DNA of 63,512 nt, filler included. It is 15 parts of 15 records of this genome, joined end to end, with 100 filler letters (N's around TTAATTAATTAA, not from the genome) between each part and the next. Parts side by side here need not be neighbours in the genome. Positions count along the whole stretch, not along the records: positions 1 to 3,215 come from SRR7504441_19601; positions 3,316 to 10,072 come from SRR7504441_19609; positions 10,173 to 13,535 come from SRR7504441_19642; positions 13,636 to 17,596 come from SRR7504441_19647; positions 17,697 to 23,333 come from SRR7504441_19660; positions 23,434 to 30,575 come from SRR7504441_19662; positions 30,676 to 34,048 come from SRR7504441_19663; positions 34,149 to 38,184 come from SRR7504441_19669; 7 more parts are not named here. One strand, 5' to 3'. A program made the position numbers and the translations under genes. The notes under the pieces are model-generated. The model had not been told where the DNA came from, made no database searches, and was given only the letters and a program-made list of their open reading frames with translations. Positions 1 to 63,512 of the stretch are shown here, piece by piece. The first letter of the stretch is position 1, and every line of letters starts with the position of its first letter.

Positions 1-3000
1 CTTGCCTGAAGTGCTGCCCCCTCTGCAGCATATATGATCATTGCGTTCATCGCGTGGGTTCTGGTGCTGATCCAGTCGTGTGTCTACCTTTCGTACACGT
101 TTGTGGTGCATTACTCTGAGCTGAGTAGTCCCCAGCAATGGTACTCTCTCTGCGCTGACGGTCCACTCAGTAGTCTGTGACAGGTGGATTCTGCTGCCAA
201 TTGCGATGGTGCTCCTCTTCTGGACCCGGCCAGGTCTGGTCGCGCTCCAGAATGGGTTTGACACCCCAGCGTTTGTGAGGGACATGGCCTCTGAGCAGAA
301 TTCTGTCGGGGCCAAGGTGTCACAAGCTTGCGTTATCTTCACATACATGTTGTATATGTTGCTTCAACACCGAACTGGATTTCATGTAGTGTATTACGAC
401 CATATGTCGAGTGGCTCTCGCACACGGCAACACTATCACTTCACGTTCTATCTTCCGGTCCTCTTAGTCTGCAGCATATACGCTTTCCTGTGGGGCGCTG
501 CGAACATCTATTGCGATATGGAAATGGCTGCAGCTATATTCGGAGGTATTTACTACATGGTGAAGCACGACGAGCCACTCGACAAAGAATGTGTTGGGTG
601 AGACATCCATACCCTCCCCTGAGCTGTGTCCAGCCAAGTTCTGATTTTTTCGCTTGCCGCAGCTATGTTGTCTCCCTGGACGTCTCTCTCGGTGCCACTT
701 TGCCTTAGCTAGATGGGTCAGGGCTAGGGTTAGGATGTGTCTGAGCTATTGTTTTGTTCTGTCTGCGTACGTGTACACGATTCAAAAGATTACTGCTATT
801 GACCTGCTGGGGGTCAGCAATTATGGTGCTGTTCATCTTATTCAGCCGACTTTTTATGAATGCGTACGAGGTTGAAGTCAAATATCAGCCTGTTGCATGC
901 AGCGAGCAGTCCATATTGAGCCGACTCTATTGCCGCAAAGAGGACACGGTGGCAACTGTGCGGAAGCCTAGCGAGCGAGAACAGCAGATGTTTTCTTACA
1001 ACCTCAATAAGCTACGGTGCCTCGCCTACCTGAGGGAATATCTGGCTTGCCTGCCTGCGGCTGAGTGTCTTAAAAGTGCTTGGTCGACAGGTATTTTACA
1101 CAGGTGCACTGGCTAAATTCAACCATTCGTCTCTTCCTGATGGCCCAAATTTACATATTTCTTGCCGTCATGCTCTTGCCGCAGGATGTGGAGCACCAGG
1201 CTCGATACGTGAATAATCAACCCCCTCCCTCACGGCGTATACTTCAAGTACCTCCCCCGAACAACAACAATCAGCCTGGACGGGCGGAACCAGCGTTCAA
1301 GGCAGTTCCTGATATTGCCACACTCGGCTATAACATCCTGGTCTGTGCTAGTACACTGGTGGTTACTGACGTTCTGACAGTTTACAGTGTGGTTTCTCTG
1401 GGAGAGTTTCTCATTCATGCCAGTGCTAGAGGAAAACGACTCGCAAAGAAAAGGCGCCAGGTTCATGTATGGTGAATTCGAAGCCCCACGGACCCTACAG
1501 GAGCCTGAAGGAAGCGAAGTCGAAGGAAGTCTTTCACCACGCCAAAGTGTGATGCTTTCACCACGCCAAAGTGTGATGTTGGAGGATGACGAACGCCATT
1601 CGATTGGAGTGCAAATGGATGAGGTTTTTATAGAAGATGGCTACCATTTCTACTCTTACAGCATCATGCTAGGCAACGAGGTGCATGCGTTTAGCAAGCG
1701 GTACAGTACATTCAAAGATATAGAGGCACGACTCAGAGCAGCCGGGTTAGACCTGCCATACCTCAAGGAGAAGCAAATCTGGGGCAACGCAGCCGGTGTC
1801 CAGATTCTGAAATGGCTGATCAAGTGTTTGGAGATGGCGCCGATAGCGCTGAGCCCTGCCTTTCAGCAGTCCCTGGGCATGCCAGTTGGGTTGGTCCAGG
1901 CACTCACCCGACTTAGCGAACAGCAGCTCAATCAGGGTGGTCTTGTTGCCAGTCTTGACTCGGATGTATCAGAGACGTTTGACTGTGGGCTGGGCTCGCT
2001 GCCTGTTCATTGGTCTCGCCGGTGGATCTGTAAGCACTTTTCCGGCAAGGCAACTAGTGGCGAGAATGAACTGCCTGGCGGATGGTTTTGTAGTGCTGGC
2101 TACACCATGAAGCTTCAAACAATGATCAAAGCGTTTAGCTTCTCCCGGATGATAGACTTGCACACCGAGGATACAGACATGATGTTCCGAGATAGGATAC
2201 TCAGGTCGCTGCTGAGCTCACCCTGTGGCTGCTGACCAGTCTGTCAGGTATATCCAATTCCTGAAGCAGGAGGTTCCAGAGAGGTTTCACTTGTTCGACT
2301 GTGAAGAGTCTGAGCTGAGTCTGATGTTTGATACATTTGTGAATCCTGTCTCCCAGACAGTTGGGGCAATTTTCAATCTCGAGAAACACCTTGTGGTGTC
2401 GTTCCGCGGCACCAAAGGTTATGAAAATGTAAAATCCGATTTGGCTTTCTGTCAAAAGACCGAAGCAGAGGCCCTGGCTGGAGTAGTCAAGGCAGCAAAT
2501 TTGCATGATGCCCTGGACAAGATGGCTGCTGAGGATTTGCTACGGTCCAGAAATGAGACAGAGCGAGATGCGGCTACACAGAGGATGGCTGCGATGGAGC
2601 AGGATATGAAAGGGATGCAGATTCACAAGGTGGGTAGCGGTGCACTGGTGGCTGTTGACTTTACCTGTGTAGGGATTTCATAGTGCTTTCGAGGCGATTT
2701 GGTATGACAATCCTGATGTTCGCTGGGGATCGCCTCAGCATGCGCACAATTCGTACCAGCAGGGAGTTGGAATGCGAGGCAGACTTTTGGAGTTGATTGA
2801 ACAGACAGGAAAACCACTCATGCTGGTGGGGCATTCTTTGGGTGGGGCGATCGCCTCAATAGCATGCCACGCTATGACATTAGAAGCATACTATTCTCAA
2901 TCCACCAACTCTGCGGTCAACAGGCTGCTAGCACGCAGGGACAATGCTGACGATTCGTTCAAGAAAGATACGCGCCTGTCGTTGTGGACATTTGGGTGTC

Positions 3001-3215
3001 CACGTGTGGGGAACGATCTCTTTGGGGAGTGCATCACAAGGCACGTCAAGGACATCTGGCGTGTGGTGATGGAATCAGACCCGGTGCGAAACTCTGCTTA
3101 GTCCTGCAAGCTTGAGTGTTATGATACTGCAGGTGGTCGACGTCCCCTCGTCAACCATTTGCTACATGAGCTTTGGCCTCAAATACAAGCATTTTGGCAC
3201 GATGGTGTTGCTGCT
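1..3215 (+). CDS. Multi-TM protein with PX-like domain and C-terminal class 3 lipase domain (partial at both ends, ~9 introns)
   Basis: Spliced frame gives hydrophobic helices, then YSYSIMLGNEVHAFSKRYSTF (PX-like), then VVSFRGT, IHKGFHSAF, VGHSLGGAIA, TFGCPRVGN and SDPVVDVP. GT-AG introns at e.g. 141-183, 1341-1380, 2205-2247, 2630-2672, 3084-3132. Confidence 0.8.
1531..1578 (+). repeat. Perfect 24-nt in-frame tandem duplication (LSPRQSVM x2)
   Basis: CTTTCACCACGCCAAAGTGTGATG occurs twice back to back. Confidence 0.95.
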
Positions 3216-3315
3216 NNNNNNNNNNNNNNNNNNNNNNNNNNNNNNNNNNNNNNNNNNNNTTAATTAATTAANNNNNNNNNNNNNNNNNNNNNNNNNNNNN
3301 NNNNNNNNNNNNNNN
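3216..3315. other. Artificial contig linker, first of 14. Others: 10073-10172, 13536-13635, 17597-17696, 23334-23433, 30576-30675, 34049-34148, 38185-38284, 41505-41604, 44800-44899, 47907-48006, 51990-52089, 55416-55515, 59930-60029
   Basis: Identical 100-nt N-run/TTAATTAATTAA/N-run with stops in all six frames; genes are cut at these points. Confidence 0.98.
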
Positions 3316-3972
3316 TGTTTCTCTAAATGGTAGCAACAGACTGTATGCCATACCCGACGAACCCGGGTCGGCCGGTTTCACGGATTTCTCTGCTGCAATG
3401 AGGGCTCTTGAGAGTGTTTCCACCGCTGAACCCGAGTTTACCACCCAGCGCCACCCGAAGTCGGCTAGTTCTCGCCGCGCAAGCTCGTCGAGCATCGTAT
3501 AATCCCATAAACTACATCAACCTATCTCCGGTCGCAATAATGCTTTTGATCAGCTTTTCCCGGGTCACTATTTGGGGAGGCCCGACGACGTTCAACAGCT
3601 TTGGGGAGAGAAAATGGACCCTGACCAGTTTTTCGCCGTCCGGATTGAAGGCATCATCGGGAGAAGGTAGCGCAGACTGGCCGTCGACACCCCTTAAAAG
3701 ATCGCCATTGCCTTATCCTCCGCCCGCCACAAACAATGTACAAACAATGTAGAGAAATCTTGAGGTCTTAATTCTATGTGTCTTTCATTGGGAGAGATCG
3801 GTTGGCTAACTATTGCGCAGGGATTCAACAGTTGACTAATGAGTGATCGAAGGGTCAGCTAAAAGATGGCTTGAACCAAATGGTTGCCATTGCTTTGATA
3901 CTAATTGAGATGTCTTAAATAGGTGCGAAGAATTGCAGGCAACTTGTGTCCACAGATCAGTGATGCCCGCAA

Positions 3973-6900
3973 TTAGTATCCTCCGTAACCGCCACCCATA
4001 CCGCCCATACCGCCCATGTTCATTCCACCCGACATCATGTTAACGCCGCCCGCTGCTCCCATGCCAGGCCCCATCAACGCCATTTGACCCATCCCCATGT
4101 CATACCCCATTGTGTTGGTGGGTGCAAGCTGGTTGAGATCTTCGGTCTTATCAGCCATCTTCTCTGTCTTACTCTCCAACTCAATCACCCGGGTTGTGTA
4201 CTCGCGTACAGTTTGCACCATGTATGGCAACGCAAAGTCCATCATCTCATAGCTGCAAACAACATGAGTTCTCTACCTGGGCAGAAAGCAAGCTCACCGA
4301 TACGCCAACTCAAGCACCACATCTGGCAGCAAGTAGTCATACATAGTATAGAGTGAGGCTCCAAAGCAATCATGGCGACCCTGCTCGACAAAGAACCGCA
4401 GCAGATCCTCACAGAGTTCAGTGCTCTGGGACTCAGCAGCAGTTTCCATAGCATCTCGGTACATCCCATCGGCCTTTGAGAGCTCCACCTGTTCCATATA
4501 GTGTGAACACAGAGGAAGAGAAGGCTGTGGGTACCGAGTTGGTGTGCTTGCCCTTCTTCTTGTACACAAAAGCAGCAAGGCGCCTGAACTCCACAAGCTC
4601 GTGCTTCTCGAGCTCCTGGGCCAGTTTTAACAGATCCACGTTGTCGTACGTCTCAACAGACTTGCGGACAGATTCATAATCTCCAGCTGTAACACACAAC
4701 ATCAGTGCATTGTAGGGTTAGGGGTGCAAAGGAGTGTAATTGCGCACCTGCCACGTAGATGTCGTGCAGCGCATCATTCACAGCTTGTAAGTTGTTGTGC
4801 TGCACTGCCTGCAGGTAGTCCTTAATCATTGGCAGATGGCCCTCCTTGATGACCAGCCGTGTCACACGCACATGATCCACCCTGGTGGTGATGGTGCCCA
4901 TGAGGTCGTTGATTTCGGTTGGCACAGTGTCCAGGTAGAACTTGATAGCCTTGTACAAGATCTCCGTGTTGGCAACCTTGGTGATGATGTCCTTGAAGAC
5001 AGCATGCTCAAACGCTTCAGGAGTGTGTTGGATCATGGTCATCACAGCGTTATCAAACTCTTCGTACTTCTGGTACAGCACGCGCAGCTCCAGCCAGTGC
5101 TGGTACTCCTCGCAGGCACGGATGAGCTTGGGGATGTTGATCTTTCCCCCGAAAATCTTGATATGGTTCATCAGTTTCTCATCCTTGAACTTAGCATACA
5201 AGATGCCGAGCTCAGTGTAGATGCCCATGTGGGCACGCTCAAGACCAGTGCCAGCTTCCATCAGCTCAATCAGCTCTTCAAAGTGGCCACCATGCTCATA
5301 CTTGCAGATCAGATCATCCAGCTCGTCTGCATGGACAATGATGTGCAGACCACAGACCTGAGCCAGCCGGAACTCCCCAGCATCGACACAGGCAAAGTTG
5401 ACCTCCTTCCAGGTGCGAGGGGACATGGCTTTCTTGGCAGCATCAACTGCAGCCTGGAATTCGCCGAGCATCACCCGGGCAGACGCGAGCCGGCCATAGT
5501 TGGAGATGTTCAGGAAGAGCAGCTTGGCAGCCTCGTACATGGCGGCATCAAAGCAACGGTCACCAACAACCTGGATCTGGGCAACGTTGGGAGAGTTGAT
5601 CAGCTCCTCGAGCTCACTCAGCTCGTTGTTCTTGGCAAGAGCGAACATGAGTTCGGTGTCAACCACGGGCTCCTTGTTGAGGCCGCCGTCAGTACGAGCC
5701 ATCTTGAGGTAAATCACCAGCTCCTCCCATGCCTCAGCAGCACTGGCCTGCTCGACCATGTTGGTGTAGTCCTGTGCATCCTTGGCCTTGCAGAAGGACT
5801 CCACAGCACCCTTGATGTTCATGGCCTGCATCTGGGCGCGACCAAGACGAGACCAGACATTCGGGTTGTCGATACGCTCAGCGTATTCGTAGGCACGGTC
5901 CAGGTCAGTCATCTGGGTGATGATCACATCAATACACTCTTGGTGCAGACCAAACTTGTTGTAAATGGTGAAAGCTTCCTCATACAGATCAGCACTAATT
6001 GCAATCAGTGCAATGTCCGGAGCATCGTACTTGTCCAAGCGGTTGATGTAGTCCATGACGCGAGTCTTGTCAGCCTTGATTGCAGTGAGAAGGAGAAGGT
6101 TCTGCAGGTTCGGATCCTCAGAGAACACCGAGTTCTGAATTACAATCTTCTCGAGCAGCTCAATCAGCTGCCCAGGCAGATCAGCAGCCATGAATGCACG
6201 TACAGTCTCTGAAACATCATCAGGGTTCTCTGTGGCAGGCAGAGCGGTGGAAATGACTTGATCAATCAGGTTTTGGCGGACAGGGTTCTCTGGGTCAAGC
6301 ACACGTGCCCACAGATCGGAGCTCTGGCGCTCGACCAGGTAGGATGCCTGGTGGCGGAAAAGGTTGTGCTTTGTGGTAACCTCGATCAACTCATCGTCAC
6401 ACTGGCCACGTTTGTAGCAAATGAACGCAAGGTACGGGTCCCGCTTCTCACAGTACACACCCACATCCTGCGAGTTGTAGAAAAGGTTCTCCGCAAGGAA
6501 CTTCTCGGGCTCGTTACCGGTGTCAACGTACACTTTCATCAGACCGTTGTGCACACCCACTTCCTGGTTGCCCTCAGAGATGACAGTCTCCAGCCACGGC
6601 TTGAGGATCTTGAGCCGGTTCCGCTTCTCCACTTCAGCGACGAGTTCTTCGCCATTGCAACGATTCCGGACAGCAGTGATGATCTGCTGGATCACATCCT
6701 CGGAGCAGTCGGCATCCAGCAGAGCTGCAGCAACCTTTGGCGCTGACATCGGGTTCATGTCAGTCACGTAGATCTGGATGAACTTGAGCATGTTGTTGGT
6801 GTACAGGTACTTGACCAACTCCTCAACCATGTCATGCTTGTCGCACACATTGATCAGAGGAAGCTGGTCCTGGAGCCGGGCCTCCATCAAGAAGTCGCGC

Positions 6901-9900
6901 ACTTCAATTGGGTCGTAGGCGCTGCTCTCACGAGTGATGCGCTCCACTTCCTTGATCTGTCCAAGCTTGCAACCAGCCTGGATGTACTTGAAGTGCACAT
7001 CAGCCTCCTGTGAGAAGTTGACAACAGCCTGCAGGTAGTAGAAGAGACCCTGAATGCAGTTGTACTGCTCGAACAGAGGGATGATGTTGGCAGCACCAAG
7101 GGCATCTGAGTACTTGGTTGCAATCTGGACACAGATCTGGGCATTGCCAGATGGGTTGGTTGCGAGCAGAGTCTTGAGGCATTCGAGCCCAAACTCAGCT
7201 GAGAGATTGCCAAAGTAGCCAATGAGCACCTCAGCAGGGATCATGTTGGTGTGGACAATCACTCGCTTCACGTCAGCAAGCTCGGTGTAGTGCTCGAGTG
7301 CGCGCTGGTACAGACCAGCCTGCTCACAGAGCCGGGCGATGTGAGGCCGGTCATAGTGGGAGAACATGTCATTCTCAAAGATAGCGTTGGCCACCTGCAT
7401 AACAGACAAGTGACGTGGGAGCATCACTCAAAGGGGCAGACGGGGATCCATCGAGAGTCAGATAAGGGTCATGTCGTTACAGCACTGCACTTTGTGCCTC
7501 AGATTGGCTGGGGTGACATGGTTTAAGCATCACACCAAGGCACAGAGATGCAGCCGGGTAATCAACACACCTGCGGAGCCATCTGCAGGTTGATCTCGAG
7601 CAGACGAGTCTGGAATGCAGCCTCTTCCGGCCGGTTGTTCTTGAGCACATCCAGCAGGAAAGAAGTTGTCTCTTGGACCAGGTTGCGCGACATGAACAGG
7701 TCGACCACTTGCCCAATGTCCACAAGCGAGCCTCCCTCGTTCTGGGCGAGCTTGAGGGCGAAGTCGAGCGCGCCCTGCTGTGAAATCATGACCATCTGCC
7801 TCAGGAACGTGATGTAGTCTGGCGTGTAGTCGGTCTTCTGAGCGTACAGGATCACCTTATCGTACTGGCCCGACTCCAGGAAGGCCGCCACCACCTATAT
7901 CTGGCTCAGCAGGCACAGCTACCGCGCCGGCGGCACCTTTGAGTGCGACTTGCCCTTGATGTAGATCTTCATGGCCCACTGGTTGTCGCTCGGCCGAATC
8001 ATGTCACCAAGCTCCTCCGAGCCTTCAAGCTTGTCGGCATCCCACCACTTCCGAAGCATGTCCAGCTTGCCCTAAACGCTCCCAGTCAGCAGCTGCAGCT
8101 GGGCCCGGGCCGCACCTGCGCCACTGCGGGCCGGGCGAGTTCGACAGTCTCTAGAGCGTTGAGCTTGCCATGCTCGAGAAGCGTCTGGAAGTACTGCAGG
8201 ATCGGCGAGGCACCGCCCTGAGCCGGCAGGCTCTGGAACTTGCGGATGGTCTCTGCAGTCCGGAGCACACCCATGGGTGACTCGGCAGCACACTGGGCAG
8301 CCTCCTTGAAGCGCTGCTGGCTGAACAGAGCATCAAACTGCAGCACAGCCTCAGGTTCGTGCTAGGCAAGCGATGACACCTGGCGCGAGAAGAGACCCTC
8401 AGCTCCGGGCAGATTGTTGCGCGAAGCAAACTTGACAGCGAGCTCGACATTGTTCAGGGTGTTGCAAATGTGGTTGACAATGTTGGCTTCGTCGATCGCG
8501 ATCTGCAGCACTTGCCCATTCCGGTTCACGCCGATCACGCCGCCGGAGTCGGTGTGGTTTGCGGTGACGAACAGCGCCGACTCGGAGATGCGCGACTGGA
8601 AGATCGGGGTAGCGGTGAGCAGGTCGTAGATGAACACGTAGCCCATCTTGGACAGCATGTAGATGGCAGTGTGCTTCTCAGAGACGGTGATCGAGGTGGG
8701 GAAATCGTTCGGGTCCTCCCACCGGATGGCACCGGCCACGCGCGGGAAGCTCGGGTTCTGGCCGCCCCCAACTTCGACCACTTGCACCTGGCTCTGCCCC
8801 TGCGCGGTCTTCTGTGCGAACGCAACCACAGTGACGGGGTTGGCGGCACCATCCGGCTTGGCCGTGGCGAAAGCAGAGCAGTGGCCCTCGAGCACGTTGG
8901 ACTTGGACCGGTCCTTGGAGTAGAGCTGCATGCAGCCATCCACCGAGCCAGTCGGGCCCTTCTTGATACCGTAGACTGACATCCACTTCTCATCGGGAGA
9001 AATCTGCCAGCACAGGCTCGCCACCGAGCATCGCACGCTGCCACCTTGTAGCCAAGGATGTGCGCACCGCTCAGCTTCTCATCGCGATCAAACACCTTTG
9101 CGGGTTTGCCCTCGCCTTCGATGCCCCAGTGGTACACAGAAGTGTTGGTCACGAGAGCGATCGTGGCCGGGGTTATCCAGCGCCAGAAGACCACCTACAC
9201 AAAGCCCAGCAAGTGAGGCTTTCTGCGCGCATCACCAGCCATCGGGATCCAGCAGTCACACCCAGCAGTTATCAGTTGCTAAGCCTCCCCCCAGTCGCGG
9301 TGGCAGAGTGGCACGAGAGCGCAGACAAGGGAGTCGGGCAAGGGGACCTTGTCGTTGTCGGCAATGGTGTGGTGCTTCATCCGGACCTTGACCTTCAGGT
9401 TGAAGATCTGAAGCACTTGGCCCGAGTTGGTCTCGGCTGCGGCAGCCGGGGGTGAGTCTGGCCCCAAGGTTGCGACGCACCCTTAAGCGCAATGATCTCT
9501 GTCATCGGATTGAGGATGGCTGAGTCTGCGTTGATGCCGTGAGTCTCTGGGGGAGCCGGGTTGGTCAGGTCGACGATCGAGATCTTCACTTGCTTCGAGC
9601 CAGCAGCCTCCTGTCGGACACAAACGTGCTTGTCGGACTCCATCGTGAGCGAGTTCCATGTCATGAAGCTCTGGTCGATGCCGAGCGCCGTCAGCTGCAT
9701 CACACAACGCGCTCGGTCAGATCGGCCCCGCATAAACCAGCTAGAGCGCGCGCTCGCGATCTGCTCGGGTTCGACCGGCAGCGGCTACGCAAGCCCGGCA
9801 CTATGGGAGAATATGATGACGCATCCAGTCACGCTGGATGGCCGGGGGTGGCGAATAAAGGCCCAGATGGGCACCCGGTCCGGTGGGGACGGGGGTGTTA

Positions 9901-9940
9901 CCTGGGCGACCTCGCTGAACTTCACCGGAAGCGAAGCCAT
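3973..9940 (-). CDS. CLTC: Clathrin heavy chain, complete, 11 introns
   Basis: MASLPVKFSEVAQ|LTALGI...TMESDKHVCVR, ADSAILNP, LERAHMGIYTELGILY, MDFALPY. Introns 9901-9695, 9480-9437, 9347-9195, 9044-9004, 8379-8338, 8115-8072, 7936-7895, 7570-7395, 4747-4687, 4534-4489 and 4297-4253 all keep the frame. Confidence 0.98.
7458..7533 (-). ncRNA. Candidate intronic C/D-box snoRNA in clathrin intron 8
   Basis: 76-nt span with C-like GTGATGC, internal CTGA and terminal CTGA about 60 nt before the 3' splice site. CCCCAGCCAA is antisense to LSU rRNA UUGGCUGGGG. C box and terminal stem are imperfect. Confidence 0.3.
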
Positions 9941-10172
9941 CGTACTCGGCTGGCTCTCAACGTTGCTTGATCAAGCTTCCGTTGACGGCAACGGCAAATT
10001 AATGAAAAAGGGCATGGCACTGAGGCAGCCGCCAGTGTGACGCTTAGTTAGTTAGTTAGTTACCGAGCATTTNNNNNNNNNNNNNNNNNNNNNNNNNNNN
10101 NNNNNNNNNNNNNNNNTTAATTAATTAANNNNNNNNNNNNNNNNNNNNNNNNNNNNNNNNNNNNNNNNNNNN

Positions 10173-10878
10173 TTCTTGCTCTTCTTCTTCTTCTTCTTCT
10201 TGCTGCTCTTCTTCTTTTTACGAACTGCCGCACACCCGTCGTTCAGCCCACCAGTCGCCCTCTGTGCTGCACCTGGAGACTCGCTCCTCGAGCTCCTCGA
10301 AGCCGATCTCTTCCTGCTCGCCGCCGGCTCCCCAGTCGGAGCCGGTGAGCTGCCGCGCGGTGAGCTGGCCGCGCCGCCCGGCTGCGCACCCGCCCCGAGT
10401 GGGCGACGGCGAATCCTCGAAGTCCACCCGTTCGTCCTCGTCTACCGGCTGCGGCCGCTCGTATAAAGGCGGCTGCGGGTCACCTCCGCAGGCTGGCGGC
10501 CAAACTCGTCGACGTTAGGGTTATACTTTGGCTTGCGCGGCGAATCGTCCCGCCGGACGTACGGCGAGCGGCTCCTGCTCGGAGAGTTGGCCCACAGCCC
10601 CGGGGCCAGCGGGGCAGCCTCGCGGTCCTCACGTCGACTGGCCCAGCAGCTCGGCCCACCACGGGCCGGCCGGGGGTACCGTTTGTAGAACTCATCGCGG
10701 GCTGCCTCATCCTGAGGCGGCAGCTCCCGCCGGTCGTCGCGCCGGTTGTCTCGCGAGCTGTGGAACCACCCTCAGTGCCCGCCCAGCGCCCTGCAGCGCA
10801 CCCCCGCCCGCGGAAACTGTCCGGCGCGCGGCCGGGCGACCGACGGCCGCGGGAGCGCGATCGCGACCGGGACCTCAT
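10173..10878 (-). CDS. NKAP-like RS/K-rich nuclear protein (3' truncated)
   Basis: Spliced MRSRSRSRSRGRRSP...DEFYKRRREDREAAPLAPGLWANSPSRSRSP, then KKKKSSKKKKKKSK at the contig edge. Confidence 0.6.
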
Positions 10879-10987
10879 CCCTGCGGCGCTGCGGTGCAGG
10901 TCACCCCCTCGACCCGCGTTGCTTCCCGAGGAATCTGCACACCTCCGGTCGAACCCGTGCCTCGCTGCACCCTCGCCGTTATCAAGC

Positions 10988-11765
10988 ATGGTGCGATATG
11001 GGGACGGGCAGCTCCCGGACGGTGAAGAGGCCCGCGGGGCTGAGTCACCAGGGTGTGGGGTGCGCAGGGGCTCCGATGGACGGCTTCTCAGCTGTGCTCA
11101 ACCAGCCTTTGCTCAACGCCCGATGGAGCCCGGCGTTCCAGGCATGCCCGCCGGCCAGTGGCCCGCCAACCGGCGCAGATCCCCGAAGCGGGCCGAGTCA
11201 CCCTGCGGGACACTCAGCAGCAGTCGCTCAACCTGAGCGCCCGGTCGCTGGCCTGGAAGCAGGAGCTCTCCAACAACAAGGCCCGCCCCTCCCCCGTCTG
11301 GCGCGCCGACTGCCTCAACAGGCCGCGATGTACGATTCTATGGCCAAGCAGGCGCTCTACCGGAGCGTGCAGCATCAGCAGTTGCCGGCTGAGGCGCGTC
11401 AAGGTGCGCCCGAGCCGGCTGGCCCGCCCGACCCTGGGGCAGATGTACTGAGCCTACTAGTGGCCAAACAGCGGGCGCGCATCCAGGCCCGCAAGGCAGG
11501 GAGGCGGATCGATAATGTGGAGGATCGGCGGATCGACAGCCTGCGTGGGTCGTGGAATGGACCGGCGGCCGATCGACCTGTGGGCCGGAACCCTCAAGGT
11601 GGGCGGTGGGCGGGCCTGCAGCGTGAGGCGTGTGCTGCAGGATTCAAGAGCGTTGTGTGGAGCGAAGTCCCGGCCGAGAGGCTGCACGCGGTGCGCAACT
11701 ACAGTGCATCCACCCGGGACCACGCGGGGACGCATGTGCGCGGGGGCTACCTTAAGATCGAGTGA
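10988..11765 (+). CDS. Hypothetical protein, one intron near 5' end
   Basis: MVRYGDGQLPDG|APMDGFSAVLNQ...GGYLKIE; head-to-head with the NKAP-like gene. Confidence 0.55.
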
Positions 11766-12046
11766 GTGGTCGGAATTCGTCAGCGAACAAAGACCTGACA
11801 CCTGAAAGATCGACAATCTGAACCTTGTGTCTCGACATGTATGGTTTAAATATTAGGCTTAGCAAGAATAAAACTTTTAGAAGCACACGTGAACGCGCTA
11901 ATGCTACATCGATGCCCCCCCCTCTAGAGCCCCGGTCAGTTTATATTGCGTCAATCAGTTTCGACCCGGCATGCCGTTGGGAAAGCACTACACACGACAA
12001 CAACGCGCAGTGCGTGCCTCTGCCACACGAGAGACGATCCTTGGAG

Positions 12047-13270
12047 ATGAAGGTGGTGGGTGCCTCTGCCGAGCTGGTCCAGATCCTCTGGCTCATGAGG
12101 TGGTGGGTGCTGCTGGTGTCGCATGTTCTGTGCGCGCTGGCAGCATACCGAGCGGCCGGAGCATGGACAGCGCCGATTGCCATGATCGCCTTGCAGGCCA
12201 CGCTGCATCGACTTTTGCCCTCACGCTCAGCGATGAAGTTTGCGCTCAGAGACCGCGCAACCAAGCCCTACTATCGCGACGAGGGCGAGGCTGAGCGGTC
12301 CGACGGCTACTGCAGGCACCACATGGAAACCTGCCACCAACTCACCCCGTTCTGCCTGATCGTCCCGTCCAGCCGGGCCTCGGAGACAGCGCTGGTTTGG
12401 GTGCCGGGTCTGGGCCGCTACTTTTCACACACCGGTTGCAATCGAGACTTCAAAGGGGCCGACCTGTGCGGGCTGGACCTGCCCAAGTACGGGCGGGTGC
12501 TGCACTGGGACGGTCTAGACGAGGAGGGCAATGAGATCAACTCGGTGCCAGTCCCCTCCGATGGCAGCAGCCTAGTCTCCTACTACTACCCGGTATACAC
12601 CGGCGCATGTCACGAGCTACTCCGACGGGGCTACACGAGAGTGATCCTAATGGCCAACAGCACGGCTGGGCTCACTCTGCAGTGCTACCTCAACCATGAC
12701 TGTGAAAAGTGCGACAACCTGGCTGGCGTGATCCTCACTTCGCCCTTTTGGTCGCCCAAGCTGCCGGTGCTCAAGCTCGCCCGACCTTGGGTGTTCCGAA
12801 CTCTATCCTGGGTCTTCCCGAAGCTGATGCTGGCGGTCGATCCAAGCGGCGGCCCTGGATGGGTGGAGCCCCTGATAGAGGCTGCGATTGCCTCTGGGCG
12901 CAGAGGTGTCGGGATCGATCCCGAACTGAACCCGGTGGACAACAAGCCGGTGTATGTGGAGTGGGCATGGATGGTGGCGCAGGCGCAGCAACTAATGCGT
13001 GCGGCTAAGCAACTGCCACGCGTAACGGAACGCCTCCACCGCGTGCCTGCGTTGCTGCTGACTACAGATGACCCCGACATGGACCCTCATGTCGATATTG
13101 ACGATGTGCACCGGATATGGGATGGCATTTATGGCGCATCGGCGGACGCGAGTGCCCTTCGTGTGCCAAGAGGCCAGCATGAGATCATGTTGTCCGAGCT
13201 AGCTGCTTACGAGTTTGCGTGCGATGCCATCAATCGCTTCATCGCACGGTGCAATGCCGGAAAGCAATGA
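12047..13270 (+). CDS. Alpha/beta hydrolase (lysophospholipase/S33-like), intronless, N-terminal hydrophobic segment; start uncertain
   Basis: LVWVPGLGRYF, GLDLPKYGR, nucleophile elbow ILMANSTAGL, GVILTSPFW, C-terminal GQHEIMLS. Confidence 0.75.
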   Translation: MKVVGASAELVQILWLMRWWVLLVSHVLCALAAYRAAGAWTAPIAMIALQATLHRLLPSRSAMKFALRDRATKPYYRDEGEAERSDGYCRHHMETCHQLTPFCLIVPSSRASETALVWVPGLGRYFSHTGCNRDFKGADLCGLDLPKYGRVLHWDGLDEEGNEINSVPVPSDGSSLVSYYYPVYTGACHELLRRGYTRVILMANSTAGLTLQCYLNHDCEKCDNLAGVILTSPFWSPKLPVLKLARPWVFRTLSWVFPKLMLAVDPSGGPGWVEPLIEAAIASGRRGVGIDPELNPVDNKPVYVEWAWMVAQAQQLMRAAKQLPRVTERLHRVPALLLTTDDPDMDPHVDIDDVHRIWDGIYGASADASALRVPRGQHEIMLSELAAYEFACDAINRFIARCNAGKQ

Positions 13271-13635
13271 AAGTGCGGATTCATAATCATATCGCTCTAA
13301 GTGGTGCAATAAACCTATCCTGACAGGTTTCTACCTAGCGATGTTTATAAAGAGTTATACTCGTATAATTATACATTGAACATATATCACCACTAAAGCG
13401 ATATTTACACACTCTTAGACACAACAAGTAGAGGGCAATGCCTATATCTGGGCTTATCTCGTGAACTCAAGCCTGAAGCCGCTGCTTCACTTCAGCCAGC
13501 ATCTCCTTTTTGACCCGCAGCTCCCGCTTCAGGTCNNNNNNNNNNNNNNNNNNNNNNNNNNNNNNNNNNNNNNNNNNNNTTAATTAATTAANNNNNNNNN
13601 NNNNNNNNNNNNNNNNNNNNNNNNNNNNNNNNNNN

Positions 13636-13961
13636 GGGATGAGCTTGGCGATCTGCGACCACTGGCCCGGGCCGTGCTCGGCGACGGCCTTCATGACGGC
13701 TTGGTCCTCCTTGGTCGTCCACGGCCCCCGGCAGATGTCCGGGTTGAGCTGGTTGAGCCATCGCTCGCGGCACTGCTTGCCAGTCCGGCCGTCCAGACCG
13801 ATAGAAGCCCACTTGGTGGCGCCCACCTTGCCGACATGGTCGGTGATGGCTCGATCCTCGTCGTCGGTCCAGGTTACCTTCTGCTTGCGGGGCTCCTTGC
13901 GGGGCGACGGGCTCGGCTTGCGGGGCGACTTGGCGGGCTGTCTGCCTGAGCTTCGTGTCAT
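13636..13961 (-). CDS. Myb-domain transcription factor (3' truncated)
   Basis: WTDDEDRAI...GRTGKQCRERWLNQLNPDICRGPWTTKED...WSQIAK. Confidence 0.95.
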
Positions 13962-14040
13962 TGATGCGCCCGCAGTTCGAACGCCCCTCCGTCCGGAATC
14001 GCTGCAAGGTCCGTTGGTCTAGCAGCAGTGGTGAGAAGGC

Positions 14041-15186
14041 ATGTGGCGCACCAACCAGGGCGAGGGGCAAGTCCTACGGCGTGCCGTCGCTACAGGCTAT
14101 GGGATGACGTATGGGTTAGAGAACACGAGCTCGGCAGTCGGCGTTGGCGAGCCGCTCCTCTGCCTCGGGGAGGATTGCGGGACCGGAGTCGAGTGCTACA
14201 AAGTGCGCACCGGCCCAGGGGAGGAGGGGCTGGTGCCCATGCGCGACTTGACCGAGCGAGTCCTGCCCGAGCCTGCGCTGCGGCCAGATCTGGCTAACCC
14301 GGTGATCCTGGCGCTGCTGCTCGGGACGACGCGGCCGGAGTGTGCGCTGGCAAAGCTGAGGGGGCAGCAGCACTTGCTCGAGCACATCCTCGGGCTGGTC
14401 TACCAGGCCTGGGCCGGGATGGTCAGCTGGGAGCACCAGGCCGTGTACAAGGTGGCCGACGTCGCGTTCCCACCGGCCGAGGGCATCTCGGTGAACATGA
14501 TGCCCTTCAGGCTGCACGATCCGGACAGCCTCCCCGAGCACTGCCGGCAGTATCTGCCGTTGATCAAGGCGTGCAGCCCGTTGGCCTCCAGCGACGGAGC
14601 AATCGCTTACCTCACAGTGGACGAAGGCCAAGTGGAGCAGGGCGCGTCGCAGCGGCGGCCGGGCGTGCACACGGATAAGAGTGTGCTCTGCAAGTCGGGC
14701 GGATGCAAAGAGCGTAACACGTACTGGACACATGCGTGGGGGATGGGCCGGGTGACCAAGGGCATGTTCGAGGGCGGGATCTTCATGGCGTCTACCGTGA
14801 GCAATTCGTGCCAAGTGTGGGACTGCCAAGTGCCCCAGCCGGGCCTTCTGGGGGATGTTGAGTTCCTCAAGCAACAGCTCGGTGAGCCGATCCCGCTCCA
14901 GCAGAACGAGCTGTTCTGGATAACGGACGAGACGCCGCACGAGTCACTCCCGCTCGCCCGCAGCGAGACTCGTCAGTTCTTTAGGCTGGTGGTCGGGGAG
15001 ATCGGCGCATGGTTTTCAAAGCATTCGGATGCCAACCCGCTGGGGGTGCTACCACCGGAGGGCACACAGATTATTGACGAGGACAAATTTGAGATGTGCC
15101 ACGACGAGCTCGAGGGCATCTACACCGCCAATCGGGTCGAGGCCGCTTGGCAGAGCGAACACGAGCTGAGCGCGAGTGATTATTGA
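14041..15186 (+). CDS. Putative Fe(II)/2OG-type DSBH protein with small SH3-like N-terminal region, intronless
   Basis: AYLTVDE, QRRPGVHTD (HxD), GGIFMAS, TDETPHESLP (distal H), RQFFRLV (R). Confidence 0.6.
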   Translation: MWRTNQGEGQVLRRAVATGYGMTYGLENTSSAVGVGEPLLCLGEDCGTGVECYKVRTGPGEEGLVPMRDLTERVLPEPALRPDLANPVILALLLGTTRPECALAKLRGQQHLLEHILGLVYQAWAGMVSWEHQAVYKVADVAFPPAEGISVNMMPFRLHDPDSLPEHCRQYLPLIKACSPLASSDGAIAYLTVDEGQVEQGASQRRPGVHTDKSVLCKSGGCKERNTYWTHAWGMGRVTKGMFEGGIFMASTVSNSCQVWDCQVPQPGLLGDVEFLKQQLGEPIPLQQNELFWITDETPHESLPLARSETRQFFRLVVGEIGAWFSKHSDANPLGVLPPEGTQIIDEDKFEMCHDELEGIYTANRVEAAWQSEHELSASDY

Positions 15187-15422
15187 AAGGTGGCCAATCA
15201 CCGCCAATGCAATCTTCATCTGTTTCGGGTATCTTTATATCTTTCGAAGGGATTCATACAAGTTTAGTAGTGTATATTAAAACACAATTTATTTTGAGAA
15301 GAATCCGGAGCTTTTGCGGAATTGACCGAATTGTCGGAGCAGACATCTCAGCCTGAGCTCAGCACCCGCTCACCTCAAAATCGGACTGGTGCACAAGTTG
15401 TGAAGTACGAAGTACGAATTCG

Positions 15423-17281
15423 ATGCGACAGCCGCTGCGGGGCCGTGGATTCGGCTCCAGCCAGAGCACCGGGCGGGGCGGGTTCGAGGCGCACGCCAAC
15501 AGCCCGGCCGCGCCGCGCACCTACGCCCCCGACTACGACCCGGCCCAGCCGCAGCGCAGCCGGCTGACCTCGCCGGCGATCGTGCAGACCAACCTCACCT
15601 CGGCAGACAATCCGCTCCGGATCGCCCAGGCCGACTGGAACCTCCAGCTGCTTCAGGAGATCGACAGGCTCCAAACCCAGCTCAACCACAAGTCCAGCCC
15701 TGCCAGCCCCGAGCCCAGCCCGCCCCCGGTCGCGCCCAGCCCGCCGGAGTCCGGGCCAGTCCTGGGGAGCTGGGAGACTATCACCGCCGCAATGTACCGC
15801 GAGGTAGCCGGCCGGCCACCCGAGCAGCTCCGGGCCGATTGGGCCCGACTGGCTGAACAACTCCGGCCGGCGCCGCCAAAGCCGGGGCGAGCCTTCCTCA
15901 AGGCGCACGGGGGGGGCTACACCCGGGTGGCGGAGCCGGCAGTCCGGGCTGCCAGTGCGCCGCGGCTCCGACCTCGCAAGGCGCGGGCTGCAGCGCCGCG
16001 GCCGAAGCGCAAGCGGCGAACGCGCCCGGCGGCCATGCCGGCTGTGGGCGGCGACGACGTCGGGCTGCTTCGTGCTGAGGTCGCCTGGCTGAGGAGCAAG
16101 CTGTCTGAAGCATACCGACTGATAGGGCAAGCTAACGCCGCCCGGCCCGGCTGTGTCCAGTGGCCCGAGTCGCCTCTCGAGGCCTCGTATGAGACACTCA
16201 CAAAGCAACCGAGCTCTGATCCGAAGCCTCGAGAGGCGACTCGCAGGCCGGCCAGACCCGAGCCTGTGGTCACTCGCAGGCCTGCCCAGCCGCCCAGAAG
16301 CCCAAAGACTGCCAGTGCGGCCAGCCATCCCCTAGCAGCACAGAGCGTGAATCTGCAGCGGGCAACGAGCAACGCAACGGTGCAGACAGAGCCGGATGAG
16401 CCACAAGTAATGCACATCTCGTCCGTCCAGGTGCAGACAGAACGACCAGAGCGGTCGCCCAGCTGGGAGGGCCGGAGTGCCAAACAACCGCCGGCGAGTT
16501 TGATCGAGTCATCCGCACAGACTCAACCGCCACCGCTGCCGCCGCTGCCATTGCCGCCGGCGCTAGATCAGTTGTGTGGGCTCGATGGATGGGGCGTGGG
16601 TTCTAGTCCCGCGCCCGCTATCTGCCTCCGGCTCGAGGAGCCGACGCCGCAGGCCAGGCGGCACCGGCTGGACTTTTCTGCAGAACTGCGGCGACAGATA
16701 GCCGTTGTGGCCGGAGATGGCACCCGTGCACGGAGCAGCTCCGAGCACGTGTCTCCGCCTACGAGCCCCGACCGCAGGCCCAGGAGCAACTCCAGCCCTG
16801 AGAGGCCAACGGACCTCGAATCCAGCCCGGTGCGGCTGGTACAGCTCCGCTCTAGACTGGGGGGTCAGGAGCATGGTGGCGCGATTGACTTTGGGCTTCG
16901 GATTGCCGCGTCGTCGCTGCACGAGTGCCAGGCGTATATTGATGCCGGTGGCGACCTGAATGCTCGCGACTCGCTGCAGGGTGAGACTGCTGGCCGAGTG
17001 GTCTCGAGGCGGGGCCAGGGTTCAGCCTGTTGCACTACGCAGCCAAGTGGGATCGGGACGACGTGATCGGGCTGCTTTTAGAGCAAAATGCCTCCACGAG
17101 CATCACTGACTCAGAAGGTGGCCTCTGCGGCGCTAGGCGGGCTGACCGGGATGTGCGTGCGAATCAGGCCGGACTGCGTTGCAGGTTGCCAGGTGAGTGC
17201 TGTTTACTGTTGATGTAAGACTGATGCTGTGCATGTCGCAGGGATTACTCGTCGCTTAAGGCCGTCGAAGCACTGTCATGA
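15423..17281 (+). CDS. Low-complexity protein with C-terminal ankyrin repeats, 3 introns
   Basis: Spliced C-terminus GGDLNARDSLQG|FSLLHYAAKWDRDDVIGLLLEQNASTSITDSEG|RTALQVAR|DYSS. Confidence 0.75.
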
Positions 17282-17696
17282 ATTTTTAAGCTAATAATCT
17301 GCACTCTAAATAGTTATTTTAACTCCTAGGATTACGACCATAAGGCCATTTTTCAATTGCAACTGTGTACGCATACGTAAAATCACAGTACAATCATATA
17401 CCGTACAATCATATTACATGACTAAGTACTAGTTACCCTAGATTCATGACGAGCATGATTGTAACAAAGCGTCTACATGACTTGTATTCAGTTAAATCTC
17501 TTAGCTCAATGTACGACATTAGTTGATGCGAGAATTATCAAGAGAAACGTGTGCACTCATGTTGTATCGAATCTGGTTCTGAGTCGAAATTCTGGTNNNN
17601 NNNNNNNNNNNNNNNNNNNNNNNNNNNNNNNNNNNNNNNNTTAATTAATTAANNNNNNNNNNNNNNNNNNNNNNNNNNNNNNNNNNNNNNNNNNNN

Positions 17697-18415
17697 GAGT
17701 GTGTGCCTCCCCAGCAGCCCGTCGGATATCCTTACGAAGCCACACAGCGCTCAAGTCAACCGCAGCCAGCTGTGGCTAGTACAGGCCCAACAATGACAGC
17801 CACGCAGCCGTTCGCGACGCATGTAGCAGCCCCAGCTGAAGCGGCCCTGTCCAGCACAAGTGGCCCCTCCACATGGCCGGCCTCCGGATACTTCAGCGGC
17901 CAACCGCTGATCCCAGAGCCCAAAGCAGCCGCAACGCTCGGAGCTGGGCTCCCACCCAGCTTAGCCCGACAGCTCAACCAGCTAGATTCGCCGGTCAGCA
18001 GCAGGCAGCCGGCTGAGATGGTTGAGTTAGCCGTAGCAGTGGAGCAGTTGGCGAGCGTGCTGTCAGAGGCTGGGTTTACACAACCGCAGCCCGTAGGAAA
18101 CAGCCCAGCAAATCTGAGAGCGACAGTGGAGCGGTGCATCCCGGCTGTGCGTGAGATGGCCGGCGAGTCTGGGGTGTGCTTGCCTAAGAATCTGCTCAGC
18201 CCAATCAATGCGGGCTGATGAGTATGGATTCATTTGACTTTGCCTCGTTCAACAGTATGGGGCAGGAGGAGGACAGTGATGGGGGTGAAGCTTCTGAACC
18301 GAGCGAGGCTCATGAGAAGGAGATTGATGATGGAATTCCTTATCATGACAGTTGTGAGGATTCTGATGACTCACAGGACATAGGAGAGGAAGTGATAGAC
18401 GGCGACAATGATTGA
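17697..18415 (+). CDS. 3' part of a hypothetical low-complexity gene; structure unresolved
   Basis: Open frames 17703-18218 and 18218-18415 (acidic), followed by AT-rich intergenic DNA. Confidence 0.35.
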
Positions 18416-18816
18416 GACACGAGGCCATTATTAAAATTGCATTGACGACATGATAACTAAAATAATCACCGGTACGTAGTCCGGTACCTAGGTACAGTGT
18501 AGGCAATACCTCGGCAAAGTTCATACTTCATAGACATACATAGACAGAGATCTTCTTGAAAAGAAAACATGATTACACAGTATCAGTCGGTGATTGATAT
18601 CAGTTGGCCGTTCATTAGCCATTAATTATTACATGTATGCACGTACGTACTCGAAAAGATTGTGCAATGATGTACGGGCATTGTCTTAGGCATGACATTG
18701 TCTGCAATGATAGCCGGCGATGAGCTTGTGCGTCATTATCGTATGTCGTTGCTCACCACATGTACGGAGTAGCTCATGAACCTCAAGTCTTCACCAAGGG
18801 GCTTGCTTGGAGCCAA

Positions 18817-19883
18817 TCATAGCTGCTCCAAAGTGGTGACCAGCTCGGCAACCATTTCGTCTTTCTCATTCGCCATCATCACGTTCACCTCAACCATCGG
18901 CCCAAGCACGCTGTCCACCGCTCACAGCCGACCGAGCCGCCGGCCCACCTCGTCACTTGGGACTCTAGCTTGTACACTGTGCCTTCTACCACCAGACCGG
19001 TCAGCCTGAAAGTCTCTGTGCGCAGCGTGTGCACGGGAGCTGCCTTGAGCTTACAGGCCTCCGCTGGCCACACAAGTCAGACCCAGTTCAGCCCATGCCT
19101 AGCACCAGCAGTACAGGCAAGCACGGTCGAGATCGCCCGGGCCTCAACGCGCCCGGCCAGCTCGCCCATCCCCACCTGCCCACAGCTGCTGGACCTCCAG
19201 CTGGCAGCCTGACCTGACTGCCAACACCGGCCGCCGACCCAAAGCTAACTGCCCCGAGCACTCTGCCCGCCCAGCTCAGCGACAGCACAGCCCGGGGCCG
19301 CACTTGAACGAGAGCGAGTCGTAAAACAGCCGGCTGTCCACCCCTTTTGCCAACGCGACGTCCGAGCCGATCCGCCAGTTTTCATTCATTCGGGTCACAG
19401 CAGCGGTGTTGTCCACTGAGGCGTGGCCCTCGAACGGAATCAGGTGTGCCGCTGATTGCAGCTGCACCAGCCACGCGTCGCCGCTCGGGATGAGGGTGGC
19501 GGCCGCAGAGCGAGACGGCTGGCCTGCGGCCTGAACGGCCATCGCGTATTCGGACGGGGTCTGCTTGCGTCTGGACGGCGCCGGTGCCGACTCCAACACC
19601 GACGATTTGGCCTGCTGCGCCGGTGGCGGTGGCTGGTTGGTGACTCCGGACGACCACGGGCTGAGCAGCGGCTTGAGCAGGCCGCCGCTCCGGAAGAACA
19701 GAGTAAGTTCGTCCGGAGTCCACTTGATGCAGTCTTCGGGGAGCACCAGGGCCCGGCTGGCCGGGTACTCCTGCCGGAGCCGGGCAATCAGCTCGTGCGC
19801 CTCGTCCTGCGCCTGCAGAGCGAGCCTCACGACCTACCAAGCAGCAAAGCACGCACCATGGATGTGGGCTGCATCTCAACCAT
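18817..19883 (-). CDS. Hypothetical protein, possibly with a C-terminal hotdog/thioesterase-like region; several introns
   Basis: MVEMQPTSM|AQDEAHEL...WTPDELTLFFRSGG...SRLFYDSLSFK|VLGAVSFG...MVAELVTTLEQL*. Internal exons only partly resolved. Confidence 0.5.
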
Positions 19884-19924
19884 TTGTTGCAAATCGTTCA
19901 GTTTGGTTTGAAAAATTTGCACAG

Positions 19925-22062
19925 ATGGCATCCGCCTCACCCTCCTGCGTTGCTCACAGGATGGCGCTGGACGATCAGGCGCTCGACGATCTGTGGGGCG
20001 CCGCGTTCGACGACCAAGAGGCCGATCCGGCCAGCCAGCCTGCGCACAGCTCGCCCGCCCTCCGCTCCCCGCTCCAACACGGGATCAACTCTCTACGCAA
20101 GCAGGTGGCGGACGGCGCGGCCGAGCCCTGGGTGCAAGAGGTGGCTACCGTACGCACCCCGGACCTGCGCACCCCGCTCCGCTCGGGGATCAACCGAATC
20201 CGGTCCAAGATCAGTGACCAGAGCCCGTTCCAGCCTGTAGCGCTCAGCGAAACTGGCGAGCTGCAGAGGCAGAACACCGAACTTTGCTCTAAGCTGGAGC
20301 AGGCCAACGCGTGCATGGCCGAGGCGGCCCGACGGTTTGATGAGGAGTCCCAGCAGGCGCAAGCAACCACCGGCGAGCTGCAAGAGCAGAATATCGAGAT
20401 GGCCGCAAGGCTTCAAGCCGAGCAGCAGAGCGCCCTGGCGGCTCGCGAGGCGATGGAGCTGAAGCTCAGAGCCGAGCAGCAGAGCGCGGTGGCGGCCCGC
20501 GAAGCGATGGAGCTGAAGCTGCACGCTGAGCAGCAGAGCGCGGTGGCGGCTCGCGAAGCGATGGAGCTTGCTCTAAGCGAGAAGTCTGGTCTGGCGGCTA
20601 GGCTGGGCCAATTAGAGACCGAGCTTGCTGAGCTGGAGACCGAGCTGATGCGGAACAGGGAGAGCGACTGCCAGGCCCAATCCGGACTGGAACAGCGTAA
20701 CGCGGAGCTGGAGGCGCGGATGGGAGAGATGGCCTCTGTGGCCGAGCATACTGCTGTGTACGTCCAGGCGCTCCAGAAGGAACTCGAGAACAAAAAAGCC
20801 GAGTTTTTGGGCCAAGTTGCCGAGCTGGTCCAGAAGCGGGAGCAGGACAGCCAGCAGCTCAAGCTGATGAGCCAGGCGCAGGACCAGCTCCAGCTCAAGA
20901 ACTCAGAGTTGGCTCAGCAGCTCGCTTCAACGCTAGCCGTCCTCGAGAGCGGACCAAGCAGCGCCGAGCTGACCGAGCAGCTCCGTGCGGCCGAGGCGCA
21001 GACCGCCGAGCTGGAGCGGAGCCGGCAGCAGGCGTTGGAGGACGCGCGGGTGCTTCAGCAGTCCAACGGGCAGCTCCGAAGGACCAACGCTTCGCTCGAA
21101 GCTGAGGTTCAGATGCACTGCCTGGCGCCGTCGCTTAAGAACGAGTAAGCCGGCCAGGGCTGGTCGGGGGCTAAAGTGAGGGCAGGCACGGACTGGAGCT
21201 GGACGTTGAAAGCTTCCTTGATCAGGCAGAGAGCGGATTCGGGGCTTGGTGCGCTATTAGCTGGTCGGGTAGTGACACGGGCGGGACAGCTACAGCCAGA
21301 TGCTGCTGGCGAATGGGTTTGAGAGCGTTCGGCTGCTGGTGCACGCAGACAGGGAGGATCTCAAGCAATGTGGAGTCAAGGTGACCCACGGCTAGGCGTG
21401 GCTTGAAACGGTGCTCAGATCGGGCATGCGGCGGTCATCATGGATCACATCCAAGCAGCAATCTCAGCTGACAGCCAGCCCAAGCCTGTCACCGCACAGG
21501 CCATCCGCAGCATCGAAGTCACGCTCGGCTGGATCAGCCTGAGCACTCGACTCGAGCGGCGCGAGAGCCGAAGAGTGCTTTCTCGACAGTTTCGGGTGAT
21601 GCAAGCTAGCTCAGCCGCGGCTCCGACCCGCAAGCCGGCCCACGCGAGCAGGAAGCCGCCGGCACCGGTGCAACCATCGCTCTGTCCGCTTTTCTGAGCC
21701 TCTGGTCAGGTCAAACCGGCGAGTACCAGCCACCGAGCACGTGTGGCTAAGGAGAGCACGGCTCCCTCCGCGACTGCTAGGTCAAAGCTCGAGTACCAGT
21801 CTCCGGACAACTACTATGATAAAGCGATGCATCGAATGGACCGAAGAGTTCCAGTGAGCAAAGCAACACAAGGAAAGCAGGTCAGCCCTATTTGCTCCAC
21901 AGGTTGGGCTCACTGCTTGTGATGGTTCAGGCGTTGCAAGAGCGTAATCGTAACGCTGCGCTAAAGCCAGGTGGCAAGCGGAGCAATAGCGTCGGACCAA
22001 GGCGACCAGAAGTGGCTGTCCGGCCACGAACTGCTAGTGCTGTCGCTAGGGCGCGAAAGTAG
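19925..22062 (+). CDS. Coiled-coil protein with SAM domain, ~5 introns
   Basis: Long E/Q/L/A heptad region, then spliced YSQMLLANGFESVRLLVHADREDLKQCGVK|IGHAAVIMDHI. Confidence 0.75.
20417..20569 (+). repeat. 54-nt coding tandem repeat, about 3 copies (AEQQSAVAAREAMELKLx)
   Basis: Near-identical units start at 20417, 20471 and 20525. Confidence 0.9.
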
Positions 22063-22448
22063 CACAATCAAGTCTCATCACACCGACAAGATGTGGCCAA
22101 TGTGCACGAATGCAAAGATTCCCGCGATTATGCTCAAGGACATACTTCTACTTACTTCATAGTACATCATTAGTCCACGAGTAAATACTAAGGAGCTTGC
22201 GAGTATATTAAAATGCGAATTCGATCATGTTCTACAGTGTACTTACAGTGTACTACATGTAGTATCAATTTAGTATCAATTTGCATCGTTGCATGTACAT
22301 AGCATGTACATTGCATGTACGTTGCATGTGTTGTAGATCTACATAGTGCGCTTTGTCGGTTCTGTGCAGTACAAGTACACTAAGTACACGTCCGTTGCTC
22401 GTAACTGTCAGTGAGGCGTGGGCCGGCGGGTGGGGCAGCTGTTGAGGC

Positions 22449-23168
22449 ATGGGTTGCGACGTGTCTTGCGAGGGCGATGATCAAGATGTAACGGCTATAG
22501 ACCTTGACGACAGAGAAATCATCGCTGCGGCCACAGACGGCCGCAACGACCAGCTTGCCGCCATGCTTGATATTGATACACCCGCGGTGCTGGCGGCCAG
22601 AGCTCCGGATGGGAGTACGGCGCTGCACGAGGCGGCTGGGGCTGGGCAACAAGAGGCAGTGTACCTGCTGATCGGGGCCAATGCTGACCTGGATTGTCAG
22701 AACGAAGTGAGTGAGTAGTGGCGGCCTGGAGGCCTAACAGCTTGCTGCGCGGCAGAAGGGGAGCGCTCCGCTGCACTGGGCGGTAGCGCAGGGACACACT
22801 ACGGTGGCTAAGATGCTGCTCGACGCTAAGGCCGACTCTGAAATTAAAGCCCAGGCAATTCCCGCTAGGTAGGTCGAATGCTTATCACCTCTGGCGGTGC
22901 ACAGGACGGCACCACGGCGCTGCAGCTGGCACAGCAGAGGGAACTGGCGGATTCCGTCGGTGAAGGGAGTCCCAAACACGCGGGTCGGGTTACGATGACC
23001 GAAATGCTGTTGCGAGCCGAGCACCAAAGCAGCCTTCTCGCATTACGTACGGCAAGTAGCACTGATAGTGCTCAATTCGCAAGTGCGCATGACATTGCGC
23101 AAGCGGGTGAGAGCAGCCCGAGGAGCCCAACGAACTTACGACGAGGTGGGTCTAAATTAGATCCCTAG
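22449..23168 (+). CDS. Ankyrin-repeat protein, 2 introns (second is GC-AG, 22855-22904)
   Basis: DGSTALHEAA, KGSAPLHWAV, DGTTALQLA. Confidence 0.85.
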
Positions 23169-23433
23169 TAGCAAGTAGACTTCAAAACAGAGGTTGATTC
23201 TGCCGCGCGCAGCGCGGCTTTTAGAAAACTTTCTAAAAACTTTCGGGGCTCATCACAGTCGGTGGTCTTAATGTAAAAATATTAGTACAAGTATAATAAG
23301 TATAATAGCTCGTTGTTTCTAGAAAAGCATAGCNNNNNNNNNNNNNNNNNNNNNNNNNNNNNNNNNNNNNNNNNNNNTTAATTAATTAANNNNNNNNNNN
23401 NNNNNNNNNNNNNNNNNNNNNNNNNNNNNNNNN

Positions 23434-26400
23434 CTCGTCCTTTTGGAACACATCCGGCACGCCGTCGCCGTCTTTGTCGACAAGGATGTCAGGCACCCCG
23501 TCGCCGTTCTTGTCGTGTCCCATAACAAGATAGTCAACCACGCCGTCGCCGTCAAAGTCGATTGGTACAGCTGCATTCTTGAGCATATTTGAGACGCGCA
23601 AAGAATCGCATTCGGCCCGTTTCCGGATGTTTAATTTTCCTTTTGGAGAGAGCATCCCATCGTTGTTGTCCAAAAATGCAGTCGTGTCCATTGAAGCAGG
23701 ATACATGTGAACGACTGTCGTGTTTTTGCCCACAAACTGGGGTAAGTTGATGGGCCGTTCGACACATTCGAACTCTACATGGGAACCATCAGGCAACACA
23801 CCTGATTCTTGATAATACACACAGCCATCTTCCGCTCGAGCTAGTCTGTTATATTTGATGTCTCGCTGCTTATAAATGCCGCCAGTGTCGCCGGCGAGCT
23901 CTGCGGTGAGCTCGAGGTTGAAATAACTGCCATTCATCTCATTTGGCTTCATGCCATACATCCCTGCAAACACTCGATTGCAATAGGCAATCTTGTTTTG
24001 TCCGGTGCGACAATAGACGGGGAAAGGCATTGAGTATACGATGTCACGGACGCCCTCCCTCTCGTTCTTACTTTCGACCTCAGACTGCAATTTGACGGCG
24101 TCACTGGGGCGGATTCCAGAATAAAGCACTTCAGAGGTCACCTCGTGATCCAATGCCCACTTGTCTGCCAGAAGGATGCCATCCTTGTTGTGGATCTTCG
24201 TCATTCTGTGGCAGAGCACCTCGTAAAGTGACTCCACCACAGATGCTTCGTTCTTGTCCACATCGAGCTGATCTTGCCAAAATAGAGCAAACATGTCCAG
24301 CAGAATACCCACAAAGATGTTGATCATCAGTAGCGCTTGCATAAAGTTGTAAACCAGGAAGTAAAGCCTCACCCACTTCGAGCCAGTGCACTCTGCGTAG
24401 CCATTTACGGTCACATGCCAGTTGTTCTGTATCATGAGCATGAAGAGCGTGACGTAAGCTGCCCACATATTGTCGAAACTAAGATTGTAATAATATTGTG
24501 CCTGACCAAATATTGTACTCGACCAAGGCTCGGTTGACCAGTCGCCAGGCCCGCCGTCCTCGGTCACTTCAGAGACGCAGCCGGCCAAAAATGTCATTCC
24601 AATGATCGCAAACACATAATATGAGATGAAGAACAGCACGAGCTGGGGTATTATCGCCGGGATCACACGCGTCGTAGCGTTGAACATAATTCTGAACGTC
24701 TTGATATGCATAATCACTCTGACCAATCTCATCACGCGAAGAGCGCTCACCCCCGACGTCAAGTCCACTGACCCACCAGCAAGGCACAAGTTAACAAAAT
24801 CAATCCACATCATTGAAACCACTGCGATATCCAGCCAGTTGTAGTAGAAACCGGACTGATTCGCTTGCTTGGACCAAAAGTAAATCCATGGTTCATTGGT
24901 TGTTGCTTGACCAAGAGCCGAAACTACAACATCAGTTGAGAAGTAAACTGTGAACATCATAGCTACTGCATGCTCCGTATCACCGCATTGCTGGTTTAAT
25001 ATGTCAGATTGGTACTTCTTGTCTGGGAAAACAAATAAAGCCAGTCCGATGTTTGCAATGATTAACATATTAGTCACGAACTTGTACCTGATATGTGTGA
25101 GAATGAACGTGAGATACTTATTCAGCCCGAGGGGAGGCACGTTCAATGTGATTGGGCACGGGAATTGGCCTGAGGACACTCGGAACTTTTCAGAGACACA
25201 TTGATCATAGATTGGTTCCTCGGCAGGCTCGCTTTCTTCGAGTTCTACATCTCCCACAGATGCCCCTTGCGGCACCATTTCAACCTCAGACTTGCTCTCC
25301 AGGACATCAGCGATGGGATTCCTCTCTTTGATGGTGGCATCGTCATCCGCCTGAGGTACATCTCTATTTCGCTTTTGGGACCAGAATGCACATAAGTCAT
25401 AGACCGAGCCTTCCAGCAAGATATGCATCATGCCAAACAAGGGCTCCGGCCGACATAGTTTGTCCTGTGAGCGCCCAGATCAACGCGCCATCAGCTGTTT
25501 GGATACCTTGGGGTGGATTGGGGCCAGCGCAATGTGATGCAACTGCGCAAATGAGGATTCAGAGTTACGATGCCAGGAACTACAGGCGTACCTTCTCATA
25601 CTCTTCGAGGCTGATACACCCATCATTGTTCACATCCATCAAGCAGTACCACAGCTCCCCTTTGTCGTCGGCATCACGGACCAGCCCGCCTAAAGAGCCT
25701 TCCATGAGCGTAAAATACTGTGTCATAATCTGCACAGATGTGATGAACACTGCCTTTGAGATGCCCTTCTCCTTCTCCAAGGCGCCAAACTGGTCTTCGA
25801 ATTCCATGTCAAGAGCATCACCAGATTGCACGCCCTTGAGCACTGTGCTATCAATGTGCCCGTGCATCAGTATGAAGAAAGAAGTCCGGAGCAGTGCCTC
25901 CGACTTCATGTTCGAGGCTACGATGTACCCTTGGACTAAGTTGCCATACTCTGCAGTTACCACAGCCAGAAACACGTTGAGCAGGAAAACATTCAGAACC
26001 AGCATGAACGAGATCAAGATCACCATCGCGTACCAGTGTGCGTTGTAATTGTACATCCACACCTGCTGCCACTCAGCCCATCCGGCTGGGCACTCACATC
26101 CGGATGATTTGCGGTGGTCATCGCAACGTACATGTTGAATAGTGCATCACCGGTTGAATTGAAATAGGTCTCAATTTGCCGCAGTTCGTACGGGTCCACT
26201 GGGCCCGGACCCGTGTCGTTGATCACCGGCAGCGCCGCCTGCGGCACCACTCAGCTAGGCTACATTGGGGCTGTGCACCTCGAATAGAAAGTAGTGCAAT
26301 AGGAAGAAGACAGCCATTAGTCCGAGAATGCTCCCGAGCTTGCGGGCCAGGTAGAAGGCCGAGATCACGGCGTACCGCATGCTGTGCGAGAAGTAGAGTA

Positions 26401-27216
26401 GGTAAACGCACCGGAGCACACGTACCCCTACGTCCACTCCACTGTAAATTGTGCCATACACAGTGTTCCTCTTGTAATGTAATACAAGGTCATCGTTTTT
26501 CCAAGGGGTGCCCTTAGTCTCGATCAGCCAAGAAAACTTGAATGTGATCGATATGAGCAGGCAGACCCCAAACAGGATAGTCCAGTTCTGCTCGGACGGC
26601 CGGATCGCTTGCCATTCCAGCTCGGCATCTGAGCACAACTCGTGATCGGTCTGGTACCAGTGCTTGCGCGTGGGCCAGATGCACCGGAGCACCAGCAGGA
26701 ACACCACCATGAACACGCTGTGCGTCAGGAAGAACACGATCTGACTCACCCGCTCGCACGCCTGTCTGTCTGCGCCAAACAGCCGCTCGTCCAGAGGCTG
26801 CTCGAGCACCGCGCAGAGCATCGAGAGCACCGAGAGCGAGATGAGCAGCAGCTTAGTCCGTGGCCGGTTGAGGAAGAGCCCGAACTTGACGCACCAGGGC
26901 TCTTTGCTCCAGATAGTACGGAGGTAGGGGAAGTGGCCGATCCGGACCACGTAGTAGCATCCCATCGTGTTGAGGCAGGCGTCCCGCACCATGGTCTGGA
27001 CGAGCAGCAAATCCTTCGGTTCCACATGTTCCACCAACGACCGCTTCGATCGGGTCTCCCGCTGCCCCGCTGGGCTGGCGCATTTCTGCGGCTCGCCTGC
27101 CAGATTCCCCCGTTGGCCACTGCTGGCCGCCGACACCCACCGGGGACCGGTGACACGTCGCCCATCGTCGGCAGCGCCTCGTCCTCGTCCTTGGGGTCGA
27201 GGGCATGCTCGTCCAT
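23434..27216 (-). CDS. Two-pore channel with EF-hand linker, C-terminal PAS-like domain and DxDGDG repeats (3' truncated, ~5 introns)
   Basis: Pore I AMTTANHPDV, pore II LMIQNNWHV, S4 LRVMRLVRVI, EF-hand DVNNDGCISLEEY, PAS-like MPFPVYCR...IAYCNRVFAGMYG. Confidence 0.9.
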
Positions 27217-27349
27217 GCTGCGGTCCGCGCGGCCTCCCGCCGGCCGCGTGCTGTCCAGCAGACCCGCCCTGCCGCCCCTGCGATGCGACGCGAACAGAGC
27301 GATTTGGCGAGTTCCAACGGAACACGAATCCGCGCGGTGAGGACGCCAC

Positions 27350-30021
27350 ATGGAACTGCCGGCGGCCTGCTACTCCCGTGCGAGCCTGGTCGAGTCATGC
27401 GCGTCCCCGGACAAGCTGGCGGCCACCCTGCTGGCCATGGACCCCGACCCGGGTCCGCTGCACTCCAGTCCGCGCCGGTCGCCAGCGCCCGCCGGGCTTT
27501 GGGAGCTCCCCCTGGTCGAGCGGTGTGTGCAGCCAGGGGCCCACTGAGCCGCCTGCCTGCAGGCGCCGGTACAGGATGCCCGTGCGCCGCCTGGCGACCA
27601 GCCCGCCCCGCGCCCTCCCAAAGCCGGCCGCGGCGGATGGCAGCGGGTCGCCAGGCCCCAGTCCTCCCGAGCCCTCCACCGAGCAGCGCGCCGCCGAGGA
27701 GGGCTTGGCCGAGGCGCCGGGGCAGAGCGAAGCGGTGGCTCAGGCGGAGGCGCAGCTGCTGGAGGCGCTGAGCACCGGGGACGAGGCCGTGATCGGCGCG
27801 GCGGAGGCGACTTTCAAGGCGGCCGGACGGGCGGCCAGAGCCGGCGGGCCGGAGCCGGCGAGTACTGCGAATCGACTCAAATGGAGGCAAGCGGACGAGG
27901 CGCAGCGGCAGCTGGAGGCCGCGCAGAGCGAGGCGGCTGAGCTGAGGCAGCGGCTAGAGGCGTCTGAGAGACTAGTGGCTGAGCTGCGCAGAGGTAAATC
28001 CGTGCCGGCCGGGCGGGGGAGCTCACCGAGTGCGACAGAGCTGGCCGAGGGTGGCAAGGCGGGCGGCCCGCGGGCAGGCGGGCTGCAGGAGGCCGAGCGG
28101 CGGTATGAGTCGCTGCTCGGTCAAGTGCAAGCGCTTAGCCAAGACCCGGCTGCCAATAGCCCGGAGGAGCGGGAGAGGTTGACGGCTCTGCTGATTGCGG
28201 CGGACGAGGAGGTCAAGCGGTGCCGGGGCCTGGAGACGGGGGGGCATCCGGCTGGGTCCGAGCTGCGGTGCTCGCAGAAGGAGGTTTGTCGGCTCGAAAC
28301 CGAGCTTGCCGGGCTGAAGCCTCTTCGGTTGGAACATCTGAAGCAATTGCTCAAGAATGTGAGTCGGAGCCGGCGGGGGGGCGTGAACGGAGCGGCAGGT
28401 GTTGTCTAAGAAGATGATGAGGAAGCGTGTGTCGGTGATGGCCAAAATGCTGCGAGAGGCGCGGGTCGAATGTGCGGCCCGCCGCTGGAAAATGCTGAGC
28501 GTGTGGAAGGGGCGGTTTCTATCAAGACCTCGCACAATGTGATGATAGAGTTCGCCGAGACCGAGAAGGCGTACCTGGACACGCTGCACGTGCTGCAGGA
28601 CGTCTTCTTCCCGGCGATGGCTGGCTTTTCGGACCAGCTTGACAGCGGGCAGCACATGCATCAGGCGTTTGGCAGGATCAGCGTGGCGCTCGCAGAGCTG
28701 TACCAAGGGCACGCTGCGCTGGCGGGGGAGCTGCACGACATCGCGTTCCTGCGGACAGGCGCCGATGCGAGCATTGCGGAGATCGTGCACAAGCTGGACA
28801 GGATGATCAGGGGCAGCTACGGGCACTACCTCATCCACCTCGACAAGGTGCGCTGCCTGCGCGGCCGGGAAGTGAGCTCGGGTTGCTCAGGTGATACAGA
28901 GCATCGGGTCGCTCCAGCAGCGGAGCCCGGAGTTTGCCGAGGCCATCAAAACTGCCATATTCAGCAACACCAAGAAGGGCCGGGGGCTCGGGGTGCAGTC
29001 CTTCCTGTGTGCCCCGGTGCGGAGGATGGCTGGTTACATTACTCTAGTCGAGCGGCTCTCTCATGTAACCGACTCAGAGCATTTGCTGCACCAGGAGCGG
29101 CTAGCTTCTCTGGCAGAGCTCCAGGCCGGGGCCCAGTACTGCGACCTAAGAGTGGGCTGGTACTATCAAGTGCAGAAGCTGATAGAGCGGTGCGAGCCGT
29201 CGCACTGGGCACAGCTGGAGCCTCTGTTGGTGTATGGGCAGCGGATCTGGAAGGAAGGCGAGCTGCTGCTGCTGGCCGACGGCGTGGCTACCCCGCACGA
29301 GTGCTGGCTGCTCACAGGGTTCTTGGTGATTGCGCGGGGTGGCGCAGACGGCTTGACCGCTGAGGTAATTGATCTGGAGGGGTGCGAGTGCTCTGGCTCT
29401 GAAGGCCCCGAGTTTGTCTTGAAGCATCCTCGCCAGCAGCTCCAGTTCCGGCATGCTACTCAGGAAGGCAGTGTGGAGTGGGTCGAGGCAATCGGAGAGG
29501 CCCAGACCCAGGCCGGCGACCAAATCGAGTCAATCCCACAAAAGCCACCAAATACAGCCTCGGCTGAGGTGGCGGCACCAGCTGCCGAGGAGGCGGCTGC
29601 TGCGTCTGTGTCGCCAGCTAGCGAGGAGGCGGCTGCGACAGCAACGACTGAGGAGTCAGTTCAGTTCAGTTCATACCTGTCCGCCTCACTAGCAGTGACG
29701 CCAGCTCAGGAGAAGGCTGTTGCTGAGTCGGGGGCTGCATCCGAGGGTGCAGCAGCGGCGGAAGGCGCAATCGAGGTGCAGGAGAGCCAGAAGCCCGGGC
29801 TAGACCGGGGGCTGGACTTGGAGAAGATGTCGTTCATGGCGCTGAAGAAGCACCTGATCAAGTGCGGCGTGCCCAGGCAAGAGGCGGATAAACACTTTGG
29901 GAAGGAAGCGCTGCTTGAGCTTGCGCGCGAGCGGGGGATTGGTTCCCCGGATCAAGCACACGACCTACCGGACGGCCTGAGCCCCAAAGCGAGACGGCCC
30001 ACCAAAGGGGTTGACATTTAA
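27350..30021 (+). CDS. Rho GEF (DH-PH) with coiled coil, 3 introns
   Basis: HNVMIEFAETEKAYLDTL, VQSFLCAPVRRMAGYITLVERL, PH-like IWKEGELL...SVEWVEAI. Confidence 0.85.
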
Positions 30022-30315
30022 ATGTTCATTCATTTAAGCGGATTTACATCTTTGCCAACTCGCTAGCAATTCCGTATTAGACCACCTACGGTCACCAGTA
30101 CTTAGGTTGACCATCAGTCCGGATGGTCTCGCACTATCGCATCGTCCTACATCGTCCGCCCGGTACACACACCCTTAGCATTGGGGTTTGAACACAGCTT
30201 CGTATAGAGAGGGCTACAATGTGCTGCACATGCATGAATCATGAGGAAGCACCATGAAATTTCACGCACCCTGAACGTTCTCTAAACCGACAATCCCCTG
30301 GCGGGAAGCGGAAAC

Positions 30316-30575
30316 ATGGCGTCTGCCTTGATAAGCTGGTGGGCCGACTCGTGGCAGTTGAAAGTTGCCGCCGGAGCTGCCCTCATCGCCGTGGCCGAGT
30401 GCTGGCGCCGGCGGTCACGCAGGACGCTGACCGGAGTCGTCTGCCTCTCCCACGGCGGCCAGCTCCTCGGCGAGTCCCGCGGGGGTGTGCGCGAGTACCG
30501 GAACCTACCCTACGCTGAGGACCCTGTTGGGCCGCTTCGTTTTGCCCCGCCCCAGCCGAAAGCGGCGTGGCCAGG
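30316..30575 (+). CDS. Type-B carboxylesterase N-terminus (truncated)
   Basis: GVREYRNLPYAEDPVGPLRFAPPQP. Confidence 0.85.
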
Positions 30576-30675
30576 NNNNNNNNNNNNNNNNNNNNNNNNN
30601 NNNNNNNNNNNNNNNNNNNTTAATTAATTAANNNNNNNNNNNNNNNNNNNNNNNNNNNNNNNNNNNNNNNNNNNN

Positions 30676-30703
30676 GTGAGTGAGTGAGTGAGTGAGTGAG
30701 TGA
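30676..30703 (+). repeat. (GTGA)n microsatellite at contig edge
   Basis: About 7 GTGA units. A (TTAG)n tract also lies at ~10045-10062. Confidence 0.9.
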
Positions 30704-30857
30704 ATAGAATTAATGTGTGCACAATCTCCACACAAAGTAACTGTTTAAGATTACTCGTTATCGGTTCAATTAATCTCGTCAATCACGTCAACCGGTCACG
30801 CGCCTTGCGCTTTAATTTGATTTGCCAATATCTATCATTAATAATATCTATCATATA

Positions 30858-32861
30858 TCACATGGCTTGGGCCAGACTGCGTTGCACCTTGGCCACCAGC
30901 CCGGCCTCCTCAAACTCGGTCTCGACCATCTCTGTATATTCCTCAAACGTGCCCTCAAACACGGCCACAGTCCCCGGCACCCCCGGCTCAGGCCCGGGTC
31001 GGACCACCCACAGCTCATCGCACACCATCTCGATCAATCGCTCGTCGTGACTCACGAGAATCAGCCCACCTTCAAACGAATTGAGCGCCATCGCCAGCGC
31101 CTCGATGGTCTCAATATCCAGATGGTTGGTAGGCTCGTCCATCAGCAAGATGTGTGGCCCGCGGAACGCGAGTTCGGCAAATGCCAGCCGCGACTTTTGG
31201 CCTCCACTCAGGGTTCGGACCGGCTGCAGTGCCAGGTCTCCCGACAACCCGAACCGGCCGAGAAACTTGCGAGCTTCTTCGATACTAATCTCGGCGTGAT
31301 GACCGAGCCTGGCCACGTCGCCTTGAAGGATGTTGCGCATGTGCTCGACTGCATTACCGTCCAAGTCCATCATATCTACGTGGTGCTGAGTGAATCGAGC
31401 CAGCTGCAGCTTGGGGTGCCTCGAGATGTGACCCTCCGTCGCGATGATCTCTCCGTCTAGCAGCTTCAGGAACGTCGATTTACCGGCGCCGTTCGGACCA
31501 ATCACCGCGATGCGCGAGTCGCAGTCGACACCCAGGTCCAGGTGCTCGTAGAGCGTCTTGCCCGGAACATAACCGAACGATACGTCACTCACGCTCACAC
31601 AGGGAGGAGGAAGCTGCCCGGCGCATGGGAAGTCCAGACGAAGGTAAGGGTCGTCAAAGTCGACCTGAGGCCGAGGCTGGGGCAGTGCCAGGCCTGAAAG
31701 GCACCTCGCAAGGCTCGGTCTGGAGCTTTTCGAGCATTTTCATCCGGGATTTCGCCTGCTTGGCCATTCGCTTGTTCCCGCCACCAAACCTGGCGATGTA
31801 CTGCTTGAGCTTTCCCTCGCGCATCGACCGATTAGCCATGGACGACTTCTGGTTGGCTCGGTGCTCGGCCCTCACCTTGAGAAAGGTGTCGTAGTTGCCG
31901 CCGTAGTAATACAGCCGCTTGTTATGGACGAAGATGGTTTGGCGGGTCGCCTGCCCCGAGCTGAGCCGCTGCTCGCCGCGGCCATGCCTTGTTCAGAAAG
32001 CCGCGGTCGTGCGAGACGATCACCACGGTCTTCTCCCACGAGTCCAGGAAGGCTTGCAGCCAGGTGAGCGCGTGCACGTCCAAATGGTTCGTCGGTTCAT
32101 CGAGCAGTAACAAATCTGGCTGCACGAACAGCGCCATCGCGAGACTCACGCGCATCCGCCAGCCACCAGAGAAGCCCTGCCACCCAGAGTGAGCAGCTGC
32201 CGGCAGGCGGGCGCACCTTGGTAGGGAGCTGCTGCATCTCGGTGTCGAATCCCAGACCGGAGAGCAGCCGCGCCGCGTGTACTACGGCGTTATCCGAATC
32301 CATCTCTTCGAGTCGCTCGTAAACCTCCTGCAGACCGACCCCGTCCACCTCCTCCGGCGGCTCCTCCCCGTTCGGGCCTTCCTCGTTCATGATCCTCTCC
32401 AGCCGCAGCAGGTACTCCCGCTCTCTGTCAGCTTGCAGAACGCTCTCTAGCGCCGACCGGTCGTCGCCATCGCATTCCTGCTCCACGTGCACCATGTTAA
32501 TAAACCCGGGCAGCTGGATCTCTCCGCTGGCCAGGGCCCGGAGCAGCGAGGTCTTGCCCACCCCGTTGCGCCCGACCAGACCGTACTTGCCTCCGTATAT
32601 GATGCGCAGGTGGGCCAGATGCAATAGCGGGGTCCCGCCAGCGTACAGCTCGATGTTGGGGATGTCTATCGTCATGTCCGCCACCATCCGCTTCTGGGCG
32701 CCATCGCCCGTCCGTTGGAAGAAGCCCAGCTCGCCCCCGTCCAGCACCACGGGCGCCGCCTCCTCCTCCGCCGGGGCTGCCGGCTCGCCCGCGGTCTTGG
32801 CAGCCTTCTTGGCAGCCGCGGCCGCGGCTGCGGCCTTCTTGTCCTTCTTCTTGTTGCCCAT
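30858..32861 (-). CDS. ABC-F family translation factor, 3 introns
   Basis: Two ABC domains and no [46 protein letters not shown]. Introns 32216-32177, 31987-31951 (GC-AG), 31704-31665. Confidence 0.95.
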
Positions 32862-32991
32862 ACACCGAGCTGGGCCTCCCAACCAGCCTGATGCGAGGAG
32901 ACCCGGAGGCAACGTCGCGTCCGTTGTCCTCACTGGCAGCCTGACTGGCATGCATTGCCAGTTGGGCGCGCCTGGGAGAGGGCCGCGGGCG

Positions 32992-34048
32992 ATGAGCAGT
33001 CCGGGCGACGAGAGCCCAGCGGCCCGGATGAGCAGTCCGTTGTCGGTGGGCAGCCCTGACCTGGACGACCTGGCGCTGCTGCTCGGCCGAGATTCGTTCG
33101 ACCTCCCCGCCCAGGCACCCCGCCGCGACCCACTGGGCGCCAGCCGGCCGGGCAGGAGCCGGAGGAGGGCGGGCCGCTGGCGCGCGTGGACGGGATCCGG
33201 GCCCAGCTCCAACGGAAGTGCGATGGGATCAGTCGACAGCTCGAGGCGAGCCAGGACGAGAGGGACGGGCTGGAGGCTCAGATAGGGATGGGTGCGGCCG
33301 TCGCGGGCGGCGGCTGCTGACTGCGGGGCCAGTGGACGGGGTGATGCGCGAGCTGATGGAGTCGGCGCTGCCCGACCTGGACCAGCTGGAGCGGTGCGCA
33401 GCCGCCGCGGAGCTGCAGCAGGCTGCGCTCGAGTCGCGGGCTGAGGCTGAGCGGCTGGCGCGGGAGCAGGCGGACAGCCGGCATCGGATACAGGTGCGCG
33501 AGCTGGAGGGGGAGCAGAGCGCGATGCTCCAACGGATAGACGCGCTGGTGGCGCAGGCGGAGCAGGATAGAGCGCAGTGGACGGAGGATAAGGCAGCGGC
33601 AGAGGAGCTTGGAGAGTCGGAGCGAGAGCGGGCGCGGCTGGAGAGAGAGGTGGAGCGGCTAAGTGTCGAGGGGAGTGCAGAGGCAGCGGCAGTCAAGGCG
33701 AGCGAGGCTCGAGCAGAGGAGCTGGCGCAGGCGCTTAGGGAAGCGCAGGGTCGGTTAGAGGAGGAGGCGATGACGGTTTGCTCACGAGACGATCGACTGA
33801 CTGCGCTGGAGAAGCAAGTGTACACGGAGCGTGTGGAGCGGCAGGACATGCAGCGCGTGATGGAAGGGGCCGTGGCTCGACTGGAGGCTGAAAAAGGGGA
33901 GCTGGAGGGGTCGAAGCTGGTACTGGAAGGCCAAGTGAAGCAGGCGGCGGAGGCAGCTAAGGCAGCAAGGGAGGCGCACGCAGCTAATCAGCGAGGACTG
34001 AAGGAGGAGCTCGGTCGGAAGGGGGAGCAGGTCAGTGCGCTGGAGGGT
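32992..34048 (+). CDS. Coiled-coil protein (3' truncated), first intron GC-AG 33115-33155
   Basis: MSSPGDESP...DLPAQ|EPEEGG...GMV|DGVMRELME and a long E/A/R/L heptad region. Confidence 0.7.
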
Positions 34049-34148
34049 NNNNNNNNNNNNNNNNNNNNNNNNNNNNNNNNNNNNNNNNNNNNTTAATTAA
34101 TTAANNNNNNNNNNNNNNNNNNNNNNNNNNNNNNNNNNNNNNNNNNNN

Positions 34149-34549
34149 ACGGGCCGGCAACGGACCCGCAGGCGCATGAAGTGCTCGAGCTGTGTGCGGC
34201 GGCGCTGGCCCAAGTTGGACCTGCTCAAGTGGCCGAGCCAAGCCTCGAGGAGGACGAGAGCAGCAAAGCATCACGCGCAGCAACGTATTACGGCCAGATC
34301 TCCAACGAGTCGCAGCCTGGAGTCGAGGCGGAGACAGCCGGGGCCGGGGCTGAGCAGGCTGGGGAGCCTTGGCCGGGCCTGCTGGAGCTCAAGAGCTCGG
34401 TCTCCTTCTACCTCGGCCCGGGCAGCTCGCGCAGGGTGCAGGCGGTGGCAGAGGTGCACGAGGATGAACCGACCGACCAACCAGGGCTGATCCTGCCCTG
34501 CGTCGGGTCCACTGTCTTGATTCAGAATGCAACTTCAGCACGCCGGTGA
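34149..34549 (+). CDS. 3' end of a hypothetical gene
   Basis: GC-rich open frame to TGA at 34549, then AT-rich spacer. Confidence 0.4.
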
Positions 34550-34858
34550 ACCGCAACGGCCAAACTCCGTTCAGTGTACAAGTAACTGTCACGGATTTGA
34601 TGCTGCTCCGCACTATCGAGGTTGTGTCTTCTTTATATATATATACCAAGACCTTCTCTTGTTGTATTCAACATCTTGTGTACAAGTATGCAATCAGTAT
34701 AAAATCATGTAGGCCTAAAATTATCTATACGAGTAAGTATACGGCAGTATGAGCACTATGCTGTAGTGGCCATAGAATGCCATCAATCGTTCGTCTATTT
34801 TCACGGCGTCCGTTCGCTGAGCCTTTGGTCAGCTTGTCATAGATCCGCGTGCCTCGGC

Positions 34859-35550
34859 CTACCGCTGGCAGTCCTTGTCGGTATCGCACTTGGGTGGCAG
34901 CTCCTCCTTGCACACGTAGGGCTTCTTCTTTGTGGAGTCGTTCATGCAAAAAGAGCTGTACCACGGCGTGCTGCAGTCCTTGTCGGTCTCGCAGCTGGTC
35001 GGGAGCGGCGGGCAGTGGCAGTAGTACGGCTTGCTCTTAGTCGGGTCGTTCTGCGGGCGGTTCAGCGGCTGGCCGGGTTGCATGGCGCACCATGCAGTAG
35101 ACGTCGGTCTCGGTCCGATTGAACTTGAACATCCCGGAGCCGACGCCCCAGGTGCTCACTTCCACTTTGATCTTGTTGAGCCCGGTGCAGTACTTGATGT
35201 TGGAGCCGTCACGGCAGAGCGTCTGGACCTGCTTGCTCTTCTTCACGTTGAACCTGCCGCCCGCTCCCAGGGCCCGGGCCCGGCACGCACTGGTCGGGGC
35301 AGGCGCCGGAGTCTGTGACCCCGGACATCTTGGCGCAGTAGCTGAAGTAGCACGAGAACGGGAAGTCTGCCTGGAAGCACTGGTTGTCGGCCGTGTCCAC
35401 ATGGTGGTATGTCCGCTCGAATCCGCCCCAGCCCGCGGCTTGCGGGGCCAAGGGCACTTGTTTGGCGATGGGGGCGAAGGGCAGGCCGCCCCAGGAGGGC
35501 AGGGCAGCCGCCAGGCAGGGCAGGAGCAGGAGCAGAGAGTTTGTAGACAT
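34859..35550 (-). CDS. Secreted cysteine-rich repeat protein, at least 2 introns; 3' end uncertain
   Basis: Signal peptide MSTNSLLLLLPCLAAA; repeats CMND(P/S)TKxKPYxC...CxTDKDC. Confidence 0.75.
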
Positions 35551-35641
35551 GTGTGTTGCCGGTTCAGCGGGGGAGCAAAATTGTAACTTCGAATAAAAAA
35601 GAGCCGTTTCCGTTACAGCATTTTGCCCTCGCACTTCTCCA
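35551..35641. promoter_or_regulatory. 91-bp bidirectional promoter with inverted repeat
   Basis: GCAAAATTGTAAC (35575-35587) and GTTACAGCATTTTGC (35612-35626) are reverse complements apart from a 2-nt gap. Confidence 0.6.
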
Positions 35642-37435
35642 ATGAAGCGACTCTTGGGCGTGTCGGTGCTCCTCCTCGGGATGGGGGCAGCGGCGGTGGT
35701 CAGCATGAAAGACCTAGCCAGGGCCAGGACCACAATCCCCCGGCCGGCTTTCAAGGGCGACGGCCAGCTCGGGCTTTCGGTTGTGCTCAACCGGCACCTT
35801 GCCGCCCGCGAGCCGCGGACCACCCCGTGCGACCAGTGGGACCACCACCAGCTCCAGCGCTTCATGTCCGAGATCGCCCCGTTCCGCTCGCCCGAGCTCC
35901 AGGCCGTCTACGGTCCGGCTGCCGACCGACGGGCTCTGGCGCTCGGTTCGATCCAAGAGTTTGAACGGCACTGGGCAGAGATGAACGCGATCGCACAGAG
36001 CCACCCAGACCTGGCCCAGCCGCTGCGCGACACCCACTGCCGGGAGGCCGTGCTCTGGTGGACCCACCACCTGTCGGAGAGCACCCGGGAGCTGCTCCGG
36101 AGCACCCACAACGTCCCGCGGCTCCCCGAGACCGACCAGCCCGGGTGCAACAGCAGCCAGGCGGCCGGCGGACCGGACCGGGCCCGGCTATGCGCCGGGC
36201 TGGAGCAGCCTAACAGCTGCGACTGGTGCCATTCAACTCAGGCGAGCCACGACGCCGGAAAGCCCGGGACTAGCCCTCCAAACGCTCTGAATTATACCAA
36301 CGGACCTGATGACGGGAACCCACACGGTTGGGACCGGCAGCGGCGGTGCGACCAGGACCAGATGCCCCGGTGTCAGCTGTGCGAGGGGGTGGGCGGGATG
36401 GCCTGGGGCGACAAGAATGACCAAATCGCGCTGGTGCCCTGTGAAGTGGTAGCCACGCCAGACAAGGTGGACAACGCAACAGTGCACTGGCCGCTGTACC
36501 CCAAGGCTTTCACTGCCAGTCCGGTCAACGGACGGCCCGGGTACTCGGATACGCTCATCGGCTGGAAAACCGACCCGTTCTGCTTCTCTTTCTTCCCTCA
36601 GAACGATTCGATCCCGCCGCTGTGCTATCGATCGCAGGTGAGATCCGAGCACATTACGCAACTTATCTAGCCTCGTGCAGGATAGCACAGGCAAGTGGTA
36701 TGACTCTAGTCGCGAGGCCACCAGGTCCGACTACAACGTCAAGCTCACCGGGCTGTTCTCGCACTTCCCGAATATCAGCAGCAAGATCATGCAGGTCGGG
36801 TGGCAGATGTGGATCCGGAATCACCTCTGGACAGTCGATCAATGCGTGTGCGCCAATCCATCGGGTGCATGGCGCGATGAGGATGCGCTGACTCGGCGGG
36901 CCAGGCCAGCACTGCACCAAGCCGCCGTGCTACTCATATGTGAGTGTGAGAGCATACCGCGGCTACTCACCGCTGGATGCTGCAGATCTGGCACTGGGAC
37001 ACGTTCAGGTCGGCACAGTACTTGGGCCGAGAGCGGATAGGAGTCGAATGGATCCAGGGCGCCGGCACAGGGAACAACAGCAAGATGTGGACTCTGGACC
37101 ACTTCATCATGTGGTCTCACCATGCCTGGACCGACCCTGAGACAGGCCGGATCGTCCGGATGTGGAAGAGCTTCAATGGACTTCAGAATTACGACCCAGA
37201 AGCATGGACTGACACGGTTGTCGACCCAGATACTGTGTTTGCCAGTCCACCAGCCGAGTGCAAGAAGGGCGGCGCGAGGATAAGGATCCATTGCGATGAT
37301 GATGGCAACTATGATGGCAAGACTGTCGAAGGTGCTGAGCATATTGACTTTTTGGCCCAGACCGCACGCAAACTTGGTGGGCGGCCCACACTCGATGAGA
37401 TCCGAGCACATTACGCGACTTATCTAGCCTCGTGA
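35642..37435 (+). CDS. Secreted Cys/His-rich protein of unknown function; C-terminal half tentatively ependymin/LolA-like; introns 36638-36680, 36865-36904, 36940-36985
   Basis: Signal peptide; RDTHCREAVLWWTHHL; splicing gives CYRSQ|DSTGKWYD...NPSG|QHCTKPPCYSY|IWHWDTF...HYATYLAS*. Confidence 0.8.
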
Positions 37436-37693
37436 ATTGTGCACTTCACAGGCGCTTAGCTTTATGGTCTACATGATCGTAAAATTATTGTACATTAATG
37501 TACAATCACTACATGCAGGTGCCTGCCCTCAAGGCCATCGTAGTCCTTATGACTACGTATTACTACAATAATACTACAAGGTTCATTGAATAAATTGCGG
37601 GTATTGTTTGGTTAGATCTCATGTTAAGAATCGGCACACACGCGAGTATAAATATCCATGGATGGTCTAGTAATGGTCTGGATCAATCCAGCT

Positions 37694-38184
37694 TTAATCC
37701 AGATTGCTGACTCTGCACGATTCAATTTCTGCGATTGGCACTGTTAGGGGCTGCAGCTTCTCTGGCACCATCCCAGCCTTGACTGGAAGTTCGTACGCCT
37801 TCAACACGCTGACCTGCATAAGTCTCTCTGCGGCGTTCTTCTTGGCATTCCATGCCCATGCCACGTACCGCCATTTGTTGAATCCCTTCACCTAGAGAGC
37901 AAACGCATTAGATTAAGGCCAAATTAATTTGGTTACCAGGTCTCGCAAGCACCAAGACACCAGGGACTGATGCATTGTCCACTCTGCATGCTTGGCCTCA
38001 TTGGTCTGCCAGACACACAACCATCAGTTAAGCTCAGCAGGAGACACGCACTCGTGCAAGCCACGAGTTGTACGCACGGCTCAACGAGTCCTTGAGCCAA
38101 CGGGTCACGGCCCCAGATATCAGGCGCTGCTGGAAGGTCATAGCAGCAGCAGTAAACTGCCACTTCTCCCACGCCATCGACAGC
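37694..38184 (-). CDS. 3' end of a hypothetical gene
   Basis: Spliced ...WCLRDL|VKGFNKWRYVAW...SNLD*. Confidence 0.45.
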
Positions 38185-38471
38185 NNNNNNNNNNNNNNNN
38201 NNNNNNNNNNNNNNNNNNNNNNNNNNNNTTAATTAATTAANNNNNNNNNNNNNNNNNNNNNNNNNNNNNNNNNNNNNNNNNNNNAGCAAATACTGGGGAG
38301 TAACTGGGGAGGAGACCGCCGCGCAACCGACAAGGTCCTCACCATCCCCGCGTGGTTGGCGGCCGTGGCGCGAACCTGCGGTGTCGAACACTGCTTCCAC
38401 ACCGTCACCAGCGCAGCCGTGAGCTAGGCTTCTCCGGCGTCATGCTCCGCAGGCAGGGCTGGACCGGGTGG

Positions 38472-38780
38472 TCAGGGCAGCGCGTCCGGGAGTGCCAGCA
38501 GATTGGACGCGGTCCACAGACTGGCTGCGAGGAGCTGGAACGCGTCACCGGTCTCGTAGCTGTCATAGATGATCACGCTCACCACCCAGCTGGTGGAGGC
38601 GCCCATCTGCAGCACCCAGGAGGCTAGCTTCCGCGCACAGTCCAACCTCGAGGTCGCCTGCCGTGCGCCCAGGTCCGGGCCGCCGCCCTCCTCCACGCCG
38701 GCGGGTTCCTTTGCTACCTCTACGGTCCCTGACGAGTCGATCCCCACGTTCACTTCCGGCATAGGCGCAACCGACGCCAT
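38472..38780 (-). CDS. Small membrane protein (102 aa, 2 putative TM helices)
   Basis: ATG-initiated ORF with WVLQMGASTSWVVSVIIY and AFQLLAASLWTASNLLAL. Confidence 0.6.
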   Translation of the reverse strand: MASVAPMPEVNVGIDSSGTVEVAKEPAGVEEGGGPDLGARQATSRLDCARKLASWVLQMGASTSWVVSVIIYDSYETGDAFQLLAASLWTASNLLALPDALP

Positions 38781-39251
38781 TCCGTCTCTCAGCGCCCGCT
38801 CGAGCTGAGACTGCGCGTCGTGGCCGAAGCTTCGTGCGCGCGGTCCCGGTGTGCCGTTAGGGGGCGTCCCTCGCTTTGGCCAGCTCTTATCAGCCTCATG
38901 AGCCTCATTAGAGACCCGACGAGTAACTCGACGGAGACCGTCTCAAGCGCCGAGGGAGCTTTGGAGTACGTGTGCGGCTCGCGGAAAAACTGAAAGTGCT
39001 CTATAGCTACTAAATAGAAACGTACCGCGCATCGAATTAGTCGTGCGCATCACGTGCGTATCGCGCTCTAATAACAGAGTCCGAGCAACAAAATCAATGA
39101 TTAATAACAAACATGCTGATTAGCCGTGTAACATGGACATTCGGGATTAAGTTATCTCAACTGAGTCACATAAAAGGACCACGGAATGATTATCAGAATG
39201 CACGCACGAATGCGGTACACGTCATGGGACGTCATGCAACACGGCGACATC

Positions 39252-40833
39252 TCAACAGGCCGGCCCACATGCGTGGTGCTTGCAGCACTCGAGGTCATCC
39301 AGGAACATTTGCGCTTCCCTGTATATTAGCTCCGCCTGTTTGATCTTCTCCGGAGCCAAGCCGATGCGACCAGCAATTGCATTTGCAACAATGGCAAAGC
39401 GCTGCCTGAACTTAAATATGAAGCAGAAGACAACGCCCTCGTGCCGCACCTGCACGGCACCACACAGCAGATGTCAGTCATCTGGAAATCGAGCACGGGC
39501 AATCGATCACCTGTGGCCCACAGAGGAACAGCCCTGGCGTGATGGTGGACTCGTCCACCGGAGTCAGCATCGGATCGCTCGTGCCACAGGGCCCGCCGGG
39601 CTTCGTCCACCGAAATAATGACTTTATGATAACCGCCACACTGCCTTGGAACCCATTGGCCAAAATAGGAGGCGTGCTGCAGGTGAGCTCCCACGGTACA
39701 TCCGCCTGCAGTTGGGCAATCTCCTCCAAGGTAGGAGGTGCATCTTTCTTCTTCTCCTTCTTGGCCTTTTTGTCCTTCTTGTTCTTTTTCTCCTTCTTGT
39801 TCTTTTTCTCCTTCTTGGCTTTCTTCTGGCCCTTCTCAGCAACTGCCTCGTCTTGTTCGGAAAACTCATCATGTTCATCGAATTCATCTTGCTCGTCGGG
39901 CTCCGAAACCCCGGCTGCAGCAGCAGCCCCGGCTTGCACGCCAGGCCGACTCTTAGTGCCGTGCGCGGGCCGGGTGTGCACTGTGAACGTCCCGTTCGAG
40001 TCCTGGCTGACTCGATACACGTCACGGTTCCCCGCGAGCCGGATCTTGCCCGGTTTGGACTCGCGGGCCTGACGAAGCCGCTGCCTAGTGTAGGGCGCCA
40101 GTTCTAGGCTCGGATCTGCCAGCCTTTCTGCCCAGCTGGCCCGCCGCCCGATCAGGGTTACTGCTTTGTTATAGGAGAGCAGGTTGACTGTCGCGTCAAC
40201 GCCGCTCTCATACCCGCCAATCACCACAAAATCCTTGCCTGGCACGTCGCCCCATGACTCCACCTCCGAGTTGTGCTGGCAGAGCTCGGCGCCCTCGAAC
40301 GGGCCGTCCGCGGGGTATTGGAATTCCCCGGCAGCCCAGACCACAAACTGGCAGCTGTATACGCCGTCCGAGGTCTCCAGCTCAAACCCGCCGGGGTGCG
40401 GCTCGGAAGCGGCCTTTCTGGACTTGGCGGAGGTCTTGCTCGACTTGGACGGGGAGAGCGGCCGGACCTCGAGCACGGTGACACACAAGGCCACCCGCAT
40501 CTGGCCCTGCTCCACGCAAAACTCTAGGTAGTCGCTATACTCCTGTCCGGACAGGTGCTCCGTATCGAACGGACCGAGCGAGGGCGAAGTGCCGATGACG
40601 CACGAGTTCAGGTCCATCATCCCGTGCGCGTTGTGGTTGAACGACGGCGTGATCAGACGCATCTCAGCCGGCCAGGACACGAAACTCCCTCCGATCCTCT
40701 CGGAGCCCTCCAAGATCAGCACATCCTTGACCCCAAAGTCCTTCAGGGCCTGTGCGGCCCCGATCCCGGACGGACCGGCCCCGACCACGATCACTTGCGC
40801 GTCCCACTGTGCCCCTGAGCTCTTCCGCTTCAT
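39252..40833 (-). CDS. Bacterial-type NAD(P)/FAD oxidoreductase (Pyr_redox_3/COG2072-like) with Cys/His-rich tail; intron 39510-39450
   Basis: VGAGPSG, WPAEMRLITPSF, WAAGEFQYP, VIGGYESGVDA, DESTITPGLFLCGPQ|VRHEGVVFCFIFKFRQRF, MFLDDLECCKHHACGPAC*. Confidence 0.9.
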
Positions 40834-40931
40834 CTGCGACCGACTCCAGGTCTCTACCAGCAGTCGTGCACGAGTCGGGAGTGAGTCCCTCAGTTTTCGT
40901 TGCCAGCTGCAGCTGCGCGCACGTCGGTGGA

Positions 40932-41504
40932 ATGGCGGGGAAGAAGCGTCGTCCAGCGAGCAGGGAGCCGGGGCGGGCGCCGCGGGTGTCCCGTGGTAAG
41001 AAAGCGAGGAAGACGCGAGCGGAGCCGGAGGAGCCGGAGGAGCCGGAGGAGGAGGAGTGCGGGTCAGATTGCGGGTGCGATATTGTGATGGAGACGCAAA
41101 GAACCCCCGCGGAGCTGCTGACGATCACCCACCCTCCCGCATCGAGCAAGGCCCGGCCGGCCACGACCGATGAAATTGCTTTCGTCAAGCGGCCGGCAGA
41201 CCTGCAGAAGATCACCAGTGACAAGGTGCAGCTCGCTGTCTGGCGCCGGGCCGCGGCTCCCGAGTTTGTGTCTGCACTGTCGGCCCCTTCGGTCGGTGCT
41301 GAGGGCCTCCCAGAATTCAAGGGGCTGGTGGAAGCCGAGTGCGCGGGCGAGATGCTGAGGTCTGAGCTCTGCAGCGGCCCTTACCCGCTGCGGTCGAAGA
41401 AGAAGCGGGCGCTCACCGACGACGGGCTGGACGAGCTCATAGACGAGATTGACACGCTAGTGCAAGTATTTGCCGAGATAACCGAGTCCGAGGACGTCTG
41501 GGTG
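40932..41504 (+). CDS. DUF1826-family protein (3' truncated)
   Basis: DLQKITSDKVQLAVWRR...LIDEIDTLVQVFAEITESEDVWV matches the N-terminal DUF1826 pattern; the catalytic-like CPxFHxD part would lie beyond the contig end. Confidence 0.65.
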
Positions 41505-41604
41505 NNNNNNNNNNNNNNNNNNNNNNNNNNNNNNNNNNNNNNNNNNNNTTAATTAATTAANNNNNNNNNNNNNNNNNNNNNNNNNNNNNNNNNNNNNNNN
41601 NNNN

Positions 41605-42147
41605 GCCGACCAGCTCCACCCACGAGCACCGATCCCGCCCTGTCAGCGGCTTGACGATCTCGCCGCAGATCCCGTACATGTTAATCGTCTTCCAGTCGTA
41701 CCGTTCGTTGGCGTGGTCGTCCCACAGCTCGCGCAGACCGAGGACAGCCCGTACGAGCTCGCCGAGCGACCGGAACTGGGCTAGTGTGGCCGCCCGCTCG
41801 GCGGTGTCCTGGATCACCGCCCCGCGCTGCTTGTACTCGGAGCGCTGCTCTGGCGGCAGCTCAGCCAGCCAGTCGGGCGGCAGCTGGGCGGGCGAGCTGG
41901 GGTCCATGAGCTCGGCCAGCCGGGCGCAGACCTCCTCCGGCGGCAGCCCGGTCAAGAGCCTGACCTGCGGCACGCTCGGACCGCGAGGCAGGCGCCGGCA
42001 CACCTCTCGGTGGTGGCTCGGGATGTCCGCCGGCGCAGAGTTGGTGATCCGGGCGATCAGCGCCCGGGCCTGATCGGCGCTGAGGCAGCCCGGGCCAGAC
42101 GCGAGCCTGTTCACCAACGCCTGCACCTGCTGGCTGGGGACCTCCAT
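41605..42147 (-). CDS. Hypothetical protein (3' truncated)
   Basis: MEVPSQQVQALVNRL... open to the contig edge. Confidence 0.6.
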
Positions 42148-42229
42148 AACTTGCCTGCGAGGCGCTGTCGGGTGCAGAAAAGAAAAAAATAAAGCGATAT
42201 CGAGCGACGCCCCGATCCATCCCGGGGCG

Positions 42230-43319
42230 ATGAGCAGCGACTTGAAGACGCTGGTGTGCACCGACATCGACCCGGGCTGGGACGACAAGTACTTTGAGAG
42301 CCTGTTCTCCTCGGGGGCCGGGGTGGCCGGCGCCAGGGTGGTCGGGGGCGGGGGCGAGGGCGCCTACGGGTTCGTGGAGTTCAACACGCAGGAAGAGGCC
42401 ATGGTACGGCCCCACCAGGCCGGGCTGAGCCGGCTGGGCGCAGAACATCCTATCGGGGTACAACAACCACCCCATCCAAGGCACAACCCGGCACTACCGG
42501 CTCAACTGGGCCTCGGCCAACTTGAGCGCCCCGGCTGATTATTCGAACTGCGTCGAAGCATCGCTGTACGTCACGGGCCTGGCCCCGGACGTGGCGGATG
42601 GCACGCTGTTCCAGTTCTTCCAGCAGTACTACCCGTCCACCAAGCTTGCCAACGTGCAGGCCGGGGTGGGGACCGTTACCTTTCGCGACCAGGCCGAGCA
42701 ACGGCGAGCGGTCACCGAGATGCACGGCCAGGTGCTCAACGGCACGCCGATCGCGGTCAGCGCCCAACGGCCGGCTGCGCAGCCGCAACAGCAGAGTTAT
42801 GCCGGGGGCTATGGCGCGGCCGGAGGATACGCCCCTGCTGCTGTGCCGACTGTCGGGACGCCGGCGACTGTGTTTGTTGGTAACCTCGACCCGTCTCTGA
42901 CACAGGCCGAGCTGCAGCAGGCGTTTGCGAGCTTCCAGGGGATTACCGCGGTGCGGATCCCGGAGCAGGGGTCACGGTGCGGGTTTGTAGACACAAGTAG
43001 CCAGGAGGCAGCTGGCCAGATCATTCAGTACATGAACGGTCAGACTGTAGGAAACACGCAGATCCGTTGCGAGTGGGGCAAGTCGCGCACACAGAACTTG
43101 CAGAATGCCGCCCCCGCTGCGGACCAGTACCAACAGTACGCAATGCAGCAGCAGCAGGCTGCCCAGTGGCAAGCTTACTATGCACAACAGCAGCAACAGC
43201 AGCAGCAAGAGAATGAGTTTTGCCGTCCGTTGGACGTGGAGGCCATGAACAGCAGCTACGTGGAATCGCATAAGCAGCTATGGAACATCGTGCACAGCAG
43301 GTCCTTGTGGAGCTGCTGA
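42230..43319 (+). CDS. Triple-RRM RNA-binding protein, TRNAU1AP/SECp43-Nam8/RBP45 family; 1 intron
   Basis: YGFVEF, YRLNWAS, SLYVTGLAPDV, TVFVGNLDP, IRCEWGKS; C-terminal PLDVEAMNSSYVE resembles the SECp43 tail. Confidence 0.8.
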
Positions 43320-43682
43320 GCACTCGTGAGCATAATTTTGTGTCGAGAGGTCGAGCAATCCGTACGAGTAAATATTCTGTATTTCATAATTAAATCCGAT
43401 TCGTTCACATTGATCTTGATGTTATTACGCGTGTGCTGCGTACTTAAGGCGAGCTTTGAAGCATTGATGTAACACGTCACGAGCGCGAAATAAATAACGT
43501 CGGTCATGCAACGGATTGCAATCAGCGTCTCGTATGCACATGCAGCCATGTTCATAGGCTAAGATGATGAGCCGAATGTGGGCAGCGAAGTCAGATGTGT
43601 TCTAGGTGAATGCATTTACATAAACCTAATTATGACAATTCCATGGGGAGAAACCAACATATCAGCAAACTGAAGCCACAAT

Positions 43683-44487
43683 TTAGCACTTGTAGCCACG
43701 GCTCTTCCTGCGGCCACGAGCCTTCTCGAACTTGCGGCCCTTGGAGCGCACGTACGGCGCGGCGTGGGTGGTGCCCGGTGCCCCGAAGTGTCTGTTGGCC
43801 TCACGAGCCGAGCGCGGGCCACGGACGAGCACACAGTTGGACCCGGAGGGGAACTGCTGGGCGAGCTGATCAAAGGTCAAGATCTCGCCGCCGTTGGCCA
43901 GGATCCGCTTGCGGGCGGACTCGGTGAAGCGCAGAGCGCACACCTTGAGCCCCTGGGGCACGTCGAGCATCCGGACGTCATCGGTGACGGTCCCCACCAT
44001 GACGCACACCTTGCCATCCTTGCCGGCCATGAGCTTGGCGATCTTGGAGATGGAAATGGGCGGCCGGTTCATCTTGCTCATGAACAGGCGCTTCAGAACC
44101 ACCTTGTTGAAGTTGCACTCCACCCGGCGGGACATGAACCGATATAACTGGAAACCCCCCGCGGCTCGCTCTGGCCCGCGGCTCGCTCTGGCACCTTGAC
44201 CAGAAGCCTGATGTAAGGGTTCTCGCTCTTGGGGGCGGTGCGGCCTCCGTTCTTGACGCGGCCTCCGGCTTTCATGTCGATTCCCTGCGCACGCACGCCG
44301 GTGAGAGGCCATACGCCATACCGAGAGCACAAGCCCGAAGGCGAGGTCCCGCCCCACATCGCACTGCGGGGCAGACTCCGGGGCGGACTGGCAGTACTAG
44401 CCAGCCCGTCGCGCGGAGCTGCCCCGAGGGTGGGGAATGGCAGCCAGCCCATTGCGGGCGGCTTGGCGAGGGCGCGGGGCGCACCAT
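43683..44487 (-). CDS. RPL18: 60S ribosomal protein eL18; introns 44484-44285 and 44194-44148
   Basis: M|GIDMKAGG...[17 protein letters not shown]...[12 protein letters not shown]...[11 protein letters not shown]. Confidence 0.97.
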
Positions 44488-44598
44488 GGCTGACAACTCT
44501 GCAGGGGACGAGCGAAGAGCGTTCGTGTCCGTTGGGCCAACGGAAAACCACCGGCTGGTTGCCTTCTCTCACAGCAGCGCCGCTGTGCCTTCGTTGCG

Positions 44599-44780
44599 AT
44601 GGGCAACTCGTTCGACAAGCAGCAGACGTGCGGGCGGGGCCGGGCCGGCTGACGGTGCGCCAGCAAGGTGCTCCTCAAGCAGTCCACCACCCGGCTCAAG
44701 ATTCTAGCCAACAAGACCTCAAACCTCTCCAAAGGTGCCCGCCGCGAGATCGCCGGCATGCTCGACCGCAAGCAGGCGCC
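44599..44780 (+). CDS. IST1: IST1-like ESCRT-III protein, N-terminus (truncated)
   Basis: MGNSFDKQQT|KVLLKQSTTRLKILANKTSNLSKGARREIAGML. Confidence 0.7.
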
Positions 44781-45279
44781 CCCCCCCCCCCCCCCCCCCN
44801 NNNNNNNNNNNNNNNNNNNNNNNNNNNNNNNNNNNNNNNNNNNTTAATTAATTAANNNNNNNNNNNNNNNNNNNNNNNNNNNNNNNNNNNNNNNNNNNNC
44901 CGGGACGAGGACGTGGAGCCCGGGCACGCTGACGATCTGCTGTCTGATCCGTCAAAGCCTCGTGAGTCTTCTGGCAATGCCGCATAGGCCACATAGGTGC
45001 CCGCACGGAGCCAGGGGGGGCATCCGAAGACCGAAGTTGCCGAGTGAGAGGTCGATACTTAGTCCAGTGCAAAACGTACGTGTTGGGAGTACGGGAATGA
45101 GAGTACGAGTATCATGGAGTATACGAGTAGAGAGCAAAAGCCTACAGTACGTGTACGGTATTATAGTAACATGATCATAAACGCAGATACTCATATAAAC
45201 GGCCGCAGCGAAGCGCTATAGTTCTAAATAAGTCCGGTTCGTTACTATGCCGTACTCGTACCAAGGGTCAAGCGTTGCA

Positions 45280-45879
45280 CTATCCGTCGCAATTTATCAG
45301 CTTGACTAGCAAAAACATCAGCACTAACGCGACCACGCTACCCGCCGCAGTTAACGCGAACGGCGAGGCTACCGGGACAAACCAGCCCCGCTCATCCATC
45401 GTAGCCTCCACATCCTCCTTCCATTCCTGCGCACGTGGCACCGCCGTCTCGACCCCGCGGGCGCACGAGCTCCGGCAGGCGGCCACCAGCAGCATGAATG
45501 CGTCGCCCACCCCCGGCTGAGCCGGCATTGCCGCGTCGTAATTATTTGACGCCGCTGCGGCCCCGGCTGGGGGTGCCTGGATTAGTGCCTCTCGCTCCAC
45601 GGCTCCCTGGGTCCGGAATTCCTCCCGGGGCGTCTTGGGGGCCGGCTGCGGCTGGCGAGGGGCGCCCATCCCCGCTGGGACTAGCGACGCGAACGGGGAG
45701 GGTGCGCCCGACGGCTGGACCAGCGGCTGGGTCGGCCGGATCGGCAGGGCCGGTGGCTGCTGTGGCGGCGCAGTGACCGGATGGATCACCGTGGCGGCGG
45801 CCAGGGGCGGTGCCGGTGCCTCGTCGCCAGTGTGGTCGGTCAGGAACGCGTCGAACGCGTTGATTGCCTTTTCCCCCAT
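45280..45879 (-). CDS. Pro-rich protein with C-terminal TM anchor
   Basis: MGEKAINAFDAFL...GSVVALVLMFLLVKLINCDG*. Confidence 0.6.
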   Translation of the reverse strand: MGEKAINAFDAFLTDHTGDEAPAPPLAAATVIHPVTAPPQQPPALPIRPTQPLVQPSGAPSPFASLVPAGMGAPRQPQPAPKTPREEFRTQGAVEREALIQAPPAGAAAASNNYDAAMPAQPGVGDAFMLLVAACRSSCARGVETAVPRAQEWKEDVEATMDERGWFVPVASPFALTAAGSVVALVLMFLLVKLINCDG

Positions 45880-45953
45880 CCCCTCTTCGCGTCTGCCCAC
45901 GCAGCCGTGCCGGCGCACGCGGGTCCCTCGAGCTCTTTTTTGCCGAAGTTGAG

Positions 45954-47721
45954 ATGGCCACCGACGAGAAGCAGAGCGATGCGCTGACGTCTTCGCTACC
46001 AACGTCGCTGCCGTCGCCGCAGGCGCTGACAGAGGACCTGGAGCTGATGCGGCTGGAGGGGGGCGAGCCGGCCGGGGAGCCGGCCGAGGCGCCTGCCGGG
46101 TCGGACGACGATGAGCAAGGTTACGAGTCAGATCCGGAGAAGGAGGCCGAACTGATCGTGCTGCTCGAGGGCAAGGTGGCCCGGTACGAGGTGGAGCTCG
46201 GGCTGGGGGCCGAGAAGACGCTCAACAAGGTATTCCAGCTGCTCAACCTGTATATCCAGGTACCCCGCCGGCCCAGGCCGAGGCCCACCCCGGGGGCAGC
46301 ACTACCGGCTGGATGTGATGGACGCCCTGCTGGCACGGGCAGCCGCGCCGGGCCGGCATCGGGCGACGGGCGGGCCAGATAGCCGGCGTGTGCACCGGGC
46401 TGGGTAAGGAGTCGGTATGGTACATCAAGTACATTCAGGCGAGCCGGCAGCCGAACCGGAGGCCAGCCTGGTACAGATGCTCGGCTTCTGCCGCTGGAAG
46501 CAGTACCGGCTCAAGGAGGCGCTCGAGCTATTCCTGGAGCAGGAGACGCTGGTGGGCGACAACTCGATACTCTGTGAGAACATTGGTCACACTTACTCCA
46601 GCATGGGCCAGTACGAGAAGGTGCGAACCAGCGAGCGCCTGATGAGACCTTCCAGGCGTGTGAGACCTTCCAGAAGGGCCTGCGGCTGCTCGGGTCGGAC
46701 GGGGCCCCGGGCCGGCAGGCGGGCTTTCTGTACGGGCTCGCGCTCGCCACCGACAGGCTAGGGAACCCGAATGAGGCTCTGCCTATGCTGTACCAGGCAG
46801 CGAGCCGGCCGGTTTTCAGGCCGAGTGGGGGCAGGCGCTGGACGGTTACAGGAAGGACCGTGTGGACCCGGCCACTGGCCTGCCGGTGGAGAGCTCTATC
46901 CATGCCAAGGTGCTCACAGGCGCTGCTGGGTGGCGCTAGCGATGACAGGTCATGTCCTCGATAGGGCATATGCATGAGAAGACCGGCGACGGGGAGAAGG
47001 CGATAGAGTTCTTTACGGAGGCCGTCCGAGTGTTTCGGAAGACCACGGGGCCTCACATGGTCAGCCCGCTGACGACTACCGCGGTGCGCTCTCCAGAGCG
47101 CCATTTGCTCAAGCCTGTGGCAGATGGGCAACTTGGGCAAGCTGAAACTTCAACGGAACCAGCTGGACGAGGCCCAGCCGCTGCTCAAGGGGGCGCTTGA
47201 GGGCGAGGTTGCCAAGGATTCTTTCCAGGTTGACGACACGTTTACGATGGCCAACCTCGTCAGAGACTTGCACACTCGGCCACCGCTCGACGCTGGCCAG
47301 CCGGTGACGCTTGTGGAGCTGAACGCCACGTTCTCGCAGTACGTCGAGACTCTAGAGAAGGCCGTGGAGCGGTCCGAGCCGTTTATCAAGACCGAGAAGA
47401 GTGGGGATGTGGCTGCTTTGTACAAGACTATAGGAGAGCTGCTGTTGCTTGCTGGTAGCTGGCTGGTGCGGCGACGGAGGCTGAGCGGAGGCAGGTCGGA
47501 AGACGGCGGCCATACAGGTGCTGTCCAAGGCCGTGGCAATCTTCAAGAGCGTCACGGCGGTCGACTGCACCGGGCTGATTGCGGGATGTACACAACTGAT
47601 CACGATTGCGCTCCAGATGTGTGATAAGGAGTCAACCGTGGACGAAGAGGGCCCGGCCTGCTCCTCAAACAGCACCGGACCCGGCGAACCGCCCAGCGCG
47701 CCCAGCCAAGGCCTCGATTGA
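45954..47721 (+). CDS. TPR-repeat protein, 8 introns (3 GC-AG)
   Basis: LCENIGHTYSSMGQYEK, VMSSIGHMHEKTGDGEKAIEFF, MGNLGKLKLQRNQLDEA. Introns 46260-46299, 46339-46378, 46439-46476, 46621-46655, 46797-46834 and three more. Confidence 0.85.
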
Positions 47722-48163
47722 ACTTAGAACCCAGTTCATTCGGCTACACTAACTACCGTATCTGTTGACCGCGTGACCGTAACACTATTAAATCAATAAT
47801 CATGGTATAATCATGGTTAGTTACATGTACTGCACTGGTACGAGTTAGTCTCGGTATTACGGTATTACAGCAGTATTACGGGCTGGACCAACGTACACTG
47901 AGAATCNNNNNNNNNNNNNNNNNNNNNNNNNNNNNNNNNNNNNNNNNNNNTTAATTAATTAANNNNNNNNNNNNNNNNNNNNNNNNNNNNNNNNNNNNNN
48001 NNNNNNAGTTAGATATAAGGTAGATTTGAAATAAATAAATTTTTAATATATATTTGTAATGTTTAAAAACGAAGCTCCATGGGCTCGTACAGAGGGTACG
48101 ACAGTGCATGATCAGTACTTGTCACAATCACCCAGAGCAAAATGTGCATGATACATTACTGGT

Positions 48164-51132
48164 TCAGTCGCTGGTGTCTGTGGACATGACACTTGGGTCC
48201 AAGTGGCACCCAGTATTGAGCTCGTACCGCGCCTGGGTGGCGCCCATCTTGGGCATCGAGAGCGATTTTAACCCCTTCCCGGCTTGCAGTTTGATCTACC
48301 CAGCCATTTATCAGAGGCACGCACCAGCAGGCCAGTCACCTTTTGCCATGGGTGGCCTTCGACAGCAGCGTTGTCCTCAGCAATGCAGTACCCAAACAGA
48401 GTGAGCTGGTCAGGAGTGATCTGGCATGGATCAGGAAGGATCCGCAGATTGGCACAGCTGCCCGGAGCGTAGGCCCACACATCACTATCCGGGCTGAGCT
48501 TGGCGCCTGGAATCACCACCTGTGGCTCTGTATTGGTCTGCACACGTACTGTGGTAACTTCTTTCTCCCCATTGCACCAAAACTCAAACACGACTGTAGC
48601 CTCCTGCGGGGAAAGATTCTGACAGAACACAAAGAGCCGCTCCTGAGTCACCGACTTGTGGATTGAACGCTTCCGCGCTTTCCCCATCCCGACACTGCCT
48701 ATCTTGTCGTGCTCGAGGTCCAGACTCTTGTCCACTTCCTGGTGCACCCGACCACTCCCGTTCTCCGTCCCAATCGCCCGGCCAAGCGTGAGCACCTGTG
48801 GCGCCGCCGGCTTGCCTGACTTGCCCGGGGTGAAGCTGTTGTTTTTTATTTGCGGCTTGGCCTGCTCCTGCACTACCACCTCTGACAACGTGTTGTTCTT
48901 AAACGTATTTGCCTCAATGACCACACCACCGGAGGTCGAGCCCACAATGCACCCAGCCTGCGCGTTCCGACTGACCCGATTCTCGCGTAGGGTGGGGTTG
49001 GAGTCGCCCCAGATCTCGATTCCAGACTGGTTGCCCATGACATGATTCTTCTCCACCATCGAGCCCGTCAAGGCCGCCTTGTTGCTCATTGATATGCCTG
49101 TGCTCTGGTTATGTGAAACAAGGTTCTCGGTGATATTGATCTGAGCCTGGTCGTGGCACGAGACCCCCATCATCTCGTTCTTCTGGACCTTGTTCTGCAC
49201 AATGTTGGCCGTCGCCTGGTCGCGCACCACTATGCCGGACCCTTTGTTCTTGCACACAGTGTTGGACCGCAGCACAGACGAGGCATTCTCATTCAGGACC
49301 ACCCCGGCCAGCTTGTTCTGCGACACCTGATTGTGCTCGATTGTGCCACTCCCGCCGTCGAGCACCACGATCCCCTCGCATTCGTTGGTCTTGAGCTTGT
49401 TCCTCCGCACCATGGGCGAGGCCGCATCCTGGATGATCACGCCCGGTCCACTGTTTGAGAAAACGTGGTTGTCCTCCAGGTGCACCTGCGCAGCTTATCA
49501 GCACCGGCACACCGGGCCGACCCACCCGGCTTTCGTTGCAGACGGCAAGCCCGGCCTCGGCGTTATGTGAAATATTGTTCCGGACAGCGAGCATGTTGCT
49601 GTGCCCAGACATCACAATCCCATGACCAGAGTTATTCCGGACCACGTTGTCCTCGAATTTGCCGCCACTGTCCCCGCTGGCCAGCATCCCCCCAAGCCGG
49701 TTGTCGTTGCAGTGGTTGCCACGCATCATCGGACGGGCAGTCTGCCCTACCGCCACCCCATAGTGGCTGTTGTGCACGGTGCGGTTGTTTTCAAACGAGC
49801 CAAGCGCATCGTCGCCTATGACGATCCCTGCCAGCCGGTTCTTGTTGAAGGTGTTGTTCTTGACTAAAGGGTCTGCGTCCCGCTTGAGAACAAGCCCGCA
49901 CATCTTATGTCCAGTCACATCGTTATTCACAATCACGTCATGCTTGCCCCCGACCACTAGCACGCCGTTCTGCTGACCGGAGTGAATGTAGTTGTTCCGG
50001 ATCAGGCTCTTGTTCGAATCGGTCATGATAAGCGAACCCTGAATGTTACAATCCTCGATCGACGCTTTGTTGGCGTGCGCGAGCCTCACTGATCCCTCGT
50101 CGTTGTCATTCGGCTGCGTGCGAATGTTCATGTTGGCTAGCCGCCCAATGCACATCTCCACATTGGCGTCTACGAATACCGAGTTCCCCACACCGGCCTC
50201 CCCCACGATCTCCACCTCTTTATCGATCCGGAGTGTGCAAGTGTCATGAGAGTTCTCTCTGTACACCCCGGGTGACACGACTATCCGGGTGCCCGGAGCT
50301 GATTGGTCGACTGCTTCCTGTATGCTCTGGTAGTGCACAAGCTCGCCCGGCCCGGCCATCCCGCCGGCCGGGGCCACAAACACCGTCGATATCTCCCGGC
50401 TTGAAGCTCTGTGCCAGTGAGGTCTCTCGTCGTCCGAAGGCGCCGAGTCGGACGCCTGGCCGTCCGAGGAAGCCGAATCGGGCGCCGGTGGCTGGATCAA
50501 CGGCCATCGCTCCTTGTGCTCGGCCTCCTGCTGGTGCCGCCTTTCGAACTCGCTCTTCCAGTTCACTGGGTCGTTATACCTGCCACAGCGCTCAGAGACG
50601 GGGCGCCACCCGTCGCGCACCAGATCCGCCAGAACTTGACGTTGAGGAAGAGATGCCGCCAGAGTGTCGAAGTCTCCGAGAGCACCTTGTACTCCCGGCA
50701 AACCCGGCAGACGCTGGCCAGCTGTTTGGCGCCGAACTGTACCAGGACCAGTCGGACCATGATGTCCCGCGGGATCCACGCCAGCGAGGCCCGGCCATCC
50801 TCGGCGGGCACGCACTCGACCCGCCTCGCGTCCCGGCAGGCTTTGGCTAGCAGCGACTGCGGCGTGTACTGGGTGTTGTTGAGGAGCTTGGGGAGGGGCG
50901 GGGCGGGCGGGACGGCGGGGGGCGGGGCCGACTCCGACTCAACCGCTTCCGAGTTGGGCGGGCGGATGCCCATGCCCATATGCGGGCCGGTAGCCCCGGG
51001 CAGGTACGAGCCGTTGTGCATCGCTATCGACCAATCGGCGCTGAAGGGGGTGGCTGCGGGGCTGCCGGGCCGGCGGACCATCTCGGCCCCGTCGTGCCCG
51101 CCCACGTCGCGGATCATCGACCCCGACTTCAT
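48164..51132 (-). CDS. F-box protein with right-handed beta-helix (PbH1/CASH) repeats, FBXO11-like architecture; ~3 introns
   Basis: F-box IPRDIMVRLV...LASVCRVCREY...LWRHL; YQSIQEAVD...PGVYRE; many N-N-x-G-I repeats. Confidence 0.85.
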
Positions 51133-52130
51133 CGGCCGGTGTGCACGGCCTGTGTAGACATGTGCCGGTGGCAAAGACAGCGCGTATGCCGCCCCATCCT
51201 GGGGGGGAGCCTCTCACGGAGCTGCGTGACACAGCACTGCTTTGCGTTCAGGCTTGGCTCTTCAAGAGCCGTTGATTCGTTCGTGGCAGACGCGTGGCAG
51301 CTGCTGCTGCAGTGATCGCAGTGATTCGTGACCTCTCTGCAACCGAGACACTGGGCGACCTGCGCGCTCTGCAGGGCGGCTGCGCGCTTGTCGGACACCT
51401 CCACGATATGGTGTTAATTATGGCTTATTATGCTGGCCCGGAAGCGCGGGTGATAAAGCCGATTTATTTAAGACCACGGAGCGCGCCGACGTCTTGGTGC
51501 AGTTCTCGGGTGCACCAAGTTGGAAGACTTCGATGTCACTGCGCTCCGCCTACCCGCAACCGGCGGAGCGGTCAGCAGACCTATCGGTCTTATCAAGTTG
51601 AACACGCCTGAGCTCTGCGAGACCTCAAGCCGTTGATTCGGGCCACTGCAAGTGCTGGACGCCAGGGTGCCACGCGGCACGGTAGCGGGGCTGGGTGATG
51701 GCGACGGTGCGCGCACGGCAGCCCGGCTCGAGGAGCCAGCGGGGTGGGGCGCAGGCCGGGCCGGATGAGCTCCCCGGCGAGCTGCGCGTGTGGTCGGACC
51801 CGACGGCGTTCTGGGGCTGGGGCCAGACCGCCGCCCCGCGTCCCCTCACCCAAGGCCGGCTCGAGGTGGTCGCCCTGCCGCCGGGGCCCAGGCAGCCGGA
51901 CAGATATCCAACTTTGCGCTCCGGCTGGTCCCTAGTGACGACAGCCCGCCGCTGATGGTGCGTCGAGCCCCAGGGGGGGGGGGGGGGGGNNNNNNNNNNN
52001 NNNNNNNNNNNNNNNNNNNNNNNNNNNNNNNNNTTAATTAATTAANNNNNNNNNNNNNNNNNNNNNNNNNNNNNNNNNNNNNNNNNNNNCGAGTGCGAGC
52101 TCCGGCTCCAGACCGACGAAGAAGACCGGC

Positions 52131-52184
52131 ATGCAAATCTTTGTCCAGGGTGACCGTCTTGTCGGTGAGTGTCTTCACAAAAGT
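52131..52184. pseudogene. Internally inverted ubiquitin 5' fragment
   Basis: Plus strand reads MQIFV; the same stretch on the minus strand reads FVKTLTDKTVTLD. Confidence 0.8.
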
Positions 52185-52196
52185 GGGACCCCCAGC

Positions 52197-52812
52197 ATGG
52201 CAGCTGTGGACAGTGACGAGGACGAGGACGAGGACTTGGCGATGTTCCTCGTGCGCCCGCGGGAGCAGTTTGCAGCCACACTGGGGAAGATGATAGCAGC
52301 CGCGGAGGCCGAGGTGGGCGCGGCGCCGGCACCAAACTCGGCGGAGTCGCGCACCGGACTGGACTGCGCGGCTGGCCCCGGCCTCGACGCGGCCCGGGGC
52401 ACCTCTGACCTGCACATGCTGAGCAGTCACGGTTACACTGCGCTCATGCAGGCGCGTGCACCACCGGGCTGCGCGGGACCCGGCCGGGACAGGAGGCGAT
52501 GCGGGGGCGGGCGCCGGAGGTGGCGGGGCTGCTGGAGCGGGGCGCGGCGCTGGAAGCCAAGGACGCCGAGGGGTAGTGGAGAGCGCGAGCAAGCCGCGCC
52601 GCGCCCGGGCAGGCGGGACAGCTCCTTTCTTCAGCCTGGAGCTTGCCGAAGTGGACGCGCAGCTGGAGGTTGAGATACGGACCGCCCGACTGGTGCGGTC
52701 GAGGCTCGGGGAGGGCCGATCTAGGGCAGAAAATCCTGGAGGGCAAGTTTCACCGGCTCTTGCAGAAGCTGCTAGCCGAGGAGAGGCGGGATCGCTCGCG
52801 GGAGATGCGTAG
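52197..52812 (+). CDS. Short ankyrin-repeat protein, 2 introns (first GC-AG 52452-52492)
   Basis: HGYTALMQ|EAMRGRAPEVAGLLERGAALEAKDAEG|GTA. Confidence 0.6.
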
Positions 52813-53365
52813 GGCGCTGCGGTGCGCGGGCAGGCGGAGGTCAGGTCGAGGCGGGGGGGCAGGTTTGTGGTTGCGGAGCACAAGTTTAGCGGAGGAGTGG
52901 TCAATACCCAAATCTCGCTAGGGTTGGAGCACCTCGTGAGATAGCAACAATAACCATGAATAACTATCTTCAGGACTAGGTACGATAAATAGAGTGCGTT
53001 TTTATAGGGCGCGAACTATATATAGCGCGAATGGGGTTAGACTCCGCGTTCTTCTTCATGGATTCAATGTCGAATCAGATTTCAACGGCATCGTGCACCA
53101 TTGTGTCGTGGCTTGCCCAAAAACTTGGAGTCGAAGATCAATTACTCGAGAACGCACAGTGACCACACCCGTACTTATCAAGCTTACATGCATATGATTG
53201 TGCAGTATACCGTACATCACAATTTCTTTAGAGCACGACAATCAATTGCAATTGATGTTCGTTCACCGATTGATCATGACGATACATTGGCCCTGGAGAG
53301 GATCAATAAAGGCATGCTAAATATCTGAAACGTGTAACGCTGTGTATGGACAAGTATCAGATTTA

Positions 53366-54064
53366 TTAGATGGGCCTTGATCTGTAGTGCAAGCGTGTGA
53401 TCTTATTTGCGATCCGCTCATGTACCTTGAGCCAATTTACACAATACCAGTTCTCCCTGCCCAAGGCGGCATTTAAGACAGCGCGGACCGGCATTGCGCA
53501 GGCCGCCATGCAACAGAACGCCTCGCCGAAAGCATCGGCCTCAAAAACTAGTCCGGTCGCCACGCACATGCACAGCCCGGCGACGACCGCGTTCGTTCGC
53601 AGATAGTGCAGGTTGCTTGGGTGCAAGTAGCCCGCTAGAAAGCAGGTCCACCAGACCGGCCCACACCACCGCGCATCCATGTTACCCCACCAATTCAGGT
53701 AGCCGGCCGCAGTCTTGACTGTGCACGACCGCTGTATCGCCGCCAGTCCCGGCCAGCAGCCCAGCGTGAGCGCCAGCGACCCTGGCACCAGCAGCCCGGC
53801 GTGCCGCCAGGACCGGATCCAGGGCAGCCAGCTCTGGGCCAGGAGCAGCAGCCCGATCGCCCGGGTGGTCCAAGCGTTGGTGGCTGAGCAGCTGTCCAGC
53901 CCCCCGGTCGCGGCCTGGTCCAACCAGAGCAGCCCGTCGCAGAACTGGACCAGCGAGACCAGCAGGCAGAACAGGCCCATACGGCCGTCCTGCCGGCACT
54001 CCGCGGCCGACGCGGCCAGGCCCACACAGCCCACCGCCACTGCGCTCGGGCCGGACCAGCACAT
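53366..54064 (-). CDS. Intronless multi-TM protein resembling an NCLDV-associated family (DUF5765-like)
   Basis: MCWS start, QFCDGLLW...C..TN..TT...AQ, SCT...YLNWW, FGEAFCC. Confidence 0.55.
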   Translation of the reverse strand: MCWSGPSAVAVGCVGLAASAAECRQDGRMGLFCLLVSLVQFCDGLLWLDQAATGGLDSCSATNAWTTRAIGLLLLAQSWLPWIRSWRHAGLLVPGSLALTLGCWPGLAAIQRSCTVKTAAGYLNWWGNMDARWCGPVWWTCFLAGYLHPSNLHYLRTNAVVAGLCMCVATGLVFEADAFGEAFCCMAACAMPVRAVLNAALGRENWYCVNWLKVHERIANKITRLHYRSRPI

Positions 54065-54159
54065 GGAGTGCCGCACTTTCTTTCCCGCAGGAATGCCACC
54101 GGTCGAGCGTTGTTTGCGCTGCCGTTGGACCGGGTGCAGGCTGCTACAGCTGTACAGCG

Positions 54160-55192
54160 ATGTACGCCACGCTGCTGCTGGTTGCGATCAACTTCGGGCT
54201 GCACCTGGCACGCGGCCACGACCGGACAGCCCAGGCGGAGGGAGACCAGCCCCGGCTGCGGCGGCTGCCCACCTCCGCGCTGGCTTTCACCGGGGTTGCG
54301 CTGGAGGAGGGCAAATGGTGGGTGTGGCTGACGGCCAGTTTTGGGCATGACGGCTGGCCGCACCTACTCAACAACATGGCGATGCTCGCCGGCTGCGCCC
54401 CGGAGCTGGAGCAGCGGGTGGGCGGGCTGTCATTGGTTTTGCTCTACCTGGCCACTGGGGCGGTGCACCCCCGGCCCCAATGCTGCCTCACCATGGGCGG
54501 CCAGGCCGGCTGGGGGCTGACATATCTCAACAACCGGTACAGGGCCGGGGACCCGGCGGCGCTCGGGATGTCCCGTCTGGAGCTCTGGCAGGCGATGGCG
54601 AAATGGAGCGAGAGCATTGGGTCCAGCCCTGCTACCTACGGACTAGGGGTGGTGGCCGCCTCACTCATACCCGCGGTCCCCATAGGCTCGGGGCTCGGCG
54701 GGTGGCTCTGGCTGGCTGCTGTTGTGCTCTCAAACCTGGTGTTTGCGCCAAAGTATGGGCTGCAGCTGGTCGACAGCGAGGCGGGAGTCAACCGGAGAGC
54801 GGCCGGGGTCGTGCTGACAGCTTTTTCCCTGGCCGTGTTATTGGAAGCCACGGCGCCCGCGGTCACAGCTGCTGGTTGGCTGGTGCTCTATCTGTCCAAG
54901 ACGTTCGCGCTCACTGCAGTCGACCATCTGCGTCAGGGCAGCCACGTACCTCCGGTGGGTAGCTGTTACCCCGGGGCTAAGCCAGCGGCAGGATAACAGC
55001 TGCCACCTAGGCGGGGCGGTGAGTGGGTATCTGCTGTCTGCCTGGTGGGTGCTGGCCCAGCCGGACGCGCAATGCTGTACTGTGCTCAACATGGCAGCGG
55101 TGTGGAGCAGCAACACGGCGCTTTGTGTGGCCCGGCTGTCCACTTGGGGCTGCATTGCGTACTTGTGGGTCAGGTTTGTCACGGACTGGTAG
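54160..55192 (+). CDS. Rhomboid-family intramembrane protease; introns 54463-54504 and 54955-54991
   Basis: WWVWLTASFGHDGWPHLLNNM, IGSSPA (GxS), DNSCHLGGA. Confidence 0.85.
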
Positions 55193-55515
55193 CGACACGG
55201 GGTTATTCCAACATAGTCTACAACCACGCTGATTCATGATGATTATATAATTACAATGCACCGTGTGCATGATGAGAACTACAACTATATTGACCCCGGC
55301 CCGCCAACGGCGCCGAGCCCGGCCAAGGCTCCCCCCTCTAGTATAACCCTCTAGGGCGTCCAGGGCTGTGGGGGTGGCCGCTCGTGGGGTCGTTCCCGGG
55401 GATAGTCGCCGCTCGNNNNNNNNNNNNNNNNNNNNNNNNNNNNNNNNNNNNNNNNNNNNTTAATTAATTAANNNNNNNNNNNNNNNNNNNNNNNNNNNNN
55501 NNNNNNNNNNNNNNN

Positions 55516-58500
55516 GCTTGCAGCACGGGCGAGTGGAGCCGGTGAGTCAGCACGTCATGCACACTGGTCACGTCTCGCCACATGGTGAGCTTGTGCTGCC
55601 ACTGGAGCTCAGCGCCGGGGCTTGTGCAGGCCAGGATCTCTTCCATCGACATCCGCGGAGTTGCGAGCCATTCTTCATGCGTCGAGGGGATCCGGAGCTC
55701 GGAGGGGGTCTGCAGCAGGCAAGCCAGTCGGACCTGGCCCTAGGCTCAGGCGCTGGGCGGAGCCCAAGGGCCGACCTGGGACGGAGTCACGCTGAACCGA
55801 CCGTCGGCCAGGCACGCGAAACGCGGGAACAACCGGGCAGTCAAGAAGCAGCGCTCACCGACCTCTGGCCAGATCCGTTCCGGGGAGATCTCGGCGAGGC
55901 TGAGGAACTGGTCGAGGGGTAGGCCATACACCGTCTCGGAAGCTCGGTCGCCCAGTTTGTAACAGACGACCACTGAATGGCCATCGCAGAGCCGAACCTG
56001 CTGGAGCACACCCGAAGGCGGCACCACCACGCTGGTTTGGGTGCTATCAGACGGAAGCGGCGGATCTGGCGCAATATCCGGGAGCAGATCAACGATGGAA
56101 ACCGGATCGGAGTGAAGGTTGTTGCAGATATCGAGCGAGGAGCACAGGCAGCCGGAATGGACCACCAGCGTCACACCTGCGGGCACAAAGCAGTGGTCCA
56201 CCACAGCGCCGCACCCGAGCTGCAGCCACATACTCAGAGCAACAAGCAACGCAGCGCACCTGAGGCACTTCCGCCAGAATGCTGTTGGTGGGCTGGCAGA
56301 CCTCATCCTGAGGGCACAGGCTGCGCACGTACTCTTGGGGCGACTGCAGGTTTGAGTAGGTGCCGTCAGGAGTGACAGCGTGGAGCAGGTTTGGCCCCAA
56401 CCGCGAGAGAGCTTGGCGCAGCTTTGCCCGAACGCTGTCGGGGGCCAGCTCAAGCGACTGAGCTTTGAGCGTGAGCACTTGGACCAGATCGAGCCACAGC
56501 CTGAAGTTGATCGGGACCACGCCGCTGTCCACCCCAAAATAGGTGCACGCGTCCAGCCCGTTCTCGTCCGCATGAAAATCGACCAGCGCGGCCGAAAATA
56601 TTGGGTCCATGAACGCGATCCCGCTCACAGTCGGCAGCCGGGCGCCAGGCTCAAACCCTCCAGCAGCATACAGCTCGTCCAGGGCTAAGCCATACAGCAG
56701 GTCCTGGACGGCCGAGTCACGATTCACTACGAGCACCCCATGTTGAACAGCATACTCGGGATTGCACGGGATTGCCAGAGCGGTAACACCCTTGTGCGTC
56801 CAGCTCCCGGGCTGACACAGCGCCGTCATGTCATGCACCACTGTGTGGGACTCTGAGCTGCACACCCACACGCCACACGGGGCCGCCCGGGCCAGCTCGG
56901 CCATCTGGTTGAGCAGCACGTCCATGTTGGACACTGGCAGCCCAGCCACTGCCGACACCGCGTGCGATGGAGCGGTGGCAAAGGCCCGACCGTGCCAGCT
57001 GTACGGAGTGCTCTTGTTCCGCATGTTCTGAGTAGGCCCTAGGTGAATGATCAGCACGTGCGCGCGCTGCAGAAGCTCAGTGTCGATGAACCGCTGGCCA
57101 TTCGCCGCCGACAGCCGCTCGGTAATTACCACAAGAGCATTCACAGTGGCTCCGCCCGAGCCGACTCTGGCACCGCCAGGGTCTGGCACCGGCACCACGA
57201 TTGTCTGCTTAGGCACGGCTGTCCTCATCTGCAGCTCATCGCAATAGGTCTGGGCACGAGCTAAGTCGTGCTCAGCGCACGTCACCTGCCGCCATGCTGA
57301 GCCGCGCTTCACTGCCAGCCTACCGCGATCGCAGTCCACGGTGCTGGCAAGCTCGGTTCTGGCTCCGGGGCTGAGATGGCCTCGGCGAGATGGGTTCTCC
57401 AGCAAGCCTGAGCCTCCAGATCGGCAGCGGCGACGGTCTGTTTGAGCGACAGTCGGGAGCCCTGCAACGGGCTCACTGGCTGGGTGGGCGGGCAGGGAGC
57501 CTGGGCCGTGTGCTGCCACAATGCGAGCGAGGAGCGCTGCCCAAGCACGAGCCTCATGATCACCACAGCCGCCGAGGTGCTCCCCTCGCGGGTGGGCATC
57601 ACCGGCCAGAGCTCAGCTGTCCACAGCGAGCGGCCCGCCCCGGGTTGGCCAGGCCAGACGGCCTCAGGCTTCAGCTCCAGCCGGCTGAGCGCTGTAGCTA
57701 CTGGCACCCCGAGCAGCGTGCCATGCTCGAGCTCGGCCTGCCCAATCCTCAGACCGGCCCGGCGGCGGACCGACCTTGGTGTTGTCGGTGGTGCGCATGA
57801 TGTGGGTGACGAATCCGGTCTGGCCGGCCTGACTAACTGGGAGGGTCTGCATGAAGCAGTTATCAGGCAGCTCGACAGGACCGTCAATCTGAGCGTCGGT
57901 CAATAGGCACCCGCTCCCGAGTTTGGCTCCTCCTTTAAGCCAGCAGTGCTCCAGCACGCACCCGGGTGGCACCGCAGCCCCGTCCACTACAGAGTTGATC
58001 ACACAGCTGCCCTCGGCGCCCTGCACGGAGCTCTTGAAATGCCTGAGCCTGGGTGGCGCCAGCTCTCCCAGCTCGCTCGCCAGGTGCTCAACGTACTCGC
58101 GCATAGTCCCGATGTGCACAAAGCTGCCCGGCTCGAGCACGGCGCAGTTGAGCTGTAGATCAGCCAGCCCTGCGGCCAGCCTGGCCCTGACTTGCCACAG
58201 CTCCTCCGGCCCGTCTGCCTTTATGTATTCGTCGGTAGCCTGCCGGCCGAGCGGATGCAGGAAGTCGCCGTACGCATCCACCTCGTGCCGGAGCACTCGC
58301 TCCCGGTCGGCTCGGAACAGCCCGAGCAACCTGACCGCTGTGCTCCTGTCAAACATGAAGTCGCTATCCGTGAGCACTTGCTCCTCCCCCGGGCCAGCCA
58401 GCACCGCCCCGGCCGCACGCATCAGCGCCAGCGGCGGTTTCTCCAGGTATCGCGCCGCGGTGCAGGTGCACGGTGGCCGCAGTTCGCCGGGCTCCAGAAC

Positions 58501-59351
58501 GAACACACCTGTTGTGGCCAACCTCACACTGCGGCAGCCGCTGGCGCACCATGACGCTCGCCAAGCTCGGCCGGGTTGCGCTGAGCAAAGGTGGTGAAGC
58601 CGGGCCGGGCGAGATCGAGCCCCGCGGGGTTGAAGCAGACCAAATCGTCGGCACAGGAGAGGAGCCAGCTGCCAGGGGGGACAGCCGCAGCCACTGAGGC
58701 GTAAGTGACCAGCTTGGCTTCGAGCATCGAGAGGAGCTGCCCGCCGGCCAGCTGGACCGGCAGCGGCGCAAGGATCTGCCCCCCCCCCGGTCAGCTGAGC
58801 CGGGCCCGACAGGCACCTTGCCGCCGGCCGAGTGGTTTGGCAGCCGCTGCGACCAGCCTCCGGCGTGCACCACCAGCACTCGGAACCGATCCATCTCCTC
58901 CGGGCTGTACAGCTCGGACAGCCTGCCCCGCGCTGGCAACCGGCCAGTGCCTGGCCCACCGCTCCAGTGCGAGCAAGGTCGCCCCGCCCGAGCCGATCCG
59001 AGGGCCGGGCGGGTCCGGGAGCACGTGCAGCCGGACCGAACTCGGGATGTGCCCGTCGGCTCGGCGGGCTCGGAACACCCGGCGGTAATGATCGGCCTGG
59101 GCCTGGTCGGAGGCGGTGACCACCAGCGCGTCCCAGAAGGTGAGCGGCCGCCCGATGTTGGCGGACCGGATCGCCCGGTGGTAGAGCCGCAGGTTGGCCT
59201 GGTGCGCCTGGCGGAGCAGCGCCGGACGGGCCGGCGGGCTGACGGCTGTCTCGGCAGCTCGGACGCCCCGAGCAGCCCCCGGTCTGCTCCGCTCGAGTGC
59301 ATCGAGCCGGGCGTTGAGCGCGCAAAGCACGGCGCCGGCACGATCTCCCAT
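55516..59351 (-). CDS. Fusion of fucose-1-phosphate guanylyltransferase (FPGT-type) and animal-type L-fucokinase (3' truncated, at least 6 introns)
   Basis: Domain 1: FWDALVVTASD...DPPGPRIGSGGAT...HAGGWSQRLP...DAYGDFL...SLWTAELWPV. Domain 2: WTAIA|VTC...DPGGARVGSGGATVNALVVITERLSA...LDACTYFGVDSG. Confidence 0.85.
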
Positions 59352-59498
59352 GCTGGGAAACAGTCGAAGGCGGCAACGGAACGAGCTCGAGGCTGCAGAA
59401 GGGGCCACCCGCACCGCCAGCTGGCGCGGATGCGTCGTTGGACTTCGTAGTTGAAGTCTCACGGGCAGTTTCGCGCGCCCAGCTGCAGTCTCACCGGG

Positions 59499-59826
59499 AT
59501 GTCGTTCTGGTGCCCCCTCGTCGCCCTTCTGTTGTGCTTGGGCCCCACGCTCGCCTGGGATCCCTGGGGTATGGCCCGGACGCCACCGATGGGCTTTGCG
59601 AACTGGAACGGGTTCGGCTGCAACTACACAGAGCGCACCTTCATGCAGGTAGCCGACTTTCTCAACTCGTCGGGGATGGCGGCACTTGGCTACTGGACAA
59701 TGATCATCCAGGAGTGCATCACTGCGTCCGGGCACCGTGACGCCGGAGGTGTGCCGCTGCCACTGCATGCCAAATCTCATGACGCCACAACCTCTGGTGA
59801 GCATTCGTTGCGAGCCCAAAACTGAT
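59499..59826 (+). CDS. GH27 glycosidase N-terminus with signal peptide (incomplete)
   Basis: GMARTPPMGFANWNGFGC...SGMAALGY...IIQECI...RDAGG. Confidence 0.85.
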
Positions 59827-60779
59827 AGTCTGCCGGTGTCAGCGGCGAATGAGCTGGGCGAAGGGTTGCAAGGCATGTCGGATGCGGTTAACCACATGGC
59901 AAGGTCCCTGACCGTTTCGATTTTTCGATNNNNNNNNNNNNNNNNNNNNNNNNNNNNNNNNNNNNNNNNNNNNTTAATTAATTAANNNNNNNNNNNNNNN
60001 NNNNNNNNNNNNNNNNNNNNNNNNNNNNNGAGCGCACCAAGAAGCAAGAAGATGGCTACTCCGACCCAGAAGATGGCCAGCAAGGCAGAATGCTCACTTT
60101 TGGCTGAATTTCGTTCAAGACTTTAGACAGATAGCTTTAGTAGATAGACTTGGCCGCGCGTTCTAGCTAGATAGCATAGCTATAGGCAGCGGCCGGTCGC
60201 TATAGACACCGGACAGGTGTACGATCGTATAAAATATAGATTTCTTCGTATGAGTCCAGTAAATACAGATTTATCTCGAGCCGCATCCACCTACTGCCTC
60301 CAGCCAAGCAGACCTTTTTAATCGATCACATATAGCGATTTCTGAGTATTATTGGAATAACCACCCGACCAACACTCTGCCCAAGCCTTAGGCCGAACCA
60401 CCCACCACACCGGCCGCAGCAGCCACGTCCATGGTCGGACCAGTACTGCTGCGAGCCCACGCCCCCCCATCCATCGGCCCCGCGGCCTCGAGAGACACGC
60501 ACCCCGCGCGCAAGCCATCCCGGCCCGGTGCTGCCCTCCCCAAGGCCCCGGCTCGCCCCCGCGTCGACCGCCCGGCGGCCAAATGTGTCCCGCCCCGTCG
60601 CGTGCCACCTGTTCGCACCCGCTCCAGCCCAAGCCTCGCCCGTGCGCCACCGGGACCACGGCGCACCGTCACCTGCGTCCCGCCGACTGCCGGCATGATT
60701 ACCACCGGCCACCGTGTCGAGAGACACGCACCCCGCCGTCTGACAGCTATATCCGGTCCAGCCGATCTGCACGGTGTGT

Positions 60780-61472
60780 CTAGACTACCCGGCCGGCGTT
60801 GGCCGATGTACACGAGCCGTTGGCTCCGGAACACGGTGACCACCTGTCCAGCCCCCGCTCCCCTTGAGTCGCATCTCGCTGAGGGCATCCCAGCCTCGCG
60901 AGCGACCGCCACCACGTCGCCGCTGGCGCTTGCCTGCATCGCAAAACGCTGGTGTAACGGCATCGGCAAATCGTGTGGTCCGTGTACAGCCCTCCGCTCA
61001 GCAAGCCCGATGCCTCCCCGAACAGCGGATCGTCCAGTCTGCGGGCCGGGGCGTAGGCCTCAGTGGACAGAAACGGCAGCCGGGCCCGCAGCTCGTCGGC
61101 ATCCCAGCTGGTGTGCGCGATGCCCAACCGGTTCATAGCAGCCTCCACGTCGGTCGGGAAACGGTCCCGCTCACCGGCCAGGATGAGCCCGCCGGTCGGT
61201 TTGTACTGGGCGATAACCTGGTCTGGCGGGGCCTGAAGGTAGTCGCCCCAGTGCCGCCAGCCCCAGTAGCCCTCCCAGGCAAGGCGGCACGAGTCAAGCC
61301 CGGTATAAAACACCCGGACGATCGCGGACGATGAGCTGGTCGACCCGCTGCCCGGGGCCGCCCCTCGGTCCAGACTCAGCACCCGCCGGCCGGACCGGGC
61401 CAGTTCCAGCGCGCAGGCGTTGCCGATCACCCCAGCCCCGATGATGATGGCGTCGAAGCTCCGGACGGCCAT
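60780..61472 (-). CDS. FAD-dependent oxidoreductase (DAO/sarcosine-oxidase-like), apparently 3'-truncated
   Basis: FDAIIIGAGVIG, GSGSTSSSSAIVR. Family-like sequence stops near 60975. Confidence 0.7.
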   Translation of the reverse strand: MAVRSFDAIIIGAGVIGNACALELARSGRRVLSLDRGAAPGSGSTSSSSAIVRVFYTGLDSCRLAWEGYWGWRHWGDYLQAPPDQVIAQYKPTGGLILAGERDRFPTDVEAAMNRLGIAHTSWDADELRARLPFLSTEAYAPARRLDDPLFGEASGLLSGGLYTDHTICRCRYTSVLRCRQAPAATWWRSLARLGCPQRDATQGERGLDRWSPCSGANGSCTSANAGRVV

Positions 61473-61615
61473 AGCTGGCCCAAGGCGGCGCGTTGCCGTT
61501 ATGGCGGCAATCAACCGCCTGGACGGCCTCTCACTCCAGCGCAGTCGAGGCGGACTTGGCCGAGCAGCTGCAGTCGAGTGGAGCAGGCTAGATCACCGGA
61601 TCACGAGCAGGTTCA

Positions 61616-63055
61616 ATGCAGCGGGTTGGTGGGGACGGCGGCTCGTCCTGGGCGTACACGGTTCGGCTGAAATACGAGCGGGCCGAGCTGCCGCTCCAGC
61701 TCAACGCCGATCCGAACGGCCCGGGGCTGGCCGGACTGCACGCGCAGGCCGCCCGGATGCTCGAGGTGCCCCAGGAAAGCCTGCGTCTAGTGCACCGGGG
61801 CCGGGTGCTCCCAAAGTCGGGGCCGGCCGGCGGGGTATTCAGAGGGGACCTGGTGATGGCGGTGGGGCCGCAGAGCCGGCATTTGGACGCCCCAGAGCCG
61901 GAGGTGCTCGCCCAGATGGTCGGCAGCTCGCCTGGCCAGGCGGCCGACATGCCGTCGGATGCGCACTACGGCCGGTGGGTCTGGCTGCTCATCCTGCTCG
62001 GATGTGAGGCAGTCGGGGCCGGCCGCGTCGGGGCCCCGGATGCTCTTCTGGCCGCGGCCGGGGCGATCGCCGGCGGCCATGCAGCCGGCTCATTCGGACG
62101 GTCGCTGGTGGGTATGTCCGGGCTGTGTGCCGGGCTGTGCGCGCTTGGGCTGCGGTTGGGGTTGAGTTGGTGGCTCCCGGAGACCTCGCAGCAGTGGCTG
62201 GCCTCCGCCGGGGGCCTGGCGAGTGGCGCTGGCACTGCTGCGGCCGTCACAAGCGTGATGGAAATGCACGCCGGAGTGCCACGGGTAGAGTACCTGTGCA
62301 CAGGGCTCGCCGCGGCCGGTTGGGCGGCAGGAGCCGGATGGCAGTGGCCGGCGCTGCTGGCGGGATCACTGGCTGCGTTGGCTGGCACCAGATTTTATTC
62401 GGAGCTCGAGACAGTTCAATGGAAAAGAACGCAGCCGCTGGTGGCAGCGCCCGCTGGACCAGAGCCGGAGGCGCCCGTCGGGCTGGGCCAGTGGTCAGGG
62501 GGCGCAGTGCTTGGGCTGGCAGGCGCTCTCGGGTGGGCGGCAGTGCCGGGGGCGGCTGTGATGGACTTGGGGCACTTGGCCACCGGGCTGGCTGCACTCA
62601 CGTTTGCTGCAGCCGCCGCCTGGCCGAGCCTGATAATACTGAGTTCGGCTTTATTGGTGCTGTGTGCGACGCTCAGTCCGTTAGCTGCGCCGTGGGTGCT
62701 CTGGCCGCTGGCCGCACTCTCTGTGGCAACCAGCGCAGCCGGGCTGCTCGTACTTGCCTCGGGTCCAACTGAAGACAGCTCGTGCTACGGTCGAGCCGGC
62801 CGGTGTGGTGTGTGGGTAGCCGGCTGGCGGCTGGCGGGAATGCTCCAGCCGCTCATGTCGCCACTTGGGCTGTGCCGGCTCGCAGTGGTGCTGGCCGCTT
62901 GTGGGATAGTGACCCAGGCGACAGACAAGTGCCCTGGTTGGCACGGCTCATACGAGTTGGTGCCTCAGGCGGCCGACGAGCAAGACGACCAACCGGCAGT
63001 AATGCCAGACAGCTCCGTGGAACCGGGCACCGCGCCAAGCGAATCAATGGTTTGA
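61616..63055 (+). CDS. Ubiquitin-like domain fused to a G/A-rich polytopic membrane region, intronless
   Basis: VRLKY...LAGLHAQAARMLEVPQESLRLVHRGRVL, then about 10-12 hydrophobic segments. Confidence 0.6.
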   Translation: MQRVGGDGGSSWAYTVRLKYERAELPLQLNADPNGPGLAGLHAQAARMLEVPQESLRLVHRGRVLPKSGPAGGVFRGDLVMAVGPQSRHLDAPEPEVLAQMVGSSPGQAADMPSDAHYGRWVWLLILLGCEAVGAGRVGAPDALLAAAGAIAGGHAAGSFGRSLVGMSGLCAGLCALGLRLGLSWWLPETSQQWLASAGGLASGAGTAAAVTSVMEMHAGVPRVEYLCTGLAAAGWAAGAGWQWPALLAGSLAALAGTRFYSELETVQWKRTQPLVAAPAGPEPEAPVGLGQWSGGAVLGLAGALGWAAVPGAAVMDLGHLATGLAALTFAAAAAWPSLIILSSALLVLCATLSPLAAPWVLWPLAALSVATSAAGLLVLASGPTEDSSCYGRAGRCGVWVAGWRLAGMLQPLMSPLGLCRLAVVLAACGIVTQATDKCPGWHGSYELVPQAADEQDDQPAVMPDSSVEPGTAPSESMV

Positions 63056-63307
63056 CTTATCATAACACCATGGACGCATATTTGTTATGTCGCGCGGTGT
63101 AGTCCGTGATCAAATATATTCAATTAATATTCAATCATACCGTAACATAACCATGATGCGTCGATGGATGATGCGAGTATTTCAACTACTTGATCGCTAT
63201 AACTATGTACCAGGTAGTAAAGTAGAATCGATCTCCTTCTTTCTTTGTACTTTCTTTGTGCAGCCATAAATACGTTCTATTTGAACATTGAATCCCATTG
63301 ATTTTCT

Positions 63308-63512
63308 TCAGAGCCTCCCCTCTGCAAAGTCTTCCAGTATCGTCCACCACCAGTCTGCATACGGCCAGTCGTAGACGCCGTCCTTATTCAGCCGGAAGAT
63401 ATCGAGCGCATTGCCGCCCTGCCGCGACACCTCAGCCACGAAGGCGCGCGCCGTCGTCTCGTTCCACTCCTGGCTGTAGCCGTGGCGGCCAACGCGACGA
63501 CCGACGCGGCCA
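63308..63512 (-). CDS. 3' end of a hypothetical gene
   Basis: ...EWNETTARAFVAEVSRQGGNALDIFRL...DWWWTILEDFAEGRL*. Confidence 0.5.
   Translation of the reverse strand, partial: GRVGRRVGRHGYSQEWNETTARAFVAEVSRQGGNALDIFRLNKDGVYDWPYADWWWTILEDFAEGRL

What the first reader, a model, noticed from the sequence alone, without database searches (positions are those of the whole stretch)
141..57323. Candidate system: 35-50 nt introns assembled from locally templated DNA rather than Introners
Seen: most of the ~80 hand-inferred introns are 35-50 nt and do not form one sequence family. Many instead resemble nearby DNA: a distant direct copy (36638), adjacent direct copies (141, 26097, 32216, 46621), fold-back copies (9480, 35090, 36865, 36940, 54955), internal tandem duplications (28360, 39510, 44194) and cores shared with a neighbouring intron (21145/21249). 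Junction repeats are common (GCAG|GTG at 7570, CAG|GTG at 39510, TCAG|GT at 2205). Known: direct plus inverted flank-templated inserts are the signature of polymerase-theta-type end joining. Inference: a tolerant short-intron spliceosome turns repair scars into introns genome-wide. Caveat: short matches in GC-rich DNA arise by chance, and splice consensus alone produces AG|G repeats.
Basis: partly seen in the sequence, partly recalled or inferred. Interest (0 to 1): 0.85.

Follow-up and report, generated by a model that had tools for sequence, protein, structure and literature searches.

The report
Tiny introns; one copied from its gene
An uncultured marine protist has introns only about 41 bases long; nearly all of their claimed resemblances to nearby DNA are chance, but one intron is a near-perfect recent copy of the end of its own gene.

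Summary
The window is not one locus. It is 15 unlinked contigs of 3.0-7.1 kb joined by N44-TTAATTAATTAA-N44 spacers, from an unnamed marine eukaryote.

The short introns are real. My set has 77 introns, median 41 nt, 66 of 77 within 35-50 nt, and no sequence family.

The central claim, that many introns resemble nearby DNA, fails its own proposed test:
- Intron-to-flank similarity equals that of random exon pieces.
- Exact-match counts equal non-host expectation.
- Junction repeats are 2.78 observed against 2.77 expected, p = 0.50.
- There is no hairpin excess.
- Only 3 of the 17 listed sites stand out.

One of those three is striking. Intron 36638-36680 is a 38/39 copy of the last 12 codons plus part of the stop codon of its own gene, 758 nt downstream. 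It is flanked by a duplicated CAGG that supplies both splice sites.

Intron 46621 carries a 13-nt copy of exon sequence 5 nt away. Intron 44194 holds a perfect 17-nt tandem duplication.

Verdict: local copying is an occasional, recent source of introns here. It is not a shown genome-wide system, and it fits known models of intron gain by break repair.

The parts
36638..36680 (+). 43-nt intron of gene g17. Positions 2-40 (36639-36677) are a copy of the gene's own 3' coding end. Ends are GTGAG...TGCAG.
   Evidence: Predicted blind by the gene finder. 38/39 identity to 37396-37434, E = 2e-15. One of only 2 repeats in a self-BLAST of the whole window. Retaining it shifts the frame into a stop. Homologue mRNAs run straight across the site. 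A polyA-RNA contig of a diverged relative lacks these 43 nt.
37396..37434 (+). Source copy: the last 12 codons of g17 plus the first two bases of its stop codon, 758 nt downstream of the intron on the same strand.
   Evidence: This C-terminus aligns with the C-terminus of homologue L001, so this copy is the ancestral coding one. RNA contigs run through it unspliced (records 11 and 29).
36635..36638 (+). Left copy of the 4-nt target duplication CAGG: the last 3 exon bases plus the G of the GT donor.
   Evidence: Read from the sequence. The inserted 43 nt are the 39-nt copy plus CAGG.
36678..36681 (+). Right copy of CAGG: the CAG acceptor plus the first base of the next exon.
   Evidence: Read from the sequence.
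46621..46655 (+). 35-nt intron of the TPR gene g26. Its last 13 nt (46643-46655) repeat exactly at 46661-46673 in the next exon.
   Evidence: A match of 13 nt or more is expected 0.043 times per 77 introns. The exon copy is coding and conserved: the junction is continuous against homologue P0121.
44148..44194 (-). 47-nt intron 2 of the ribosomal protein L18e gene, holding a perfect 17-nt tandem duplication.
   Evidence: Internal-repeat score 18, shuffle p = 0.003-0.01.
36865..36904 (+). 40-nt intron upstream of a 35-nt micro-exon (36905-36939) in g17.
   Evidence: The two-intron model aligns without a gap to homologue mRNAs L001-L003 and beats my 86-nt GC-AG model, score 1971 against 1904.
36940..36985 (+). 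46-nt intron downstream of the micro-exon.
   Evidence: A loose end of an X5 RNA contig after 36932 continues into the next exon. Homologue alignment agrees.
37892..37936 (-). 45-nt intron of a minus-strand gene that the gene finder missed.
   Evidence: RNA contigs of two studies (X3, X4) join 37889 to 37935, with ends CT..AC when the cut is read 2 places further right.
3973..9940 (-). Clathrin heavy chain gene with 11 introns: 9695-9901, 9437-9480, 9195-9347, 9004-9044, 8338-8379, 8072-8115, 7895-7936, 7395-7570, 4687-4747, 4489-4534 and 4253-4297. Used to measure the accuracy of the intron set.
   Evidence: The spliced model equals P0001, a 1683-aa protein named 'clathrin heavy chain' by JGI and 100% identical to the 882-aa exon searched. 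Two places needed correction. Of 9 gene-finder introns in this gene, 8 were exact and 1 had a wrong donor. Two long introns were missed.
3216..3315 (.). The first of 14 artificial linkers (N44-TTAATTAATTAA-N44) that join 15 separate contigs.

Best explanation
The window samples 15 small contigs of an intron-rich, GC-rich, uncultured marine eukaryote. Its spliceosome works on introns of about 41 nt, with the consensus GTGCG ... CTGAG/CTGAC ... GCAG, about 18% GC donors, and a preference for CAG|G sites and phase 0.

For the great majority of these introns no source can be seen. Their short matches to flanks, their hairpins and their junction repeats are what base composition and splice consensus give by chance.

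There is one clear exception, a recent intron gain. A 39-nt piece of the 3' coding end of gene g17 was copied and inserted 758 nt upstream in the same gene, at a CAG|G site, with duplication of the 4-nt target CAGG. The left duplicate provides the G of a GTGAG donor. The right duplicate provides the CAG acceptor. The 43-nt insert falls in the modal intron length class and can be spliced out.

Shown: the copy, its direction (exon to intron), the duplication, and the frame disruption if it is retained.

Inferred: that a staggered double-strand break was repaired with a captured or copied fragment, and that this organism splices the insert.

Intron 46621 probably records a similar but smaller event, with 13 nt copied from 5 nt away. 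Intron 44194 records a later internal duplication.
For: Intron set and its accuracy.

Bulk null result:
- The direct host excess, T = 0.47-0.51, is no larger than for random exon pieces at 0.58-0.67. Of 20 replicates, 12-15 reach the real value.
- Exact-match counts equal the non-host expectation.
- Dinucleotide shuffles give only Z = 1.6-2.2, with 2-7 of 71 introns at p <= 0.05.
- Junction repeats are 2.78 against 2.77.
- Folding z is -0.06 to -0.10.
- Junction-spanning repeats reach p <= 0.05 in 5 of 73 (direct) and 3 of 73 (inverted), against 3.7 expected.
- There is no intron family.

The 36638 case:
- 38/39 identity, E = 2e-15.
- It is one of only 2 repeats in the window-wide self-BLAST. 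The other is a coding tandem repeat.
- Its own-contig score is 37, against 13 for the best other contig.
- Homologue mRNAs are continuous across the insertion site and share the C-terminal motif.
- The gene finder called it an intron before the copy was known.

Introns evolve fast here. A DNA relative (X2) has 3 changes in the 40-nt intron 35051-35090 and none listed in the 124 exon bases covered by the same contig. Old sources would therefore be erased.
Against: - There is no RNA from this organism itself across 36638. The one joined RNA contig (X5) comes from a relative. It has 4 other letters in the 132 nt upstream of the joint and differs in the first bases after it. That relative may simply lack the insert.
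- No DNA contig of a relative covers the site, so presence/absence polymorphism was not seen.
- CAG|G is also the splice consensus, so the 4-nt duplication alone is weak evidence.
- A small inverted host excess exists: T = 0.22-0.32, and only 1-2 of 20 exon-piece replicates reach it. A weak tail of own-contig matches also exists: 4 at score 18 or more against 0.93 expected, or 3 without 36638. Both leave room for a few more old local copies.
- About 1 in 10 of my short introns may be mis-called (1 of 9 in clathrin).
- Only 62 kb were available.
Confidence: 0.75

Rival explanations
1. Most 35-50-nt introns of this organism are scars of polymerase-theta-type end joining, built from direct and inverted copies of flanking DNA and tolerated by a permissive short-intron spliceosome. 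Older ones have merely diverged.
For: Two introns do carry local copies: 36638 and 46621. The 46621 template lies 5 nt from the junction, as recalled for theta-type inserts. There is a small inverted-match excess over exon pieces and a weak tail of own-contig matches. Fast intron divergence would hide old events.
Against: There is no excess of local matches for the bulk by any of six tests. There is no decay with distance: the excess is nil at 150-300 nt and comes back weakly at 300-600 nt. The 36638 insert has a target duplication, a template about 0.7 kb away, and no visible microhomology at the template borders. POLQ presence could not be tested. The fold-back arm claimed at 35090 is broken by 2 substitutions in a DNA relative.
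Confidence: 0.12
2. The 36638 insert is not a functioning intron. It is either an artefact of assembly or whole-genome amplification, or a real but unspliced insertion that disables this allele of g17.
For: No RNA or independent DNA of the same strain covers the site. The window comes from short metagenome or single-cell-type contigs, two of which end in homopolymer runs.
Against: The insert is in direct orientation, has exact 4-nt flanking duplicates, gains canonical GTGAG and TGCAG ends and a length of 43 nt, and restores the frame exactly when removed. This is not the pattern I recall for amplification chimeras, which are mostly inverted junctions. Its one mismatch to the source implies time since copying.
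Confidence: 0.1
3. The 39-nt unit belongs to a mobile Introner-like family with more copies elsewhere in the genome.
For: A 4-bp target duplication that supplies splice sites is what some Introner families do (PMC9860276, passages read). Aquatic protists are enriched for Introners (same paper).
Against: The only other copy is conserved coding sequence at the gene's own C-terminus. No third copy exists in 62 kb. There is no family among the 77 introns. The unit is far shorter than what I recall for described Introners.
Confidence: 0.04

Closest known systems
Neo-introns of Daphnia pulex formed by repair of staggered double-strand breaks (Li et al. 2014, PMC4202315; passages read)
   Same: An insertion at an exon site flanked by a short direct repeat of the terminal exon bases (4-12 bp there, 4 bp here). 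The insert becomes a spliceosomal intron. Internal direct repeats occur in some introns (44194 here).
   Different: In Daphnia the source of most neo-introns is unknown, or is mitochondrial or rDNA. Here the source is the same gene's 3' coding end. Presence/absence polymorphism, the Daphnia criterion, could not be tested. There is no general excess of internal repeats: 6 of 76 at p <= 0.05.
NHEJ capture model of intron gain (Farlow, Meduri and Schloetterer 2011, PMC3020277; passages read)
   Same: [quoted passage not shown]
   Different: That is a general model. It names no intragenic templates and no organisms with ultra-short introns.
Introners, intron-generating transposons (Gozashti et al. 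2022, PMC9860276; passages read)
   Same: Some families make 4-bp target duplications and take one or both splice sites from the insertion site. They are common in aquatic protists.
   Different: Introners are multi-copy families. Here there is no family, and the single donor is ordinary coding sequence.
Polymerase-theta templated insertions (Schimmel et al. 2019; seen only as a reference-list entry, content recalled)
   Same: Short inserts copied from DNA close to the break, in direct or inverted orientation. The 46621 repeat, 5 nt away, looks like this.
   Different: For 36638 the template is about 0.7 kb away, the target is duplicated and not deleted, and no microhomology is visible. My searches found no paper that links theta-type inserts to intron gain.

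Membership tests
Double-strand-break-repair neo-intron (Daphnia type) | [quoted passage not shown] | tested here: met
   CAGG at 36635-36638 and at 36678-36681. Caveat: CAG|G is also the splice consensus, and junction repeats overall are at chance.
Double-strand-break-repair neo-intron (Daphnia type) | The intron is absent at the same site in other alleles or close relatives (a recent gain) | tested here: inconclusive
   Homologues were available only as mRNA. The relative's RNA lacks the 43 nt, but that could be splicing. No DNA contig covers the site. One mismatch in 39 to the source argues for a recent event.
Double-strand-break-repair neo-intron (Daphnia type) | The inserted sequence is foreign to the site and has an identifiable donor | tested here: met
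   The donor is 37396-37434 at 38/39 identity. The donor is ancestral coding sequence.
Polymerase-theta (TMEJ) templated insertion | The template lies close to the break, within tens of bases | tested here: inconclusive
   Met for 46621, where the template is 5 nt away. Not met for 36638, where it is 716-758 nt away. The criterion itself is recalled.
Polymerase-theta (TMEJ) templated insertion | Microhomology between the break ends and the template borders, and usually loss rather than duplication of target bases | tested here: not met
   For 36638 the bases next to the two copies differ on both sides and the target is duplicated (read by eye).
Polymerase-theta (TMEJ) templated insertion | The organism encodes POLQ | not testable with these tools
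   No genome is held for this window. None of the 34 predicted proteins looked like a polymerase or a Ku/ligase (my reading; no family scan was run).
Introner family | Many introns share one sequence | tested here: not met
   All-against-all comparison of intron interiors: the maximum score is 14, equal to shuffled. No third copy of the 36638 unit exists in the window.
Intron gain by tandem duplication of an AGGT-containing exon piece | The intron end and the adjacent exon are in-register duplicates, so junction repeats exceed the consensus expectation | tested here: not met
   Observed 2.78 against a null of 2.77, p = 0.50. Repeats of 6 nt or more: 4 against 3.8. Only 46621 shows an out-of-register 13-nt repeat.

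The most novel reading that the evidence does not exclude
This lineage is in an active phase of intron gain. Inserts of about 40 nt, copied from the same gene or nearby DNA, land at CAG|G sites with a 4-nt duplication. Because the spliceosome accepts any roughly 40-nt GT...AG unit, they are spliced at once. On this reading 36638 is the youngest visible member of a process that built much of the intron load, and older members have lost their resemblance through fast intron divergence.
Probability: 0.15. Interest if true: 0.8.

Novelty: new member of a known kind. Interest (0 to 1): 0.5.

Why it matters
Where new spliceosomal introns come from is a long-standing question. In the best-studied case, Daphnia, the source of most new introns is unknown (PMC4202315).

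Here the donor, the target duplication and the birth of both splice sites can all be read directly for one intron, in an organism whose introns sit near the minimum workable length. That gives a concrete and testable example: look for presence/absence across populations and for more such copies genome-wide.

The negative result matters as well. Short matches, hairpins and AG|G junction repeats picked out by eye in GC-rich DNA were at chance level. They should not be taken as repair signatures without the controls used here.

Tried and rejected
- Whole genome: none is held. POLQ/Ku/LIG4 and genome-wide intron tests were therefore impossible.
I then laid one contig only, and RNA cover there was sparse. 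Nothing crossed the g16 introns, and the joint 36815 to 36910 (side 23) was too weak to use.
I dropped that route and compared models with fetched homologues inside scripts instead.
- My first re-estimation of the gene finder ran away to hundreds of false introns. I fixed it by neutralising the invariant GT/AG columns.
- Two gene-finder introns were wrong: the 86-nt 36900-36985 and the 90-nt 9195-9284. I replaced them.
- The metagenome scan for g17 relatives returned only intron-free contigs that look like mRNA. It gave no test of intron-position conservation. L036, which looked possibly genomic, is continuous mRNA too.
- Own-contig matches of 17-19 for 41965, 18911, 52573 and 44148 are GC-rich and imperfect and lie 1.2-3.5 kb away. 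I did not accept them individually.
- Taxon: the nearest named clathrin is at 60% identity or less, Rfam found nothing, and two literature searches gave no match to a lineage with 41-nt GC-rich introns.
- A weak tail excess and a small inverted excess are reported but not interpreted.


Full report
WHAT THE WINDOW IS

The 63,512 bases are not one locus. Fourteen identical linkers (44 N, TTAATTAATTAA, 44 N) join 15 contigs of 3,007-7,142 bases, with GC content from 0.51 to 0.66. No whole genome is held.

The stretch 30001-40000 is found only in marine, seawater and aquatic metagenomes and metatranscriptomes, at small shares. A clathrin heavy chain exon has a 100%-identical, 1683-aa mRNA-derived protein in a JGI data set. 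The nearest named homologues reach only 55-60% identity. So this is an uncultured marine eukaryote that I could not name. 'Nearby DNA' can only mean within a 3-7 kb contig, and 'genome-wide' claims rest on 62 kb.

THE INTRON SET

I wrote a small generalised hidden-Markov gene finder, self-trained on the window. It converged on 34 genes, 41.4 kb of coding sequence and 69 introns with a median of 40 nt.

Independent checks on its accuracy:
- In clathrin, the spliced model equals the 100%-identical protein P0001 except at two places. Of 9 predicted introns, 8 were exact. One had a wrong donor: the true intron is 9195-9347, 153 nt. Two long introns had been missed: 7395-7570 (176 nt) and 9695-9901 (207 nt).
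- In the TPR gene g26, 7 of 8 junctions are gap-free against homologue P0121, including two GC-AG introns. The eighth shows a 2-residue gap.
- In the fucokinase-like g31, the four junctions that fall within the alignment to P0123 are gap-free.
My 86-nt intron was wrong.
- RNA contigs of two studies add a minus-strand intron at 37892-37936.
- Reading the sequence added two introns of the L18e gene, one of g19 and one at 141.

The final set has 77 introns. The median is 41 nt, 66 of 77 fall within 35-50 nt, 4 are above 100 nt and 14 have GC donors. Of the 77, 41 follow AG and 45 precede G. Of the 69 gene-finder introns, 43 are in phase 0. All 17 sites listed in the finding are introns of this set.

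NO FAMILY

Comparing intron interiors all against all gives a maximum local score of 14. The number of pairs at 13 or more is 8, against a mean of 4.8 for dinucleotide-shuffled introns (range 1-8). The modest excess at 10-12 fits the shared branch-site motif. The 10-mer shared by 21145 and 21249 is unremarkable: 138 of the 2850 pairs score 10 or more.

DO INTRONS RESEMBLE THEIR SURROUNDINGS?

I ran the test the finding asked for, with splice signals masked (first 6 and last 4 nt) and also unmasked, on both strands.

(a) Host against non-host flanks. Each intron was aligned to its own flanks and to the flanks of introns on other contigs. Scores were centred two ways and tested by permutation.
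- Direct matches show a small host excess: T = 0.47-0.57 score units, p = 0.001-0.003.
- The number of introns at rank p <= 0.05 is 3-4 of 77, against 3.9 expected.
- Random exon pieces of the same lengths from the same contigs give T = 0.58 +/- 0.27 at W = 60 and 0.67 +/- 0.24 at W = 150. Of 20 replicates, 12 and 15 reach the real value.
- The excess is therefore ordinary local self-similarity and is not a property of introns.
- Inverted matches give T = 0.22-0.32, against 0.07 +/- 0.14 for exon pieces, and 1-2 of 20 replicates reach it. This is a marginal effect of about a quarter of one matched base.

(b) Distance. The excess is absent at 150-300 nt and weakly back at 300-600 nt, so there is no decay.

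(c) Dinucleotide shuffles. The summed Z is 1.6-2.2 within 150 nt and 0.1-1.1 at 400 nt. Between 2 and 7 of 71 introns reach p <= 0.05.

(d) Longest exact matches within +/-150 nt, whole introns.
- 10 nt or more: 2 direct against 2.0 expected, and 3 inverted against 2.0.
- 12 nt or more: 1 against 0.20.
- 13 nt or more: 1 against 0.043.

(e) Junction repeats. I measured how far the intron borders can slide. The observed mean is 2.78 nt. When each donor side is paired with acceptor sides of other contigs, the mean is 2.77 +/- 0.14 (p = 0.50). Repeats of 6 nt or more number 4 against 3.8. The examples GCAG|GTG, CAG|GTG and TCAG|GT exist but are what the consensus gives.

(f) Fold-back. Introns with or without 15-nt flanks fold no better than shuffles: mean z is -0.06 and -0.10, and 3 of 73 reach p <= 0.05. 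Exon pieces give -0.09.

(g) Repeats that span the junction, in exon 30 nt + intron + exon 30 nt. Direct repeats reach p <= 0.05 in 5 of 73 and inverted in 3 of 73, against 3.7 expected.

(h) Whole own contig against the other contigs. The own contig holds the strictly best match for 4 of 77 introns, against 5.7 expected from length. In the tail, scores of 18 or more occur 4 times against 0.93 expected. One of these is 36638. The others are imperfect GC-rich matches 1.2-3.5 kb away.

Site by site, 14 of the 17 listed sites are unremarkable.

THE EXCEPTIONS

(1) Intron 36638-36680.
- Positions 2-40 match 37396-37434 at 38 of 39 bases, on the same strand (E = 2e-15).
- A self-BLAST of the whole window finds only two repeats. 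This is one. The other is a coding tandem repeat in g10.
- The downstream copy encodes the last 12 residues of g17 and runs into its stop codon. That C-terminus aligns with the C-terminus of homologue L001. The downstream copy is therefore ancestral and the intron is the derived copy.
- Homologue mRNAs read straight across the insertion site.
- The sequence reads exon...CAG | G + 39-nt copy + CAG | G...exon, that is, CAGG-copy-CAGG. The insert is the copy plus a 4-nt target duplication. The left duplicate completes a GTGAG donor and the right one is the CAG acceptor.
- Retaining the 43 nt shifts the frame into a stop.
- The gene finder had called it an intron before I knew of the copy.
- A polyA-RNA contig (X5) from a diverged relative lacks exactly these 43 nt. 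Because it is a relative, that could be splicing or absence.
- No DNA contig of a relative covers the site.
- In the one DNA relative laid (X2), other introns of the contig are kept. One of them (35051-35090) has 3 substitutions, while none is listed in the 124 exon bases covered by the same contig. Two of the three break the claimed fold-back at 35090. Introns thus diverge fast, and one mismatch in 39 marks 36638 as young.

(2) Intron 46621-46655. Its last 13 nt recur exactly 5 nt into the next exon. There they are coding and conserved against P0121. The expectation is 0.043 per 77 introns.

(3) Intron 44148-44194. This is a perfect 17-nt tandem duplication inside a 47-nt intron of the L18e gene. 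Without the duplication the intron would be 30 nt.

(4) 54955 and 19813. These are inverted matches at p = 0.01-0.06, which is about what 73-77 tests should yield.

MECHANISM

For 36638 the anatomy is that of a staggered double-strand break at a CAG|G site, repaired with fill-in of a 4-nt overhang and insertion of a fragment copied from 0.7 kb downstream in the same gene. Copy, direction and duplication are shown. The break and the repair pathway are inferred.

I see no microhomology between the bases beside the two copies. The target is duplicated rather than trimmed. So nothing points specifically to polymerase theta. An RNA-derived fragment of the gene's own message cannot be excluded.

For 46621, a copy of sequence 5 nt from the junction does look like a locally templated repair insert.

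Because the modal intron is about 41 nt, and CAG|G duplication supplies both splice sites, such inserts can become introns at once in this organism. That step is inferred.

COMPARISON WITH WHAT IS KNOWN

- Intron gain by repair of staggered breaks, with 4-12-bp repeats of terminal exon bases at the far end of the new intron, is described for Daphnia. There the source of most new introns remains unknown (PMC4202315, passages).
- The NHEJ capture model generalises this (PMC3020277, passages).
- Introner transposons of aquatic protists can take splice sites from 4-bp target duplications (PMC9860276, passages). They are multi-copy families, which is not the case here.
- My searches for 'templated insertion' / 'polymerase theta' / 'intron gain' returned no paper that links the two. 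One fungal paper invokes microhomology-mediated deletion inside stwintrons. One review only cites an intron paper in its reference list.

VERDICT

The interpretation as a genome-wide templated-repair system is not supported by these data. It survives as a minority possibility, because fast intron divergence would erase old sources.

What is really there is an ultra-short-intron genome with one clean, recent, intragenic intron birth and one or two smaller local-copy events. This is a new member of a known kind. Interest is moderate at 0.5. It would be high only if the full genome shows many such cases.

Noticed in passing
window 3216-3315 and 13 further sites (10073, 13536, 17597, 23334, 30576, 34049, 38185, 41505, 44800, 47907, 51990, 55416, 59930): The window is 15 separate contigs joined by N44-TTAATTAATTAA-N44 linkers. 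GC content ranges from 0.51 (contig 1) to 0.66, so a mixed origin cannot be excluded.
   Followed up: yes
introns at 31951-31987, 46439-46476, 46797-46834 and 11 others: 14 of 77 introns have GC-AG ends. Two (46439, 46797) sit at gap-free junctions against a homologue. That is an unusually high share of GC donors.
   Followed up: partly
window 36905-36939: A 35-nt micro-exon between two 40-46-nt introns in g17, confirmed by homologue mRNAs.
   Followed up: yes
window 37158-38002: An RNA contig carrying a minus-strand splice (37892-37936) runs on through 37158-37889. It overlaps the last exon and stop codon of the plus-strand gene g17, including the donor copy at 37396-37434. The two genes are convergent with overlapping 3' ends.
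   Followed up: no
window 35642-37435 (g17) and loci L001-L039: g17 belongs to a family of cysteine-rich proteins of about 550 aa with a hydrophobic N-terminus. The scan returned 39 related contigs from JGI marine data at 39-80% identity, most of them apparently mRNA. Many end in the residues I-V-V. The function is unknown to me.
   Followed up: no
window 44780-44799 and 51970-51989: Two contigs end in runs of C or G of about 17-20 bases. These are probably sequencing or assembly artefacts at contig ends.
   Followed up: no
window 20410-20568 and 1537-1590: Coding tandem repeats: a 108-nt period in the coiled-coil gene g10 (88% identity), and a 24-nt unit repeated twice in contig 1 (read).
   Followed up: no
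window 45954-47721 (g26): The first 7 of the 8 introns of this TPR gene are in phase 0. Overall, 43 of the 69 gene-finder introns are in phase 0.
   Followed up: partly
window 30676-30695: Contig 7 starts with a (GTGA)n microsatellite.
   Followed up: no

Follow-up and report, generated by a model that had tools for sequence, protein, structure and literature searches.

A gene of an uncultured marine protist probably carries a real, recently gained and spliced intron, whose body would be filler from the gene itself placed at a CAG|G site. The segment in question is 43 nt long and sits inside the coding region; its body is a near copy of the gene's own last codons. The DNA analysed, a stretch of 63,512 bases that we call the window throughout, is a fragmentary short-read assembly of this protist and consists of contigs of ~3-7 kb joined by 14 spacers (N44-TTAATTAATTAA-N44). 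Long poly-C or poly-G runs are found at some contig ends in the window. The gene lies on the contig that occupies positions 34149-38184 (SRR7504441_19669), and the features of the locus are collected in Table 1.

Table 1. Features of the locus, in positions of the window
Feature	Position	Strand	Remarks
Exon 1	35642-36637	+	332 codons with an ATG start and a hydrophobic N-terminus; open frame; aligns uninterrupted to P0001, P0009 and P0006
Candidate new intron (intron 1)	36638-36680	+	43 nt, GTGAGA...GTGCAG, phase 0, in-frame TAG at 36668-36670
Exon 2	36681-36864	+	184 nt; from homologue alignment and spliced model
Intron 2	36865-36904	+	40 nt, GT-AG, established, used as control; needed for the conserved ...NPSG-QHCT... 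stretch as in homologues
Exon 3	36905-36939	+	35 nt; from homologue alignment and spliced model
Intron 3	36940-36985	+	46 nt, GT-AG, established, used as control
Exon 4	36986-37435	+	450 nt including the TGA stop at 37433-37435; 77% identity to P0001
Derived 39-mer copy (intron body)	36639-36677	+	38/39 identity to 37396-37434
Source 39-mer copy	37396-37434	+	last 13 codons, beginning at the third position of an Asp codon, and the stop's first two bases
GCAGG, left copy (target site)	36634-36638	+	last G is the first intron base
GCAGG, right copy	36677-36681	+	provides CAG as the acceptor, then the first exon 2 base; the G at its start could equally well end the copied 39-mer

Gene model and direction of copying

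The gene model was fixed with ten homologues examined over their full length, out of 60 homologous proteins found in a protein search with the last exon (best match P0001, at 77%). The named homologues come from protist transcriptomes and include a dinoflagellate protein at 63%. With introns of 43, 40 and 46 nt removed, the spliced model encodes 554 amino acids with zero internal stops. This protein aligns over nearly its full length with homologues of 540-570 amino acids, and also along nearly its whole length with 39 transcript-like metagenome loci. Introns 2 and 3, which were absent from the initial annotation, are both required to arrive at the final reading frame. That annotation had described the first segment as a 43-nt GT-AG intron that contains an in-frame TAG and must be removed to keep the frame, and the spliced 554-residue model bears this description out. 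When the segment is retained the frame shifts, ten extra codons are read before the TAG and 222 conserved residues are removed; apart from the segment itself, the exons are free of any frameshift or stop. Because its removal restores a stop-free protein that is homologous from end to end, the segment fits the gene model as an intron.

Once 36638-36680 was removed, the alignment at the intron 1 junction was gap-free in 38 of the 39 transcript-like relatives. The lone exception is a distant member (L039) with a 2-residue deletion, and five of the transcript-like relatives carry a 2-residue insertion eight residues beyond the junction. Transcript-like loci are uninformative on the presence of an intron, and the presence/absence comparison consists of the one genomic locus (L040) among the 40 related loci found in the metagenome locus search. 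L040 comes from an intron-rich contig of 9.1 kb with a lower GC content, whose end lies ~100 nt beyond the site. Its homologous codons are uninterrupted at the exact phase-0 site; the locus then enters an intron ~10 nt downstream and runs off the contig. The exact intron thus appears to be missing in the single genomic relative compared (1/1), a distant one whose own intron boundaries are uncertain. Searches of Pfam with three protein pieces of the gene returned no family above the noise at E = 0.1, and a protein atlas search with the gene product gave no usable match. The product is a conserved protein of unknown function and is probably secreted.

The initial annotation had reported that the body of intron 1 matches positions 37396-37434 at 38 of 39 nt, and direct comparison of the two stretches confirmed this figure. 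They are direct copies in the same orientation, the second lying 757 nt downstream of the first, and the single mismatch is an A at 36660 against a G at 37417, the third base of an Ala codon (GCG) in the downstream copy. The annotation also held that the downstream stretch consists of the final codons of the same coding sequence and ends inside the TGA stop; it does so, at the second base of that stop. Allowing up to 3 mismatches, the 39-mer occurs at two sites only in the 63,512-base window, and no match to it was obtained in any of 100 dinucleotide shuffles (0/100). Self-BLAST of the window returned four repeat pairs, of which the 39-mer pair is the sole dispersed one. No chance occurrence of this repeat is expected in the window. 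As regards a dispersed repeat, neither the search at up to 3 mismatches nor self-BLAST found a third site within the 63.5 kb. Local tandem repeats, near 20.4 kb and near 39.7 kb, account for the remaining three self-BLAST pairs.

The direction of copying was examined in an alignment of C-termini that contained the window protein and the 47 of the 60 homologues with the anchor motif. The C-terminal tail follows the pattern T-L-(D/E)-x-(I/L)-(K/R)-A-(Q/H)-Y and then a few hydrophobic residues. The tail encoded by the downstream 39-mer recurs in the closest group of proteins (P0001-P0007, P0009 and P0011), which are 60-77% identical to the window protein. Because this tail is common to proteins of such divergence, it must be far older than a nucleotide match of 38/39, and the coding copy is thus the ancestral one. 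On these comparisons the downstream coding copy is the source and the intron body was copied from it. Retention of the C-terminus in homologous proteins had been suggested earlier as the check that gives the direction; the tail is kept in the closest group, and this points to copying of the 3' coding end into the intron. A contig of RNA run X3 (record 11) spans 37295-37445 with no difference listed at 37417, which weakly suggests an ancestral G and a change to A in the intron copy.

Splice signals, flanking repeats and a possible repair event

The candidate was compared with 12 homology-verified control introns, namely ten from a clathrin heavy-chain gene in the window (3976-9703, minus strand) together with introns 2 and 3 of this gene. 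The clathrin introns were mapped by walking a full-length, transcript-derived protein of 99% identity (P0076) along the DNA. The window clathrin is 99, 95 and 93% identical to metatranscriptome proteins, and the best named proteins reach only 55-60%. An ab initio ORF-joining intron scan was rejected as too noisy in GC-rich sequence, and the clathrin gene was used instead. Its ten introns measure 44, 153, 41, 42, 44, 42, 176, 61, 46 and 45 nt; all ten are GT-AG and nine of them begin with GTG.

Across the whole control set, nine of the 12 lengths fall within 40-46 nt, the other three being 61, 153 and 176 nt, and all 12 introns are GT-AG. An exon ending in AG precedes nine of them. A CTNAY motif whose A lies 12-19 nt before the 3' end is present in 7/12 controls (six at 12-16 nt) and absent in 5/12, so this branch-like criterion is a loose one. 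The candidate intron, of 43 nt, follows CAG, starts with GTGAGA and ends with CAG before a G, and it contains a branch-like CTTAT with the A 15 nt from the 3' end. By these sequence measures it is an ordinary member of the native 40-46-nt class in every measurable respect. Such a fit to the consensus is not expected of a random, unselected insertion.

A duplicated GCAGG that supplies the donor G and the acceptor CAG had been part of the initial annotation. The duplication is present, but it carries less evidential weight than had been given to it. In-register repeats at the flanks of the 12 controls measure 1, 4, 2, 3, 3, 5, 7, 3, 3, 1, 2 and 0 nt, so that repeats of at least 5 nt also occur at two of 12 established introns. 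The GCAGG flank is weak evidence when taken by itself, because the splice consensus itself makes such repeats. It gains weight because the 43 nt can be accounted for: 39 nt come from the identified source, and the other 4 nt (5 nt when the ambiguous G is assigned to the target) repeat the target. This bookkeeping of 39 plus 4-5 nt would be the outcome of fill-in at a break with a 4-5-nt stagger around captured filler. A blunt insertion of the 39-mer would have had no acceptor right before the original downstream codons, so that only the duplicated form would be expected to survive selection.

Microhomology between the ends of the target and the flanks of the source did not exceed 1 nt, with a possible 1 nt at the right junction. 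A search for the microhomology of a templated insertion of the polymerase-theta type thus gave at most 1 nt, and the repair pathway carries no diagnostic signature. A shared TCGAT word is 6 nt out of register. Terminal inverted repeats were not found: the insert's ends show no complementarity to each other. Of the earlier proposal of a very recent gain by repair of a staggered break at a CAG|G proto-splice site, the site itself stands and resembles that of most native introns; the staggered break with filler and the newborn status are what we infer.

The preferred sequence of events would be as follows. The gene's own last codons may have been copied as a stretch of 39 nt and inserted into a coding exon at CAG|G, accompanied by a target duplication of 4-5 nt (GCAGG). 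The target G together with the first bases of the insert would have formed the donor GTGAGA by an accident of sequence, and the duplicated target would have provided the acceptor CAG followed by G. Splicing would then remove exactly the added bases and leave the protein unchanged. The insertion may have come about when a staggered double-strand break was repaired by fill-in and filler DNA was captured or copied in the process, and the template may have been DNA in cis or the gene's own RNA. The segment is presumably spliced in this strain and the gain presumably recent. One mismatch in 39 nt points to a recent event but gives no date, and an age similar to that of the split from a relative of ~97% identity, described below, would be compatible with it.

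RNA and DNA contigs and the competing explanations

The sequencing runs with pieces of the locus are marine metagenomes and metatranscriptomes only, and none holds half of it. Contigs of four runs were aligned to the locus: DNA runs X1 and X2, and RNA runs X3 and X4 (X4 polyA). The stretches 36059-36209, 36727-36865 and 37104-37296, parts of exons 1, 2 and 4, are matched by RNA contigs with 0-1 differences. The gene thus appears to be expressed, in this strain or one almost identical to it, but presence in an RNA library is not by itself proof of transcription. Among the contigs of these runs that are at least 99% identical to the window, no RNA contig crosses the intron 1 junction. A contig of the polyA run (X4 record 12, 234 nt, depth 3.44) aligns to 36507-36638 and 36686-36782, with 97 nt on the shorter side of the junction. 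Four substituted letters stand between 36638 and 36686, for a net loss of exactly 43 nt, and the two codons after the junction have synonymous changes. This contig differs from the window at ~8/233 positions and so belongs to a relative of ~97% identity. Its RNA either was spliced or was transcribed from a gene in which the insert had never been present.

Another RNA contig with a single difference (X3 record 7) stops 12 letters beyond 36865; this might reflect splicing of intron 2, but we draw no claim from it. Joints at 36815-36910 (side 23) and 36631-37100 (369 letters between) were set aside as divergent homologues or unclear. A protein search around the junction for fragments that read into the insert, or skip it yet keep intron 2, returned none that was near-identical, the best being 81% identical.

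The DNA contigs of X1 and X2 match the locus at 99-100%, introns 2 and 3 included, and X2 record 2 has intron 2 at 100% identity. They stop at 36630 and 36690, which leaves 36631-36689 uncovered. Both stops adjoin third codon positions, and these are perhaps population variants. In one X2 contig, 36690 and 36439 are joined in inverted orientation through an 8-nt word common to both; the joint lies 10 nt from the insert, and the contig looks like an amplification chimera.

These data bear on readings other than a newly gained intron. We consider it unlikely that the 43 nt are an unspliced insertion, either a templated one that has only recently disabled the gene by a frameshift, or an allele, deleterious or private, that entered an assembly from a single cell or a metagenome. 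Such an insertion would agree with the lack of a same-strain RNA contig across the junction, with the fragmentary assembly and with the intact exons, since at 1 difference in 39 nt it would be too young for a dead gene to have gathered further damage. It would have to have obtained by chance, and all together, a GTGAG start, a codon-exact acceptor, a branch-like motif at the proper distance and a length within 40-46 nt. RNA-library contigs with 0-1 differences on both sides of the insert also speak against a disabled gene, to the extent that their presence in such a library reflects transcription. An artefact of assembly or amplification (a chimeric read, template switching in whole-genome amplification or a wrong path through the assembly graph) is quite improbable in our judgement. 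The short spacer-joined contigs, some with poly-C or poly-G ends, the chimeric joint of the X2 contig close to the insert and the lack of an independent DNA contig over it speak for such an artefact. It would, on the other hand, require two exact switches of template, the second leading back to the point of departure with 4-5 nt duplicated, and the locus offers no shared word of a length that could misdirect assembly. A plain copy-paste is also at odds with the one base that separates copy and source, and an intron of consensus form and native size would not be expected from such an error.

A new intron could also have been delivered by a short mobile, introner-like element with target-site duplication, in which case the 3' end of the gene would be another copy of the element. 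Introners have been reported as major sources of new introns in many protists (PMC12130899, PMC3443670), and a short target duplication at a splice-like site is what they would leave. The second copy here is instead conserved coding sequence whose tail is common to distant homologues, there are 2 copies only in 63.5 kb, and terminal inverted repeats are absent. No copy of the 39-mer was found above the level of shuffled sequence in the 40 related loci (0/40). This origin is very improbable. We give equally little credence to an old intron whose body was overwritten by gene conversion from the 3' end, or to copying from the intron into the coding end. The latter is excluded by conservation of the C-terminal tail. 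For the former, the distant genomic relative L040 does have an intron ~10 nt from the site, but at a different position, and it reads through the site itself. A conversion tract of 39 nt that ends exactly at the intron borders is unlikely.

Implications and comparison with known intron gains

The origin of new spliceosomal introns is a long-standing open question. According to a review and a population study, even recent introns rarely reveal their source (PMC3443670, PMC4202315). What sets the present case apart is the legibility of its origin, in that the source (conserved coding sequence), the CAG|G target and the duplicated target bases can be read at 38/39 identity. We tentatively view it as an intron near birth in a protist whose splicing machinery routinely takes out introns of ~43 nt, with the donor DNA, the target site and the duplicated ends of the break all still readable. 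If so, nearly any filler of ~39 nt that lands at CAG|G and by chance starts with TGAG could become an intron at once in such a genome. Genomes with minimal introns might then gain introns from break-repair filler, including pieces of the damaged gene itself, with no need of a transposon. Should splicing and presence/absence be confirmed, the locus would be a clean natural example of break repair with filler in a lineage far from Daphnia and fungi. It would also imply that exonic DNA with no prior role in splicing can serve as an intron immediately, given a host that recognizes very short introns. Metagenomes could even be used to measure how often introns are born and at what cost to fitness, if the insert is still polymorphic in marine populations.

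A literature search, which was not exhaustive and had supplements outside its scope, turned up no earlier report of an intron copied, other than in tandem, from the coding end of the gene in which it lies. Short repeats at the flanks are treated as weak evidence when they stand alone in Drosophila and review papers (PMC3296678, PMC3443670), in keeping with our control introns. The likeness to introners lies in a target-site duplication that gives a splice site and in a near-native intron size; unlike introners, the segment's 39-mer occurs twice in the window and in none of the 40 related loci, and the segment lacks terminal inverted repeats and has conserved coding sequence as its other copy. 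Intron gain by tandem duplication of an AGGT-containing segment, as outlined in PMC4974935 and PMC3443670, likewise uses the gene's own exonic sequence and a duplicated AG|G as splice sites. In a tandem genomic duplication the source is adjacent, whereas here it lies 757 nt off, beyond two introns and ~700 nt, and only 4-5 nt are duplicated locally. Tandem duplication was rejected on this ground.

Organellar filler DNA offers a second comparison. One gained intron of Daphnia is described as similar to mitochondrial 16S rDNA in PMC3443670, the reference for introns of this kind being Curtis and Archibald 2010, and gained introns from organellar donors were searched for in Drosophila (PMC3296678). 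As in those introns, the body of the present one would be captured, pre-existing DNA with an identifiable donor (PMC3443670, PMC3296678). The donor here, unlike theirs, is nuclear, intragenic and coding, and it is 38/39 identical rather than weakly similar.

The closest comparison is with the neointrons of Daphnia, for which intron gain is documented by population data and short direct repeats are found at the ends of some new introns, as PMC4202315 and PMC3443670 report. The present segment resembles them as a short insertion in an exon, with direct-repeat flanks consistent with fill-in of a staggered break (PMC4202315, PMC3443670). Like them, it brings premature stops, requires splicing and is about the size of native introns (PMC4202315, PMC3443670). 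The Daphnia neointrons were demonstrated to be spliced and to be polymorphic in populations, whereas the segment presented here is a candidate in both respects. The Daphnia authors describe the sources of new introns as difficult to trace, even when internal (PMC4202315). In contrast to those neointrons, this candidate has an identified source, which is coding sequence of the same gene and lies 757 nt off.

Assembly structure of the window

The window consists of draft-assembly contigs strung end to end, and gene neighbourhood across its spacers therefore carries no meaning. All 14 artificial spacers are identical (44 N, TTAATTAATTAA, 44 N) and separate individual contigs of about 3-7 kb each. 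Long poly-C and poly-G runs were observed at the ends of two contigs, immediately ahead of a spacer (about 44779-44799 and 51974-51989); these ends look like artefacts of sequencing chemistry or amplification. Both local tandem repeats sit within GC-rich, ORF-bearing sequence.

Features located in the window
Feature	Window position	Strand	Description
Spacers 1-5	3216-3315, 10073-10172, 13536-13635, 17597-17696, 23334-23433
Spacers 6-10	30576-30675, 34049-34148, 38185-38284, 41505-41604, 44800-44899
Spacers 11-14	47907-48006, 51990-52089, 55416-55515, 59930-60029
Clathrin heavy-chain gene	3976-9703	minus	99% identity to metatranscriptome protein P0076
Local tandem repeats	20410-20568, 39746-39827		units of about 36-54 nt, 85-90% identity
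Long ORF, intron-free	23389-25479	minus	ion-transport domain match
Long ORF, intron-free	39481-41124	minus	flavin-type pyridine-nucleotide oxidoreductase domain match
Long ORF, intron-free	49292-50938	minus	right-handed beta-helix (NosD-like) domain match
Long ORF, adjacent to next	56092-57612	minus	fucose pyrophosphorylase domain match, profile positions 3-261 (first part)
Long ORF, adjacent to previous	57667-59490	minus	fucose pyrophosphorylase domain match, profile positions 110-366 (later part)

Introns and gene content

The clathrin heavy-chain gene served as the intron control set. Its 10 introns are all GT-AG, seven of them 41-46 nt long, and one of its exons spans 917 codons. The two ORFs matching fucose pyrophosphorylase may belong to a single gene that a short intron interrupts, or they may be paralogues in tandem. 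The genome from which the window derives looks gene-dense and intron-poor.

Contig breaks and a genomic relative of the gene

Contigs from the two DNA runs that match the gene locus both break at 36690, and a further break in one of these runs, X2, lies at 36630; the breaks adjoin third codon positions. A 477-nt DNA contig, X2 record 2, joins window position 36690 to 36439 on opposite strands. The joint falls at an 8-nt word, AAGTGGTA, common to 36444-36451 and 36693-36700, and is probably an amplification chimera.

The sole genomic relative of the gene under study is a distant metagenome locus (L040:1666-3719) of lower GC content. It carries at least five introns across the stretch that is intron-free in the window's gene, one of which lies about 10 nt downstream of the site of the candidate new intron.
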